From Rhizaria sp. SCN 62-66 (Eukaryota): a stretch of DNA of 64,000 bases. The position numbers and the translations under genes were made by a program. Below are positions 1-64,000 of this stretch, piece after piece. Under the pieces are notes generated by a model. That model did no database searches. It saw only the letters and a list, made by a program, of their open reading frames with translations, and was not told where the DNA came from. Position 1 is the first letter of the stretch, and each line of letters starts with the position of its first letter. Where the stretch lies: the NCBI GenBank assembly GCA_001724265.1, contig MEDY01000006.1, positions 62,001 through 126,000 on the forward strand, read 5' to 3'.

Positions 1-3000
1 GCTGACGCCATGGACATGAGTTCTCTGGTAGTACTGGTTATCAGGAAGCATGGGGTTGTTCGCATTGCTAGGTGTGGTGTTATTACTGCTGCCGTTAAGC
101 ATAGCATGCCGCGCTACACCGCCGTGCCAGCCGCCGCCAGTGATATCCAATAGGAACTCCGTCGTGTTGGTACGGACCGAGACGTTGTTGCTCTGCCCCT
201 GTGGTGGCGCAAAAGGTGAGTCACCGACGGACCGGTTTGCAGGACTGTGGCCATTTTTAGGGGTGGCTGAGAGTGTGGTCGATCCGCGGACCCCGGGACT
301 CGTCCCGGGCACGGTGACAATAAGAGGCGCCGGCGCACGAACAACGCCAGCACCTGCAGAGCCAACAGGAGCCTTTGCGCTTGATTCATGAATGATTGGG
401 AGCTTTGGACTCCCGCCAACACCGGGACGAGCGTTAGCAGCAGCACTGTTGTTACCGTCGCCGGACGAATGGCGCTGCTGACTCAAAGTCATAGCAGGCG
501 GAGTTGTGGGGGAAAAGGGATTGACCTGACACTTGATCACAGCACGGTGATAATGTGTCGCTTTTCCGCATACACCCGTGCCCTGCTTGAGAAGACTGAC
601 TTTCGGCATCGGCGGCGAAGGCGTGAACATCCCGTCCTCTTGATCGTCGAAGTCATCCCCATTATTAATCACTGCACTCGAAGCAGGAAGTGGAACGACA
701 TCAGGAACCGAAGTTAACTTGTGCTCCTCATCATCGTCGATATCATCCTCACAATCGACGTTGACATCATCGTCATCATCAGTGACGCAGTCACTGTCAC
801 ATTCATGCTCTTCGTCGCATTGCTCACCCTCATGTTCACCTTCGATAACAGCCCCAAGCCCAGCAGCAGCAACAACAACGTCGTTAGTTAAGTCAATTGT
901 GCCATCAACCCCAGGCTGAGTACCTAGCGCACCTGCACTTGCGGAGTCACTGTCGGCCATAGGTGCAGACGCTGCTGTAGGAGGAGCAGTATGTGAACCG
1001 TGATGCCCGCTAACCGCGCTACCTCCAACGGCAGCGCCGTGACTGGTACTGTCGTTGATCTGCGGCGACGTGTGATTGCTCGCGATGCTCTCAAGTGTCA
1101 GTGCTTGACGCAGCTTCGTCTTAGCGCGCAACCGCGCGCGCTGCATCTTGGCCTCCTCTTTGGCACCGCTAGGTCGGCGGAAACAGCAGTAGAACCGTCT
1201 CACCGGCGCACAAGCGCCTTCACCCTCCGCGCTGGCTACAGTCGTCGTCGTTGTCGTCGTCGTTGTCGACAGGGGCGACTGGGCCTCAAGTGGTGACGGC
1301 ACATAAGGAGTGAACGTAATTTCTTCCTCGCCCTCGTTGATAACAGTAGTTCCAATGTTGCGTGAGGCTGTGTTGGCAAGTGGTTTGCGTTTGTACGCGT
1401 AGGCTTCGCCCCATAGCTCTTTCTTGTTGTCCTCTTCAACAACAGTCACCGCAACGCTCCCAAACTGCCTCTGCTGCACATATTGCAGCGGCGTGCGTTG
1501 CACAGAGCGGTTCGCAGCAGAGGTGGATGAAGCGACCGTGGCGCTGATCGACGGCGTATACACTGCAACCGTGAGCTCAGCATCCGCAGGCGTGATGGTT
1601 GAGTGTGGAGGAGGCACCAGCAACGCGCTCTGCCGCCTCGATGCGGACCCACTCGGAACGCCCACGCGGCCGCGCGCAGCGACTGCACCGGCTGGCGGTG
1701 GGAAAATAAGATGCGCGTGCGATTGAGAGCGCAAATAAGACGTCGACTGCAAGAGCTCCCGGGCGGCAATGAATGACACTGAGCCGGGTAGCGTTGGCTG
1801 ATTACTACTTGCGGCAGACACTGCCTCTGAACTGGTTTGTTGTTGTGCTCGGTTAACACTGTTTTGAGCGATACCAGGAACTTGAAGAGTAAGAGAAGCA
1901 ATACTACCACCACGTTCACGGCCGATATCATGACCACTATTGCCGTATGTCAGCAAGTTGTCATCGACAGTGCGTGTCGCGTCGCCGGAGATAGAGTAAG
2001 CACTCTGCTTGGCCTTGTCCTGGTTCTCATTCACTCCTTCGATAGGGTTGCTCTTGGTATGACTGAGTGCATTAGCCTTGATTCTATCCTCGTCGTCATC
2101 AACTGCGCCTGGGGCGCTGACGTCCCGGACGTGCACACCTCCGGTGACAACAAGGCCTGACCGACGCGGCTGCTGCTGCGAAAGCGACTCAAACGCGAGC
2201 TGCTGCGACGGGTTTTGCACGAGAGAAATTGAATTCAATGATGTACTTGGTGGATGTTGCATCGCAACAGCATGCGCAGGTGTTGAAGTGGCCATACGTG
2301 CGTTCACAGGCGACCGCACGTGCACAACAGGAGCCTCGCCCTCACGGCACACAATCAACGGCCCCAGTCCTGCGTTGCGAAGCCACGGCATGTGCGAGTG
2401 AAACGAGTGCAGGAGTTCACGCTCACGGCGGCGTTGTGAGCGCGATCGCGAGAGAGAGCGGGCCGCACCAGCGCTTGGACTCGCAGTGACAACTGTCACA
2501 GGCAGGTTACCCTCTCTGGCGTTGCTTCTAGCAACACTGTCGCTGGCACTAGGCAGCGTTCGAATGTTAGCAGCTCCGTCACTAGCGCTGTTGACTCGCA
2601 AGTTTTGGCCATCACCGGTGTCGTCGCTATCGTCGCTGTCGTCGCTGTGGTCGGGAAGGTAAAAGTCGTACGGCATGTACCGGCGCGCCTCTGCTTTGCT
2701 CCCGTCAAGAAGACCCATCGCGATGTAGCACGCAGCAACGAACGAGCTGCAGAAATACCCCTGCTCAATCCGCGCCTCAGCAAGAATCGGCTCTAGTGGT
2801 GGCAGAGGGGGAAAACGCCTCGGTCGCTGAGAGCGTGTGTGCTGTTGGACAGGCAGGGCGACCGTATGAGAGTGGGAGAGCAGCTGAGTATGTGACTGCG
2901 GGGCTGCGCCATTGTGTTGTTGATACTGCTGTGTATAGCTGTACTGATCAAGCACTGGTGCGGATTGAGAAGGCGCCAGTACATTGCTTGTTGTCATCGC

Positions 3001-6000
3001 CATTGCAGCCTTCTGGTCCTTGCGCTTGCAAGCACCCTTGGCTTTGCCTTTATCCTTAGTCTTAGCGTTGTTATCAGTCTGGACAAGAGTCTTGTTATTT
3101 GTCGGCGGTGCCGTTGTCTTTGTTGCAAGAGTCGTGGTAGCAGCGGCAGGATTTTTCGCGAATCCAGACAGCGTTAGCGCCAAAGATCCCTGGGAAGGCG
3201 CCACTTGCTCCATCCTCGGCTGGACTGGAGCTGCGCTAAAGCCAGGGCGCTGTGCCGAAGAGACTGTCAGCGCAGTCGCTTCTACCGCTGTGTGCAGCGA
3301 CGGCCACAGCAGACCCACTGTCGCAGCAGCTGCAACCGCATCGACGTCCTCGTTGATGCTCACCGTCACGCCTTTACGAGGACCGGTGCTGAGACTGCCG
3401 CGCCGCACAGGGCTTGTGTCAGGCGCGGCGCCAGCGTTGGCGTTCGTGTGGTGAGTGCGTGCGGTGTTGAAGTGTGAGGACATCGGGGATCGACCGATGA
3501 TCCCGTAAACGTGACTGGGAATCGCGGATGTTGCAGCACCAGTGCTGATGGTACCAGTGGCTGCGGATGCGCCCACAGTATTCGCCGCCTTGCTATGATT
3601 AGAGTGGGCCTGAGTCTGCGCGGGCGGGGCGAGCAGCACCCGCGCAGCGCGACGGCATCTCCGGAACACCCTACCGATGTCCATCTCACGAACCGCGAGC
3701 GCCAGAGACTTGCGGCTCGCAGCCATCGCAGCCGTTGCAGTGGCCGCGGCGGCGTCGCCGAGCGTCAGCGAGGACGTGATGAGTCGCAGACGGCTACCAA
3801 AGGCCGCGGTGACTGGTAACCCTGCAGGAGGAAGCAGAAGCAAGGCAGACGCAGCAGCCACAACTGGAGTAGTCTGGCTTGTGATGTGACCATCCCCAAA
3901 GCTGAGAGGACTGCGGCGCATGTGCGACAGCCCTGGTGACGGCGCAGTCGGCTTTAGGCTTCCGCTAATCATAGAACTGCTGCCGTGCGGCGCGTACGCG
4001 TCCGTGATGCCACGGGTGAACGCATCAAGGATGGTGAAGACAGCAACAGTCACCTTAGTCTTGCAATCAACAACAGCGCGCGCGAGCTTAGCATTTGCAG
4101 CCTCGGCGGCCTTCGCAGCAGCTGCAGTCGTCGGCGTCGTGTTTGTGCTTGAGACAGAAGCAGCTACAGGCTTAGGAGGAGTGCTGTAGTAGTTTCGAAC
4201 GTTGAAGTTGTTGTCAGCCTCAGAGTCCAGTTCAAACGCAGGCCCTCCTGGTGAGTTTCGCGGTTTTCCAGGTGGAATCTGCGGAGACATACGTGGGCCA
4301 AAGGCCGGCGTACTGCCGGGCGTCCTCACGACACCGCAATAACTGCCAGCGTTAGTAGCATTGCTATCAGGGACAGCGCCAAGCGTGGCAACTACAGTCC
4401 TCACAAGCGCCATCACGTGGCCAAACGTGACATTCTTCACGCCGCTGACCGTGCCCGCCGCGGTCAACTCGCCAAGAAGCCTGCGCAAAGAATGTGGGTC
4501 CGTGACAGCCTCCAGTGCTGCAGCAACAGCGCCCGCACCCAAAGTCGCTCCGTTCCAGGCGTCGACAGCCGCGGTTGCGGCAAGCGGTGAGACTGCAGTG
4601 AAGGCAGCGTCGATCGACGTGAACAGAGCTTCAAGCACGCGGGTGGAGCCACCTGCCTCTTTGACCGAGGCAGAAAGACGGGGCGCGCGAACGGGCACCG
4701 TGGACGGCAGCGTTCCGTATGGAATAGCTGCCCACAAGCGCAACTGTTGCGTCTGCGACTGTGCGCCGCAGAGTGATTGTGAGCCCGAGTCTTTAGGAAG
4801 TGTCCCGGAGCTTACACAAGAAGGACATGTCGGCGAGCCGCAAGGGGACTGCGAGCTGCAGGGCGACTGTGGGGAGCCGGAAGCGCTCCCACTTGCGCGC
4901 GCACTCGTGTTCGCGGAAACCGCAGAAGATCCAGTATGTGTCGAGGTCGCCATGATTGTAGGCATGATCGCGAGGCGGAGCTGGCTCCACTGGTTGGCGC
5001 TCCCGGAACCACCACACGCACTCGTACTCGGCGGTGACATGCCGGCACTGTCAGGCACTGACATTGCCGATGACGCGTTTGAACCACGGCGAGGGGCACC
5101 GCCAGGTGAAGCAGTGCTGACGCTACTACAGGAGCAAACACCGAACTTCTTGCTACTGAGAACAGACATCAACGCGAGTGTTGCAGCATTCACCTCTGCA
5201 GTAGCGGCCGCCGCTGTGACGGCAGCAGCCGCGGCCGCTGCAGCCGCCTTTGCGGCACTGGCACCAGCGGCGGCTGCGCGAGCTGCGTCGTTGGTCCCGG
5301 AAACGGAACCTAGCTTGGCAGCATTCGCGTTGCTAGCGGGCGCTGCAACTGCAGGCAAAACCAGGGGATGCAATACAGGCAGCACACGGCCCGTGATATG
5401 ACACAGCTGAACTGAGGGGACGCGTTGCAGTGCGACAGCAATTGCAGCAGCACTCATCCCAACGCCACCAGAACTTGAACTCGTCGCGGCGTTAGCACTG
5501 ATCGAGTTTGCGTTGGTTGAAGTTAGACTGCGCGTTGATGGAACGGTAAACGGGACGGGGGACTCAAAGAAGAGGTTCTGAGATAGTAACGCGAGTTGGC
5601 GGCTGCGTCGCTGGCGACGACGACTACGGCGCGGAGGCGAGCTACGCGGCAGCAGGCCCTGGGCTGGCGACGCTTGCGAGAGAGACAGCGACTGGGATGG
5701 TGACGCACCAGGAGACTGACGCACTGAAATCTTTGGCTGAAGCTGTTGCTGCAACGGTTGAGCCTGCTGTTGTTGCTGTTGGCTCTGGGGATACGGCGGG
5801 GGCAGACGGCTGTTCGCAGCAGATCCACCCCGTGCAACAATCGGGCTGAACTGAGTGCTGGAACGATTCGGGGCATGACTTAGGACATTGTTCGTGTTGG
5901 GATGACGCTGCTGCATCGCACTCGCATCACTCTCAGTGACGTTTGCACTCGCAACCCTGCTTCCAGCAGCGCTGTCGCTGATGCTTGGACTGGCACTCGC

Positions 6001-9000
6001 ACTCGTAGATTCCCCATCGCTATTGTCTTGATGGCTGAGACGGCTCTTGTTTTTGGCTGCAGGAGGCGTGAGAAACGAGGTGGCCTTCTTGCTGATGTCG
6101 TTGTTCGCGTTGGTTTGACTATAACTGTAGTGAGTGCTGCTCTTATCGTCGTCGTCAGCATCGTTGTCGTCGCGCTGACTGTTGTTACGACTACTGAAAC
6201 TGTTCAAGTTGCTGCCATTGTTCTTATTGCTTGGACTGTTGTAAACAAGCCTGTTCCCCGGTTTGCTGCTGCGGCGAGCATCGGCCTCATCGTCGTTGTC
6301 CGCCTCGTCCGCGCCGTCGTCATCAGCGTCATTATTGTAGCCGGTGGCAAGCGCAGTCTCATCGTCATCATCGTAGTCGTAAATACCGTCGTAGTTTTTA
6401 TCGTCTTCATAGTCATCGTCGCCAAAGTCATCGTCATCATCGTCGTATTCGGACTCTGTGGCAAGATCGATGTTGTCCAAATCTGACCCCCAACCAACTT
6501 CGTCAGAAGCCACAGCGTTGGCGCCTGCGTTAGCACTCGTAACAGCGCCAGTGTGCATGCCAGAGCCCGGAGCAAGAGATGTAGAGGCATGATGCGCATT
6601 TGCTGTGCTTGTAAGTGACTGTGATGCAAGACCGGTGGAGTGACCACCGAAGCATAGCTCAACCCCAGTACCGCTAACAGTGCTTGCAGGGGTGCCTTGT
6701 GTGTTGCTGTTTGCAATAGGAACAAGCGAGATGACGCTAGGACGAGAAAGAGCACCTGCATTACTGACTGCCGTACCGTTGTAACTGTTCAGCGGCGTAG
6801 TATCACTGAAACTGTGGTTTGCACTTTTATTAGCGGTCAGAGTCACGGATGCAGCAGTGCGCGTGCAGTCACAGCCATCACGGCCGCACTCGCAACCGGG
6901 CACTTTCGGCGTTTGTTGCTTCTGCTCTTGCTGCCGGCGCAAGCGCTTCTTTGCATCCGCCTTTGAGAGTGCGTGCGCCGCAGCGGCGAGCAGCGGCGGG
7001 GGCAGCGACGCGGGAACCCAAACGACCTGTGAGTGCACTGCAGCAGCAGCAGCCGCTGCAGCAGCTGCTGAAGTCGTCGTCGACGCGGTAGTGGGCGCAG
7101 TCGGCGTGGAGTTGTTGCCGCTGTTGGAGTTGACAGTGGTCACGACACTGTCGCTCACACTGCTAGGGACGTGCGATGGCGGCACCAGCGCAATGTGAGA
7201 GCCTGCAGGAGGAAACGACTGCGAGCTGCTGGTGCCGACACACAGGCCGCCGGGAGTTGCGTCACCGTCACCCGTGCAAACGGGCACTGGGGCCTGGTGA
7301 TAGTGCGGGATGCCGGCGAGTGCGAGGGGACACGGAAAACGTGGCGGGGGCGGCGAGTGGCCGTGAGCAGTGTGATCACTCAGGCTATCACCGAGATTAA
7401 ACGCGTGGTTGTTGTTGAGATAAGGACATAAGAAGACCTTAGGTGGTGCCACAAGCAGAACTGACTGCGCAGCTCCCGCTGCGTTGGCGCCGGACGACAA
7501 CGCAGCCGCTGCGGCAGCGGTGGCGTCCGATTCAGAGTGTGTCATGCGGCCCGGGCCGTGGCCGGGACCGTGGGCGTGGCTGGAACCGTGAAGATGTGGA
7601 TGGCTGTTGTGGGACGACGTGTGGGGGTGGCTGTGCGCTTGCTGGTGTGGCAGCGTCTGCGGGTGCTGCAGCAAAGCCCATGCAGCAACAAAGAGCAGAA
7701 GCCTCCGCATCAACTCGTGGCGCTGCGACACGACAGCAGCGTTGGCGGTCGCAGATGCAGCCGCCACCGCGTTGGCAGCAGCAATACTGCCAGACGTTGC
7801 AGCTGACGTTGTTGTTGCAGGGGCGGATGCATCAGAGTCAGACTGCGAAATATCAAGCGCAGACCGCACTCCGCCAGTGTAAAACACGCCATTGTTGTTA
7901 TTGATGTTGACCGGGCTCCCGTGTGTACTGTTCGCGAGGGTTTTGGCCAGGGAGTGCGGCAGCGCGACCAATGCCTCGATGGCTCTATACGCTGCCGAGA
8001 TGACGGCTGGAAATGCAGTCACCATCGCCGCAGCAGGCGGCAACGGAGGCAACGGGTACGCCTTGACGCCAGCACCGTCCCCAGCAGTAGCGGCAGTCGA
8101 GTGGAGCACGGGGCCGTTGGCTTGAGCAGAAGACGTGGACGGCGGGCTGATGAGCGTCGGGCCCGGTGGCAGACCTGCGCCGTGGGCGTACCCTGCGCTT
8201 GAGCTCGCGGACGTGAACGAGCCGACCGCGGACGCAGCGTCGGAGCCAGAGACGAAGACCGAGTTTGCGTCGCGACGGGAACGCTGGAAGCCCACTGCCG
8301 CGGACCCGTTGGCGCCAGTGGGAGCAATGATGGGAGCAACCGTGTTGTTAGTGCCCGCACGCACCGGGAAATCACTGTTCGCGCCACCGCTAGTCAGAGC
8401 CGCACTAGGCATCAAGCCATTGCTGGAATTAGCCTTGTTGTTCGAGTCCGTGTTGTTGTTCCTGTTGTTTGTGTTATTGTTGATGGTGTACGCTGAGCCG
8501 ATATCGGAGAACGGAGTGAACAACGAATGTGCGCCTGGGTCCGCCATCGTGCCTGCCTCCGGACAGTCGCCGGCGGTCGCAGACGAGTGGGCGCGGATGT
8601 CAGCAGCAGTCTCCGCGCCGCGGGCGTTGGCGCCCGCGTCCTCGCCAGCGTCGCCGACAGAGTCCATCATCGTCACGCCAAACTAGAAGTCGCCAACAGC
8701 CGTGCTGCCCCAGGTGGCGCGGCGATTCGCCCGTGCCAGTGCCTCCGCGTGGCCCGGCTGCTGCGGCGCCTGCTTCTGCTGTTGTTGTGAGAGCCCCTGC
8801 TGCTGCCCGCCCAGCTCCGAGGGGTTCGCACGACCATTAGTCTTGCCCAGCAGGCTGCCCGCGCTCATCGCTGTCTGCAGCGGGTAAACTGGCGCCGCAG
8901 CCGGTGCAACCGTGGCGTCAGAGACCGGTAAGTGAAACGGAGACCCGGTGTCAGCAAACGTTGCCAGAACGGGTCCGCCCGTAGACCGTGCGTAGCCCAC

Positions 9001-10167
9001 AGCAACATTGCTGCCACCGGCGCCCGCACCAGAAGCCACAGCGGCGGAGTCACCAGTGGTGGTGCCAGCAGCAAGGCCACGAGCGAGAGCGGCGTCACTC
9101 GCGCTCGCAGTGTTGAGCTTACTGTTCGTGCTAGTGGTGATTGCGCCTCCGGTGCGCACAGTGCCGCTCTTAAGAGCGCCGTTTGCAGACTGGCTCGTGT
9201 TAACAGCGGAATGGTGTGACGCCAGCGTCGCCAGCGTGGCAGAAGTCGAACCAGTGGCAGGTCTCGCCTCAGCAGTCGCGGTCGCAGTCGTCGTGGTTGT
9301 GACGGGGGAAGCAAGAAGAGCTTCAGCCGGGTTGACAGTCGTTATTTGCTGCGTCTGAGCCAACGAATGGTCATGAGCATTGACTGTGACTGTGCCGCTT
9401 GCGGCGGCGACAACTACAGCGTTCCTGTTATTGGTGCCGTTATTGATTATGCTGTTGTGATTCGTTTGGCTCAGAAGGCCCTAGTGCGCAGTCACCGCCG
9501 TCCGAACAACCGCGCGCGTGTCTTGCAATGAGAGAAAGCGCATAGTGAGCGGCGTGTATGGCGTCTCATCACCGCTGCAGACATAGCGCATCCACCACTT
9601 GAGAGGGATAACGTACTTCTTCCCCTTCGCGATGTCGAGAAACGCGTTAAATCGGTTAATCACCGTCGTGGCGTTATGGTGTGGGTACAACAGGCGACGG
9701 AACGCAACGCGAACAAGAATAGGGTCGTTGATCCGGTCATTGAGGTCCCAGCACATAATGCCAGAGGAAGTGCACTCGAGAGTGCAGTAGCCACGGGCAG
9801 ATTCGAGGACTAGCCCAACGTGGTCCCAGGGAAAAGATGTAAAGCAGCGGGTGACGCATCCGCCGGTAGACTTAGTACTGAAGAGAATAAGATCGCCGGT
9901 GGCCTGCGGTAAGGATCCGCGGGCGTGAACAGGGGCAGAGTGCGAGTGACAGCGAAACAAAGCAAGGAGTGGAGTGGTGAGTAGTCGGTATGAATTTGCG
10001 GGTTATGACATGTGTGTAAGCGCATAAAAGCGCATCAAATAAGTGCGACTGCAAGTCATCTAGCGTAATCGTGTGCATATTCGGAGATACGTCAGGTTTG
10101 TATAGAGAAAATGACGTACCAGGTCATTTGGTGCAACTCGCAACCGCCCGGCCTCAGGAGCGCTCAT
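1..10167 (-). CDS. Giant permuted papain-like amidase (circularly permuted NlpC/P60, YiiX/peptidase C92-like) protein, 3'-partial; exons 10120-10167 and <1-9903; at least 3317 codons; two in-frame TAG (9481-9483, 8683-8685)
   Basis: ATG at 10167 gives MSAPEAGRLRVAPNDL; a GTACGT...CAG intron (9904-10119, phase 0) joins it to ATGDLILF...WDHVGLV...LECTSSGI...VAFRRL...GKKY. The same frame contains GYFCSSFVAACYIAMGLL...YMPYDF at about 2660-2760. The frame below 8682 appears open to base 1: spot-checked by hand, and the ORF track lists no ORF ending in this frame there. Confidence 0.8.
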
Positions 10168-10602
10168 GAGGTTTCGCTCGGCACCAGATATGAGAGGAAA
10201 AAAGAGACTTCGAGAAAAATTAAAATCAAATAATATAATAAATGAGCGGTTCTATCTTTGCAATCTATTGGGAATGGCAACAACGACCAGCGTGAGGCGA
10301 TATCTGAGAGCCAAGATGGGCTTTGGTCGAGGCCGAGATACTACCCTCCCGCCAAAAAGCACGCCTTTCATATGACCGAGATAGGATGCATTTTACGCAA
10401 TAGCATCATGTAATCAACAAATATGCAGATAGAAATTGCGTATCCAACAAATTAAATTGTGTATTAATCTGTAAACGCACTATATATCTTGATAGAAAAC
10501 AGTTACCCTTGCGATATCTACAGTCAAAGTTCAAATGCACAAAATATCTTCTTCTCTATGGAGGAGGCAGTTTCGCAGACTGGCACAGCGCGGTATTTCT
10601 CG

Positions 10603-13600
10603 TTATGAGTGGAGCTTAGCGACAAGTGTGTCCCTATACCACTCCAACAGCTTCACATCCACTGCAGCCAGCGCCGCCATCGCGTCTAGGGCCGAATCAC
10701 GGGCCTTGTGAAGCGTCACCGCCATGGCTTCAGGGGGCAGCACCACCACCTTCCTGCTGCCTCCTCCTGCGCCTTGACTGGCGGCCCCACTCATGGCAGC
10801 AGCTGAGCCGGCATTTGAGCCATTATTCATAACAACGGTGGTGGTATTATTATTGTTTAATGCTCCTGTGCTACTATTACTCGCGCTACCTGTGGGAACA
10901 TTCAAACTAGTCGAAAAACCAGTGTCTAGACTTGTGTTTGTGGTGAGCGCGCCCGTTGCGGCAGCAACGGCTGCGGGCGCGGCAACGCCTGCTGCTGCTG
11001 CAGCAGCTGCGAGAGCCTCTCCTGCCATAATCACAGCATGTACGGCAACTGATGCGCTATTAGCAGTACTCGCACCATTGGCACAGACAAGAGCACTTGA
11101 GGCGTTGGGAGTTGATCCAGCTGTCGGGCATGACTGGGGTGTTGCTGGAAAACTCGAGCTGCCCGGACCGCTGTTTGTGCGCGCAAGTCCACTGCTAGTG
11201 GAGCAAAGCATAGTCGCGTCGATGCCGACGGCGGTGGCAGTTTGCTGCAGCTCCTGCGCTTGCCACTCCGTCTGCAGCTTGTGAGACTGCGAGTGCAGCA
11301 GCGACTGTGAGCCGAAAGGGTGGAACGAGACGCTGCCGCCGCCACCGAGCCCCCCGCCAATGCCGCCGCCCGCAATGCGGTACGGAGAGCCGCACCAAGC
11401 CAATGCCTCTGTGATGAGCTCACGGCCACTGATGTTGCCAACGTCAGCAGAGGCGCCTTGGTCCTCGTCGTCAGAACTCTCATCACCCGCATCAGTGTTC
11501 GAACCACCAGTGGCGCTGGCAGAGGCAGTGTTGATTGTGCTTGTGTTGACCAATGTTGATGATGACATGAGCGCTGCTGCAGGTGCAATAAGCGGGTTTT
11601 CGATCGAAAGCCACGTCAAAACGTCGTCCACTGGCTGTTGCACCGAGGGGCGAGTCCAGATGTACTCATCGTAGTGTACGACACTACCATACCCATAATT
11701 GAACCCATCAGCAGCACCGGAAACACTCCCAGTGCCAGCACCAGAGCCGTGGGCGCCACTGCTACTGCCGGAGCCAGCGTGACGGCTGCTTTTGCCAGTG
11801 GCCGTGGCGGTGCTGGTAATAGATGAGTTAGTGGGACGGTCCTTGACAGCGCGACTCGACTTCGGCCCATCGGTGCGGCCTAACTTTCCGTCCTGACGGC
11901 TTAACTTCGAGCTCTTCGACTTGCCCCCAGTGGGAGTCACGCTGCCTGCTGGCGCGGCGGTCGAGGTGAGAGCCGGTGAACCTGGGCGCAACAGCGAGAG
12001 AGACGTGGTGCTCGAGAAGGAGCCACGGGGACTCGCCCTAGCACCGCCTGTGTTGGCGCCAGTCGTGGCACTGGCGCTCGCAGAATCGGTGGTCGCGCCT
12101 GCAGAAGATGTCTTGGTCGCTGTGTTGTCATCGTTGTTATTGGCGGTGTGGAGATCTAAACCAGGGCTTGTACGGCCTGTGACAAGTGCATGCTGAGGGG
12201 GGGCAGTACCCGCACTCGCACCAGCGCTGCCACCAGCGGCAGCAACAGCAGCGGCGGCAGCGGCTGCAACGGCTGCGTTATGTTGCTTCGACGCAATGTG
12301 GGGCAACAACATGTCAAACTTGACGCTCTTGCCCGCAGCCACTGCGGACGCAATGGTGTACGACTGTGCCTTAAGCTGCAACAGATACTCAACGTGCCTG
12401 TGGAAACGAGAGAAAAAAGAAGGAAGGATGTTGAGATATCAATTAGCAAAGCACGTAATGATGAATGTAAACTCGTGAATAAGCAAAAAATTTGAGAATG
12501 AGTTTGCAATATGTTCCGTACCTTGCGAGGAGCTCCGGCGCGCGCAGCTGCGAGCGACTGTCTTTGAGACTGCGCACCGTCGTCGCCTGCTTCGAAATGA
12601 GCCGCAGCAACTCGTCCTCGTCGCGCGCCGACACTAGCGCGGCCGGAGCTGGGATATAAGGTACAAACTGGTCGCCGGTGAAAACGAGTTGCGGTGTCGC
12701 GGCGGCACTTGTCGCCGGCCCTGTAAGTGCAGTTGCAGATGCCGCTGTGGTTGGTTCAGTTGTGACAAGCGACTGAGACGCCGATGTTGATGAAGCTGCA
12801 GAATTCGTTGCCGCTTTGTTTGACGCGGCATCAGCTCCAGCGCCGCCTGTAGCAGGACTGGGTCGCAACAGCGACGGCGGCAGCGACTGTGAGCTCAGCA
12901 GACTTGGAGCGTGGGACGATCTGTCAGTCGCAGTGTCGCGGCCGGCGCCGCGGTGAGCGTCGCTGGTACTAGGTGCCGCCACTGCTGAAACATTTGTCAA
13001 ATCTCCCGTGGTCACATTGCTGTTGACAGTTGTCGCAGTTTTCGTTGCACCGGAAGAGCCCGCTGCAGCAACGGTCTTGGTCGCGCTAGTGGGCGACGGC
13101 AGCGGATGCAGCAAGGGCGGTGCGAACGCAGTCGACGGAAACACAGGAGTGCCGATGAGCAAAAAGATACTATCGACTGCGGCAGCAGCAGCGGCACCCG
13201 CAGAAACCGCTGCCGAAGACAGCGTTGCACCTCCGCTTGCATCATCACTCGTCTCAATTACAGCGCCGTCGGACAACGCAGGTGAGAGGTTTGTGTTTGT
13301 ACCGGCAGCACTACTGGTATTGCAAGTACACATGGTATCTGATTGAGTGAGAGTGCGTTTGTTTTGCTGCTTCTTGACTGGAATCGGCGACGGGATCACC
13401 GTGATCACGTTCATGTACCCCACGTAGACGACGCAGGGGTAGCTCAGCCCCGGCGCCAGCGACAGCACGCCGGCCGTCGCGGCGCGCACGCGCTCGGGGT
13501 ACGGCAGACGCAGAGCAATGGGCGGCGTGGGCGGTGACCACGACGCTGCAGCGACGCCGGTCACCCACTCTGAGGCAACCTCCTGCGTGACGGAAGTCAG

Positions 13601-15652
13601 GCCACCAGAGTCAGCGGCACCGCTCGTGTTTGGGCTGTTTGGGGATGAGAGCAGAGATGTCATGGCGGGCGGGGCGGTCAGTGCCATCGGGTGCTGCATC
13701 GGGAAGACGAAAGTTAGGCCGTCCCAGCGGCTTGCGATAAGCTGCGTGGGCGCGTAAAGGCCGCTGGGTGTTAGGGGCCCAGCAGGGATGTAAGAACCAT
13801 CGTTGTAAGTTAAACCACCGTCAACAGCGTAGGTTTTTGCAACAACAGTTGAGTTTCTATCATGCTCCGGAGCAGCAGTGTTGGTATTATTGTTCCTGTG
13901 GTGGACGTTGTGAATACGACAGGCACCAGAGTTGCCGTGAGCGCCCACCGAGGGCTCGTCGGGAGGCAACATCGGCGCCGTCGCGAGCGCGGTCACGCGC
14001 GCACCAAGCGGCACGGGGGCAGACGCGGACAGAGGGGCGACAGGTTCGCAGCGCATAATGGTGTACTTGCACAGATCGGAAATGTAGACATCGCCGGGGC
14101 ACATCGACTCGTCTGTTAAGCGGTCAGGCTGACGTGAGAGATTGTGGTGCTTTGAGATAAGCTCAGGCGGTTGTACAAGAGCGACGCGGTGCATTGACAG
14201 CATGCCAGTGAGCGAACATGAGCAGACGAGAGAACCGCCGGCAGTAATACTCGCATCAGCACTCAAATTCATACTGGCACTAACATCAGCAGTCGGAGCA
14301 TCCAAAGAGCGATTCAGAGAGTGATTGTGAGGGGGAAGCGGGATGGGGACCGTGATCATCACACCAAGCGACTCAATACTCACCGCATCGCCCTCATCAG
14401 TCTCTGCGTCAGTCTCGGATTCCGAATCGGACTGCGAATCGCAGTCGCTGTCGTGATCAGCGCCTCCATCCTCGGTCTGCGCATCCGCTGACTTCTTGCG
14501 CTGCCTGTCGACTGCCTTCATCGCTTTGCGGTGCTTGGACGGGGTGAGCGTCGTGGGGATAGGCAACCACGGCAAAATGTGGATGATACTGAGTGACAGC
14601 AAGTCAGTCCAATTGACAGCGTTGCCGTGTTCGCCGACAAACCCACTGAAGAACCGGGAGAAAGGAATGTTGGTGTTTGAGTTGGTGTTGGTGAGGTAAG
14701 AGCTCACAGACATGAGTCTCGTGAGATCAAGACAAACGCCGCCAACATCGAGACCGACAAACATACACAGCCGCGGTTGTGAGCGTTCTAGTGATAGCGA
14801 CACCTGAGACTGCAATTTTTGTGCCATCTCAGAAGGCTCCTCCGCATTCACCTCAACAAGAGAAGCACTAGACTCGCTGTCGATGTTACTTGAACTCACC
14901 GTGTTATACAACGGCACGTGGTCGTACGACATACTCGCAGCGCACACGGGGAGCTGAAGCGGATGCGGGAACCCGAGCCGCAGCGGAGCGCTCGCCTTGG
15001 AAGCAGTTGCCGCGCGCGACCGTAGCTCAGAGAGCGAGAAGGGCTGGTACAAGTGCAGCGTCGCAGCGCGCGTCGCAACTGTAATAAGGCGCAGTGGCTG
15101 CGACGCTAACTGCGGAGTGAGCGAGACGAGATGTGCGTCGAGTGGGACTTGATACAGCGCGAGTGGGGTCAGTGCAAGAGGATACACTGGATTTGCACTC
15201 GAGCTCTCTGGCTGCGAGGCAGCCGTAGCGTCATTTGTAAATGATCCGTGAAAGCTTGCGTCAATGTGGAAGAGGTATAGCGAGCCCTCCGCCGTTACAA
15301 TGATGATGCCTGTGTCGTCACTGTCGCTGAAGCATCGGCCGACGACGATGCTCGTCACCGGGCCCAGCCCCGCAGCAGTCGCGTACGGCAGCAGGTCCGC
15401 CGTGTCGGGGTCCTCCAGCGACGTGATGAAGGCGTCGGAGGCGAAATCAGTCGCGGCCGCGGAGGACAATGGGTACAGCGCAGGGATGCCCTTGAACAGC
15501 GCCAGGTCACCCTGGGCGTTGGCGACGACGAGGCTGTTGGCGCCGCTGGGGTCGTTGTCCGCGTTGGCAATCGTCACGCACGGGGGCAACGTGGTACCGG
15601 AGAATTTGAGGGTGAGCTTGTCCGGGAGGGACAATTCGCGGGTGCGGAACAT
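10603..15652 (-). CDS. ITFG2: ITFG2-like (KICSTOR subunit, integrin-alpha FG-GAP repeat protein 2) with large low-complexity insertions and C-terminal extension; exons 12522-15652 and 10603-12397; 1641 aa
   Basis: Motifs LKFSGTTLPPCVTIANADND...LVVANAQGDLALFK, IVTAEGSLYLF, ASRWDGLTFV and RAATAGV...PCVVYVGYMNVI resemble ITFG2 blocks in the same order. Intron 12398-12521 (GTACGG...TTTCCACAG, phase 2) joins the two ORFs in frame. Ends TAA. Confidence 0.75.
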
Positions 15653-16173
15653 AGCGTCTTAATGTGGAGAGTTGGTTTAAGCTATAAATAGCGAGGGCGC
15701 TCGCGACTTCTGCGAGTCCGAGAGAAGCTTACGAGAGTGGTCAGAGGTTTGCAATGCCTATCGACGTGAGGTATATCCTGAGCTCTTAGAAACATATTAT
15801 TAAAAAAAAGAAGGTACATCTATAAGTTCAAATTGTGCATTGAGCAGTGACTTCGGTGACGATCAGATTATAGCAATCACCGCGATACAAATCTCCCTCA
15901 ACCTAGCCTAACCCCCAACATCTCGCCACGTGAGCTTGGCAAGCGACACTTATTGAACGTCAAAAAGAAGCATAGAGCGACAATATGATCACAGACAGAT
16001 ATAAATCTAACAGCACACTTTGTATTCGTTGGTCCTAATAACCACATAGAAGTAAAGAAATACAATAAAACTTCATACATATCACCCGCCAACTCCTTTA
16101 TTAAAAGACTCAGCAGTGTGGCCCGAAGAATGATAGTGCACAACTGTGTTCGCGTTAGTAAGGCTCAACCACT

Positions 16174-19100
16174 TCAAAGGGTGGTGCGCGAGCCCAGCTT
16201 CTTGATCTCGTACAGAATCGTCTGCACCTGCACCATGTCGCGCAAGAATGCGGGCTGGCGCTGCACGTAGATCTTACTCAGCACGTCCTGGAAGCGCTTG
16301 TAATCGAGCACGAGCTGCAACAAGCACTTCTTAAGCACCTCGGACCCGGTGTCGGAGCCGATGCCCATGAGCGCAAGCGCCTGCGCTTGTGCGGCCTCCT
16401 CGGCGCTCATCACGCTGGGCCGCGCCGCGCCGCCGTGGCCCGCGGGGCCAGGGTTGGTGTGCGCGGGCGGGTCGCGGCTGCTGCCGATCGCGGCCATGGG
16501 CGACGCGATGGCCGGCGCCGGCGCCAGTGGCTGCTCCGAGTGTGAGAAGTAGCTCTGCAGCGACGTGTGCATCGCCTCGAGCGACGCGCGCCACGTCGAC
16601 ACGAAGCCGCGCACAAGCCGCTCCACGCGCGCGTCGTCAGGCGGGTGGCTCGCCGCGGACGCGGCGGACGCACCGGCACCAGCACCGGCGGCGGCGCCGC
16701 TGTTGGCGCGGAGACGCGCCTCCTGCTCCTTGACGAATGTGATAATGTCGGCGAACTTCTCGCTGAGCTGCACTTCGACGAAGTCAGCCGAGGCCTTGAC
16801 CATGAGGTCCGCGAAGAGGAACGCCTCGGGGCACTCGGACAGCGACTTGGAGTGGAACGTGCGCACGATGACGTCGTAGTTGTTGACGCAAAAGGCCAGG
16901 CGCGCCTTCTCCGTCGTCGGGTTGTTCGGATTGGACCCGCCGGCGGCGGAGACGGACAGGGTCTTGATGACGCCCTCGATAACGCGGGCCATGCGCGACA
17001 GACCGACCTCAATGATCTCATCGTGGAAGTTGAAGTTAAGCCGCCTCAGAGCCGCGGCGTACTCAGCGTAGCGCTGAACGACGAAGTGCGCACCGTAGGA
17101 GCCCTTCTTGACGGGCAGCGAGGTCGCCGACACGAGCGAGTTGAAGTTGGCGTCGAACAGGGCCTTGAACTTGCTCCACAGCAGCATGCTGATGCGGTCG
17201 AAAAACGAGTCAAGCACAGAGATGTTGCGCTCCTGCATCTGCTGGTTGTTGAGCGCCACCATGCGGATAAGGATCAGCACGCCGATGCTGTCGTAGCACG
17301 TGAAGAGGTAGTTCTCCAGGTGCTCCATAAACGAGTTGAGCACCGACTGGAAGATCTGCGCGAACATGGCGTACACGTGGTGCGTGCGCAGAGGGCCCAG
17401 TGCCGTGGCCACCTTGCGTGCGCGCGCGCGGGCTTCGGCGACAACGCGGCGCGTGAAGGACACCTTCTTGCCGCCGGGGCCCGCGCTGCGCGACGGGGGC
17501 GGCGGAGTGCCGCTGCCGCCGCCGGTGCGCGCGGTCACGGAGGAGGAGGCGACGCGCACGATGGGCGTGTAGAGGTCGTTGCCGTCCGAGTCAGAGTCAG
17601 AGTCTTCGTCGCCATCGACGCTGGAGCCGTCCGCGGCGCCGTTGGCCATCACCTCGCCGTTGGGGCCCATGATCTGCGGCCGTCGCGGCTGCTTCACGGG
17701 CGTCTGCATGCCCACAGCCGCCGCGGCAGCGCTCGCGCCGCTGGGGGCCGTCGTCGCGGTGGTCGTGATGTTGCCCGCGAGCGGCGACTTGGTCACGTTG
17801 CTCGCGGGGCTGTTGCTGTTAGCGTTGCTGGCAGCGGCGGCAGCGGCGGTGGCCGCGATGACCGAGGGGTCAGCGTCCTTGCCCTGGCCGAAGAAGGCCC
17901 ACAGGAAGTCCATCTCCGACGCCACGGTGTCGACAAGCAGCTGGTGCGCGGAGCGGAAGAGGCGCTCGAACGGGAAACCCATGCCGGACTTGGCGGCGAC
18001 GTGCAGCACGATCGAGTCCTTGGCGATCGAGGTGAGCACGAGCTCACGCTGGCCGATGGCGAAGACGCGGAGCAGGTCGTCCGCGCTCTTCTTGCCCAGC
18101 CCGAAGAGCCCACCGATCTTGCCGCCCTGCTCGGCGGCCAGCAGGTCCTCCTTGCGCACGCGGTTCTCCTGTCCCAGCTTCTGCATGCTGCTCAGGTACG
18201 TGTTAAACTGCGTCGTGTAGATCGAGCACAGCGTGTCGACATACGCGCGGCGCACCTCCGCAGCCAGGTCGGTTTGGTTCGCGCCCGCGTGGCCGTCCTC
18301 GCCGCCCGCGGCCCCGCCGTTGGCCGCGGCAGCAGCGGCCGCGGCGGCCGTGGCGTTGGCATTGGCGTTGGCGGTCGCGCTCGCAGTCAGCGTCGCACCG
18401 CGGGCCGAGGCCGCGCGCACGCCGGCGATGGCTTGGCCGTTGCCAGTAACGGTGTTGGCGACGCCAGCGACCGCGCCCGCGACGGCCGAAGTGGCGAGCC
18501 CAGCCAGCCCGAGGCCCATACCGAAGATGGCGGGCAGCGGGTTGACGCGGTTGAGCGCGCCCACGATGCTCGCTTGCAGCGCGCCCGCGAAGCCCGGCGT
18601 GCCGTCCATGAGCGCGGCGACGCCGGCCGAGCTGCAGTGCGTGAGGAGGAACGTGTAGGCGCCGCGGTCGTGCAGCAGCGCTGCCTGGCGCGACTGGATG
18701 TGCGTCTTGGGCTGCTTGAACACACGGATCTGCGTCAGCACAGACATGCGCACGCGGGCCGCGGCCTTGGCAAACAGGTGCGACAGCGCGGGGGCGGCGT
18801 CCTTGGCGGCGTGCGTACGCGCGACGTCGGGCACCTGGTGAAAGAAGATCTTCTCCGACAGCGCGGTGAGCGCGGTGGCGAGCTGAGCAGAGTGCTCCGA
18901 CCCCTCGCGGAGGATGATGTTCATGAGGTCGGGCGCGATGTAGGCGTGGCGCACGAACTTGCTAACCTTGCGCTCGGCTGCCTTGCGGTTCTGCAACTGA
19001 ATCGACAACGTCATCGACTTATCCTGGAGGAAGTGGATCTGGCTCGAGATGACGCCGAGGTCCTGCTGGAAGTTGGACAGCAGCGACTCCATCTTCTCCA

Positions 19101-19500
19101 GCGTGCCGTCGCAGAGCTTGATCTGCGCGTCCAGCTCCGCGAGCTCGTTCGCCTGTGTGACGTACTCGGCCACGCACGCGGCCTCTGCGGTGTACAGGTC
19201 CTGCTCGATCTGGTCTGAGTAGCCGCGCAAGTCAACGCCCTTTGCGAGCGCTTCTTGAACCATGCTGTCGCGCTGGAACTTCACCAAATCAGCGTCAACA
19301 CCTGCAAAATCAATGTTGTCGAGCATGTCAGCGTCAGCGTCAGCCTCAAGGCTCTCGAGCGTCTCCGTGGTGTCCTCCAGGGGTCCGTAGAAGGAAGACA
19401 GGGTGCCCGCGCCAGCGGCGGACGAGGAGGTGGCGAAGGCGGGCATCAAAGGGCCTGCAGCGGCGGAAGCGCTCACTACGGCGCCTCCTTGCATGCTCAT
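16174..19500 (-). CDS. VPS52: Vacuolar protein sorting 52 (GARP/EARP subunit), intronless, 1108 aa
   Basis: Motifs VQEALAKGVDLRGYSDQIEQDL, QIKLCDGTLEKMESLLSNFQQDLGVISSQIHFLQDKS...LQNRK, CYDSIGVLILIR, HFVVQRYAEY and FCVNNYD are typical of Vps52. Start placed at ATG 19500 (MSMQGG), where GC-rich coding composition begins. Ends TGA. Confidence 0.92.
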   Translation of the reverse strand: MSMQGGAVVSASAAAGPLMPAFATSSSAAGAGTLSSFYGPLEDTTETLESLEADADADMLDNIDFAGVDADLVKFQRDSMVQEALAKGVDLRGYSDQIEQDLYTAEAACVAEYVTQANELAELDAQIKLCDGTLEKMESLLSNFQQDLGVISSQIHFLQDKSMTLSIQLQNRKAAERKVSKFVRHAYIAPDLMNIILREGSEHSAQLATALTALSEKIFFHQVPDVARTHAAKDAAPALSHLFAKAAARVRMSVLTQIRVFKQPKTHIQSRQAALLHDRGAYTFLLTHCSSAGVAALMDGTPGFAGALQASIVGALNRVNPLPAIFGMGLGLAGLATSAVAGAVAGVANTVTGNGQAIAGVRAASARGATLTASATANANANATAAAAAAAAANGGAAGGEDGHAGANQTDLAAEVRRAYVDTLCSIYTTQFNTYLSSMQKLGQENRVRKEDLLAAEQGGKIGGLFGLGKKSADDLLRVFAIGQRELVLTSIAKDSIVLHVAAKSGMGFPFERLFRSAHQLLVDTVASEMDFLWAFFGQGKDADPSVIAATAAAAAASNANSNSPASNVTKSPLAGNITTTATTAPSGASAAAAAVGMQTPVKQPRRPQIMGPNGEVMANGAADGSSVDGDEDSDSDSDGNDLYTPIVRVASSSVTARTGGGSGTPPPPSRSAGPGGKKVSFTRRVVAEARARARKVATALGPLRTHHVYAMFAQIFQSVLNSFMEHLENYLFTCYDSIGVLILIRMVALNNQQMQERNISVLDSFFDRISMLLWSKFKALFDANFNSLVSATSLPVKKGSYGAHFVVQRYAEYAAALRRLNFNFHDEIIEVGLSRMARVIEGVIKTLSVSAAGGSNPNNPTTEKARLAFCVNNYDVIVRTFHSKSLSECPEAFLFADLMVKASADFVEVQLSEKFADIITFVKEQEARLRANSGAAAGAGAGASAASAASHPPDDARVERLVRGFVSTWRASLEAMHTSLQSYFSHSEQPLAPAPAIASPMAAIGSSRDPPAHTNPGPAGHGGAARPSVMSAEEAAQAQALALMGIGSDTGSEVLKKCLLQLVLDYKRFQDVLSKIYVQRQPAFLRDMVQVQTILYEIKKLGSRTTL

Positions 19501-19986
19501 TGTGATAGAAAAGTGTGTAAAAGCTAGCGTGGGGGCAAATACAGGACAGATAAAAATGGGTGGTTGGTGGTGAGTGTGGATGGAGTGGGCAAGGATCTCG
19601 TCAACGAGCAGGCTCACGAAGTGGGCCACGAAGACACGATACAGACTGGGCAAACCGTCCAGTACAGAGCTGGACAAATAGAATACAAAATCTACAGAAT
19701 GGTTAATTTTCGAAATCGCCGCTAGAAAATGCAGTGGCGGTTGCTGCATCGAGAGCTTCTCAAAGAAACTTTCACTCGAGGTCAGCCCTCGTCGATTTTG
19801 GTTTGGCGACTCCCACTGGTCTGGTTCGCAAAAAAAAGCCATGTCAGCGGTTCGCAAGACTGCAAATCCCACATGTTTTAGTGTCTCATGAGTTGAAGTT
19901 ATGCCATTTATTCACTGAAATTGAATATGTTACTAATAGTGGTGAACTCTATACTATACTTGTTATTTGAAATGACCTGCAACAGT

Positions 19987-21979
19987 TCACATCATCTCAG
20001 ATGAGACTGACTCTCCGGCAGCGCCAGCAACAGCAGCACTGTTGATATCAGCGCCGGGAGCAGCGACTGCAGCCGCGCCGCTCGTCACCGAGGCGTCCCA
20101 ACAGCTCGCGCACTGCCACTGCGCGGTGGCGGCGGCGGAAGAAAGGACGTCGTCGAGGTAGCGCGCCAGCCCGGTCACCATGGCGCGGTCGGGGCCGCCG
20201 AACAGGGCCTGTGTTAGCAGCGGAAAACAACGCAAAACAACAAAGAACAAAAATAAAAGATGTTACTATGTGAAATAAAATTAATATTTTGTGCGTATTC
20301 GTTGATCTTGTGTCATTTGAAGATTGTGCGAAGAAAAACGCCGTTATAGTTCATACAGCGTGTCACTCGCATTGCCATCGTGTCACGTGTCAATTATTCA
20401 TCATCCTTAAGAGCTCCAGTCGTAACAGTGACGTACCTCTTGGCAGGCATCCAGCACGCCTGGGTTGGCCTCGGCCACAGCGACAGCTTCCCGCAGCGCC
20501 GCTGACGGTCGCACATGCGCCGCGGCGACTGCGGTCACCATGGCGCCCACCAGGGACCGGGCGGACGCGGCGGCGGCGGCGGCGGCGGCCGCCGCTGCGG
20601 CATCAGACTCGGCGGCAGCCAGCTGGGCGCTCAGGTGCTCGATCTGTAAGGCAGAAAGGATCAAGAATGTGTGTCCAGGCAATGAGTTAGGTTCGTTGTT
20701 TTACGAAATTGCAATGTCACAGGGAAAATGCAAAGCCATTCACAAAATGAACGTTTTGAAAACGACATTGTTTCAAAACATAAGAATCAGATTATAATAA
20801 TAATTTCATCTCGTGAAAATCAATTTTGTTCCCTAAGGGGCGTATCTTACCTCTTTCTCAGCGTTGGTAATGTCGTCACAAAGCTCGGTCGCCTCCCGCG
20901 CCACCGCCGCAGCTCGCGCGGCCTCAGCCTCGGCGTCCGCCGCGCTGGCCACAAGCGCGAGCGCGCGGAGATACTCGGGGCACTGCGCAGGGTTTGCACT
21001 TGGGCAGACAGTGGTACCCGTGGTGCTCACGGTCACCTTGGCGCTGTGGTCTGTGTTGCCACTTTCACTGTTGTTGTTGTGGAGGGCGCGGTGGACGCGG
21101 GCAATGGCGTTGGTGCGCAGTGTGCGCACCGTGGCGTCATGAAGGTCCTGAGCGCGCGCAGTGACCGTGGCGTGATGCTTGCTGTGAACAGCATGTTGGC
21201 GCACAGCCGAAGAATGCAAATTGTTCAAGTGAGATGTGATCAAAAGATGCATACAGCTTGCTGATATGTGGCATGATGTCATATTTCAAGTATAACGCGT
21301 GTGTACGTACATTTTCTCATCAAGAGAGGCGATGCGGCGGTCAGTGTTTGTACGGAGATTCTTAGCATCGCCATGCAGCTGTTGTACAAAGCAGAAACAA
21401 GAACATAAAGACATAGTATGAGTCAAATTGAGAGCTTTGGCGTCGCGACAGAGACATGAGAAGGGCAATGACAACATGCGTACCTGTGAAGTCTGCGTTT
21501 CTAAAAGCGCAACGGCGGAGGTGAGGTCGGCGCGACGGGCCTCGCGCTCAGCGATGAGCGAGTTGAGATGTGACACCGACGCGCGCTGCTCGGACACCTC
21601 GGCGCGCTCTGTTCAGCAGTCCAAGAAAGTGGTGAATACAAGGTAGATGAGACGTGTCGTAGGTATGATACAGTGGTTGAATAGGTAATTGCATGTGAAG
21701 ATATTGACGTACTGGCAGTGACGGCTTGGTCGGCGACCTTCTTACTGGCCTTAGCGTTGGCCAGTGCGTATTCGACCTTGATAACCTCGGCCTTAGCCTG
21801 CACGAGGAAGAGGCACACAAAGAGAAGTTGGAAGTCTGACATGTAAGCATCAACAGATCAGAGTGAATTCTTGATAGAGGAAAAGTGTGAGACGTGAGAC
21901 GTACGGATGCTTCGTAGTTAGTGATGTTAATCGCATCTTGGACGACGCCAGCCATTTGTCCTCCCGTATAGGTCGACAT
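19987..21979 (-). CDS. Hypothetical coiled-coil protein, 7 exons (21905-21979, 21713-21797, 21484-21608, 21311-21378, 20851-21181, 20437-20643, 19987-20208), 370 aa
   Basis: Six AT-rich GT...CAG introns with compatible phases join GC-rich segments into one 1113-nt frame from ATG to TGA. The product is rich in A/E/K/R heptad-like sequence and has a C-terminal WQCASCW. Confidence 0.7.
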
Positions 21980-22297
21980 TGACTTCTAAAACAGAAACGA
22001 AAAAAGAAATACAAGACACATGGATGAGTACGTGTTATTTGTTCTATCATTATCCTTTATTGGGACACAACGTTGCAATATGCTCGAATTTCGGTCAATG
22101 ATATATTTTTCAAGTTGACACAGCGAGCGAGCGTCACCTCGACGTTTGTAATGAGGCTGAAGAAAAAAGGTTCTTTATGTAAACAAAAAGGTCGGATTGA
22201 AACGAGGACAAAACTAAGTAGCAAATCACAGACTCATAAAACAAAAAATACAGTTCAAAATACACGCGATATCACTGAGAGGACAATATCTGACGCG

Positions 22298-23953
22298 TTA
22301 GTCCATTTGCATCGCGGTGCGGACCTTGCTGATCGCCTCATCAAGCCCCGGGATCGGGAGCGCGATCTCATACATCTTATGCCACAGCTTCCCCGTCACC
22401 AACACCACATTCCTCTTCTCGTCGAACGCAATCCCATTGAGCGTCGCCTGCTCCGCGTCGCGCGCGCGCTTGCCGCCCTGCTTCACCATGTCTTGCAGTG
22501 TCTTCATCGTGAGCTCGTTGGCGTCGAGCCAGGCAACGACAATGCCGGAGTCAGGCTCGATCACCGCGATCTTGGTGCTGAACCACACGTTGGCCCACAC
22601 GTACCCGTTGACCCACTCCAGCTCGTTCAACAGCTTCACAGGCACCCACTCGCCCTTGTCCGCCGCACTGACTGTGGACTCACCCGCCTCAGCTCCAGTC
22701 CCAGCGCCAGTTCGAGTGCCTGGCACTGACGCGGCGATGTGCGTGGCGACTGTAGGCTCCCACTTGCGCACGGTCACGCGCCTCACCTCGCGCATCGTCG
22801 CCGGGTCGTGCCAGCGCAGCACCGCGGACCCGTCGCTGAGTACCAGCAGCCCACGGTCGTATTGCGACTGCTGGCGCTCACGGTCATCGTGCTCACGGTC
22901 ACTGATGTCGCTGCTGTCGGCGAGACCGGTGTTGCGGGTCGGGTTGGAGTGATGGCGAACAGGAGCAGCGTGGAGATCATCACTCTCGTTGTTGCTGTTG
23001 TAATAGGGTTTGTAGTCAGAGCGCGTGCGGGGATCTAAGCACAGTCCCCAGCCCTCGGTGTCGATGCTGAGCGCTCTGTCCTGCTTAAACCGCCATTGCG
23101 AGTCAAACGCGTGCACAACGCTCTCACGCCACGTCAGCATGAACCACTCATCACCACTACCACTGTCACCGCCGCCGCCACTGCTGCCCTGCGGCGGCTT
23201 AACTTCCGGCACGACCGTGAGACCCTCACCGAAGTGTTCCGCGGGGATATCGACTTTGCGTAGCACTTTGCCGCTCTCCAGTTCCACCACACGCACGTCC
23301 GAGACCTTGTACATGCCGGTCGACTCGACGAGCTGGCCATTGTGCACCACCAAGCCCTGCGTAAACGCCGCGGGATCATGCGGGTACGTCCTGCTGGCAT
23401 CCAGCGGCACCCAGTCCGCCTCGCGGTGGCGCGCCAGTGTCGCAAGGCGCGGGTCCGCAGGCGTGAGAGTCTTGAACTTGCGCGTCTTGGCCGGGAACAG
23501 GTCGTCAGGCATGTCCTTGAGCATTTCAGCGCGCGAGACAGGAGTCTTGGCTGCCTTCTTCACGGTGTTATCAGGTGCGGTCTTGCGTTTAGTGTCGCCA
23601 GTGGCGTCACTGGCGTCACTGTCAGCGTTCTTAGTGCTCTTCACCACGTCCGGAGGGTTTGTGTTGGTGTTTTTGTTGTTACTTGCCTGGGTAGTTTGAG
23701 TGCGGGGCGAAAGAGGCACCACAAGCGGGGACGTCGACACAGACGGCAGCAGTCGATGTGTAAACAGCGCAGCAAGGCCGAGCACAGCGAGCAGTGCGAT
23801 GACAAGCGGGGTCGGACGCAGCAGCGAACGCATCAGATGCGATGCTTTCTGTTGCTGCTGCTGCTTGCCAGCGCCAGTGTTGCTGCTGAGGCCTTGCTTG
23901 CCGTTGTTGCCGCTGCCGCGGTGCGAGCCACCGCCACTAGTGCGCAGGGACAT
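22298..23953 (-). CDS. Glutaminyl-peptide cyclotransferase, plant/bacterial beta-propeller type (Glu_cyclase_2 family), with N-terminal membrane anchor; 551 aa
   Basis: Motifs YPHDPAAFTQGL, LVESTGMY, FGEGLT, LTWRE, EGWGL, SDGS, LNELEWVNGYVWANVW, LNGIAFD and VTGKLW. Hydrophobic segment PLVIALLAVLGLAALF. First ATG at 23953. Ends TAA. Confidence 0.92.
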   Translation of the reverse strand: MSLRTSGGGSHRGSGNNGKQGLSSNTGAGKQQQQQKASHLMRSLLRPTPLVIALLAVLGLAALFTHRLLPSVSTSPLVVPLSPRTQTTQASNNKNTNTNPPDVVKSTKNADSDASDATGDTKRKTAPDNTVKKAAKTPVSRAEMLKDMPDDLFPAKTRKFKTLTPADPRLATLARHREADWVPLDASRTYPHDPAAFTQGLVVHNGQLVESTGMYKVSDVRVVELESGKVLRKVDIPAEHFGEGLTVVPEVKPPQGSSGGGGDSGSGDEWFMLTWRESVVHAFDSQWRFKQDRALSIDTEGWGLCLDPRTRSDYKPYYNSNNESDDLHAAPVRHHSNPTRNTGLADSSDISDREHDDRERQQSQYDRGLLVLSDGSAVLRWHDPATMREVRRVTVRKWEPTVATHIAASVPGTRTGAGTGAEAGESTVSAADKGEWVPVKLLNELEWVNGYVWANVWFSTKIAVIEPDSGIVVAWLDANELTMKTLQDMVKQGGKRARDAEQATLNGIAFDEKRNVVLVTGKLWHKMYEIALPIPGLDEAISKVRTAMQMD

Positions 23954-24637
23954 GTTGAAGTGCGAGTCCAGGAACAATGGCGCTTCTGTGCGCGTTTGTG
24001 AGACAGCGAATGAGTGAGACTAAAGCGGACGACACGGAGGTCAATTGCTTCGTTGAAGATACAGAATGACACCTACTCGTGTGTCTAAGCAAGGATGCCA
24101 CCAAACACTGGCAGAAACAGTCAAGTTAAATGTGTTGACGGGATTATGCACGGTTTGAATATGATTGAATGGGTGAGCGATAAGGATAATGATGTTCGGC
24201 GAGCAACAAATCAGACTGACTCAGTGACGATGAGGCCTAGCGGATTTTATCATGACAACAGCGACCAGTAGATGCACAATTTCGTATTCAAATAATTCGG
24301 ACTTAAAAGCACCATGCGCCCAAGCGGTGCATGTTTTGACGATCAATAAGACCACAAATTCATGAGCCGATTGACGATCGCCTGATTCTACCACAATCGA
24401 TTTTTGCGAACCAACTGGTTGACCGCAGTTGACCGCGGTCAGCGATGACGAGAGGTGCGCATCCGCAAACACCGCTTCAGGTGTGCTTTATTCAGCAATA
24501 AGACTCATCTTACTTCACAATGATTATACGCAAACATTTGTATATTTATCCGAATTCATCACGAACTCACGTCCTGTTTTGCTGTCATTGCCACGTGTAG
24601 AAAGGACATCTCGTTTCGCTACTTGGCGTGACTAACG

Positions 24638-27589
24638 ATGTCCTCTTCTAGCCCCCCTGTCGGCCCCCCGGGCGACAAGGGGTCCGCCACCGCGTCCGCG
24701 GCGGCGCCCGACTCCCCTTCCTTGGGGTCCCAGCCCGCGAAGCGGGCCCGCGGCGCGTCTGACGCCGCGACCGACGCCTCCGCGTCCTCAGCTTCGGCCT
24801 CAGCCTCTTCTTCGGCTGCCGACGCCAGCGCCGCAGACGCCGGCGCCTCCGCTGCCTCGGCCTCGGCTGCCGCTGCTGCGGACGACGCGGACGTGTGCCT
24901 TCCGACGCCCACGGCCGAGGAGCTCGCGGTCGCGGCGCGCGTGATGCAGTTCTACACCCGCAGCGACGCGGCCGTCAAGGAGCTCCAGGCGACGAGCACG
25001 CCCTCGGCGCGCTCGCTGCGCAAGAGCGCGATGGCATACATGCAGGCGTTCGAGGCGACGCAGGGCCAGCACTCGGCGGCCGTGGCGCAGCGCCGCGCGC
25101 AGCAGGTCGACGCCCAAATCCGTGAGTCGCGCAAGTCGTCCTTCAAGGCCATGGACAAGCAGCGCCTCGCGAAGGTGCAGCTGCGCGTGATGCGCCAGGA
25201 CGCGCTCAGCAAGCTCATCGAGCCGCAACCCATTGTGGACTTCGTCGCGGACGGGCTGCTCACCAACGCCGGCGAGGCCACCCCCACGCTCACCCACGCG
25301 CCCACCGACGAGCCCAACGCCAACGGTGACGCCAGCGCTGCCGCCACCAATGCTGACGGCAAGAGCAAGGGAACGGTGGTGTCTGACGTGGGCGAGCTGA
25401 CCGGGTGCAAGATCGAGTCGCGTTCTAAGACGCAGAAGAAGAAGATGGGCATGGAGTCTGCGGACGAGCAGACATCGGGCGTGGAGCCCATCCCGCCCGC
25501 GCATTCGATCGGCCAGACGGGCACCGGCTACCGCGCCAGCGAGTCCACCACGGTCCCCACCTTTTCCGCCACGCCGCAGCTCACGCACGCCGGCGCCGGT
25601 GCTGCTAGCGCTAAGAAGGACTCGGGCGCCACTGTCGGCGACGATGACGAAGAGTCTAGTGCGAGTGCGAGAGCGAGCGTGAATGTGAACACGAACAACG
25701 CGACCGCGAATGCGAAGAGCAACAACGGCCGGAACAAGCGCGACAAGGAGATCGAGCGCACGATGCCCGCAAGCATCGCGGCCGCGCTGGCTAATGCCAA
25801 CATTCGCAAGAACCTGCCCAAGGTGGACGATTTGCTCGAGGCCAAGTCGTACTTGGACGACGACGCGCTCAAGGGCGACGCCGACGAGGCCGACTTTACG
25901 TTGCTCAACAAGCCACAGGCGTGTTACGTGTGCAAGCGCAACTTCGTCTTCCTGCATAGCCACTACGACAAGCTGTGTCCGCCGTGCGCGCGCGTGAACT
26001 GGGCCAAACGCAACCAGGTCGCCGACCTGCGCGGCTACACCGCCGTGCTCACGGGCGCGCGCGTCAAGATTGGCTTCGAGTGCGGGCTCAAGCTGCTCCG
26101 CTGCGGCGCACGCGTCATCGCTACGTCGCGTTTTCCACACGACACGGCCAAGCGGTACGCCGAGCTGGAGGACTTCCCCGTGTGGAAGGACAACCTGCAC
26201 GTGCACGGACTCGACATGCGCGACCTCAAGGCCGTCATCGCCTTCACTGAGCTCGTCAAGACGCTCTACGGCCGCGTCGACATCATTGTCAACAACGCCG
26301 CGCAGACGGTGCGCCGCCCGCCTCTGTACTATCGGCACCTGCTCGAGGACGAACTCAAGCCGCGCGACACGCTGCCCGAGCACCTGCGCGACGTCGTCAA
26401 GGAGGACGCGCACTCGTTTTACGCCGGGTTCAAGATGGCCGCGCAGCGCCAGGCCGTCGCCGCCATCACGAACAGCAGCAACAGCAAGTCTAGCTCTGGC
26501 GCCAGTGCTAGTGCGGCGGGCGAGGCGATGACCGACGACAGCGCGTCCCCGTCGTCCGCCACTGTGGAGGACGTCACTGACCATGGTCACAGCCACTCCG
26601 CCGCGCGCGCCAGCGCCAGCGCCGTGCCCGCCGTGGACGCAGTCACCGAGGCCATCGCCGCCGCAGTCACGGGCACGAGTACCACGGGTACCACTGGTGC
26701 CGCGGGCGCCACGCCCGTGGTTGAGGAGGTGTCCGAGTTCGGCACGGCGGCCACGATCGACGCCAGCGTGCTCGAGTCCGTCACGGACGCCATGCTGAGC
26801 GACGGACAGACGCTGCCACCGCTGGCCATGGCCGCGCGCCGCGCCGCAGAGGCCGAGGTCGCGGCCACCGTCGCGAGCGCGGGCGCTAGTTCCGGTGCGG
26901 TGACCGTGAGCACCACGGGCTCCTCCTCGAGCGCGACCGCGAACCAGCAGCTGACGGAGTCGCTCAAGACGACGGACAACAAAGCCGCGCTGCTGTCGCA
27001 GCTGCGCGTGGTCGACGGACAGGACAGCGACGGCGCCGAAATGGCCAAGTTCTTCCCTGTCGGCATCGTCGACGTCACCGGACAGCAAGTCGATTTGCGC
27101 CCCGTCAACTCGTGGATCCTCACGATGTCGGCGGTGGAGCCCGGAGAGCTGGTGGAGACGTTCGCGGTCAACGCGCTGGCGCCGTTCATCATCAACTCGC
27201 GTCTGCTGCCGGTGATGCAGGAAGCCAACCCCTCGAAGCCGCGGTTCGTGATTAACGTGAGCGCAATGGAGGGCAAGTTCTACCGCCACAAGGGTCCGCA
27301 GCACCCACACACCAACATGGCCAAGGCGGCGCTGAACATGATGACGCGCACGTCGGCGCAGGAGTGTGTGCAGCACCAGATCTACATGAACAGCGTCGAC
27401 ACTGGATGGATCAACGACGAGAACCCGTACGAGATCGCCAAGAGGACGGCCGAGGCCACGCAGTTCCACACGCCGATCGACGAGACCGACGCCATGGCGC
27501 GCATTCTCGACCCCATCATCGACGCTGTCAACACTGGTAAGGCCGTGTGGGGCAAGTTCCTTAAGGACTTCCGGTCGACCGAGTGGTGA
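24638..27589 (+). CDS. Atypical short-chain dehydrogenase/reductase with CxxC...CxxC module preceding the Rossmann fold; 983 aa
   Basis: CYVCK...HYDKLCPPCA, then AVLTGARVKIG, ATSRFPHD, DIIVNNAAQT, INVSAMEGKF, HPHTNMAKAALNMMTRT and SVDTGWI. Ends TGA. Confidence 0.88.
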   Translation: MSSSSPPVGPPGDKGSATASAAAPDSPSLGSQPAKRARGASDAATDASASSASASASSSAADASAADAGASAASASAAAAADDADVCLPTPTAEELAVAARVMQFYTRSDAAVKELQATSTPSARSLRKSAMAYMQAFEATQGQHSAAVAQRRAQQVDAQIRESRKSSFKAMDKQRLAKVQLRVMRQDALSKLIEPQPIVDFVADGLLTNAGEATPTLTHAPTDEPNANGDASAAATNADGKSKGTVVSDVGELTGCKIESRSKTQKKKMGMESADEQTSGVEPIPPAHSIGQTGTGYRASESTTVPTFSATPQLTHAGAGAASAKKDSGATVGDDDEESSASARASVNVNTNNATANAKSNNGRNKRDKEIERTMPASIAAALANANIRKNLPKVDDLLEAKSYLDDDALKGDADEADFTLLNKPQACYVCKRNFVFLHSHYDKLCPPCARVNWAKRNQVADLRGYTAVLTGARVKIGFECGLKLLRCGARVIATSRFPHDTAKRYAELEDFPVWKDNLHVHGLDMRDLKAVIAFTELVKTLYGRVDIIVNNAAQTVRRPPLYYRHLLEDELKPRDTLPEHLRDVVKEDAHSFYAGFKMAAQRQAVAAITNSSNSKSSSGASASAAGEAMTDDSASPSSATVEDVTDHGHSHSAARASASAVPAVDAVTEAIAAAVTGTSTTGTTGAAGATPVVEEVSEFGTAATIDASVLESVTDAMLSDGQTLPPLAMAARRAAEAEVAATVASAGASSGAVTVSTTGSSSSATANQQLTESLKTTDNKAALLSQLRVVDGQDSDGAEMAKFFPVGIVDVTGQQVDLRPVNSWILTMSAVEPGELVETFAVNALAPFIINSRLLPVMQEANPSKPRFVINVSAMEGKFYRHKGPQHPHTNMAKAALNMMTRTSAQECVQHQIYMNSVDTGWINDENPYEIAKRTAEATQFHTPIDETDAMARILDPIIDAVNTGKAVWGKFLKDFRSTEW

Positions 27590-28062
27590 GCAAGCGGTGT
27601 GACAAGCGGTCATGTACAAGCTGTTGAGGTTTGGCGAGATACGAAAGGAGGCCCGCCTGATAGCGCAATATTTACAGTATAATACACTACAACTTTCAAA
27701 ATAACAGCGATCAAAAATGTTGTATCTCTGGTTCACTTGGTATTGGTTGTGTGCTGTTGTTTGATAAGTCGTATTTGATGGACAACCCCCATATCTGTGG
27801 CGCCCGATGGCTCGTGAAGGTCTCAATCCTTCGCATCATTAAGCGACGCAATGTTCCGTTATCACGATATATAATAGCGTGCGCGTGAATTGAACTTGAC
27901 TTTTCTTTTTGCTAATTGTACTCGCATTTTTGTAAATTGCTCACAGGTAGCGTATTTGTTGCACTTCGAAATCAACAACCCGATAGCCGTTGGCAGACAA
28001 GATTTTTCTCACAACACAAGCGCTGTGTCGCGCGCACTCGCTACAGTACACCCACGCGTCTC

Positions 28063-31014
28063 ATGGACGACGGGTCGCCGCTTCCTCCTAACTCAGGCGG
28101 TGGTGGTCATGCTCCTGCGGCCCCCTTCCCCTGGTCCCAGCCCATGCAGACTTCCCTCCACGCAGCGACAGTCAACCAATCTTTCCAACCCACCGCTGCC
28201 GCCGCCGCTGCCGCACCTGCACCCCCCGCGCAATCGTTCCTGTCCTCGCCTCCCCGTCCATCGGCATCGGTTTCGCTTACTGGCAGCTCCCCGGCGCGCG
28301 CGAACTCGCTCTCTCGCCGCTCTGGGCTGCGGAGCCGGCCTCCTGCGACGACGCCGATCGACCCAACGCCATTCAAGTACAACACCGCTGTGGAAGCCCA
28401 AACTAATCACGTCGGCAACACTGGCACGAGCGACCCGAACCACGTGCACTACGCTGGGTTCGGCCCGCAACAGCAGCAGCAAATGCCGTCATACTCAAAC
28501 GCAGCTGAATCGAACGCCAGTCATATCTTGAGCTCAGGATTTGGCTTCGCTGCCGCTACCAACGCATCCAGAACGTCTACTACTGCGGCTCACGGCAGCC
28601 CTGGCCCCGGCCCACGGCGGTCACATGCTTCTGGAGGCGGTGCTGGGCCCGGTGCGCGCGCGTATCAAACGAGCGCGATGTTGGCGCTGGCGCGGTCAGG
28701 CGTGCTAGCGAAGACATACTCAACTATCGCCGCGACCACCGCCGCCGCGGCCGCCACTGCAGCCGCCAACAGTGCGTCGGCGAGCTCTGGCATGGGTGTC
28801 ACAGGTTCTGCGGTTTCAGGTTCCAGCAATGCTGGCGAGCGGCGGCAGGCGTACCGACGCAGCCGAAGCCGCAGCCGCAGTCGCACGGACGGCCGCGGGT
28901 TCCGTCGCGGCCACCGTGACCGCGACCGTGGCCATGGCTGTGACGACGATGACGATGACGATGATGGCTGCAGTGCGACCGAGGTTGAGTGCAGTGACGG
29001 CGAGTATGAGCAGAGTGACCGTGTGCGGCGCAGTACGCCCTCACAAAACCCCGTAACTGAGGCTAATGTGAGTGTCTGTGCGAGCGAGCAGATGATGTAT
29101 CAGCAGCACATGCTCCAGCGTCACCGCCCAAGTCCGGCACATCCTCACTTTCCCTTACAGCAGCAGCAGCCCCAACAACAGCAGCAATACGGGCTGCAAC
29201 AGCAGCAAACTGCCGCTGGTGGCTTTATCTGCAGTGCAAGTCAGGGCGGCGGTGAGAGCAGTCGTGTCAACCGGACCAGTAGCAACGTCTCTGTGAGCCT
29301 TGAGTTCCCCACTGTTGGCGGGGCTGGGGCTGGTATGGGCGACGAAGATGGCAATGTCACGAGTCGTGCTAATGCAACAGCGGGCTCCTCCAGGCAGCAA
29401 CAGCAACATCATCCGTCTCAGTACCATCAGCAGCAGCAGCAGCAGTTTAGTGCGAGTCAAGGAAGCTACGGTGACTATCAGAGGCAAGCGTCTCTAGGCC
29501 TGCGTCTGCAAGCGAACGCCTCTGATCCAGTGGCTTTACAACAGCATCATCTCGACGCCACGAATCGGCAACAACAACACGTCAGTACGCTGCCTGATAT
29601 AAGTGTCGAGCCTTCGTCCGCTGACAAGTTCTGGGTTGGCCTTGCCGCGCTTGCCAAGACTCTCGTGTCTCTGCCGCCGCCCGGTGGCCACGGCGCTCTT
29701 GCGGCGCAACAGCGCGGCCAGAGCCAGAGCCAGAGTCAAAGTCAGGCTCGAAGTCAGGGGCAGAGCCGGGAAGCGAGCCAGAGTCCCAGTCCAAGCGCGG
29801 GGCTACTGATGGTCTCCTCTATTCAGGGTAATAATGTGTTCGCGAACAACAGCACGAGCAGTGTCTTCGTGAACAATGCGAGCAATCCCTTTGTTTTCAC
29901 GAACGCAGCCAACTCTACCACAGTGAACAACGGCGGTGGAGCGACCGTGGACGAGGGACCGTGGGCCGGCGCTGCCAACGCGTGGATGACGTCGTCGTCC
30001 CCAATCACGTCGACGCTCGCCGACCTGCATCTCTCGCACACGCTCAACAGCACCAACAACACTCCTGCCATGGGTAGCAGCAACAGCAGCGCTGCGAGTG
30101 TCCCGGCCAGTCTGTTTGCGCGGCTGCCGGTGCCCACGGTCATTCTGTTGCAGCCATCGCTGTTAACGCTGGCCCACGCGCTACGGTGGCGGCTGATGCC
30201 CCTGGACCACACACGCCACCACTCGTGCCTGCTCTATAACCCCAACAACCCCAACGGCAACCCTACCACGAACTCTGGCTTTGCGATGACTAGCAGCGGC
30301 GTGAGTGTCGGTGACGCTACAGCAGGTGGGTGCCCGCCGGTCTCGTGGCTCACGCGTACCGCGGGCTACCCCGTGTGTGCCGCGGCGGCCGGTCTGGTCG
30401 CAGGCGTGCCATCTCTTATCCTCGCGCTGTGTCCCACTACTATGAAGAAGGCGGGGATTGCGCTGTCCGAGGTGATCCTCGCCGTTGACGGCGCTGCGAC
30501 GGTTAATATTGCTGCCGCGCAAGGTGGCGGGGCGATAGATACGGCTATGGGAGCAGCGAGAGTGTCCAAAGGCCTGGTCGCGCAATCTAAGTGCGTCTCG
30601 TCTAAGGGACAGCTGCGCGTGTGGGGGGTTATCCACGGTCCCGGCGTCAGCGTCAACGAGATCGCGGAAGCCAAGCGCGCGCACGCGATGACGGTGCCGC
30701 CCGCACAGGCGCTCGTTGCGGCCGCGGTCGAGGAGGCCAATCAGCAGCAGGCGCCTGTGACGACTGTGGCTGCTGCCGCGGGCGGCGGCGGCGGCGGCGG
30801 TGTGACCGTGAGCACGACTGTGGGCGCGGTCGCGACTGCGGTGACGGCGCCGACGCTGAGCCAGTTCTTTGTGATGATGCGCGCGGTCGAGTCTGTGCCT
30901 GGCGCTGGCGGCGCGTCGGCTGCTAGTGGTGGGTCGGTGGGGATGACGATGGTCAAGGTGACTGGCAAAATGGGAGGGAGCTGGATTGGCCCTGTTGTTG
31001 GTCGCGTGCCTTAA
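28063..31014 (+). CDS. Hypothetical protein, mostly low complexity (A/S/Q-rich, RS patch, acidic run), with a possibly folded C-terminal region; 983 aa
   Basis: Long open frame with GC-rich coding composition flanked by AT-rich spacers. First ATG at 28063. Ends TAA. No family motif recognised. Confidence 0.7.
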   Translation: MDDGSPLPPNSGGGGHAPAAPFPWSQPMQTSLHAATVNQSFQPTAAAAAAAPAPPAQSFLSSPPRPSASVSLTGSSPARANSLSRRSGLRSRPPATTPIDPTPFKYNTAVEAQTNHVGNTGTSDPNHVHYAGFGPQQQQQMPSYSNAAESNASHILSSGFGFAAATNASRTSTTAAHGSPGPGPRRSHASGGGAGPGARAYQTSAMLALARSGVLAKTYSTIAATTAAAAATAAANSASASSGMGVTGSAVSGSSNAGERRQAYRRSRSRSRSRTDGRGFRRGHRDRDRGHGCDDDDDDDDGCSATEVECSDGEYEQSDRVRRSTPSQNPVTEANVSVCASEQMMYQQHMLQRHRPSPAHPHFPLQQQQPQQQQQYGLQQQQTAAGGFICSASQGGGESSRVNRTSSNVSVSLEFPTVGGAGAGMGDEDGNVTSRANATAGSSRQQQQHHPSQYHQQQQQQFSASQGSYGDYQRQASLGLRLQANASDPVALQQHHLDATNRQQQHVSTLPDISVEPSSADKFWVGLAALAKTLVSLPPPGGHGALAAQQRGQSQSQSQSQARSQGQSREASQSPSPSAGLLMVSSIQGNNVFANNSTSSVFVNNASNPFVFTNAANSTTVNNGGGATVDEGPWAGAANAWMTSSSPITSTLADLHLSHTLNSTNNTPAMGSSNSSAASVPASLFARLPVPTVILLQPSLLTLAHALRWRLMPLDHTRHHSCLLYNPNNPNGNPTTNSGFAMTSSGVSVGDATAGGCPPVSWLTRTAGYPVCAAAAGLVAGVPSLILALCPTTMKKAGIALSEVILAVDGAATVNIAAAQGGGAIDTAMGAARVSKGLVAQSKCVSSKGQLRVWGVIHGPGVSVNEIAEAKRAHAMTVPPAQALVAAAVEEANQQQAPVTTVAAAAGGGGGGGVTVSTTVGAVATAVTAPTLSQFFVMMRAVESVPGAGGASAASGGSVGMTMVKVTGKMGGSWIGPVVGRVP

Positions 31015-31711
31015 TGCCAAGATATTGTTGGCAATATGTCCGAATTACGAAGTTGCTCTTGTATCTTTATCTAAATCAATGTTATATATGGACAGTGTGA
31101 TGTGACTGTGATGTGAGCTTAAAGTGGGTAACTTCGTGGAAATTATCACGATACCACTTGGATATCTAGAACCTATACAAGTTTAAATAAACTCTGTAGT
31201 ATTTCAAGCACGTTTATGTCTATTACTTTGTCATCATATCCATACATGCAAGTTTCAAGTCAGTGCATGTTGTTTTAGGTTTTTTCGAGTCGGTGCAGAC
31301 CGAGTCCAATAGGCTTGACTGGCTCCAGGCTGGCGGCTTGATTTCGAACGGCCACAGTCAAGCAACGGGAAAGTGACAGTTTGAGGTCATAGAAGGTCAC
31401 GGATAACTGTACTTCAATTATTATTCAAATATAGTATTTTAAATGTCATGAATAATTCGGGTGTTCATCAACAGCTCTTCAGACGGAAGCTGGAGTTCAA
31501 AAGTATTTGCTTTGTTTGTTAAACGGGCGGTTATCGCAGATGACCTGCACATCTCCATAAGCTGTAACTCAGCCACCCTTAATCAACTCATGACAATTCC
31601 TAATCAAAATATCGCGTATATCCCTACATTTTCCTGCCTGCAGCCTTGTTTTAGACTTCCACTCTCGTATATAGATTCAGTATCAGGGCATTGATCCCTC
31701 TCGACTCCCCT

Positions 31712-34700
31712 ATGTCACACACACCGGCCGCATCTGGCTACGTGCCGTACCCCAAGGCGGCCTCGGCTGCCTCCAAGAAGGCTATGACCACGTCTCAGTC
31801 TTCGGCCGCCGTTGCGTCTATTGCCGCGCGCCCCCCTTCGGGCGCTATCGGCGCTCTTCCTGCGGCGGCCTCCGCTGCCGCATTCCCTTTCGAGCTCAGC
31901 TCCTCAGTCGTGTCTTTCCAAGACTACGCCCCTGAGACGACCTACACGAAGGCCTTCACGGTGCGGAACACGTCTCCATACTCGCAGAACCTGCTTGTGT
32001 TTACCCCGGCATCCACTTCCTTCTCAGTCTTCATCCACCCCTCAGACGCAGCGCCAGCCCCCACCAGCCCTCGCACGGTGGCCTCTCTCGCCAGTGCAAG
32101 CGCAAGCAGCGCCAGCAGCGCCAGCGCCGTCTCTGGTGCCGAGCTGCTCCCTGCGTCAAAACTGGGCCGCGCGGTCACGCTTGCTCCCGGCATTGCGGTG
32201 CGCCTGTCTGTGAAGCTGCATGTCATCCCTTCCCCCGCCGCCGCCGCTGCCGCTGCCGTTGCGTCTGGCAGCTCCAAGAGCAAGGGCGGCAAGTCCGCCG
32301 CTGGCGCGGGCACAGGCGCCGGCTCTGCGTTGTCATCCGCGCTCTCCGTGCTGAGCACGCTGGACACGCCCCCGCTGCCCACGCTCGCTTCCTCGTTCCT
32401 GCTCGCCGTCACCGGCGGCATCTCGGGCGCCTCCGACGCCGCCATCCGTGACTCCGTCTCCGCCGCCGCGGCCGCGCTCGCCACGCACGCGTTGACCCCC
32501 GCCGCGCTCGCTGCGGCCGGCGGGCCCGTGCGCGCGGTGTCGCTGCGCGCGGTGCCGCCCGCGTCGCACATCGTCTTCACCCCCGGACCCGGTCTCACGC
32601 TGCCGCAGCTCAACTCCAACTCTAGTGGCTCGAGCGGTGTCGACGCCGAGGCCGGCGCGCTGCTGCCGCAGGGCGCGGTGTGCGACCTGGGCGCCGTGCT
32701 GGCCCGGCACAAGGGGCTCCTGCGCGTGAACCTCGCGAACCTGGGCGCGCGCCCCGGCCGCTGGGAGCTCGTCGCAGAGCCGCTGCCGCCCACCACCGCG
32801 TCCCGCTCCGTCGCCAGCAGTGCTGCGAATACCGCGAGCAGTGACGTCTCCCGGTTCGTTTCGTTCTCACCCGCGGGCGGTGTGCTGGCTTCGGCCACCG
32901 GCGCCGTGCCCGCCGCCGTCGCCGCGTCCGGTGCCGACGTCATGATGCCCTCCGAGACGAGCGTGACCATCACCTTCTCGCCGCCGGCCGACCTCCCGCC
33001 CGGGCCTTGCCGCGCGCTGCTGCGCCTGATCCAGACGGACGACGAGACCGAGGTTGGGGGCGGGCCCCTCGCGAGTTCGTCGCTCGCGGAGCGCCAGCGC
33101 AGGCTCCGTGCTGAGGCCGCGTCAGACCCGTCCGTCGCCGCCGTCGCCGCTGCCGCTCCGGCAGACACGCTCGTCGCGCTCACGGCGTCGTTCGTGTCGC
33201 AGGCGCTGCAGCTGTACCGGCCGCCCGCCGCGGCCGCCGGCAAGGCGCTGCTGAACAAGACGGGCGCGCACAGCATGGGCTCGACCGGCGCCGCTGCTGG
33301 TAAGGCCAGCGGTGAGAATGCCCCACTGGGCGCGCTGCTGTCTGAGCTTGACTTCGGCGCCGTGATCTTCGGCGAGCAGAAGACGGTGACGACGCTGCTG
33401 CACAATCCTACGGCCGTGGCCGCCAACTTCACCATCCAGGTCGACCACGTGTCGGTGCAGGAGCAGGAGGACGCCGTGCCCGCGGACGAGAGCGCCACCA
33501 CGGCGCTCACACTCAAGACGAAGAACGGCGGCAAGACCTCTCAGTCGAACGCGAGTACCGGCAGTGACAGTGCCAAGTCTAAGGCTGGCGGTCTGTCGCA
33601 GCTCGTTGTCGTCCCGTTCGGTGGTTCTATCCCGCCGTTTTCCTCCCGCGAGGTCACCTTTACGTTCGCGCCCACGGCCCCCGCGTCTCTCCGCAACAGC
33701 GGCAACACCGCGAACAACGCGCTGACGCACATCAGCGCGAACGCCGTGACCGCGCTGGGCGCCGACCTGCACCGGTCCGGCCCCACGGCCGTCTCCACCG
33801 AGGTCTCGGCGACGGCCGTGGTGTCGAGCATCGACGCCTCGGCCAAACTGCGCCTGCCGCTGCGCGCGACGGGCATCGAGCCTGCGCTGTCGCTGGTCCC
33901 GGCCCGCTTCGACTTCGGCGTCTGCCCCGTGCTGGAGCGCCGCGACGTCGCCGCCACGCTGACGAACCCGTCGCCGCACCGCGCACTGGCTTTTTCCTTC
34001 AGCTCCGCGGCGCACTTCGCGGTGCACCCGCGCGAGGGCGTGCTGCAGCCGCGTCAGTCCGTCGGCGTCACGCTGTCGTACACACCGCACAACCTGGGCG
34101 CGCACGCGGGCGAGCTCCCGCTCACCGTCGCCGGCGGGGCGCGCGTGATCCATGTGCCGTTGACCGGCCGCGCCGACGGCTACTCCGCCGCGGAGACCGC
34201 CGCGGCCATCTCCGGCAGCGCGGCCGGCGCCAATGACCGCGCGCAGTCGCCGACCCGCTCGCCGTCTAAGTCGCGCACGCTCGCCGCGGCGGCGCTGTCG
34301 GCGACCACCAATGGCAACTTCGGTGACTTCTCGATGCTGACCACGCGCGCGCCGACGTCCCCCGAGAAAGCCTTCACGGGCACGATCCCGCGGCGGCCCG
34401 TGCCGACCGGCGCCGGCAAGCCCGCCGACGCGGCCCCCGGCCCAGCCGCCGCGGCGCCGCTGGTGCCCGGGCACTTCGCCGAGGCGCCGCGCGGGGAGCC
34501 TATCTCGCGGTCCGCCGCCGCGCTCAAGAAGGAGATGGCGCGCGCGATGAAGCAGATGCGCAAGGCCGACTCCTGGGTCGCCAACGACAACGACGCTGTC
34601 GAGCGGCGTGGTGCCAACGGCTTCAGCAGCGGCGAGGAAGACAATGGCGTACCCGTCGACCGCAGCAGCATCGGCGGCATGTCCGACGACGATGACGACG

Positions 34701-37700
34701 GTCTGGACGGCGACATGGCTAACGGCGGCGAGGACGAAGACACGCCCGAGGGCCGCGCGCGCGCCAAGGAGCGCCGCGCACAGCTGCGCCGCCTGCAGGG
34801 GATGGAGCCCGAGGCGACGACAAAGATCGTCTGGATGCCGGCGACCGGCGAGGGCGCGGCCGCGATCGACTCGGCGCCCGTGGCGGGCAAGGCCGCGAGC
34901 AAGACGGGCCGCCACTTCAAGACGGGGTGGCGCGACGAGGCCACGATGCGCGAGCTGCAGCGCGCGCGGGACGCGCACGGCGAGAAGGCCTGGGAGGGCC
35001 AGTTCACGTACTCGTTCGCGGAGGCCAAGGCCAAGCTCGAGCACCGCGACTTCTACAACGCGTACCTCACGCAGTCGCGCGTGCTGCGCGCGGCAGCCAA
35101 CGGCACGCTCGGCTCGCGCTCGCCGCGCAACAACACGATGATGGCTTCCGCTGGTGGCCGCCGCAATGGCGAGAACGGCGACGCCGACGGCGATGGCGAC
35201 ATTGCGGACGACGTCTCGCTCGGCATGGGCTTTGCGGAGGGCCTGACTGCGCCGCAGCCGCGGCTGCCCCGGGGCGACCCTACCCTCGTGGTCGAGAGCT
35301 TTAATCCCCGCGCGCTCTACAGCCAGACCGCGACTCAGGTACACAGAGAACGAAACAAGAATGCGCGATTGCTAATCTAAAATGGTGGATACGTGTGTCT
35401 ATTTGCTTGATTTATTTGAATCTTACTCACTCCATTTTCTTCGATTGTCTTTTCCACAATAGGTTTTGGCTGCCCGCCATTCGTCGCTGAACAACGCTTC
35501 CGGCAGCGGCTCTGGTAAGCCCGACTGCAGCGTGCTCCCGCCGGGCCTCGGCTCGCTGCTCGCCCGCGCGGCGCAGCCCACGCAGGCGCAGCCGTTGCCC
35601 GGCATGACCGGCGCCGCCGCCGCGGCCGCGCTCGGCGTCCGTCTGCCGGTGCTGAAGCTAGGTCCGTCGACGCAGGCCGAGCGCAAGGATTGTTGCGCGC
35701 CGCTGCCCAACGACAAGCTCGCCAAGATCGTTCGCGCCACGCACGCCGCCACCGCGGCCGCTGCCGCGGCCGTCTCTGCCTCGTCGCGCTCCAGCTCCAA
35801 CACTTCCAGCAGCACCGGCGCCGGCGGTCGCCGCGGCAGCAGCGGCTCGTCTTCCGCGGCCGCCGCAGCCGCCGCGGCCGCGAGCGCCGGCGGCGCGTGT
35901 GCTCTGGTGTTCCCCGCGCAGTGCGTGGGCTCCGCGGGCCGCCAGTTCCTCGTCGTGTCGAATCCGTTAGACTCGCACATCCTCGTCGACCTCATTCTCG
36001 GCGGGCCTGACTCCGCGGGCTCCAACAGCGGCAGCGGCTCTGCCCGCGGGGGCAGCGCGCTCGGCCGGTCCCCGTCGCAGTCGCGCCTGGGCACGCCTGC
36101 AGGCTCGTCCTCGCAGCTGCTCGCGCACAACGGCAACTCATCCACGAACCTGCTTGGCTCCGGCTCGTCCTCCGCGTCGCTGCTAACGTCAGCGGCCTCG
36201 TCCTCCGCGCTTCTGGGCGGCGGCGGCGCCGCCAGCTCCGGTGCGAACGCGGGCGTGCATCCCGAGCTGGCGCTCACGTACCCGCGGTCGCAGCTGCTCG
36301 CGCCGGGCGAGACGGCCGTGTTCAGCATTGTGGTGCAGTTGCAGGACCCGCAGGAGTACGCGCGCACGATCCAGTACCGCGTCAACACTCATCACGTCTT
36401 CGGCGTCGCGCTGTCGGCTGACATCGTGCCCATGTCGCTCGCGGTCATCCTCCCCGCCGCCGCCGCCGTGTCTAACTCCACCGTCGGGGCCAACAAGGAC
36501 AACGCCGCCGGCGCCGGGGCTAACGAAGAGGGCAGCACCGCACTTGTGCCCGCCGGCGGCAGCACTGCGGCACTGGGCTCGACCGCGGTGCTGCAGTTGT
36601 CGTCCTCTGCGTCGGCCGCGAACCCGGCGATTCACTTCTCGTTCACCTCGACCAACTCGTCTTTTGCCGTCACCGAGCGCCTGCTGCTACAGAACCCACA
36701 TGCGCGTCCCGTATCCTGGTGGCTGACGTCCCACAGCAACCTCTTCGCCGCCGCGGTCACCTCGGGCACCGTGGCGCCCGGTGAGTCGTTCCCGCTGGAC
36801 GTGACGTACGCGCCCACGGCGGCGCACAAGGCCGTCGAGCACGAGCTCACGCTGCACGTCCGCGAGGGCCCGCCGCGCGCGTTGCTGTGCCGCGCACAGC
36901 TCGACGAGGCGCGCGTGGAGCTGCGCACTGTCTCGGCCGCGGCGACCAAGGACAAGTACCTGTCGCCGGCCGAATACGCCAAGCTGCAGGAGCTCAACAA
37001 GGCCGGCATGCTGCACTTCGGCGCCGTCCCCGCTGGCGCGCCCTCGTCGCGCACCATCACCGTCAGCAACGCCGGCTCCACGCGGTCCGTCTTCTCTGTC
37101 TCGCCCGAGACGTTGCCGCCGGGCGTGACGGTGACGCCGACGTGGGCCATCATGCAGCCGCACACGTCGGTGCCCGTCACCGTCACGCTCGTCCCGCCCG
37201 CCGTCACGCCCCGCGCGCTCGACGGCGCCGCGGACGACGGCGCGCCCGACATGGCGCGCTTTGGCTCTGTACTTCGCAACGTCGAGTACGCCCTCCCCGA
37301 GGGCCACTTCGACTCCACCGCTGGTAACGGCAACGGCTTATCTAGAGACCTCAGTGCGACTGCTGGCGCGACCGGTGTGCTAGCCGCCGCGCACACTCAG
37401 TCAGGCGTCAAGAACATGGAGGCCACTGCCGCCGCCGCTGCCGCCGCCAAGGACGGTGAGGCTGAGAGCAGCGACTTGATCGCACCGTTTCGCACCGTCG
37501 TTCCCGTCAAGGTTCGCGGCCGCCCCGCCGCGGCGCGCCCGCTGCGCCTCACGCTCGCGGCCGCCGTGGTGCAGCCGCAGGTGTCGATCGTGGAGCCCGA
37601 GTTCGCGTTCGGGACCGTGGGCGTCAACGGGCAGACCGAGTACCGGCCGCTCACGCTGCACAACAACTCGGCGCTGCCGGTCATCGCCGCGCTCGCGTTC

Positions 37701-40700
37701 GGCGAGGAGCGCTATGACCTGCTGGGCTTCGCGCCGGCCGCGGTGGACGCCGTGGTGACGCTGCCGAAGCTGCTGTCGAGCTACAACTCCCAGCTCAACG
37801 CCGCGAGCGCCAGCATCACGCCGGAGGCCACGCTCTTCGCGGGCGCCGACCGCCCCGGCACTTCGTCGTCGTCATCCTCGTCGGCTGCTGCTCGTGGCAC
37901 CACGCCCGCTCGCCGCACCCGCGACGCGTCGCCCTCCTCGCCCAGTCCGGACCGCGCTCTGAGCGGCGCCAGCAACGTGCCGTCGCCGAGCTCCAGTCCG
38001 GCGCTGGGCGCGCGCTCGCTCTCCGCCACTGCCAGCGGTGCCGCCAGCCCGCTCCCCGGCGCTGCGGGCGGCGTCACTGCGCTGTCCCAGCTCGCGCTCG
38101 GCTCTTCGGCCGCGGCCGCGGGCCTGCCCGTTGGGTGCCTGATGACGCCCGTGCTCTGGGAGGACCTGCCGGCGCACTTCCGCGCGCTGGTGCCGCGGCC
38201 GCACCGGCCCGAGGCATGCTTGGCCTCGGCACCCCCGCCTGGCGCCGCGCTGCGGAGGGTCAAGTCGGGCGCGGGCTCGCTCGCAGGCTCCCGTGCCGGC
38301 AGCGGGGCTAGCACCCCGCGCCCCGACTCGGCGGGCTCCGTCTCGGGCGCCATGACGCCTTACTCGCCGGACTCGCTCTCGCGCGCGGCCTCGTACGCGC
38401 CCACGCCCCGCGCCGGCGCCACGCCCGGTGGCAGCTACAGCGACGTCGGCACTCCCGGCGGCTCGGCGTCCCTGCTTTCCCCCAGCACGCCCACGCTGTC
38501 GCGTCCCGGCTCGGTCTCTGTGGGCCGCTCGGGCTCCCGCCGCGGCGGCCGCATCTCGCGCGCGCTGCTGCGGAATGCGCGCGTATGGCTGCTGCTGCTG
38601 CCCGCGCACCGCGTCTCGCCCGTCGGCGCCGTCACGCTGACGCCCACGCAGCACGGCGACACGCTGCAGTTGCCGCTGCCGCTCGTCGTCCCCGGGCTCC
38701 CCGCGCCCGCCGGCGTCACTGCCAACTCCGGTGCCGGCGCGGGTGCGGAGGCCGCTGCTCTGGCTGCCGCGGCTGCGGGGTCATACCCGCCGCTGCAGCG
38801 CGTGGTGTCGGCCCTCACCGTGCCGCCCAAGGTTACGTTGTCGCAGCACACCGTCGACTTCGGCGCCCGCATCACGGTCAACCCCGACGCGCCGGCGACT
38901 GCGGCGTACACCCACACGGTCACGTTCACCAACACGAGCGACGCACCGCTCAAGTGGGTCGTCACCACGCCGGCCAACGCGCTGCCGTTCCCCGCGGGCG
39001 ATAGACCCGCCTCGAGCTCGAGCAACAACACGAACAACGCTCCTAAGCCTGCGATCAACAATTCAACTTCTAGAGTCAAGTCGTCGTCGCGTCCATCGTC
39101 CTCGTCCTCGTCCTCCGCCGCTGTCACTGCCGCGGGCGCTGCTGGCTGCAACAACGCCGGCCTCGAGTCCCCCGCGGCCGCTGCGGCGCTCCTGCTGCAG
39201 ACGCACTCGTCGTTGCCGCCTGTCAACACGGGCCTCCCGCCCTTCGTCCAGTTCTCCCCCTCTGGCGGCGCGCTGACCCCCGGCGAAAAGGTGACGGTGA
39301 CCGTGCGTGTCGCGCCCTCGCAGGTCGGCGCCTTCACGCTGGAGGCGCCCATCTACGTCGTGCAAGACGGGCTCAGCGCGAGCGAGCGCGCCAATGAGAA
39401 GCTCAACGCGCAGATGTCCGCGTTCGAGCTGCCGTCTGCGACCGTGAATCTGTCGACGGCGCCTTCGTCGGTGTCGGATAACCAGGCCGGCAGCGGCGCC
39501 GCCAATACGCCGCAGTTCGGCAGTCTGTTTGCGAGCAACCGCGTGGGCGCGGTGCCGCCTATGATGATGCTCACGGCGCCCTACACCAAGCTCAAGCTGC
39601 GCGGCCACGCCACGCGGCCCTGGCTGCAATTCGACGTCCCCGAGCTCGTCATGCCCGTCGTTCCGTTGGGCGCGACATCCTCCGCGCAGTTCATGGTCAC
39701 CACCAAGGGCTACGCGAGCTTCGAGCTCGCGCCGCAGCTTCCGCTCGACACCCGCGTCCCGCTGACGGTCACTTTCCCTGCGGGCCGCGGCCTGACTTCG
39801 GAGCGCCCGTCCGTGCCCGTGGTGGTGTCGTTCACGTCCTCGACGCCCACGGCCTTCACGACGAAGCTCGAGTTCCGCGACACGGACGGCGTGCCGTTTG
39901 CGATCCTCGTGCACGGCCACTGCGACAACAGCGTCATGTCGCTCTACCCCTACATGCACCGCCACCAACAGCGGTGGACTATGGCGCTGCCCACCGCGAG
40001 TCGCCCGCCGTTCCTCATCTCGCGCCCGCCCGCCGCCGTCGCGAGCGCGGGCATCGGCGCGCCCACGGTACACTCCGCCGGCAGCGCCGCGCACCCCGCC
40101 GCGGTGACCAAGTCCGTGCACATCGTGACCGACCCGCGCGGCCCCGGCGCAGAGACCTCGCTCACCGTCGGCGCCGCGGGCGGCGCCGCAGGCGGCGGCA
40201 GCAAGCACACGAGTCGCCCGCGCGAGCTCTTCTCGGCCCCGGGCTCTGAGGAGCTGCAGCTGGGGCTGGCGAGCATGATCGGCTACTTTGAGGCCTCGGG
40301 TCTGCTCCCACTCTCGCTCTTCGCGTCCGCTGCCAGCCGCCACAACGCCGCCACGGGCTCGCCCTCCGCGCCCAGCGCACCGAGCAGCAGCAGCACTGCG
40401 GTGACCGCGTCGACGTCCCGGTCTGCGCTGGGCCGCTCCCGCGAGCGCGCGCAGACCTTCTCGCTCTCGGCCGCGATGGCGTCGCTGCCCGTGTCCCTGG
40501 CGGACTTCTGCACCGCGCTGTGCGCCAACAACGGACGCGTGCTCAAGGACCTCCTCCGCGCGCTCTCCAAACGCAATCCCATGGACCGCGGCACCAACGT
40601 GCGCAAGCAGGCCTCTGGCGCGGCGCCCGGCGTCTCTACCGCCGGTCTCCCCGGTACGCGCGGTCAGTCCGCGTCCGAAGCGATGGCGGCGACGCTGCCC

Positions 40701-43700
40701 GCCGCGCTGGTGACGGGGCCCGGGATGCTGGCGGGCGCAGCCGCGAGTGAGCTCATCAGCTGCTTCGAGGACTACGAGCAGATCCTTACCTTCATGAAGA
40801 GCCTCGGCTGCATGCTGCCCGATGTGCGCGCCTACGACCTCATGCCCGCCGAGGACTTGAACAAGCTTCTCAAGGCCGCCGCGTTCCAGCCGTACTTGCA
40901 CCAGGCGCTCGAGCCGCTCTTCTACCATGTCGACCTCGAGGCCGCCGCGGTCGCGGGCGACCGCAAAAAGCAGCAACAGATCGCCGCCGCAGAGGCCGTG
41001 TCCTCCGCCGGCGGCGGCCCGCGCTCGCGCGAGCAGCAGCAGGCACGCGCTGCCGCCGAGTTCGCAAGGTGCGTTAAATATTTGTTTTGTCATGTTCCGT
41101 TCCTCATTTTGTTTCTTGGAGGACTCTTTTGTCCCACTGGCGTATCACCAACTCATCGAGACCCTGATTGTTTTTTCTATTGCTCTTGTTTTCTCTTCCA
41201 GGACTGCACGGATGACCCACATCAACCGCGCTGCCGCGCTGACAGCCCCCGCGCCCGGGGTGCTGGTCGCGGCGGCCGCGCGCATCGCGGCGGACCACGA
41301 ACGCCGCCACGAACGCGCGTGGCTGGTCGTGCTGCAGCAGGTCTTCCGCGCTCTCGTGCTCCCGCGCGCCACGGTCAAGCAGCTCAAGCAGCTGCCCGGG
41401 CTCGCCGCGTCGCCCGTCGCCGCCAACTGGGGGCTCGATTCGGCCGCGGCGGGCAGCAACACGTCCCCCGTCGCCGCTGCAGCCGCCGCCGCCAAGGCCG
41501 CTGCCGCGGCCACGGGCTCTCTCGCGCGCGGTTCGACCCCCGCGGCCGCGGGCGCGAGTCTGGGCGCGACTGCGACGGGCCCCGCGCTGCCGGCGTCCGC
41601 GGCGAGCGTGCTGGGCAGCAACGTGTACAGCGAGGCCGAGTGCGTACTGCTGGCATGGTTGACCCACCACGCGCGCAAGGGCTCCCCCGTGCTCGCGGGC
41701 GTCACCGTGGTCGACTTCGACGACTGCCTGCGCGACGGCACCGTCATCGCCGCCGTCATCGACTCGCACGTGCAGGGCCTCACCGCCACGCGCCACATGG
41801 CCTACCCCAATATCCTGCGTCAGCCCGCCACCATGGCCGCGGCCGCGGCCGCCGCGGCGTCCTCGGGCGCGGGCGGCGCCGGGACCGCGCTGGTGTCCCC
41901 CGCAGCGCTGGCGGCGGACCCACTGGACTACTACGTGTGCGTGAGCAACAACAACAAGGTGCTGGCTGCGCTGCAGGAGCTGGGGCTGAGCTACATCGCC
42001 AGCGCGGAGCAGCTCTCTCACCCCAAGCTGGGCACCTCGCTGCCGTTCGCGTACTACCTCTACACGACGCTGCCGCGCCTGCTGCCGTCGGCCACGGTGA
42101 GCTTCGCAGGCCGCCTCGGCGCCGAGGTGGTGCAGCAGGTGTCGCTCCGCAACCCCGACCGCGCGCCGATGACCTACTCAGTTCGCGTATTGGGCCCCGG
42201 CTTTGCGTGCAAGACACGCTCGCTGACGCTGCAGCCGCACGCCGCAGCCGAAACGCTGCTGGCCGTGTCCTTTACCGCGCGCCACGTGCGCCCCGCAGAG
42301 GGCCGCCTCACGCTCATCCCGTCGCGCCGCGCCGGCATCTCCGCCTCCGTCCTTGCGGGCTCCGGCGCGCCCGCGCTCGTCGGCTACGGCTGCGGCGGGC
42401 CCGTGGTGTTTGCGCTCAAGGCCTCGCACGTCACCGCGCCCGCCGCGGCGCGGTACACGGTTGACTCCAAGGTCTACGTACCCGCCGTCGCGCAGGTCAC
42501 CATCACGAACACGTTCTCGCGCGACGCGACGTTCGCGATCAACGTGCAGACGACGCAGCAGCCCGCGACGGTGATGCCCGGCGCGCCGGCCGCGACCCCA
42601 CTGCCCGACCCCAACGGCAGCGGCGCCAATGACGAGAACAACAATTCCGTATTCCCGGAGCCGTTCCTGGTGTCTGAGGACTCGCTCTCGCTGAAGCAGG
42701 GCGCGTCGGTCACTCTGCCCGTCACGTTCCTGCCCTGGAAGGTCGGCGCGCACAGCTGCCTGCTGTGGCTGACGGACGCCAACGCGGGCGAGATCGTCGT
42801 CGAGCTCGCGGGCACCGCGGCGCCGCCCCCGCCATGCCACCGCGCGCAGTGGGTCTGCGCCACTTCCTCGGCCGAGGTCCGCGAGCTAGAGTTCCCCGCC
42901 AAGAACTCGCCCTTCGCGGCTGCGCGCGCGCACTACCTGTCGAACTTCGCCTCGCAGCGCCGCGGCGCCGGCGCGACGGGCCCGGCCGCCCCCTTAGACC
43001 CGGCCGAGACGCCCGCGCTGCTGCGGCCCGAGCTGTGGAACAAGTCGCTCACGCTCGCGCTGCAGGGCCCCGCCTCGGCGGTGTTGCTGCCCGCGCACGC
43101 GCCCGCGCACCGCGCGCCCGGCGCACCGCTCCCCGGCGCGGGCTCGGCCGAGCTTGTGCTGCCGCCGCGCGTGACGGCGAACATCGAACTGCAACAGGCC
43201 GTCGACACCAAGCGCGACCGCGCCGCGGCCACCGGCTCTGGCGCCGCCGCGCTCGCCGTCGCTGCCGCCGCCAACGCCGCCAAGGCCAAGGGTGCGGCTG
43301 CTGACGTCGCGCCCACCCCGTGCGCGCGCCTGTACCCGCCGCCGCAGCCGCAGGGCCGTCCCACTCCTTCGGGTGCCAACGGTGGCGCTGCGGCGGGCAG
43401 TGACAAGCCCTCCAGCGGCGCCCTCGCTGCGGCCGCGCGCGCAGATGCTGACGCACAGGCTTCGCTGCTGCTGCCCGCGACCGGTAGCGCACTGCCAACT
43501 AACAAGCTGCGCTTCCTGTTCCGCCCCCGCGGCGCCGGCCAGTACTCGTCGTCGGTGCTGCTGGTCTCCGGGCACGAGATCCGCACCGTCGCGCTAAGCT
43601 GCCTCATCTCGGCGCAGGAGACGGCGCCGTCGCTAACGCTGCGCCCGCCGCTACACCAGTCGGTCACGCAGCACATCCCGCTGCAGAACCCCTTCGGCGA

Positions 43701-46182
43701 GCCGGTGGTGTGGCGCGCCCTTGTCGCCGGTCGCGGCTTCTCCGGTCCCACTGAGTTCACCGTGGAGCCTAACGCCACGCTGCGCCCCGGGTCCACCACT
43801 GCGCTGGTGCCCATCCGCCCCGCGCCGGGCGCCCGGTTCGCGGCTAACAGCGCGAGCGCGAGCTCGGCGCTGGGCTACCCCGTGACGTACACGGCGCAGA
43901 AGATGGACGTGTCGCAGGGTCGCGTCGAGCTCATTTCGGCCAAGACCGGCGAGACCATCACGGTCGAGCTCACGGGCCAGGCCGAGGAGCCGCTCGCGGC
44001 GGGCCACGTCGCCATCGCTTGCTCCGCGCGCACGCCGTACACGCAGATGGTGACCGTACGCAACACCACGGCCACGACCGTCGTGTACACCGTCGCGTGC
44101 GACCTGCTCTTCGTCGGCGGCAACGACCGCGTCGTGGTGGAGCCCGGCAAGAGCGTGCAGTACGAGCTCCGCGTGTGGGCGCCCATCGCGGGCACCTTCC
44201 GCGGCACTCTCGTCCTAACGCCGCCCGGTGCGCCGAAGGAGTACATCTGGTACACGATTGAGGCCCGCGTCACGGCCCCCGCTGCGGAGGACACGGTGCG
44301 CGTCGCCGCGCCCATCCGTGGCGCAGCCGAGGTCGAGATCGGCGTCGTGAACCCGTTGGACGAGTCGGCCGAGCTCGAGGTCGCGCTGCAGGGACTTGGG
44401 CTCACGGGCCCCGCCTCGCTCACGCTGCCGCCCAAGCCCGGCAAGGCGGTGTACAAGTTTGTCTTCGCGCCCGTGGGCCAGCCCGGCGTGTCGCAGGGCG
44501 CGCTGCGGTTCATCCACCCTAAGGTTGGCGAGTTCTGGTACAAGCTCGAGCTCGACGCGCTGCCGCCGGGCCCCGTCGTGCTGCCGTCGTTCACCGCGCC
44601 CGGCAAGGTGCAGCAGAGCGTCGCCGTGCGCAACCCGCTCCCGGGCGCGATCACGGTCAAGTTCACTTCTGACAACCCCGAGCGCTTCGCCGTCAGCCCT
44701 GCTTCGCTGACTGTCGCGCCCCTCGCAACTGCGACGGCCGCGGTCACGTTCAAGCCCGCGCCGCTGGGCGGTGAGCACGCGGCGACGATCGCGGCCGACG
44801 GCGACGAGGCGGGCGTGTGGCAGTGGCACGCGACGGGCAGCGGCACAACGCCCCGCGTGATGCCCGAGACGCAAGTTCTCGCGCTCCCCGGCGCGCTGCC
44901 CACCGCGGTGACGGTGCGCAACCCCTACGCCACTGCGATGCGCATTGTCGCGCGCACGGCCGACCACGCGTCGCTCGTGCCCTCGCACTCAATGGCCAAC
45001 TTGGTGCAGCACCAAGCGTCCCAGCAACAGCAGGCGAGCAACGGCGAGTGCGCGTTTGTCGTGTCGCTGCCGGTGCCACGCTCGCCGGCCACTGGCCGCC
45101 GCTCACTGGCTTCCGGCGCGGGCAATCGCCCCGGCTCGCAGCCATCGCAACAACAGTCGCTGGCACAGACGCAGCCCGCGCCTCAGGGTGGCTTGCTGCC
45201 CCCGCTGCCCGGCGCCAACAGTGGCTCGACCGGGAGCAACGACGGCTCTGTGACGGCCGTGGTGCCTGCTGGCGGCAGTGTGACGCTGGACGTGAGTGCG
45301 ACGAGCGCCACTGCCGCGCCCGCTGTGCTCGTCGTCACCGGCACTCCCGACACGAGCTCCACTGCTAGTAACGGCGCTGCTGCCGCGTCCGGCGCGACTG
45401 TGCTGCCTGCGGGCGCGACGCTGGTGTTCCACTACCCGCTGCGCGTCATGGCCGAGGGCAGCCCCAAGGACGCCGGGCCGCTGCAGACGGTGACAGGCGC
45501 CTGCCGCACCGTCACCAACCACGCGTTGCTGCTCCCTCTCCTGAGCTACACCGCTAACGGCAGCAACGGCGCCGACGCTGCCGCGGGGCTCGCCGTCAGC
45601 GTCGACTGGTCCCGTGCCACCCCGTCTCCCGACGCGGTTGGTGCCAGCGAGGCTCTCGCCGCCGCGCTCCGCCTCTCGCTGTCCTCCGCCGCCGCCGGGC
45701 CCGTCACCGCGGCGACGGCCTCTAGTCCTGCGCTGCTGTCCGTCGCGGCCCGCTTCGCGCCGCTCCGCGCGGGCGCGCTCACCGGCGCCGCGGTCAAGGT
45801 CACGCGCGCCGCGTCGGGCGAGGTCTGGCGTTTCCCGCTGCGCCTCACGGCCACGCTGCCCAAGCCCGACGACACGGTGCACCTCACCGCGGTTCCCGGC
45901 GCTGCCGCGGGCGCGGCCGTCACGGTCACCGGCCCCGGCGCTGTTGCGGGCGCCGCGGTTGAGGCCTACCTCGCAGCTCCTGCGCCGGAGTTCGAGGTGT
46001 CGTGCCCGACGGGAATGGTTGCGGCGGACGGCAAGATTACGGTCAACGTCAAGTACGAGGCGAAGCAGCATGCCGCCAAGACGGAGGCCATGCTTGTCGT
46101 GCACACGCACGCCTTCACCTGGTGCTACAAACTTGTGGGCGCGCGGCCCAAGTACATTCCTCCCAACAACCACAAGAAGTAA
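31712..46182 (+). CDS. CFAP47: Cilia- and flagella-associated protein 47-like (multiple ASH/Ig-like domains plus calponin-homology domain); exons 31712-35338, 35463-41068, 41202-46182; 4737 aa
   Basis: CH-domain region SNVYSEAECVLLAWLTHH...VVDFDDCLRDGTVIAAVI...YLYTTLPRLLP; repeated 'DFG...L.N' ASH-type motifs; C-terminal EYIWYTIE and GEFWYKLEL. Introns 35339-35462 (phase 0) and 41069-41201 (phase 2) join three large ORFs in frame. Ends TAA. Confidence 0.85.
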
Positions 46183-46457
46183 GCACGATGGCCTCTTCTT
46201 TAATTGATGTTTTGATGCAAAAGAATCCGTTGCATTACAAGTTGTAATTAGCTTTCCTTTTAGTTGTTTTTTTGTATTAGTTATCATTTCGTTCAATCCT
46301 TTGCTATAATTTAGCTGTGCTATAATACACACTGTTTTTATGATTCGTCACTCCCACTCTCAATATGATCGACTCCCACTTCTCACCATTGTTGCTTACT
46401 TTTCTCAACCTGGCTCATGTTACTTTTTTTGCATTATGTTGCATCATGCGAACTTGT

Positions 46458-49400
46458 TTAGCGCGACATGCGACGGCTCCCGCCACGTCCCTTCTGCTGC
46501 TTCTCACTCTCACTCTCCTCCTCTGCGTCCTCAACCACCGCGCTCGCAGCAGCGTCATGCTTGCCCTCAGCGTCACCAACCTTGCGCGTAATACTCTTAT
46601 TGTTGCTGCCCGCGTTGTTGTTATCATTAGCAGCCTTGGGAACCGTGTCTGTCTCACTGCTCTTAGAGCCAGTGACGGTCTTGTTGCCGTTCGTGTTGTT
46701 GTCGTTGTCGCTGCTACTCACGTCTGAGCTGCTCTCGTTGTCAAGGTCAGCAAGGAGCACAAAGCTGTTGTCGCTGAAGCTGGACTGACGTGAGCGCTCT
46801 TGCTCCCGGTCACGCGCACGCTTTGCATTGCGCTGCTGCTTCTTGCCCCCCGCAGTCGCACTAACAGTACTGCTCGCGGTGTCAGTGCTGCTGCTGCCCA
46901 TGTCACTGGACGCGGTGCCCACTTGGTGCCATTCACCTTCAGCGTCGGTGCTGCCAGTGTTGGAGCTCTCGTTGCCACCACTTGTAGATCGACTGATTGA
47001 TGTAGCAGTCTTCTTATCCTTTCTCTTGCCCTGACTCTCGCGGGTGGGCTCCGACTCAGCAGGGCGGTTGCTCTTGTCTGAGTGAGTGGTATCAGTGGTG
47101 TGGCGCGGTGTGTTCTCGTCAGTACGGCGATGGGCATCCGCTGATTGCTCGTTTGTTGCCGCGGTGTGATCGCGCAGGGTGTAGCTGAACGAGGGCCACA
47201 TGTGCTGTTGGTACAGCGGACTGACCATCTCGTAGAACAGACGATAACCACCGTTATCTGCGGTGTTGTCGCCAGCACTTGCCCTAGCAGCAGGGATGTT
47301 GCTAGCGTTGACACTTGTGCCGACGTTTGCATCGGATGTGCGGTTGCTCCTGTTGAGCGCGCCAGGAGAGGCAAGCACCTTCTGTTGGTACTTACTCCGC
47401 TCACCATCGCGCAGTGCAGCGCTAGCGCTGTTGTTCTGTGAGGCTGCAATGGCGGCGTAGCTTGCAGGCTGTGCGGTGTCGGTTTTATCACTGGCGAGTG
47501 AGCTCATTAGAGCGGAGTGAGTGCTGGCATCAGTATTGGGCTGAGTCGTGCCAATGTTTCGGATTAACACGTTGCGGGGACCTTGCTCCTTCCACGTTGC
47601 GCTCTTGCTCCGCCCGTGCCCACTTGCGCCAATACCGCGCCCTGGCTGGTTGTATGTTGCACCGCTGAGACCACCACTGAGCGCAATCTCACTCAGCTCA
47701 TCTCCCAGTACACCGAGGTCTAACGAGGTAAGCCCGTTGTCGTCACGCTCACCTTCGCTGTGCAACAGCGTCCGGTGCGGCAGCGTAATCGCGGGACTGT
47801 AGGCGCTGGCAGGGGCAATGATGGGCGAGACGGGGGTGTATGTTCGGCGAATAGGCGGGTTCGTATCTGCGTTAGTCTTGACTCCGTGAGGGTTGAAGTA
47901 CGGGTCAAATGGCAGATCTTCTGCGTTCAGAACGCCTCGATCGTCAGTTGCAGTATCACCCTTGCGCATACTAGACTGGATTCCAGTCTTTGCCTTGGCA
48001 CTGCTCTTGATGAAGTCGTCGCACTGCTGCTGCACGCGAGGCGACATTGGGCTGCCGGTTGACTGGCGCGCGTCTTGATCCTCGCTCTCATCAGACACGT
48101 CCTTGTTGCGAGTGCGGCCACCGTCGTCACTTGAACCTGGACTCGACTCAGAAGCCGACGAGATCGTAAATGAAATCGGACTGCTGGCCTCGCGGCTTAG
48201 ACGCGTAGTGTCAGGACTTGCTTTGGCCTTCATCACGTGCGCACCCGACCTATCTCGCTTTGTGTTCACATTATTGCGCGTAGGAACCTCGGACATGCGA
48301 ATAGAGTCTGGGCGACTAGCATCTGTCCCGGAGAGAGAACTTGAAGCGTGCTTAGCACTAGATCCTTTGTTGGCCTTAGTCGCAGGCTGTGCGCGCAAAC
48401 TCGGACGAGGGCCGGCACTTGAGCCCGGGCCGACGCGAGACTTTTTGGCGCGGTGCTGCGGACTCAGGCCACTGCCCTACCAGTACTCGGGAGCCTCCAT
48501 CTCATACTGGTCCTCAGCCTGGAAGTACGGTGGCGCAACGCCCGCAAACTAGTTGCTGGCGGAGCCGGGTGCTTGCGCGCGGTGTTGATCTTCTGCGCGC
48601 TTTGGCGCGTTGCCCATGTTTTCGGCGTTGATACTGTGGGTTGTAAAGGGGCACTGCACGCCTGCAAAGCGCGATACATTACTCGCGTGGCTAGGTCCGC
48701 GGGAGCTGCTAAACCGTGCGGGTGTGGTAGTTGAGTAAGGCAGTGATGAGGAAGACGTGTTACTACTTTCACGAACGCGTGCGCCAGCGCTAGCACTCGT
48801 ATCAAACGTTGCACCGAGGCCTAATTCTGTGAGAAAAGCGCGGGCCTCGTCCGTGAGACTAGCAAGTGCGTTGTAGTCAACCCCGTCGCGCCCGTCGGCG
48901 TCGTTATCTTCAACAGCAACAACAACAACCTCCGTGTCCTTATCTCCATCATCTTCGAAATCAGCACCGGTACCGGCAAGGGATGTGTCACGCGCAATGT
49001 CGTACTAATCTGACGTCGCACGGGTAGGAGCGCGTGACGATCCAAAAGCTGCACTCCTGTTCTGGCTCCTGTTCTGAGCGGTAGTGTCACTGTCCTCGTC
49101 AGCGGGTGTCACAAACGAAAAGCTCGTCACAGTGTACAACCCTTCTTCGTCATTTTCGATACTGCGTCGGTTGGCACATGAACCAATGTTAACATCATTG
49201 TCAAGTGGAGTGATTGTAACAGTTGACAAAGTCACAGAACCGTCATCATTAACGGTGTTGGCGCGCTGCCTCTCGCTGCTGGTTGCATCGCTGCGTCCTA
49301 GACTTGCAGCGAGAGAGCTGTAGTTGCTAGGGCGTGGCACGTTGGATGGCACATAGTAGATGCCAAGTTCGACTTCTTCATCCTGGTCTACACCCCGCCC

Positions 49401-49982
49401 ACGGTTGTCAGCGCAAGTATAAGTAGCAGCTGTTGAGGTAGGGTGACTGTGGGCAAGAGGAGCAAAAAACTGATCGATAAAATTGTCATCGCCTTCAGCG
49501 TAGTTAGAGGCTAGCGTTGCTAAGCATGAGGCGATCTCGCCGTCCAGCTCAGCAGCCTCCTCAGCGCTCATCCTTGCACCAGTGCGCGCCTCGCCTCCGC
49601 GGCCGCGGCTCCTGTTGCCGCGAGCCTCTGTGCTGGGCAACGCGTATGTGTGGCGACTATCGTTGACCTGACGCCGGTGGCGGTTGCTGTCGTGCTGGCG
49701 CTCGGCGCGGCGTTGCTGGCGCAGCAGCTTCTTATGTACACGCTCAGCCTTGCGCTCAATCTTGGCGCGTTTGCGGTCTGTGAGTCGCTCGTGGCCACCG
49801 ATGATATTGCGGTCGCGTATACGGTCAATCTCCGCTACATTAGCATAGTCGTCTGTAACGCCGTGGCTGTGGGCTGCGAGAGCGGCCTCAAGGGCTGCCT
49901 GAGCGGTGGGGAAGAGAGCTGCGGCAACGTCAACGTCTTCGTTGTGGTCAAGACTAGCATCGCTGTGAGAGATGACGACCAT
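46458..49982 (-). CDS. Hypothetical low-complexity protein of about 1174 aa with three in-frame TAG (49005-49007, 48549-48551, 48477-48479); 5' end uncertain
   Basis: ORFs 49005-49982 and 46458-48398 share a frame. Hand translation of the gap is continuous protein-like sequence broken only by TAG codons, with no AT-rich intron. Basic patch RKRAKIERKAERVHKKLLRQQRR. Ends TAA. A CAG acceptor at 49963-49965 suggests a possible further upstream exon. Confidence 0.65.
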
Positions 49983-50600
49983 TGCGAAGGCAAAACACGG
50001 AAAAGTGTAAGTGAAAAGATTGTGAGCACAGAGCTAAGTCATACGAGCCAAACAAAGAACAAAGTGGTGCACGTTGCGATCAAGTGTGTAGAGAGTGTTA
50101 TTGTGTAGCTGTGTATTTTTCAACGACAACGACAGCAATGACAGCAGTGACAACAACACTAACAACAACGGTACATCAGCCTTGCTCTTTGTTTGTTATC
50201 AGTGTTGCCATGTTGATACGTTGTTACTTTTCATAATATGATTTTTCAATTCATTTACAAATATCTGAGATGAGTAACACGACAGGATGTCTTCGATCAG
50301 TCGCACTTCCGCTGTCTCAGTGCTGTTAGTTACGTTCACAATGGTACACAAGAGACAGTTTGGAAGCACGATGACAGAAGCCACAGCTGCGATGTTGTTC
50401 ATCCAAATACGTAATATCACACTAAACATCATTAAACAATATCTCGCCTCAGACATAAGCAATCACTCGTTACTTTAAGCTGGCAGCCCTCATCTTGCAG
50501 CAAACACACAAACACCAACTTGCAAATACGGCAGCGCGTGGTGTTCAAAACTGTTGAACTTAACCTGGGACTGCAAACTACAAGTCAAACACGGCACATT

Positions 50601-52683
50601 TTACCAGAAGTTGTCGTTCTTGCCCTTTTTGGCAAGCTTCTTCGACTTCTTGGCGTCCTTCTTAGCCTGCTTACTGGCAGTCTTGCTCTTCTCGTCCTTG
50701 CCATCAGTGACCGTAGCAGCAGCTGGCTTTGCGTGGCTCGCGCCAATACTAGCGCCAGAGCTTGTCTTTGAGGGAGTGATGTTGCAATTAAGAGCCTTGC
50801 TGTGTTCAAGGCTAGAGCTCGCGCTCCCCTTCTTGCTCCCCTTCAAAGTGCTGCCACTGCCGCTAGCACAAGGCAGCTGCTTTCCGTCGCTGCGAGTGCA
50901 CGTCTCTTTGCTCTGGCTCTTAGTGCTGCCGGCAAGAAACGAGCCTATGCCGGCGCCAGCGCCAGCGCCGGTGCTAGAAGCCTGCGCTGTGCCAGTCTTG
51001 TTGGAGCTCTTTTTGCTAGCGCCGCCGGCGCTCTCAAAGCAAGAGAACGGGTGTGCGCGTGACATGGAGCCGTGGCCTCGCTCGTGAGCGTCGGAAGGGT
51101 GGAAGACGGAAAACAGGCCGTCCTCGCTCTCGCTACTTGTGCCGCTGCTGGTGCCGGTACTCGTGCCGGTACTCGTACCCTCGCTAGTCCCAGTGCTGGT
51201 GTCAGTGCTGGTACCGGTGCTGGTCCCAAAGCTCGTACTTGTGCTCGTACTCGTGTTGGTACTTGTGCTGGTGCCAGAGCTCGTGCTGGTTGTTGAGGTG
51301 TCGTAGAGGTCGCCGGTCGTAGTCACGCACGCGTCCCCGTCACTGTCGCCCTGGAGCTGGTGCTTGTGCTGCTGCTGAAGTTGGTACTTAATCTGGTACT
51401 GAGGGATGGCGTTGTTGTAACGCGTGTTGTTAATGTCGTCGGGAGCCACATCGTCGTAGATCTCTTGGGGAAACATGTACCTAATCAAATGCGCAAACAC
51501 AGCAATGATGGTAGAGTGAGGAAATGTTTAGAATATTGCGGACTAAACTCAATAACAGTTGATCTTCGTTCCAGGGCACGTACCCTGTTTGCATCTGAGC
51601 CCACGCAGCCTGTGCTGCCTCGAGGCGCGCACGCGCGCGCTCCATCCTGTTCATGCACATCGCAACGTCGTGGCGCGCGATGTCGATGCGGCGCACAACG
51701 CGCGCCGCGCCCCTCGAGCGTCGCGCTGCGCGCTGTTGCTGCTGCTGTTGCTGCTGCTGCTGGTCCTCAGAGCCGCGGATGCGCCCCGGTCCATGTTGCT
51801 CCGACTGTTGTTGCACATCGAAGTCCAGGTGGCGGTGTGTCGGCAGCAGAAACCCCGGGGCTTGCGCGGCGGGCGCGGGGTGCGGGTGCGTCGGCGCGTA
51901 CATGGCCGCGAACGGAGGCGTGTAGCCGCCGAAGCGCGGGATGTACCTTGGACCGTGTGCCGCGGGGCCGTGACCGTGACCATGAGCGTGCGCGTGGTGT
52001 GGAAGCGGGGGGCCGCGGCCGTGGTGGTGCGGCGTCGGAAAGTGGCCGTGGTGCGCCGGGTGGTGCGCGTGGTGGCCGTGGAAGTGACCGTGGTGGTGAC
52101 CGTGGGCCGGAGGCATGTGACCATGGGCAGGAGGCGGCATCGCGCCCCAGAACTCGATCGGGCCGCGAAAACCGCCGCCAATAGCGGCCTGGTGACGCGA
52201 ATACTGTTCGCGCTCTTGCTCGTACTGCTCCTGTGCAGAGCCAGAGCCAGAGCCTTGGTCTTGGCCTCGCTGCTGTTGCTGTGGCTGATGCTGTTGCTGC
52301 GGGTGCAGCGGCGGCTGCTGGTGCCCTTGCTGTGCCATCATCGGGTTGTGCGCGTAGTACGCACCAGGGAGCGGCGGGGGCGGGGCGTGGATGTTGTGGT
52401 CGAAGCCAGGGCCGCCGAAGCTGCCGTGGTGAGGGCCGGGTGCCTGGAAGAAGTGCGGCCGCTGGTTGTTGTTGTAGACGGCAAACGGCGGCAGCTGCGA
52501 CTGCGGAAAACCATGTTGGGGGTGCATGGGGCCACTGCCGAAGTGTCCTCCGGGCGGGCCGTGGAAGCCGGGAGGCGGTCCGAACGCGTGAGGGGCAGCG
52601 TTCGTGCCAGAGGAGCCGCCATGTTGAGTGGCGGGAGGAACACCGCGCATGCGACGATTGTCTTGCGCGATCTTCGAAAACAT
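50601..52683 (-). CDS. Hypothetical His/Pro/Gly/Gln-rich protein with Ser/Thr/Gly repeats and a Lys-rich tail; exons 51584-52683 and 50601-51480; 659 aa
   Basis: Intron 51481-51583 (GTACGT...GATTAG, phase 2) joins ...QMQTG to YMFPQE... in frame. ATG at 52683. Ends TAA. Confidence 0.65.
51145..51295 (-). repeat. Degenerate coding repeat of about 12-nt period encoding (STGT/STST)n
   Basis: Translation TSTSTNTSTSTSTSFGTSTGTSTDTSTGTSEGTSTGTSTGTSSGTSS; repeated gtgccggtactc units on the + strand. Confidence 0.7.
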
Positions 52684-53251
52684 CTAGAGATAATAAATCA
52701 ATGGGATAAATTAATGAGTTTTTTTCTAGTGGTAAACGCAGTATAAAACCTGTTACCAATAGCTTTAAGTCGGGATCGTTATTGTAGTTTCTTGTGAACT
52801 TGGGACGTCATCGTAACGAGTGGAAGCACACTGCTCACGGTCACTTATGAGAATGGCGCCATCTATTCGCAGAAAATGTCATGATTGCAATTAATTTGTA
52901 ACGTCATTAATTTCACGTTCTAAATGTGTTAGAATTGCTCTGGAACCCTCGAAATACCAACTAATCTCCCGGAATCTGGCCAAACAAGATTCTGACCACA
53001 AGTGCAACTTGAAAAGTTGTGTAGCAAGGCGGAGATAAAACGTATTCACATCGATACAAATAGTTTTGTGTATCAAACAAAGTAGTTCTAATCTATATCC
53101 ACAGGATCTTTACAGATCTTCACACTCTAGTTCATAAAACGCAGACACAATCTGCGTTTGTACGTCACGCCCATCTGATGTGGGGCAACCAAACGTAAAC
53201 TAGAATGAAGTATGAATCATAATATAATAAGTGAAATCGAATCGTCATCGC

Positions 53252-56200
53252 TCACCGACGCTGCTCGCCGCTACCGCCCTCGGCGCCTTCCTGCGCCTCC
53301 GGGTCGGGCTCGTGCGACAGCAGCAGCTCCACGGCGGCCTGCATCGTCGCAAGGTAGTAGCCCGTCATCAGGAAGCGTTCCTTGTGCGGCATGTAGTCCT
53401 CGATCATCTGCAGCTGCGCCCACAGGCCGGGGATGCCGCCGCGGCACGCGCGCAGCATGCGTAGCTGGCACCGGACGCCGACGATCGCCGCCGCGGGGAC
53501 AAAGTCAGACGGTTGTCCCGTGGTCTCGATGTTGCTCGCGTCATCACGGGTGTTTCCACGCAGCCACGACGTCCACAGCATGTTGCGCGGAATCAACGGG
53601 CCGTCGGTGCCGCCAACGACTGTGCTCATGCTCTCGGCCGAGTCGACCGCGCCAGAGTACGCCAGCGCACTGGCGTCGGTGCGGAGCGCGCCAGAGTCGC
53701 CCGCCTCCCGCAGCACGCGCTGCGCGAGCGCGGTGTCGTGCAGAGCCGCCATCGTGTCGCTGCCGCCGCCGCGGATGAGGATAAGCGCGAATAAGATCAG
53801 CAGGTCGTCGGCGCCGATGATGATGGGGCGGCGCGGCGGCGGAGGCTTGTTCGCCTTGGCGCTGCTATCAGATGCAGCATGAGGAATCGGTGCGACCGCA
53901 GGAGTCGAGACGGTACTCTCGGTGATGACAATCGCGCTGATAGCAGACGTTGTAGCGCTGGCACCAACGGCCGCAGGGGGCGCAGAGTCCTCGGGATTCG
54001 CGGTGTTACTCTTCTCAGCGTTCGGAGTAGTGTTGTTATCCAGCGAGAACGGGTCTTCGTCGATGTTCAGCCCGGTGAAGGGCAGCTTCTCGTCGCCCGT
54101 GCGCAGCTGCTGCTGCTTCGCCGTAATGCGCGGCGACAGGAACGGCGACTGGCCCGTAGCGATGCCGCCGCTGACATTGCTGCCGGGTGCAGTCAGGGTC
54201 GACGACGAGCGCGGCATTGGCTCACGCGCAGCAACAGCGGCAGCCTTAGAGTCGCTGCTGCCGGATTGCTGTTGCTGTTGTTGCTGCTTCGCGAGCGCCC
54301 GCGCAGCCTCAAGGTCTTTCTGTTGCTGTGCGACGTCGACGCACGCGCAGACGAGCTTGGCAATCTTTGCGATGGCGATGAGCTTATCCATGGGGTCCGA
54401 AATCAGCGGCAGCGCCGAGGCGCGGAGCACCGCGGGCGCGAACGGCGACGTCAGCGGGTGCGCGCGCAGGGTCGACACGCCGCGCGACGCTAGCGGCAGC
54501 ACGTCGTGGGCACTAGCGTGGCTGCCGTCGTGGGCGCGGTGGCCGTTGTCGGCGCTGACGAGAGCGGTCGCACCGATGTGGATGTCGTTGCTGTTCTCGT
54601 TTGCGGCGTTGATGGCGGCCGTGGTAGCGGTCTCATCGAAACACAAGGGGGCTGCGAGGCCAAGACTAAATAAGACACAAAGGAAACAAAGAGTAGAAAC
54701 AATCGTTCAGTAAGTTTGTTGTTGTGCTACTGAAAAAAATGGATACAAATTAAAAGGAGTATTAAAAAATGAACAAAAATATGGCCTACCGAGAGATGAC
54801 GACGGGGCGGAAGCGCGCGACCCTGCGAGCAAGCGCGGCGTCCTTGTGCGCGTTCTGGATGCGGTAGAGGCGCGAGATGACGGTGCCGGTGAAATGGAAC
54901 AGCGTGCGCGAGACCGTGCGGCGGATCACGTGCTCGATGTGCGCGTCCGTGGGCAGCGACAACGGCGTCAGTACAAGCTGAAGCTGCTGTTGTTGGTACA
55001 GATGCCCACTGTCATCAGCGCCAGAGTGGGCGTCACTGGCCGCGGCAGCAGCGTTGTCGCCGGCGCCGCCGTTGTTGTTTGACGCAGCGGCAGCCGCGGC
55101 GGCGGTCGAGGTGGCGCCGAGATACTGCGCGGCGGCCCTGGTGGGGACGAGCTCGAGCACGCAGTCGCTGAGGATCGTCTGTGTGATGTGCGACACGGCC
55201 AGCGTGACGTCCTCGAAGGCCGTGCGGCGCACCTGCTTGAGGTAGCGCAGACTCGGATACGGCACCGGCAGCGGCGCAAAGAGCTCGGTGGGCAGCACGC
55301 GCCGCCCCGTGGGGCCCGCGAAGAGCGAGCCCGGGGGCACGGCCGTCGCAGCGCCGCCCACGGCCGCGCGGTCAACGACGCCGGCGGCAACGTCAGCGGC
55401 GTGCGCGGCGTCGCTGTTGGTGCGGGACTGCGCCGTGGACGCACCGTGACCGTGGCCGTGGGCGGGCGAGGGCGGGTACGAAGGCGCCGCGGACGGGGGC
55501 AGGTCGACGGGGAACCGCGGCGGGGCGCCGGCACCGGTGAGGTAGCGCACGAGCGGACGCAGCGGGGCGAAAAATGCCGCGCTGCCGGCGGCGGCGGAGG
55601 ACAGCGCGACGGTCGCAGCGTCAGTGGGGACGTGGACCTGGCTGGAGCTCGGACTGGGGCTGACGGCCTTGGCGCTGCCGCCGCCAGAGGCACTGTTGGT
55701 GTACGGCTTGGAGACCGAGGCGGAGAAGGCGAACGCGTCCTCGTCGTCGTCGCTGCTCAGGCTGCCGCCGTGGGCCGCACTGCCGCTGCAGTCGTCGCTG
55801 TCACTGACGCCGTCGTCGCTCTCAAAGTCGCTCTGGTTCTCCGTGCTGCCGAGCTTCGCGTTCAGGGTCGTGCTGGTACGGCTGTCTTCAGCCTGATTCT
55901 GACTCTGGCTCTGCAGCTGCGACTTGAGCTGCGCCTGCGCCTGCGCCTGGGAGGTGGAGGCCTTGTGGGGCGTCACTGGGGCCAGCAGCGCCGACAGCGG
56001 CGACGTCACCGCAGGCAGCGACATTGGCGCGCCGCTCGCGGCCGCGGCGGAGGCGGCGGCGGAGGCGGCTGAGGGCAGCAGCGACACGGCGCCGGCGCCG
56101 GGGGCCGACGACGGTCCGGCCGACAGAGCGAGGTCGTCGGAGCTGGCGCTCGCGGCGCCCAAGGGAATGTTCGCGGTGGTCGCGGGCGCGACGGAATGGC

Positions 56201-59200
56201 CGCGGCCGTGCTGCGGCGACTGCGCGAAGCTACTGGGGTAGTTGTTGTTGCTGTTGCTGTGGGGGAAGCCGCTGGGCGCCACGCAGTCGTCCCAGAGCGG
56301 GCGCAGGAACGGGGCGCGCGCGTAGAGGCGGCAAACGTACTCCACAGTCGCGGTGAAGAGCACTGACAGCGGCGAGGGCGGCAGGGACGCGGCGGGGCGG
56401 CCGGCAAGGGCGCCGGACTCAGCAGCCAACCTGGAAATGGAAACAAATTCAAAAGAGACATGCTGTGTTTGAGAAATTAGTTTTACAATTAAAAGAAAAT
56501 TGTTTCGCTCTCATAAACATGAGGCAAAAACTCCAAACAAAGTTTAATTTGTGAGCAAAATCTGCGTACTTGGTGACGAGGTCGTGCGTGAGGACGTTGA
56601 CGACCCTGTGCGAGAGCAGACACAGCGCGGGCACGGCCTCCGGCGGCGGCGTGTGCGGGTTCGCGTGCAGCATCTTCGAGTAGCGCGCGGTGTAGTAGGG
56701 CGCGCCGGAGGGGGAAAACAGCCACGGCGCTGCCGCGGGTGAGACCTCGAGCGGGTTGGGCCCCGCGGCGACCGCGGCGGCCAGCGCGGCTGCGGCGGTC
56801 GAGGACTGCGAGCGGGAGAAGGAGTCGTTGGGGCCGATGCCGGCCTCCTCGTCGTCGCACGGGGTCGCCTCGTCCTCGTTGATCTCGGCGATGAAGTCGG
56901 CGGGCGACAGCGGCGCCGCGGCGAATAAAGACGACAGCAGCGGCTGCAGCAGGTCCTTGCTCGAACCTGAACCAGTCGCGCTCGCGCTAGTGGAGCTAGA
57001 GCTAGAGTTAGAGGTAGAGCTAGAGCAAAAATGGCTGGAGTCTGCTGTCTTGGTGGGCTTGCCGCTGTCCGCGGCAAGAGGCGGCGACAGCGGCGCCGGA
57101 TGCGGGCCCGAGGCGCCGGGGGGGGCCGCGGGCGCCACAGCTATGGGGAACGACAGCGGCTGCGTCGTCGCTGCAGCGCCGCCATCGCCGTTACTACTGT
57201 TGTTCACAGGGACGGATACGGCGCAGACAACGTCAAGGAACTCGTTGAGCGCGTGTGTCGCGTCAGCCACAGGCACCGCGTAAGACGACGACGCGGACGC
57301 GCCCGCGCTCTGCGTCGAGTTGCCGCTCGCAGTGTGGCTCAGACGGGGAGCGTCACTCTTGTTGCTCGAAGTAGCGGCATTGCCGTTGGTGTCATTCGTG
57401 GTGGTGTTGTTCGGTAAATAGATAGAGGCGTCGAAGGGCGACGTCGGTAGCGGCATCAGCGAGTGCTCGTGCAGGTAAGTCTTGAACAGCGACGAGCAGG
57501 CGCCCCCCATGCCTCCGCCCACCACATCGGCCGCAACATTCGCACTCAGGCTGCTGTTGCCGCCGGCAATGGCGCTGAGTGGCGGGAGGGAGATGGCGTG
57601 CGCGCCCACCTGCGTGGGCGTCGCGGCGGCCAGCGCAGCCACCATGCGCTTGCGCATCAGCGAGCGCACGACGCGGAACGCCGAGAGCTTCGCCAGGTCC
57701 ACCGCGGGCTCGCTCGCGGCCGCCAGCAGCTGCGGCGGCGCGGCGGCCTCGGCAGCGGCAGCGGCGGCGGCCAGCGCGGCGGGCGCGGGCGCCACGGGCA
57801 GCGCCAGCACGGGGGTCGGCTGCGCCGTGGCGGCGGCTGCGGCGTCCTGGACGTCGGTCTCGCCCAGCCAGTCTTCGGCGAGCAGGAGCGAGTCGGCGGT
57901 CACGCCGGTCGCAGGCAGTGAGGAGGACTTGCACTCGTCATCGGCAACGGCAACCTGAGTATCGTCGTCGTGCTCGGGAACGTTAACCAGACTAGTGTTC
58001 TTGCTGCCATTGCTCGACTTGCTGATATTCGCAAACACTTCGTCGGTGTCCGCATCAGCGCACACAAGCTGCTCCAAGTGCACCGTCTCGAGCGCCTCGA
58101 CGACGCGCCGCGACTGCAGCGAGCAGGCGCAGCCGCCGAGCCAGAGCGCACGCAACCAGCGCCGGCGCTCGTCGGGGGACTGCGACGCGAGCAGCAGCGT
58201 GCGTTCACCGTACTGCGCGGCGGGGAACGTGACGTAGAAGTACGCCAGGTTCGGGTTCGGCGCGAAGGACGGGTACAGGCTAGCGTTCATCGCGCTGCCG
58301 TTGCCGCCGCCGCTGCCGCCACCGCTCTGCGGGGGCGGACGCGGGCGCGAGGCAGCGGCGGCGGCGGCGGCGGCCTGCGCGGGGGACGAAGCGATGGGGT
58401 ATCCGCTGGCAGAGCGGTGACCGCCGCTGTTGTTCGCGCTCGACGCAGAGCCGCTGTGGCTGCCGCGGTGACCGCTGTTGTTGTTCTGACTGGTAGCATG
58501 ATTCGCGTGGCCATGCCCGTGGCCGTGGATGTTCCCCATCGGCCGCACCGCACTGCCGCCGCCGCCGCCGCTGCTGCCGTGGTGGTGGTGCGCGTCGCCG
58601 CCGCCGTGCGCAGCGGCGTGCCCGGCGCCATTGGGCGGCGAGGCCACGGTGGAGGCGGGCACGGCGTCGAGGGCCTTGATCGTGGCGCCACCGCCGAGCC
58701 AGAACTGCTTCCCGCCGGGTGGGGGCGCCGAGGCCGCGGCGGCGAGCGGGACCTCGCTCTCGTAGATCGATAGCATGAGCAGTTTCGAGGAGAAGATGAA
58801 GAAGCGGCGGTAGGTGCGCCACTTGCAGACCTTGATGAGCCAGCCGGAGTGCAGGATCGGCTCCAGCGTCGGCGCTGGCAGTCGGAAGCGGAACGTGGCC
58901 AAGAGCAATGGGGACGGCGCCGGCAGCGCGCGCGGGGCCGTGTGGTGGCTGTTGGACCGGCTCACCTCCAGCGACTGGAACTGCGAATGTGACTGAGAGA
59001 GTGACTGTGAGCGGCTGCCACGCGTGGGGGTGCTAACGACCATCGCAGTGTCATCTCCGTTTTTGTTGTTGTTGTTGTTGTTGTTGTTTTTGTTATTGCG
59101 ACGGCGACGGTGACCGCGACGCTTGCCGCCTCGCCCGTCAGTCTGCTGCGCCGCCGCCGCCTCGGCCTCAGCCGCGTGAGTAATCGCCAGCGCGGACGCC

Positions 59201-60493
59201 GTCGCCGCGGCCAGCTCGTCCACGGGCGGTCCCCGAGACATGAGGTCCGTGACGCCCAGCTTGACGAAGAGCTGCGCAAGCACGTGCGCGTCCGTGACCG
59301 TGGGGACCAGCCCGCCGCGGAGGGCCCACACGACCAGGTCGGCGGCGTTGAGGCACTTGGCCGCCGCGGGGCCGCCAGGGAGCCCCGCGTTGTGGGCCGA
59401 GGAGGAGGACCACCAGGAAAAGCCGTTGTTGGCTGAGGAGGCGAAGCGGTCGACAACGAGCCCCGCGCGGACCAGGCAGAAGAAGAGCTTGAGCAGGATC
59501 CGGCGCGCGCGCGACGTCTCCAGCGCCAGGTCGCGCAGAGACGGGGTCGGGGCGCCGCTGTCGCCAGCGCCCATGGCCCCGCTGCCCGCGCTGCTGCTGC
59601 TGCTGCTGCTGCTGAGGGCGCTCGCACTGCCTGATAACGACGACGACGCGGTGGGGGAGGCGGGGGAGACGAGGGACGCGATGCTCAGGGTGGACATGAG
59701 CGGACCGGGGGAGTTGGGGACCGCGATCGGCAGTTGCTGCTGGTGGTGTTGCTGGTGCTGCTGCTGCAGCGAGTTGGCGCCGCCGCCGACGACGGCGGTA
59801 AGGTGGCTGATGTGCGACACGAGCCGCTCGCGTGCGTTAAGCAGCGCCACCAGGTCGGCGCGGATGCCGTGCTCCTGCGCGCGCGCCGTGCGCAGACGCT
59901 CCGTAAAGGCCGTGATCACGTAGTCGACCTGCGCGCAGAAGCAAGTGTGGATAAACAAGCGAAAAATCAAAAATTCAAACAGAAAGAATAAAAGACAAAA
60001 AGTGAGACTTGAGTGTCATGGCTTTGTGTGATGTGTGTGTGTGCGTCTTTGTTGCGCAATGGATGCGTACCTGCGTGAAGACGGGCGGGTGGCTGGGGTC
60101 GTCGACCGACGGAGCGCGCGCCCGCGTCTGCGGCTGCGGGGCCATCGCCGGCGAGTGCTGCTGCTGCTGCTGCTGCTGCTGTTGCTGTTGTTGTGAGCTC
60201 CTGCTGCTATCATTGGAGTGCGCGAGCGGTGCAAACATGGCGACAGCGGCCGCCACGGTCGGCGAGGGTGCACCCGCCCCGCCGCCGCCGCCGCTAGAGC
60301 TGCTGCTACTCAGACTGCTGCCGCTGCTGCTGCTGCTGTTGCTGTTGTTACAGCTCGTGTGGCCGCTGGCCGCGTTGCTGCTGCTGGAGGCGAGCAACGC
60401 AGCGAAGGGAAAGGCGTGCACCATAATAGACGAGACCATCGACGACGACGTGTTGTTGGGGTTCGCCGCCGGCGCGGGCACATGCGAGTGGCT

Positions 60494-60546
<53 letters not shown>

Positions 60547-61162
60547 CTTGACCGTTGGAGCTTGAGCTGGAGCTTGTGGCAGCAGCAGCGGGTGCGGCGG
60601 ACGGGGCGGGGCGGCGCCCGGCAAGCGGCTGCGGCCCCGCGAAGGGCAGCGCGGCGGGCGGGAGCGTGGGGAGCAGCGCGGCGGCCTCCCGCGAGAGGTC
60701 GAGCCCTTCGCTCACGACGCGCGACAGACTGGCCGCGATCGTCGTCAGCCGGTCCAGCCGCGCGTCAGCCGTGTTGCGCCGGTCCAGCAAGGCCTCGATC
60801 TCGGCCCACACCAGCTGCGGCGTAGGCAGCGACGCGTCACCGGCCTCAGGCGCGGTCGCTTGACTGGCGGCAATGGCGGCGGTGGGGGAGGCAGCGGAGG
60901 AGCGCTCGAGGGCGCGCTCCAGTTCGTTGCGGAGGGCCTCTTCGCGCACGTCAATGTCCTTGCGCTTGGCAGTAAGGTCGGCAAGCTCGCGGCGAAGAAA
61001 GTTAAGCGCGTTGAGCAAGTGGGACTTGGCTTGGAGCTTGATACTCGAAGTCTAGTTGAGGTGGAGGCGCAGACGCTTCTCGTCCTCTTGGAGGAGCCAG
61101 GATGCGCTGAGGTGCACCACCAGCTGCTCGTGGGGAGACAGAACGGAATATCCCGTGGACAT
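53252..61162 (-). CDS. VPS9-domain (Rab5-family GEF) protein with N-terminal coiled coil, DEP-like segment and PH domain; exons 60071-61162, 56570-59928, 54790-56430, 53252-54665; 2501 aa; in-frame TAG at 61052-61054
   Basis: VPS9 motifs PMDKLIAI, IIIGADDLLILFALILIR and GYYLATMQAAVELL. PH motifs ILHSGWLIKV...RRFFIF...YE and LLLASQSPDERRRWLRAL. Three phase-compatible introns (59929-60070, 56431-56569, 54666-54789). ATG at 61162 gives MSTGYSVLSPHEQL... Ends TGA. Confidence 0.8.
59061..59096 (-). repeat. (AAC)n coding microsatellite, poly-Asn
   Basis: Run of gtt triplets on the + strand, encoding NNKNNNNNNNNK. Confidence 0.75.
60158..60192 (-). repeat. (CAG/CAA)n coding microsatellite, poly-Gln
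   Basis: Run of ctg/ttg triplets on the + strand within exon 1 of the VPS9 gene. Confidence 0.85.
60500..60546 (-). repeat. (CAG)n coding microsatellite, poly-Gln
   Basis: About 15 ctg triplets on the + strand with one ttg interruption. Confidence 0.85.
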
Positions 61163-61569
61163 TCTGTCTCACTATACTCGAATAGAGATGCAGCAGAGCG
61201 AAAAAGTGGCAAGACAAGGCATGAGGGAGGCAAGTGGAAGTGGCACGTCGCTTGCCGTGCGAACCGGGCAAAAAATCGAAGCAAAACTAAAAAGACTAAT
61301 GCAGGCCAAATACGACGTCAGTTCAAACACGATAGCGTGTGAAAAATTGACCCATTTTAAAGTGTAATTAAGTTCAATTCGAACATCAAACAACGACGAA
61401 TTCACTTGATAAGCCTCTTTTCTAAACTCGCGTCACACAACGCCTCTGCTCCTTTCCCACATCTCCCTGCTCCCACAGCCGTGTCCCTCAAGTTTGCTCA
61501 AAAGAAGATTCAACGTGCGCCAAAACCTGTGTAGTCGCATACTAGTGCCGTTTTGGCGTTCGCGTTCTG
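61163..61569. promoter_or_regulatory. Probable bidirectional promoter region of about 400 bp between divergent genes
   Basis: AT-richer spacer between the ATG at 61162 (-) and the ATG at 61570 (+). No specific element identified. Confidence 0.4.
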
Positions 61570-62238
61570 ATGTCATATACGCCCGCGCGCCAAGTCGCGT
61601 CCACAGTTGGTGGGACTTCCCCTTCGACGCCGCCGACCCAGTCTGCTTCTGCAGCTGGTCGCGGCGCTCAATACCCCCCGCCGCGGTCGTCATCGCGTCT
61701 TCCTGGCCGCATGGGCCCTCCGCAGCGTGCGTCATCCGTGCAGCACGACAAGGACCCCGTGATGGCCGTCATTGATGACTTCATGGCGATGTTTCCCGCC
61801 GTTCCGCAGCAGGCTGAGATGGACGAGCTTCACGCAGTCAACGCCAACGTCAACGCCAGCACCAGCGCCAACTCGCAGATTAATCACATTCTCTCGCTGG
61901 CGTCCTCGTCTTCGTCCTCCTCCGCGCTGGCTGCTGTGGGCAGCGAGCCGCACCCGCTGGCCGCCGCCACAGCCTCTGCGGGGCCGGACGCCGCCGCGCT
62001 CATCTCCGCCTCCGCCGCGCTCGCCGCCGCTGCCGCCGCTGCCGCCGCGTCCAGCGACGCCAGCCGCGAGCTGGCGGCAGCCGCACGCCTTGCTCCGAGT
62101 GCCGGCGGTGTCGGTGTTGGCGTCGGCGTCGGTGTGCTCGACGTGAGGCAGCAGGACGCGGCGCTCGTGGCCGCAGTGACGCATGAAGCGCTGGAACTCG
62201 TGGCGTCGCTCTCTGAGGACGCGTGGCGATACGAGTGA
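61570..62238 (+). CDS. Small Ala-rich protein, 222 aa; possible SAMBA/APC16-like APC/C-associated protein
   Basis: GC-rich ORF from ATG to TGA between AT-rich flanks. The C-terminal LVASLSEDAWRYE resembles the L-E-x-D-x-W-x-F motif of SAMBA/ANAPC16. The gene is likely real; the family call is tentative. Confidence 0.55.
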   Translation: MSYTPARQVASTVGGTSPSTPPTQSASAAGRGAQYPPPRSSSRLPGRMGPPQRASSVQHDKDPVMAVIDDFMAMFPAVPQQAEMDELHAVNANVNASTSANSQINHILSLASSSSSSSALAAVGSEPHPLAAATASAGPDAAALISASAALAAAAAAAAASSDASRELAAAARLAPSAGGVGVGVGVGVLDVRQQDAALVAAVTHEALELVASLSEDAWRYE

Positions 62239-64000
62239 AGTGCTGGCACGCATCTATTCGCGATTCATTCGACGCAAGTGGCGTCTACTTTGCTGTGTCA
62301 TTTGTGAGCGTACTTGTGCAGTGGCAGCTAAATTGTCATGTTTACCTATTAAAGTAATGTTACCTAGCCGAAACACTCCCAGTGTGTATTGTCGAGTCAT
62401 AATTTTTCAAAACTCACGCGCTTTATATTACCAAAAGCTGAAGTAAGTCACAAATGTACTCTACTTATTAATACAAGTGCTTTAAGGTCTATTTGTGACA
62501 ACTTTGGCTACATAAGTACGTCCTATGTACAATAGCGGACGCTATTTCGACGTACAGGGTATTTGGCCCAAATCTGAAAGCCGTCAGGTCAGGAGGAAGG
62601 CCGACACCATCCGTACACACGCTTATTAGATCAAAAAGTACGTGCTCACGATTGAAGAGCACCGGCGGGACGTATTCAGCGGTTGCTTAGTCGGTTACAG
62701 CAAGTTCTCTGATGGGTGTGATGAGTGGATCATTTGGTCAACGGCACTGCGCGAGCTTATCTCAGTCATCGAGATTGTTGATGTGACATTAGAAAATATT
62801 GAAGCTCGACTAGTGACTTCACATGCAATCTTTGACAATTTGTTTAAACAAAAAAAAAGTATGTCTACTAGTATGAGCTTCCATATACAATGTACATTGT
62901 AAGCTTATAGATATACAAGCGGGGAGTGTCGTGCGGCGTTATGTGATGTTAAAACAAAGCGTGTATTAAATAATAAGGGCTTGTAGCTGAGAAGGTAGAC
63001 AAGGACAAGAGTACACAAGTGTACGATGTGCATTCCATGCTCAAACTGACAGTGAGACAAAAAGTATGAAAATAGTACTATTTAGCTTTGACAAAGCAAA
63101 TTGTGAACGTGCATATGATCACTGTCAATAAGTGCCTGGGTGGGCATGACGGACGAAACACGAACACGTGTCAGAAGTACTTCATCAGTTCGCTTACATG
63201 TACATCAAAGAAGTGATAAAGTAATTATGTAGACGCTTGTGGTTGAAAAGCAACGAAATATATAGTACAATACAGGATAACTAATTGTAGACAATTACAA
63301 CATATCGAAAATAATTTCGACATCGGTAGTGATTAATAGAATGACAAAAAGCGTGATGGATAGTTGGGATACTAATTGTGAAAGCAAAACAGCCACAACA
63401 AAAGAAACCAAAAAAGTTATCCTCTGGTTTGTGATCTGCTGAAGATGAAAAATAGACAACAGTAGAAGACTTGAGGGATAAAAGAAAAACGATGAAGAAA
63501 TACAAAAATGACCGCAACAACAAAACGAGCTCAATGAAACTATAATCAAGCAACCAAGAGACCGTGGAATCGCCATCAACAAAGTCACGGACGAAGTGAA
63601 GACCAAGTCGCAAGGAGCAGAGAACCAATCATATGCTTGCTCAGCCTTCAATGACAAGAAAATGAGTTGTTGTGGTTGTTGTTACCACTGATGAAGTTGT
63701 GGTTGTTCGTTCAATGGTAGGTGTGGTACAGACAATAAAAGGCAGACAAGCGCATGCAAAAGACTGACATAACTGACACAGGCAGAGATTGTGACGAGTG
63801 ATCGTCACTGACGTAATTGAGCTAAGCGAAGATAAGTGTCGCTTAGTTTTGAATTAGCTTACTTTAGTTTGAATTACTTTAGTTCAGCTTAATATCAGCG
63901 GAATGAATTGACTCGATTGCTTCTTTCGAATCACTGGTATCATTGAGCGTCATCGCGTTGCCTGTTCGACGTTGACATTGAACACGAGCACATTATGCAA

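What the first reader, a model, noticed from the sequence alone, without database searches (positions are those of the whole stretch)
8683..61054. Probable variant nuclear genetic code: UAG read as an amino acid while UAA and UGA remain stops
Seen: six in-frame TAGs in three genes (8683, 9481; 48477, 48549, 49005; 61052), each inside uninterrupted coding-like sequence with no nearby AT-rich intron. I saw no in-frame TAA, TGA or frameshift in those frames. All 11 modelled termini are TAA (10603, 22298, 31012, 46180, 46458, 50601) or TGA (16174, 19987, 27587, 53252, 62236). The bases after each TAG vary (TTT, GGC, GGC, TTT, TAC, ACT), so there is no shared readthrough motif. Established: nuclear UAA and UAG are almost always reassigned together; UAG-only reassignment is known from few lineages, such as Iotanema spirale (Gln), the rhizarian 'exLh' (Leu) and some ciliates. 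Inference: this organism has a tRNA-CUA and an eRF1 that ignores UAG. The contexts (H*G, F*F, W*G, N*F, D*Y, N*T) fit Gln in polar low-complexity sequence but do not prove it. Whether the lineage is already described cannot be told from this window.
Basis: partly seen in the sequence, partly recalled or inferred. Interest (0 to 1): 0.95.

Follow-up and report, generated by a model that had tools for sequence, protein, structure and literature searches.

The report
UAG read as sense codon
An unidentified, GC-rich flagellated microbe from wastewater reactors seems to read the stop codon UAG as an amino acid while still stopping at UAA and UGA, a rare change to the nuclear genetic code.

Summary
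All six TAGs are in frame on the minus strand, inside three genes. About 17,776 modelled codons of 12 genes hold 6 in-frame TAG, 0 TAA and 0 TGA. All 11 gene ends seen are TAA (6) or TGA (5).

New evidence supports translation through TAG:
- Gene 1 is a permuted-papain (Peptidase_C92-like) protein. Its His half lies upstream and its Cys half downstream of both TAGs. All nine aligned homologs carry both halves in one chain.
- Every TAG-flanking segment scores as coding in the TAG frame.
- A contig from a cDNA-labelled run splices an upstream exon in frame onto gene 2. It then runs 3.6 kb unbroken across three unchanged TAGs.
- An independent DNA run keeps the same three TAGs.

Not settled:
- The amino acid is unknown.
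- The tRNA-CUA and eRF1 could not be examined, because no genome is held.
- The taxon is unknown: an intron-poor, flagellum-bearing eukaryote from wastewater or bioreactor metagenomes.

Verdict: a probable UAG-only reassignment, a new member of a known but rare kind.

The parts
9481..9483 (-). In-frame TAG no. 1 of gene 1 (context H*G). It lies 140 codons into exon 2, just after the N-half of the C92-like domain.
8683..8685 (-). In-frame TAG no. 2 of gene 1 (context F*F), in the low-complexity insert.
1..10167 (-). Gene 1, a giant Peptidase_C92-like protein. ATG at 10167-10165. Exon 1 is 10167-10120 (16 codons). The intron is 10119-9904 (GTACGT..CAG). Exon 2 runs from 9903 off the window end. 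The N-half with the His motif is at 9903-9484. The C-half with the Cys motif is at about 2760-2650, some 2,270 codons further on.
49005..49007 (-). In-frame TAG of gene 2 (context D*Y).
48549..48551 (-). In-frame TAG of gene 2 (context N*F).
48477..48479 (-). In-frame TAG of gene 2 (context W*G).
46458..49962 (-). Gene 2 long exon: 1,167 codons ending in TAA at 46458-46460. In run X5 it is joined at acceptor 49962 to the exon that ends at 51584. The junction is in frame (GG|C). One contig covers 46319-49962 with no gap and no change at the TAGs.
50601..52683 (-). Gene A. ATG at 52683. Exon 1 runs to 51584. The intron is 51583-51481 (103 nt; the joint is seen in X5). Exon 2 is 51480-50601 and ends in TAA. 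Exon 1 is also the upstream partner of the gene 2 exon.
61052..61054 (-). In-frame TAG of gene 3 (context N*T), codon 37 after the ATG at 61162-61160.
53252..61162 (-). Gene 3, a multi-exon protein with a VPS9 domain and a weak PH match. Exon 1 is 61162-60071, and the first intron is 60070-59929. Exon 2 is 59928-56570, and the second intron is 56569-56431. Exon 3 runs from 56430 to about 54790. The third intron starts G|GTAGG at 54789. The last exon ends in TGA at 53252.
10603..15658 (-). Neighbour gene with a weak Itfg2 match: two ORFs joined by an AT-rich intron (about 12522-12399). Ends in TAA at 10603. No in-frame TAG.
16174..19500 (-). Vps52 gene, ending in TGA at 16174. GC3 is 0.89. No in-frame TAG.
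19987..21978 (-). Seven-exon coiled-coil gene with GTACG-type introns, ending in TGA at 19987.
22298..23953 (-). Glutamine cyclotransferase (Glu_cyclase_2) gene, ending in TAA at 22298.
24638..27589 (+). Short-chain dehydrogenase gene, ending in TGA at 27587.
28042..31014 (+). Low-complexity gene with no family match, ending in TAA at 31012.
31694..46182 (+). CFAP47/HYDIN/CFAP65-like ciliary gene. Overall GC is 72% and GC3 is 0.88-0.89. Introns start at about 35339 (running to about 35463) and at about 41068. Ends in TAA at 46180. About 4,765 codons hold no TAG.
61570..62238 (+). Small gene ending in TGA at 62236.

Best explanation
The organism behind this contig uses a nuclear code in which UAG is a rare sense codon, while UAA and UGA remain the only terminators. 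UAG occurs at about 0.3 per 1,000 codons and only in genes with weaker GC3 bias.

Shown here:
- In three genes the ribosome must pass TAG to make the product that the DNA encodes. This means a complete C92-type domain in gene 1, the 230 coding-like codons after TAG in gene 3, and the 848 codons after the first TAG in gene 2.
- The TAGs are in the DNA of independent samples.
- The TAGs are neither spliced out nor edited in a spliced transcript contig.

Inferred, not shown:
- Decoding is by a tRNA with anticodon CUA, which by wobble rules reads UAG but not UAA.
- The eRF1 has lost UAG recognition, as reported for other UAG-only lineages.

The encoded amino acid is not determined. Context argues weakly against Gln. 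There is a weak, post hoc hint of an aromatic residue.
For: 1. Counts: 6 in-frame TAG against 0 TAA and 0 TGA in 17,776 modelled codons of 18 exon segments. Of 11 termini, 6 are TAA, 5 TGA and 0 TAG.

2. Gene 1 domain:
- The 140-aa N-half found 40 relatives at E<=1e-3.
- The 9 relatives aligned all carry the N-half, a variable low-complexity insert and a C-half Cys motif in one chain.
- 3 of 5 relatives scanned hit Pfam Peptidase_C92.
- The window's C-half lies 2,414 codons into the frame, downstream of both TAGs. It matches P0005 at 1e-10 and P0003 at 5e-11.

3. Coding log-odds peak in the TAG frame in 9 of 9 flanking segments, and the other frames are full of stops.

4. Start codons:
- The 265 codons between the gene-1 TAGs have their first ATG only about 55 codons before the second TAG.
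- In gene 3, the ATG is followed 36 codons later by TAG (codon 37), and the next in-frame ATG is about 190 codons on.

5. Run X5 (labelled RNA-Seq cDNA):
- It shows two GT..AG joints on the gene strand.
- One of them (51584 to 49962) is in frame with gene 2.
- That contig continues over 46319-49962 with 0 gaps and changes only at 46435 and 48785, so three TAGs are kept.

6. Independent DNA run X4 covers 46913-49088 with one change, at 48785.

7. If the TAGs were random nonsense mutations, the chance that all six are TAG is 0.026-0.039.
Against: - There are only six sites in three genes, all in poorly conserved or low-complexity sequence.
- No TAG aligns to a conserved column, so the amino acid is unknown.
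- No tRNA-CUA and no eRF1 could be examined.
- There is no peptide evidence.
- The tool marks X5 as 'RNA? (probably DNA)', and its joints have sides of only 30 and 34 letters.
- None of the listed poly-A RNA (X10) pieces bridges a TAG.
- TAGs of gene 1 and gene 3 were not checked in any second sample beyond what one search covered.
- Zero TAG among 11 termini is weak on its own: P is about 0.04-0.15 if TAG normally ended 16-25% of genes (my arithmetic).
- Eight of the 12 genes (11,867 of 17,776 modelled codons) have no TAG at all; gene A has none in its own two exons.
Confidence: 0.8

Rival explanations
1. mRNA editing restores the codon. The TAGs are genuine stops in the DNA but are changed in the transcript, either A-to-I (UAG to UGG, Trp) or U-to-C (UAG to CAG). 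The comparison is the stage-specific A-to-I correction of premature UAG codons recalled for some filamentous ascomycetes. That is recalled from memory, and no paper was read on it.
For: Only TAG is found in frame, never TAA or TGA, which is what single-site A-to-I at a U-A-G motif would allow. Four of six TAGs sit next to F, W or Y, and Trp is among the residues with the most aromatic neighbours. Two of four X5-specific differences are T>C on the + strand, which is A>G in the mRNA sense, at 51202 and 54972.
Against: - The spliced X5 contig shows no change at 48477-9, 48549-51 or 49005-7.
- RNA run X7 does not show the 51202 change (0 of 7.52 depth), so that change looks like a strain SNP.
- TAG would still be expected at some gene ends, but 0 of 11 have it.
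- Three of 12 genes would need rescue, far more than in the recalled fungal case.
- The organism has a ciliary gene, so it is not one of those ascomycetes.
Confidence: 0.05
2. Gene-specific or context-dependent readthrough. UAG is still a stop genome-wide, but at these sites it is leaky or has a dual meaning that depends on position, as in the ambiguous codes of some ciliates and Blastocrithidia.
For: TAG is rare and confined to low-bias genes. No dedicated tRNA has been seen. Near-cognate tRNAs can read UAG (abstracts seen in the listing).
Against: - There are two or three TAGs per gene in two genes, so even 30% readthrough per site would leave under 10% full-length product (my arithmetic).
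- The bases after TAG vary: TTT, GGC, GGC, TTT, TAC, ACT.
- No TAG is found at any of 11 termini.
- The catalytic Cys half of gene 1 lies behind both TAGs.
Confidence: 0.08
3. The three genes are young pseudogenes, or loss-of-function alleles carried in the population, and the TAGs are plain nonsense mutations.
For: All three genes are fast-evolving and low-complexity. Two of them have no detectable relatives. TAG is the most likely nonsense product given the codon usage, at 55-58%.
Against: - There are six nonsense codons with no frameshift and no TAA or TGA in 4,832 codons.
- P(6 of 6 TAG) is about 0.03.
- Frames stay open for 265, 2,893+, 151, 23, 672 and 327 codons after the TAGs, with full coding signal.
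- The same TAGs are fixed in samples of other studies and years.
- Gene 2 is present, spliced, in a cDNA-labelled run.
Confidence: 0.05
4. The TAGs are true stops or lie in unrecognised introns, and the flanking ORFs are chance open frames of GC-rich DNA.
For: GC-rich DNA here does give many spurious ORFs of 150-1,000 codons, mostly antisense to real genes.
Against: - The coding score is positive only in the TAG frame.
- The domain halves of gene 1 sit on either side of the TAGs.
- All 11 or so introns seen are AT-rich and 103-216 nt, unlike the GC-rich TAG surroundings.
- The X5 contig has no gap across gene 2.
Confidence: 0.02

Closest known systems
Iotanema spirale (Fornicata) nuclear code: UAG = Gln, UAA/UGA = stop (PMC5304391, abstract and sections 7-8 read)
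   Same: Only UAG is reassigned, and UAA and UGA are kept as terminators. No UAG was found at gene ends there. It is a flagellate, as the ciliary gene suggests for this organism.
   Different: - Iotanema has 204 in-frame UAG in 126 genes, against 6 in 12 genes here.
- It is a gecko-gut endobiont known from a transcriptome, whereas this organism comes from wastewater and bioreactors.
- UAA dominates its termini (104 of 119), against 6 of 11 here.
- Gln was shown for Iotanema, whereas context disfavours Gln here.
- Relatedness could not be tested.
Rhizarian exLh (Sainouroidea): UAG = Leu, UAA/UGA = stop (PMC5304391, section 6 read)
   Same: A UAG-only reassignment in a non-ciliate. UAG is rarer in highly expressed genes, which parallels its absence from the high-GC3 genes here.
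   Different: exLh has 384 UAG in 71 genes. It is insect-associated. Leu was proven there from conserved columns, whereas here Leu is neither supported nor excluded (rank 15 of 20, a test with low power).
Phyllopharyngean ciliates and Protocruzia (UAG = Gln or Leu), and Scotinosphaera (UAG = Ser), as listed in PMC11687900 (passages read)
   Same: UAG is decoupled from UAA. In two ciliate MAGs of that paper, tRNA-CUA genes were found, which is the mechanism inferred here.
   Different: Those ciliates have 27-54% GC and short telomere-capped contigs (12.5-13.5 kb). This window is 55-72% GC and lies on a contig of at least 168 kb. TGA is the least used stop in those ciliates, against 5 of 11 here.
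Peptidase_C92 (YaeF/YiiX permuted papain-like amidase, PF05708), the family of gene 1
   Same: The N-terminal His motif comes before the C-terminal Cys motif. Relatives of the N-half hit PF05708.
   Different: The window protein itself gives no Pfam hit at E<=1. It carries an insert of about 2,270 residues between the two halves. The inserts of the relatives run to at least 400 residues.

Membership tests
UAG-only stop-to-sense nuclear genetic code | In-frame UAG inside coding sequence of several independent genes | tested here: met
   6 TAG in 3 of 12 genes. Coding score peaks in the TAG frame on both sides of each.
UAG-only stop-to-sense nuclear genetic code | UAA and UGA absent in frame and used as terminators | tested here: met
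   0 TAA and 0 TGA in 17,776 modelled codons. Termini are 6 TAA and 5 TGA. Reading through TAA adds only about 24-25 codons.
UAG-only stop-to-sense nuclear genetic code | UAG not used as a terminator | tested here: inconclusive
   0 of 11 termini are TAG. The sample is too small on its own: P is about 0.04-0.15 under 16-25% normal usage.
UAG-only stop-to-sense nuclear genetic code | UAG positions align with one conserved amino acid in homologs | tested here: inconclusive
   No TAG falls in an alignable column. Searches around the TAGs of gene 2 and gene 3 found no relatives. The gene 1 TAGs lie in the variable insert. There are no internal paralogs.
UAG-only stop-to-sense nuclear genetic code | UAG present in mature mRNA (not spliced, not edited) | tested here: inconclusive
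   3 of 6 sites are covered by one spliced contig of X5, unchanged. The library type is uncertain. The other 3 sites are not covered by any RNA piece listed.
UAG-only stop-to-sense nuclear genetic code | Cognate tRNA with anticodon CUA | not testable with these tools
   0 tRNA genes in the window. No genome is held.
UAG-only stop-to-sense nuclear genetic code | eRF1 N-domain change that abolishes UAG recognition | not testable with these tools
   eRF1 is not in the window. No genome is held.
Peptidase_C92 (PF05708), gene 1 | Match to the family profile | tested here: not met
   The whole protein and both halves give no Pfam hit at E<=0.01 or E<=1. The link is transitive only: 3 of 5 relatives scanned hit PF05708 at 2.9e-6 to 3.8e-7.
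Peptidase_C92 (PF05708), gene 1 | Permuted order: His-bearing N-half, then Cys-bearing helix, in one chain | tested here: met
   The invariant D27-H28 of the N-half is present. The Cys motif 2,414 codons into the frame aligns to the same motif of P0005 and P0003. This holds only if both TAGs are read through.

The most novel reading that the evidence does not exclude
The contig comes from a so far undescribed, non-ciliate flagellate lineage that is widespread in engineered wastewater systems. In it UAG alone has been captured recently by a tRNA for a residue other than Gln or Leu, possibly an aromatic one (Tyr or Trp, each one base from UAG). UAG = Tyr or Trp with UAA kept as a stop would be a nuclear code variant that none of the papers read here reports. 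The low UAG density would mark an early stage of codon capture in a GC-rich genome.
Probability: 0.15. Interest if true: 0.9.

Novelty: new member of a known kind. Interest (0 to 1): 0.72.

Why it matters
Nuclear codes that separate UAG from UAA are known from only a handful of lineages: Iotanema, the rhizarian exLh, Scotinosphaera, Protocruzia and some phyllopharyngean ciliates (PMC5304391, PMC11687900).

- **Evolution of the code.** Each new case tests whether tRNA-CUA capture together with an eRF1 change is the general route. This one would be in a GC-rich, intron-poor genome with very sparse UAG, which is useful for the 'codon capture' versus 'ambiguous intermediate' debate.
- **Availability.** The organism recurs in wastewater and bioreactor samples of several studies. 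A genome, its tRNAs, its eRF1 and even metaproteomes are therefore within reach.
- **Annotation.** Standard-code gene callers truncate its proteins. The public collection already holds a 91-aa fragment of gene 1 that ends exactly at TAG 9481.

Tried and rejected
- **Whole genome:** none is held.
- **tRNA and Rfam scans of the window:** nothing found.
- **More DNA of the organism or its relatives:** all four searches returned nothing. These were metagenome contigs with the gene 3 exon and with P0044, and genome contigs and viral contigs with Vps52.
- **Orthologs across the TAGs:**
  - Gene 2 residues 1-560 gave none among proteins of 641-2,043 aa.
  - Gene 3 residues 1-150 gave none among proteins of 200-637 aa.
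  - Shorter and longer proteins were not searched.
- **Internal paralogs of the TAG flanks:** only chance matches.
- **Taxon:**
  - Cluster look-up of 10 proteins gave no names or accessions.
  - Two Atlas searches gave only broad eukaryote families.
  - The ciliary-gene search gave one unnamed relative at 54% identity.
  - My guesses (archamoeba, fornicate, sainouroid, zoosporic fungus, green alga) stayed untested and are not claimed.
- **PDB by sequence for the gene 1 N-half:** no hit.
- **Poly-A RNA run X10:** the listed pieces lie at 49112-49398, 60678-60953 and elsewhere, but none bridges a TAG. X7 covers only 50268-51234.
- **Shared bases after TAG:** TAGTTTG and TAGGGC each occur twice. 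I judged this coincidence.
- **Literature:** searches for an already described wastewater eukaryote with this code and for Scotinosphaera found no such report.

Full report
**What the window is**

The window is a 64-kb piece of a compact eukaryotic chromosome with 55-72% GC. It holds about 12 genes in three strand blocks, separated by intergenic spacers of roughly 0.1-0.7 kb. Introns are few, 103-216 nt long, AT-rich and GT..AG, often starting GTACG.

Recognisable genes are:
- Vps52, a glutamine cyclotransferase and a weak Itfg2 match;
- a short-chain dehydrogenase;
- a 14.5-kb CFAP47/HYDIN/CFAP65-like ciliary gene;
- a VPS9-domain gene.

The organism therefore builds a cilium or flagellum. 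No genome is held for the window. Near-identical DNA occurs in bioreactor, wastewater and related metagenomes of several studies. The taxon could not be named.

**Checking the observation**

All six sites read TAG on the minus strand, and all eleven termini are TAA or TGA as listed. Reading TAG as sense fuses the ORF pieces of three genes. Reading TAA as sense adds only about 24-25 codons beyond gene ends.

I built a codon log-odds table from 6,233 stop-free codons of seven other ORFs. With it, all nine segments that flank a TAG score best in the TAG frame, at +0.09 to +0.49 per codon. Their other frames are negative except two positive antisense frames (+0.07 and +0.25), and apart from the two shortest pieces they carry many stops.

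Across 18 modelled exon segments (17,776 codons) there are 6 in-frame TAG, 0 TAA and 0 TGA. Other TAGs that appear when frames are extended lie in a splice donor (54786-8), just before a start codon (52684-6), or in 5' leaders.

**Gene 1**

A first exon of 16 codons (ATG at 10167) and an AT-rich intron precede exon 2, which starts at 9903. I searched every protein of the representative library with the 140 residues up to TAG 9481. This gave 40 relatives at E<=1e-3. The best hit is a 91-residue public fragment of this very gene that ends at the TAG.

The nine relatives I fetched and aligned all have the same plan in one chain: an N-half with an invariant Asp-His, a low-complexity insert of variable length, and a C-half with a Cys motif. 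Three of the five relatives scanned match Pfam Peptidase_C92, the permuted papain-like YaeF/YiiX family.

The window has the Cys motif 2,414 codons into the same frame, downstream of both TAGs. It matches P0005 at 1e-10 and P0003 at 5e-11. The window protein itself gives no Pfam hit, so family membership is by transitive homology only.

The 265 codons between the two TAGs contain no ATG until about 55 codons before the second TAG. That stretch therefore cannot be a separate gene.

**Gene 2**

Laying contigs of four runs on 46300-62300 gave three results:
- An independent DNA run (X4) covers 46913-49088 with a single change, at 48785.
- Run X5, labelled RNA-Seq cDNA, has a joint that removes 51481-51583. 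This is a 103-nt GT..AG intron of the upstream gene A.
- X5 has a second joint from the same donor (51584) to 49962.

Reading the sequence shows that the second joint is in frame. Exon 1 of gene A ends in phase 2 (GG), and 49962 is the third base of a codon of the gene 2 frame. That contig then runs from 49962 to 46319 with no gap. Its only changes are at 46435 and 48785, so TAGs 49005, 48549 and 48477 are present, unspliced and unedited.

Caveats: the tool rates X5 as 'RNA? (probably DNA)', the joint sides are only 30 and 34 letters, and contigs drop rare variants. The two canonical joints argue that X5 holds cDNA. So does its depth, which ranges from 0 to 98 along the stretch.

**Gene 3**

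The ATG at 61162 is followed 36 codons later by TAG (codon 37). After the TAG come 327 codons of strongly coding sequence (+0.38 per codon). The first in-frame ATG among them is about 190 codons on. None of the listed RNA pieces bridges this TAG.

**Rival explanations**

- **Random nonsense mutations.** These would be TAG 55-58% of the time, so six of six has P of 0.026-0.039. There is also not one frameshift or other stop in 4,832 codons.
- **RNA editing.** UAG to UGG or CAG is not seen in the X5 contig. The two A>G-sense differences of X5 (51202, 54972) look like strain SNPs, because RNA run X7 lacks the first.
- **Leaky readthrough.** This fits poorly with two or three TAGs per gene and with varied downstream bases.
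- **Chance ORFs or hidden introns.** The coding scores, the split domain and the ungapped contig exclude these.

**Which amino acid?**

This is not determinable here. No TAG lies in an alignable column.

I trained a neighbour-residue model on the window's own proteins. It ranks Gln last of 20, with a log-likelihood ratio of -9.4. In calibration, six true Gln sites rank Gln first 67% of the time. None of the six TAGs has a Q within three residues, although 50% of Q codons do (P = 0.012-0.016). One caveat is that repeat dynamics may keep a new Gln codon out of poly-Q tracts.

Four of the six TAGs touch F, W or Y. The background rate is 8.8%, and for any single residue P is at most 0.013, with Tyr, Trp and Cys the best. 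I saw this pattern first and tested it afterwards, so it is only a lead.

**Comparison with known cases**

UAG-only reassignment is established in the following lineages:
- Iotanema spirale (Gln; 204 UAG in 126 genes);
- the rhizarian exLh (Leu; 384 UAG in 71 genes) (PMC5304391, abstract and sections 6-8 read);
- Scotinosphaera (Ser), Protocruzia and some phyllopharyngean ciliates, by report (PMC11687900, passages read).

In Iotanema an eRF1 GTS-motif change is linked to the reassignment (PMC9161772, passage read). Amoeboaphelidium is cited for UAR = Gln, not UAG alone (PMC5304391 and PMC11687900, passages read).

The present case differs in three ways. UAG density is much lower, at about 0.3 per 1,000 codons, and UAG is absent from all segments with GC3 of 0.86 or higher (8,504 codons). 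GC content is high and the contig is long, at least 168 kb. The habitat is also different.

Three full-text searches found no report of such an organism.

**Verdict**

The reading 'UAG is a sense codon, UAA and UGA are stops' is well supported for this locus (confidence 0.8). The mechanism (tRNA-CUA plus altered eRF1) is inferred from known cases and is untested. The amino acid and the taxon remain open. I rate it a new member of a known, rare kind.

Noticed in passing
window 46319-52683 (-): One 5' exon (52683-51584) is joined in run X5 to two alternative 3' exons, at similar contig depth (31.9 and 33.2). One is 51480-50601. The other is the 3.5-kb gene 2 exon starting at 49962, and that junction is in frame. 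'Gene 2' is therefore probably an alternative last exon of gene A, giving two proteins with a shared 366-residue N-terminus.
   Followed up: partly
window 31694-46182 (+) versus its neighbours: The ciliary CFAP47/HYDIN-like gene has 72% GC and GC3 of 0.88-0.89. Adjacent genes have GC3 of 0.58-0.67. GC3 varies from 0.58 to 0.89 among neighbouring genes, and TAG occurs only in genes with GC3 of 0.60, 0.60 and 0.83.
   Followed up: partly
window 1-9903 (-): The C92-like protein carries about 2,270 residues of low-complexity sequence (A/S/T/N/Q-rich) between the two halves of its catalytic domain. Relatives have shorter inserts at the same place.
   Followed up: partly
the six TAG sites: Four of six TAGs have F, W or Y as a direct neighbour, against a background of 8.8% (P<=0.013 for any residue). 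Two pairs of sites share the bases after TAG, TTTG and GGC. This is unexplained. It was spotted in the data first and then tested.
   Followed up: partly
window 51202 and 54972: Run X5 differs from the window by T>C at both places, which is A>G in the sense of the minus-strand genes. At 51202 this turns Asp into Gly in a T/S/G repeat. DNA run X4 and RNA run X7 keep the window's base at 51202. It is probably a strain polymorphism.
   Followed up: no
window 62300-64000: The last 1.7 kb is AT-rich (44% GC), with no ORF that scores as coding, no tandem repeat and no RNA family match.
   Followed up: partly
P0044 (public protein, 2,716 aa): This is the only relative found for the ciliary gene (54% identity over 34% of the query). 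It has the same Ala-rich, GC-rich style and may come from a related lineage. Its contig is not in the searchable metagenome collection.
   Followed up: partly

What the first reader, a model, noticed from the sequence alone, without database searches (positions are those of the whole stretch)
8683..9483. Two in-frame TAGs sit between the two catalytic halves of one enzyme domain
Seen: ...VRTAVTAH*GLLSQTNHN... (TAG 9481-9483) and ...WGSTAVGDF*FGVTMMDS... (TAG 8683-8685) lie in the frame linking WDHVGLV (His at 9820-9822) to GYFCSSFVA (Cys at 2749-2751). Established: permuted NlpC/P60 enzymes carry the catalytic His N-terminal to the catalytic Cys in one chain. Inference: both halves look intact, so both TAGs must be translated through. 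This is the strongest internal support for UAG being a sense codon.
Basis: partly seen in the sequence, partly recalled or inferred. Interest (0 to 1): 0.85.

Follow-up and report, generated by a model that had tools for sequence, protein, structure and literature searches.

The report
In-frame TAGs inside a split enzyme gene
Two TAG stop codons sit inside the coding sequence of one very long gene, between the two halves of a single enzyme domain, and together with other genes nearby they suggest that this uncultured wastewater microbe reads TAG as an amino acid.

Summary
On the minus strand the frame from 10002 to 1 has two stops in 3334 codons, both TAG, at 9481-9483 and 8683-8685; the other five frames have 65-184. 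Relatives show that the two halves are one permuted papain-like domain (Pfam PF05708, YaeF/YiiX). Each of six homologues matches the read-through protein at exactly two collinear places, residues 34-143 (His) and 2408-2450 (Cys).

The organism is an unidentified eukaryote from wastewater and bioreactor metagenomes. It has GT-AG introns: I modelled eight, and each restores one long frame. One of them supplies this gene's missing ATG. No intron-like GT-AG pair spans either TAG, and coding signal stays in one frame across both.

Two other genes carry four more in-frame TAGs. None of the 11 gene ends I could see uses TAG: 6 are TAA and 5 are TGA. TAG 9481 is identical in contigs from two other runs.

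Best reading: UAG is decoded as a sense codon, confidence about 0.6. There is no transcript or peptide evidence, no tRNA or eRF1 was available, and no TAG lies at a conserved residue. The encoded amino acid is therefore unknown, and a leaky stop or a decaying gene is not excluded.

The parts
10120..10167 (-). Predicted exon 1 of the gene: ATG at 10165-10167 plus 15 codons, ending in the motif PNDL
   Evidence: With the intron removed the frame is continuous. The match to an HMM of the relatives' N-termini rises from 121.2 to 129.0 bits and extends 5 positions further towards the N-terminus. The exon is inferred and has no transcript support.
9904..10119 (-). Predicted intron 1: 216 nt, donor GTACGT, acceptor CAG. 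It contains an in-frame TAG and the TAA at 10003-10005.
   Evidence: The donor equals the consensus of the other introns. The acceptor is weak (leave-one-out score -4.1). GC is 0.49. The only contig from an RNA library across the donor (X9, 9969-10288) is unspliced.
9577..9903 (-). N-terminal (His) half of the permuted papain-like domain, with the motifs GDLILF, WDHVGLV, LECT, FRRL and KKY. The His codon is at 9820-9822.
   Evidence: phmmer hits of E 2.6e-19 to 2.1e-14 to P0002-P0007. Invariant columns are kept. BLASTP of six homologues gives E 2e-25 to 2e-14. The family HMM aligns through YVIPLKWWMRYVC.
9481..9483 (-). First in-frame TAG, 31 codons after the end of the conserved N-terminal half
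   Evidence: Identical in X4 contig 9053-10915 and X6 contig 9412-9717. A public gene call (P0001, 91 aa) stops here.
8683..8685 (-). Second in-frame TAG, flanked by 67-82% GC sequence
   Evidence: No intron-like pair spans it (best total score 2.2). A public gene call (P0048, 3524 aa) starts just after it. No listed piece showed independent read support.
2782..9576 (-). Low-complexity insert of about 2265 codons between the two halves of the domain. It is open in frame apart from the two TAGs.
   Evidence: coding score positive in this frame only. It is not built of tandem repeats: 4 short arrays in 10.3 kb. Relatives have inserts of about 15 to 300 residues at the same place.
2653..2781 (-). 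C-terminal (Cys) half of the domain, with the motif GYFCSSFVAACYIAMGLL. The Cys codon is at 2749-2751.
   Evidence: BLASTP against P0005 gives E 5e-11 and against P0003 E 2e-11. All six homologues tested hit it, collinear with the N-terminal half.
1..2652 (-). C-terminal tail of the same reading frame, which runs off the window
   Evidence: The public gene call P0048 (3524 aa, 100% identical) extends about 630 residues beyond the window. It has no Pfam domain.
46458..49982 (-). Second gene with in-frame TAGs (49005-49007, 48549-48551, 48477-48479). It starts with ATG at 49980-49982 and ends with TAA at 46458-46460.
   Evidence: The coding score is best in the same frame in all four segments. 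No intron-like pair spans any of the three TAGs. No Pfam family.
53252..61162 (-). Third gene with an in-frame TAG: four exons and three introns, PH and VPS9 domains. ATG at 61160-61162, TAG at 61052-61054, next in-frame ATG 204 codons later, terminal TGA at 53252-53254.
   Evidence: The spliced model is one frame of 2502 codons with 1 TAG and no other internal stop. The coding score is best in the same frame on both sides of the TAG (0.11 and 0.31).

Best explanation
The two TAGs lie in the second exon of one gene. Exon 1 is 10167-10120 and exon 2 runs from 9903 past the window's left end, for about 3950 codons in all. The gene encodes a YaeF/YiiX-type permuted papain-like (NlpC/P60 superfamily) cysteine hydrolase. 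The loop between its His-bearing half and its Cys-bearing half has grown into a low-complexity insert of about 2265 residues. A complete domain can only be made if the ribosome passes both UAG codons. The most likely reason it can is that this organism decodes UAG as an amino acid and terminates only at UAA and UGA. UAG would be a rare codon here (6 in about 18,000 codons), found in fast-evolving low-complexity parts of three genes.

Shown: the coordinates, the single open frame, the coding signal, the homology of both halves, the introns elsewhere, and the stop-codon tallies. Inferred: that UAG is translated, by what mechanism (a tRNA with anticodon CUA and/or an altered eRF1), and into which amino acid.
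For: (1) There are 2 stops, both TAG, in 3334 codons of this frame, against 65-184 in the other frames. The same frame scores best on both sides of each TAG, while six modelled introns score -0.7 or lower in every frame.

(2) Both halves belong to one domain. All 6 homologues tested hit the read-through protein at exactly two collinear places, residues 34-143 and 2408-2450. Of 9 homologues scanned, 7 match PF05708, 5 of them at or above the 27-bit cut-off. The model of homologue P0007 (pLDDT 75.5) matches the PDB structures 3kw0 and 2if6 (E. coli YiiX) at E 5e-7 to 4e-6.

(3) Introns do not explain the TAGs. The eight modelled introns are 103-216 nt and 29-49% GC, 6 of the 8 begin GTACG, and each restores a single long frame. 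The best GT-AG pair of 450 nt or less spanning any TAG scores at most 11.9, against 19-32 for real introns, with 54-69% GC.

(4) Other genes add four more in-frame TAGs: three in the gene at 46458-49982 and one between the only nearby ATG and 204 Met-free coding codons at 61052-61054. No in-frame TAA or TGA remains in any spliced model.

(5) Terminal stops are TAA 6, TGA 5 and TAG 0 of 11 gene ends seen, each followed by an AT-rich spacer. The two published UAG-only nuclear codes show the same pattern, with UAA dominant and UAG never a terminator (PMC5304391, sections 6 and 7 read).

(6) TAG 9481 is not an assembly error. An X4 contig (9053-10915) and an X6 contig (9412-9717) from other studies carry it unchanged.
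Against: No TAG lies at a conserved position, so no alignment shows that a residue is inserted or which one.

All 6 TAGs fall in 3 of 12 genes. The 7 TAG-free genes used as the training set hold 10,816 codons with none. For a freely used sense codon, about 3.6 would be expected there.

Random nonsense mutations in these genes would give TAG 51-58% of the time, so '6 of 6 are TAG' is only about p = 0.03. '0 of 11 ends are TAG' is about p = 0.01-0.04 if TAG were normally 25-33% of stops; that share is my assumption.

The 4 of 4 differences between the X4 contigs and the window in this gene are nonsynonymous, as expected for unconstrained sequence. Each comes from a single X4 contig (depth 3.1-6.3) and may be an error.

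No tRNA was found in the window, and no genome is held for it.

Contigs from the RNA library X9 do not cover the TAGs, and the one across intron 1 is unspliced. Nothing here shows a transcript, let alone a protein.
Confidence: 0.6

Rival explanations
1. UAG is still a terminator but a leaky one. Near-cognate decoding or a weak eRF1 lets a fraction of ribosomes pass, so the full-length enzyme is made at a low level and the 140-residue N-terminal fragment is the main product.
For: TAG is very rare in frame (6 in about 18,000 codons) and absent from the 7 better-conserved genes. That fits a codon which is costly to carry. The absence of TAG at 11 of 11 gene ends would also be expected if UAG terminates poorly.
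Against: Passing two or three leaky stops in series would give very little full-length product, yet frames of 2900 and 670 codons are kept open behind them. The bases after the six TAGs are G, T, T, T, G and A, with no shared context of the kind I recall from known read-through signals. That comparison is from memory and was not tested.
Confidence: 0.15
2. The code is standard and the gene is dead or dying. The two TAGs are recent nonsense mutations in a pseudogene or dispensable gene, and the same holds for the other two TAG-bearing genes.
For: Single-base nonsense mutations in these GC3-rich genes give TAG 51-58% of the time. The TAGs cluster in three low-complexity genes with the lower coding scores. 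The 4 of 4 strain differences in this gene are nonsynonymous.
Against: It requires 3 of 12 genes in one 64-kb window to be disabled, each by TAG only, with no frameshift and no TAA or TGA in about 7000 codons. Nonsense changes are only 2.1-2.8% of possible substitutions, so 2 and 3 such hits imply dozens of other changes, and by general expectation several indels, before the frames would still be intact. It also leaves 0 of 11 TAG gene ends unexplained. The sequence around TAG 9481 is unchanged in a 2025 run (X4) and a 2024 run (X6); runs of 2015-2017, possibly the source, hold 99-100% of the sampled words of 8300-10300.
Confidence: 0.12
3. The TAGs are removed from or changed in the RNA, either by atypical GC-rich introns whose length is a multiple of three or by editing, so the mRNA has no in-frame stop.
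For: The organism does splice: 8 modelled introns plus 3 more seen in the gene at 19987-21400. In two cases an apparent TAG stop is really intronic (54786-54788 in a GTAGGC donor, 20833-20835). A perfect GTACGT hexamer lies at 9616, upstream of TAG 9481.
Against: The GTACGT at 9616 encodes the invariant Tyr and is followed by residues that align to the family HMM. No acceptor of real-intron quality follows it (best -1.4 to 2.3, against 7.6-20.6 for real introns). Sequence on both sides of every TAG has coding signal in one frame, unlike real introns. There is no AT-rich island at any TAG. No credible joint over 8683-9483 appeared among the listed rows; every joint listed had only 20-24 letters on its shorter side. 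That table was cut and RNA cover was poor.
Confidence: 0.08
4. Assembly or sequencing error produced the TAGs.
For: The window is a metagenome contig. TAG 8683 and the four TAGs in other genes were not checked against independent reads.
Against: TAG 9481 is identical in contigs of two other runs from different studies. Six independent substitution errors that all make TAG, with no indel error in about 18,000 codons, is implausible.
Confidence: 0.02

Closest known systems
YaeF/YiiX family, Pfam PF05708 Peptidase_C92 (permuted papain-like amidases of the NlpC/P60 superfamily; solved examples E. coli YiiX 2if6 and B. cereus 3kw0)
   Same: The order is His first, then Cys. The GD..LF, DH, E, G, RRL, PY and FCS motifs are kept. 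Homologues reach the Pfam threshold, and a homologue's model matches 2if6 and 3kw0.
   Different: The window's own protein scores only 12.3 bits (E 0.18) against the Pfam model. The loop before the Cys helix holds about 2265 residues, against a compact domain of about 170-200 residues in bacteria and 15-300 extra residues in the eukaryotic relatives. The protein is about 3950 residues long and otherwise has no recognised domain.
UAG-only nuclear code variants: rhizarian exLh (UAG = Leu) and Iotanema spirale (UAG = Gln), Panek et al. 2017, PMC5304391
   Same: In-frame UAG appears with no in-frame UAA or UGA. UAG is never seen as a terminator, and UAA is the commonest stop (here 6 of 11; 56 of 71 and 104 of 119 in the paper). 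UAG is rarer in some gene classes than in others.
   Different: In those organisms UAG is common (384 in 71 genes, 204 in 126 genes) and sits at conserved Leu or Gln positions. Here there are 6 in 12 genes, all in unconserved stretches, so the meaning is unknown. The coding sequence here is GC-rich (55-73% GC over most of the window). The organism is unidentified, so it may or may not be a new lineage.
Blastocrithidia (all three stops reassigned; Zahonova et al. 2025, PMC12153298, abstract read)
   Same: In-frame stop codons are avoided in some genes and tolerated in others.
   Different: There all three stops are sense, UAA is the only terminator, and the genome is GC-poor (abstract). Here only TAG occurs in frame, TGA also ends genes, and the genome is GC-rich and has at least 11 cis-spliced introns in 64 kb. 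I take that to rule out a trypanosomatid; the near absence of cis-introns in that group is recalled, not tested.
LRAT / H-REV107 (HRASLS) family, the other permuted NlpC/P60 branch
   Same: Same His-then-Cys permutation. HRASLS3 (4dot) and H-REV107 (7c3z) appear as weak fold matches.
   Different: These matches are weak (E 0.15-0.21, TM 0.24-0.26), and no sequence match was found. The YiiX branch fits far better.

Membership tests
PF05708 Peptidase_C92 (YaeF/YiiX permuted papain-like) | The protein itself matches the family profile above the curated cut-off (27 bits) | tested here: not met
   The whole read-through protein scores 12.3 bits, E 0.18, over residues 35-104 only. Each half alone gives no hit at E 0.1 or better. 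The giant insert splits the match.
PF05708 Peptidase_C92 (YaeF/YiiX permuted papain-like) | Clear homology to proteins that do pass the family threshold | tested here: met
   phmmer E values are 5.2e-18 to P0003, 2.1e-14 to P0007 and 2.3e-09 to P0008. These score 27.9, 30.1 and 30.8 bits on PF05708, and P0017 and P0033 score 38.1 and 37.7. Of the 9 scanned, 7 match at E 0.01 or better (5 at or above 27 bits) and 2 (P0002, P0010) do not match.
PF05708 Peptidase_C92 (YaeF/YiiX permuted papain-like) | Circular permutation: the catalytic His lies N-terminal to the catalytic Cys in one chain | tested here: met
   The His codon is at 9820-9822 and the Cys codon at 2749-2751 in one frame. All 6 homologues tested align collinearly to both. 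'One chain' holds only if the two TAGs are read through.
PF05708 Peptidase_C92 (YaeF/YiiX permuted papain-like) | Conserved core residues kept (GD, DH, E, G, RR, Y in the N-terminal half; FCS in the C-terminal half) | tested here: met
   Invariant columns G36, D60, H61, G71, E76, G81, R90, R102, F121 and Y130 include the window's sequence. The FCSSF motif aligns with 53% identity to P0005.
PF05708 Peptidase_C92 (YaeF/YiiX permuted papain-like) | Papain-like alpha/beta fold as in 2if6 and 3kw0 | tested here: inconclusive
   This is met for the short homologue P0007 (model pLDDT 75.5, pTM 0.72; 3kw0_A E 5.3e-07 and TM 0.59-0.67; 2if6_A E 1.0e-06).
PF05708 Peptidase_C92 (YaeF/YiiX permuted papain-like) | Hydrolase or amidase activity | not testable with these tools
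The substrate is unknown for the eukaryotic branch.
Nuclear code with UAG as a sense codon and UAA/UGA as stops | In-frame UAG in several genes with no in-frame UAA or UGA | tested here: met
   There are 6 TAGs in 3 of 12 genes and no TAA or TGA inside any spliced model.
Nuclear code with UAG as a sense codon and UAA/UGA as stops | UAG is not used as a terminator | tested here: met
   0 of 11 gene ends seen are TAG (TAA 6, TGA 5). The sample is small. Two apparent TAG ends turned out to be intronic.
Nuclear code with UAG as a sense codon and UAA/UGA as stops | UAG falls at conserved positions occupied by one amino acid in orthologues | tested here: not met
   None of the 6 TAGs lies in a region alignable to relatives. 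Both TAGs of this gene are in the variable insert. No long orthologue was found (1 hit, the window's own protein).
Nuclear code with UAG as a sense codon and UAA/UGA as stops | A tRNA with anticodon CUA and/or altered eRF1 | not testable with these tools
   No tRNA is in the window and there is no Rfam hit. No genome is held for the window.
Nuclear code with UAG as a sense codon and UAA/UGA as stops | UAG present in mature mRNA, with peptides spanning it | not testable with these tools
   Only assembled contigs were available. Pieces from the RNA library X9 do not cover the TAGs, and one piece is unspliced at intron 1.

The most novel reading that the evidence does not exclude
An uncultured, GC-rich, intron-bearing flagellated eukaryote, recurrent in wastewater and bioreactor samples from 2015 to 2025, has dropped UAG as a terminator and uses it as a rare sense codon. 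This could be an early or low-usage stage of stop-codon reassignment in a lineage not yet known for it. If so, it would show that reassignment need not go with an AT-rich genome. The same gene would also be an extreme case of a catalytic domain kept functional across an insert of about 2265 residues.
Probability: 0.55. Interest if true: 0.75.

Novelty: new member of a known kind. Interest (0 to 1): 0.62.

Why it matters
Nuclear codes in which only UAG is reassigned are known from very few eukaryotes. The published cases use UAG often and at conserved positions. A GC-rich organism in which UAG is rare in frame, absent from gene ends and confined to fast-evolving segments would be a useful snapshot of how a stop codon is lost.

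There is also a practical consequence. Standard-code gene callers have cut this gene into a 91-aa and a 3524-aa product. Ignoring introns splits at least four other genes in the window. Protein catalogues built from such metagenomes therefore misrepresent this organism.

Tried and rejected
Kinetoplastid reading. Long same-strand ORF runs and pyrimidine tracts first suggested an intron-free kinetoplastid. I rejected this when frame changes turned out to be GT-AG introns. My first stop tally (TAA 8, TGA 6, TAG 1) counted several intronic stops and was replaced.

Searches that gave nothing useful:
- N-terminal half against proteins of 304-2000 aa: 0 of 868 candidates passed.
- Whole protein against proteins of 1833-5835 aa: only the window's own product passed.
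- Vps52: only itself and one unnamed JGI protein, P0050, 73% identical over 22% of the query.
- Cluster look-up of 9 proteins: none carried a name.
Repeated with Vps52, it returned one 3.7-kb identical contig without the gene of interest.

Taxon. The two Atlas calls pointed to Euglenozoa, among others, for Vps52 and to diatoms and green algae for the glutaminyl cyclase. This gives no usable placement.

Sequencing runs:
- All runs were contigs, not reads.
- Every joint listed had 20-24 letters on its shorter side and skipped 438-18056 nt between low-complexity stretches. I took these as cross-matches.
- No listed piece covers 8683-8685.
- RNA-library pieces (X9) lie at 211-500, 3948-4385, 5795-6055, 7962-8228 and 9969-10288. 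They are collinear with the DNA, including across the predicted donor at 10119, so they may be DNA carry-over or pre-mRNA. They show neither splicing nor expression.

Other points:
- No own genome is held for the window.
- Literature: no paper held all of 'UAG', 'stop codon reassignment', 'wastewater' and 'eukaryot' in a relevant sense (1 hit, about phages). The search for 'UAG', 'genetic code' and 'bodonid' gave 3 papers, none reporting such a code. The search for 'NlpC P60', 'YaeF' and 'permut' gave 0. The classification of permuted NlpC/P60 families is therefore recalled, apart from Pfam's own description.
- Supplementary tables of PMC5304391 were not seen.


Full report
**The observation**

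On the minus strand, codons 9483-9481 and 8685-8683 are TAG, 9822-9820 is His and 2751-2749 is Cys. In the frame that contains them (10002 to 1, 3334 codons) these two TAGs are the only stops. The other five frames of the same stretch hold 65 to 184 stops. Codon-usage scores, trained on seven other genes of the window, are best in this frame before, between and after the TAGs. Six modelled introns score -0.7 or lower in every frame.

**One domain in two halves**

- A phmmer search of 1.84 billion representative proteins with the 173 residues upstream of the first TAG found 46 proteins at E 0.001 or better.
- The best hit is the window's own 91-aa public gene call, which ends at TAG 9481.
- The next hits (P0002-P0011, 217-765 aa, 32-49% identical) all share one layout. 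A short N-terminus is followed by GD..LF, DH, E.T, G, RRL and PY motifs, then a low-complexity stretch of about 15 to 300 residues, then G(F/Y)FCSSF..A.Y...GLL.
- The window's Cys region matches the same proteins: P0005 at E 5e-11 and P0003 at E 2e-11.
- All six homologues tested by BLASTP hit the read-through protein at exactly two collinear places, residues 34-143 and 2408-2450, and nowhere else. The His half has no partner Cys nearby, and the Cys half has no His half of its own.
- Of nine homologues scanned against Pfam, seven match PF05708 ('Permuted papain-like amidase enzyme, YaeF/YiiX, C92 family'), five of them at or above the 27-bit cut-off.
- The window's protein alone reaches only 12.3 bits.
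- An AlphaFold model of the short homologue P0007 (pLDDT 75.5) matches the solved family members 3kw0 and 2if6 (E. coli YiiX) at E 5e-7 to 4e-6. The LRAT-type proteins are weak further matches.

What is unusual is the size of the insert, about 2265 residues. It is not built of tandem repeats.

**What kind of genome this is**

The window is a metagenome contig. Its words occur at 99-100% in three bioreactor or wastewater runs of 2015-2017 that may be its source, and at 81% in a 2025 run. No genome is held for it.

I first read it as an intron-free kinetoplastid-like genome. That was wrong. Where neighbouring long ORFs change frame there are AT-rich stretches bounded by GT and AG. The eight I modelled have these properties:

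| Property | Value |
|---|---|
| Length | 103-216 nt |
| GC content | 29-49% |
| Donor | GTACG in 6 of 8; GTGCGT and GTAGGC in the other two |
| Acceptor | pyrimidine-rich tract before the final AG |

Removing them gives single frames of 1643, 4756, 659 and 2502 codons. Three more introns are visible in a small gene at 19987-21400.

This changed three things:

- The TAA at 10003-10005 and the missing ATG are explained. An ATG exon (10167-10120) with a GTACGT donor joins an acceptor at 9904. This raises the match to the relatives' N-termini from 121.2 to 129.0 bits.
- Two apparent TAG gene ends (54786-54788 and 20833-20835) are intronic.
- The intron explanation for the two TAGs had to be tested properly.

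**Are the TAGs in introns?**

I scored every GT-AG pair of 30-450 nt spanning each TAG with donor and acceptor matrices built from the eight introns.

| Candidate | Total score | GC content |
|---|---|---|
| Eight real introns | 19-32 | 29-49% |
| Best pair over TAG 9481 | 10.8 | 57% |
| Best pair over TAG 8683 | 2.2 | 67% |
| Best pair over any of the three TAGs in the second gene | 11.9 | 54-63% |

- The only good donor near TAG 9481 is a GTACGT at 9616. It encodes the family's invariant Tyr and is followed by residues that align to the family profile.
- No AT-rich island lies at any TAG.
- Among the listed rows, no credible joint across 8683-9483 was seen in contigs of four runs. That table was cut, RNA cover was thin, and the one RNA-library contig at the 5' end is unspliced.

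An ordinary intron is therefore unlikely, but this rests on sequence signals and not on cDNA.

**Are the TAGs real?**

A 1861-nt contig of run X4 (9053-10915) and a 306-nt contig of run X6 (9412-9717), from other studies, cover TAG 9481 with no base difference. TAG 8683 was not shown to be covered by a listed piece.

**The rest of the window**

With introns taken into account I count 12 genes and about 18,000 codons.

- The gene at 46458-49982 has three in-frame TAGs and ends in TAA.
- The four-exon PH/VPS9 gene has its only nearby ATG at 61160-61162, a TAG at 61052-61054, and then 204 codons of clearly coding, Met-free sequence.
- That makes six in-frame TAGs in three genes, with no in-frame TAA or TGA anywhere.
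- The 11 gene ends inside the window are TAA 6, TGA 5 and TAG 0, each followed by an AT-rich spacer.
- The two published UAG-only nuclear codes show the same pattern, with UAA dominant and UAG never a terminator (PMC5304391, sections 6 and 7 read).

**Weighing the explanations**

Several results count against a simple 'UAG is a sense codon' reading:

- Nonsense mutations in these GC3-rich genes would yield TAG 51-58% of the time, so six of six is only about p = 0.03.
- Zero of 11 TAG gene ends is about p = 0.01-0.04 under an assumed 25-33% share.
- All six TAGs sit in unconserved sequence of three genes, while seven other genes (10,816 codons) have none.
- The four differences between strain X4 and the window in this gene are all nonsynonymous. 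Each is seen in a single X4 contig (depth 3.1-6.3) and may be an error.

The pseudogene reading has its own difficulties:

- It needs a quarter of the genes in one window to be disabled by TAG only.
- None of them has a frameshift in about 7000 codons.
- Frames of 2900 and 670 codons are still open behind the stops.

Taken together, I put:

| Reading | Probability |
|---|---|
| UAG decoded as an amino acid | about 0.6 |
| Leaky read-through of a still-functional stop | 0.15 |
| Decaying genes under the standard code | 0.12 |
| Removal or editing at the RNA level | 0.08 |
| Sequencing or assembly error | 0.02 |

The amino acid cannot be named from these data.

**Comparison and novelty**

- The enzyme is a divergent eukaryotic member of the YaeF/YiiX branch of permuted NlpC/P60 proteins, with an exceptionally long loop insert.
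[quoted passage not shown] It differs in that UAG here is about ten times rarer per gene, is not at conserved sites, and sits in a GC-rich genome.
- The organism could not be placed, so I cannot say whether this is a new lineage.
- I rate it a new member of a known kind, of moderate to high interest. Binning the genome and looking at cDNA would settle it directly.

Noticed in passing
window 12398-12521, 35339-35462, 41069-41201, 51481-51583, 54666-54789, 56431-56569, 59929-60070, 9904-10119; also about 20208-21306: At least 11 GT-AG introns (103-216 nt, AT- and T-rich, donors mostly GTACG) join what look like separate ORFs into single genes of 1643, 4756, 659 and 2502 codons. Public ORF-based gene calls for this contig are therefore fragments.
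   Followed up: yes
window 31655-46182 (+): A giant three-exon gene of about 4750 codons with CFAP65/HYDIN-type Ig-like domains lies in a block of 71-73% GC (32-46 kb). The rest of the window is 44-69% GC. The cause of this sharp compositional step is unexplained.
   Followed up: partly
window 17917-17950 and 18667-18835 (Vps52): Runs X4 and X9 hold a second, diverged version of Vps52. Of the 33 listed differences, 29 fall on third codon positions, so a sister lineage under purifying selection lives in the same samples. A JGI protein (P0050) is 73% identical over part of Vps52.
   Followed up: partly
window 165, 210, 6687, 8499: The four listed differences between run X4 and the window inside the long gene are all first-position, amino-acid-changing substitutions in low-complexity sequence. 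Each comes from a single X4 contig (depth 3.1-6.3), so some may be errors.
   Followed up: partly
window 9611-9616 (-): A perfect donor-like GTACGT hexamer lies inside conserved coding sequence (the K-Y-V codons, with the family's invariant Tyr). It is a likely decoy splice site.
   Followed up: yes
proteins P0005, P0020-P0023, P0044 (relatives): Many eukaryotic relatives of the enzyme begin with MGC or MG..C and carry CC clusters just after the PY motif. This suggests lipid anchoring of the family. That is an inference from motifs I recall and was not tested.
   Followed up: no
window 62300-64000: The last 1.7 kb is AT-rich (GC down to 21-28% in 61-nt windows), and no ORF there of 50 codons or more had a codon-usage score above -0.15. 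I did not examine it further.
   Followed up: no
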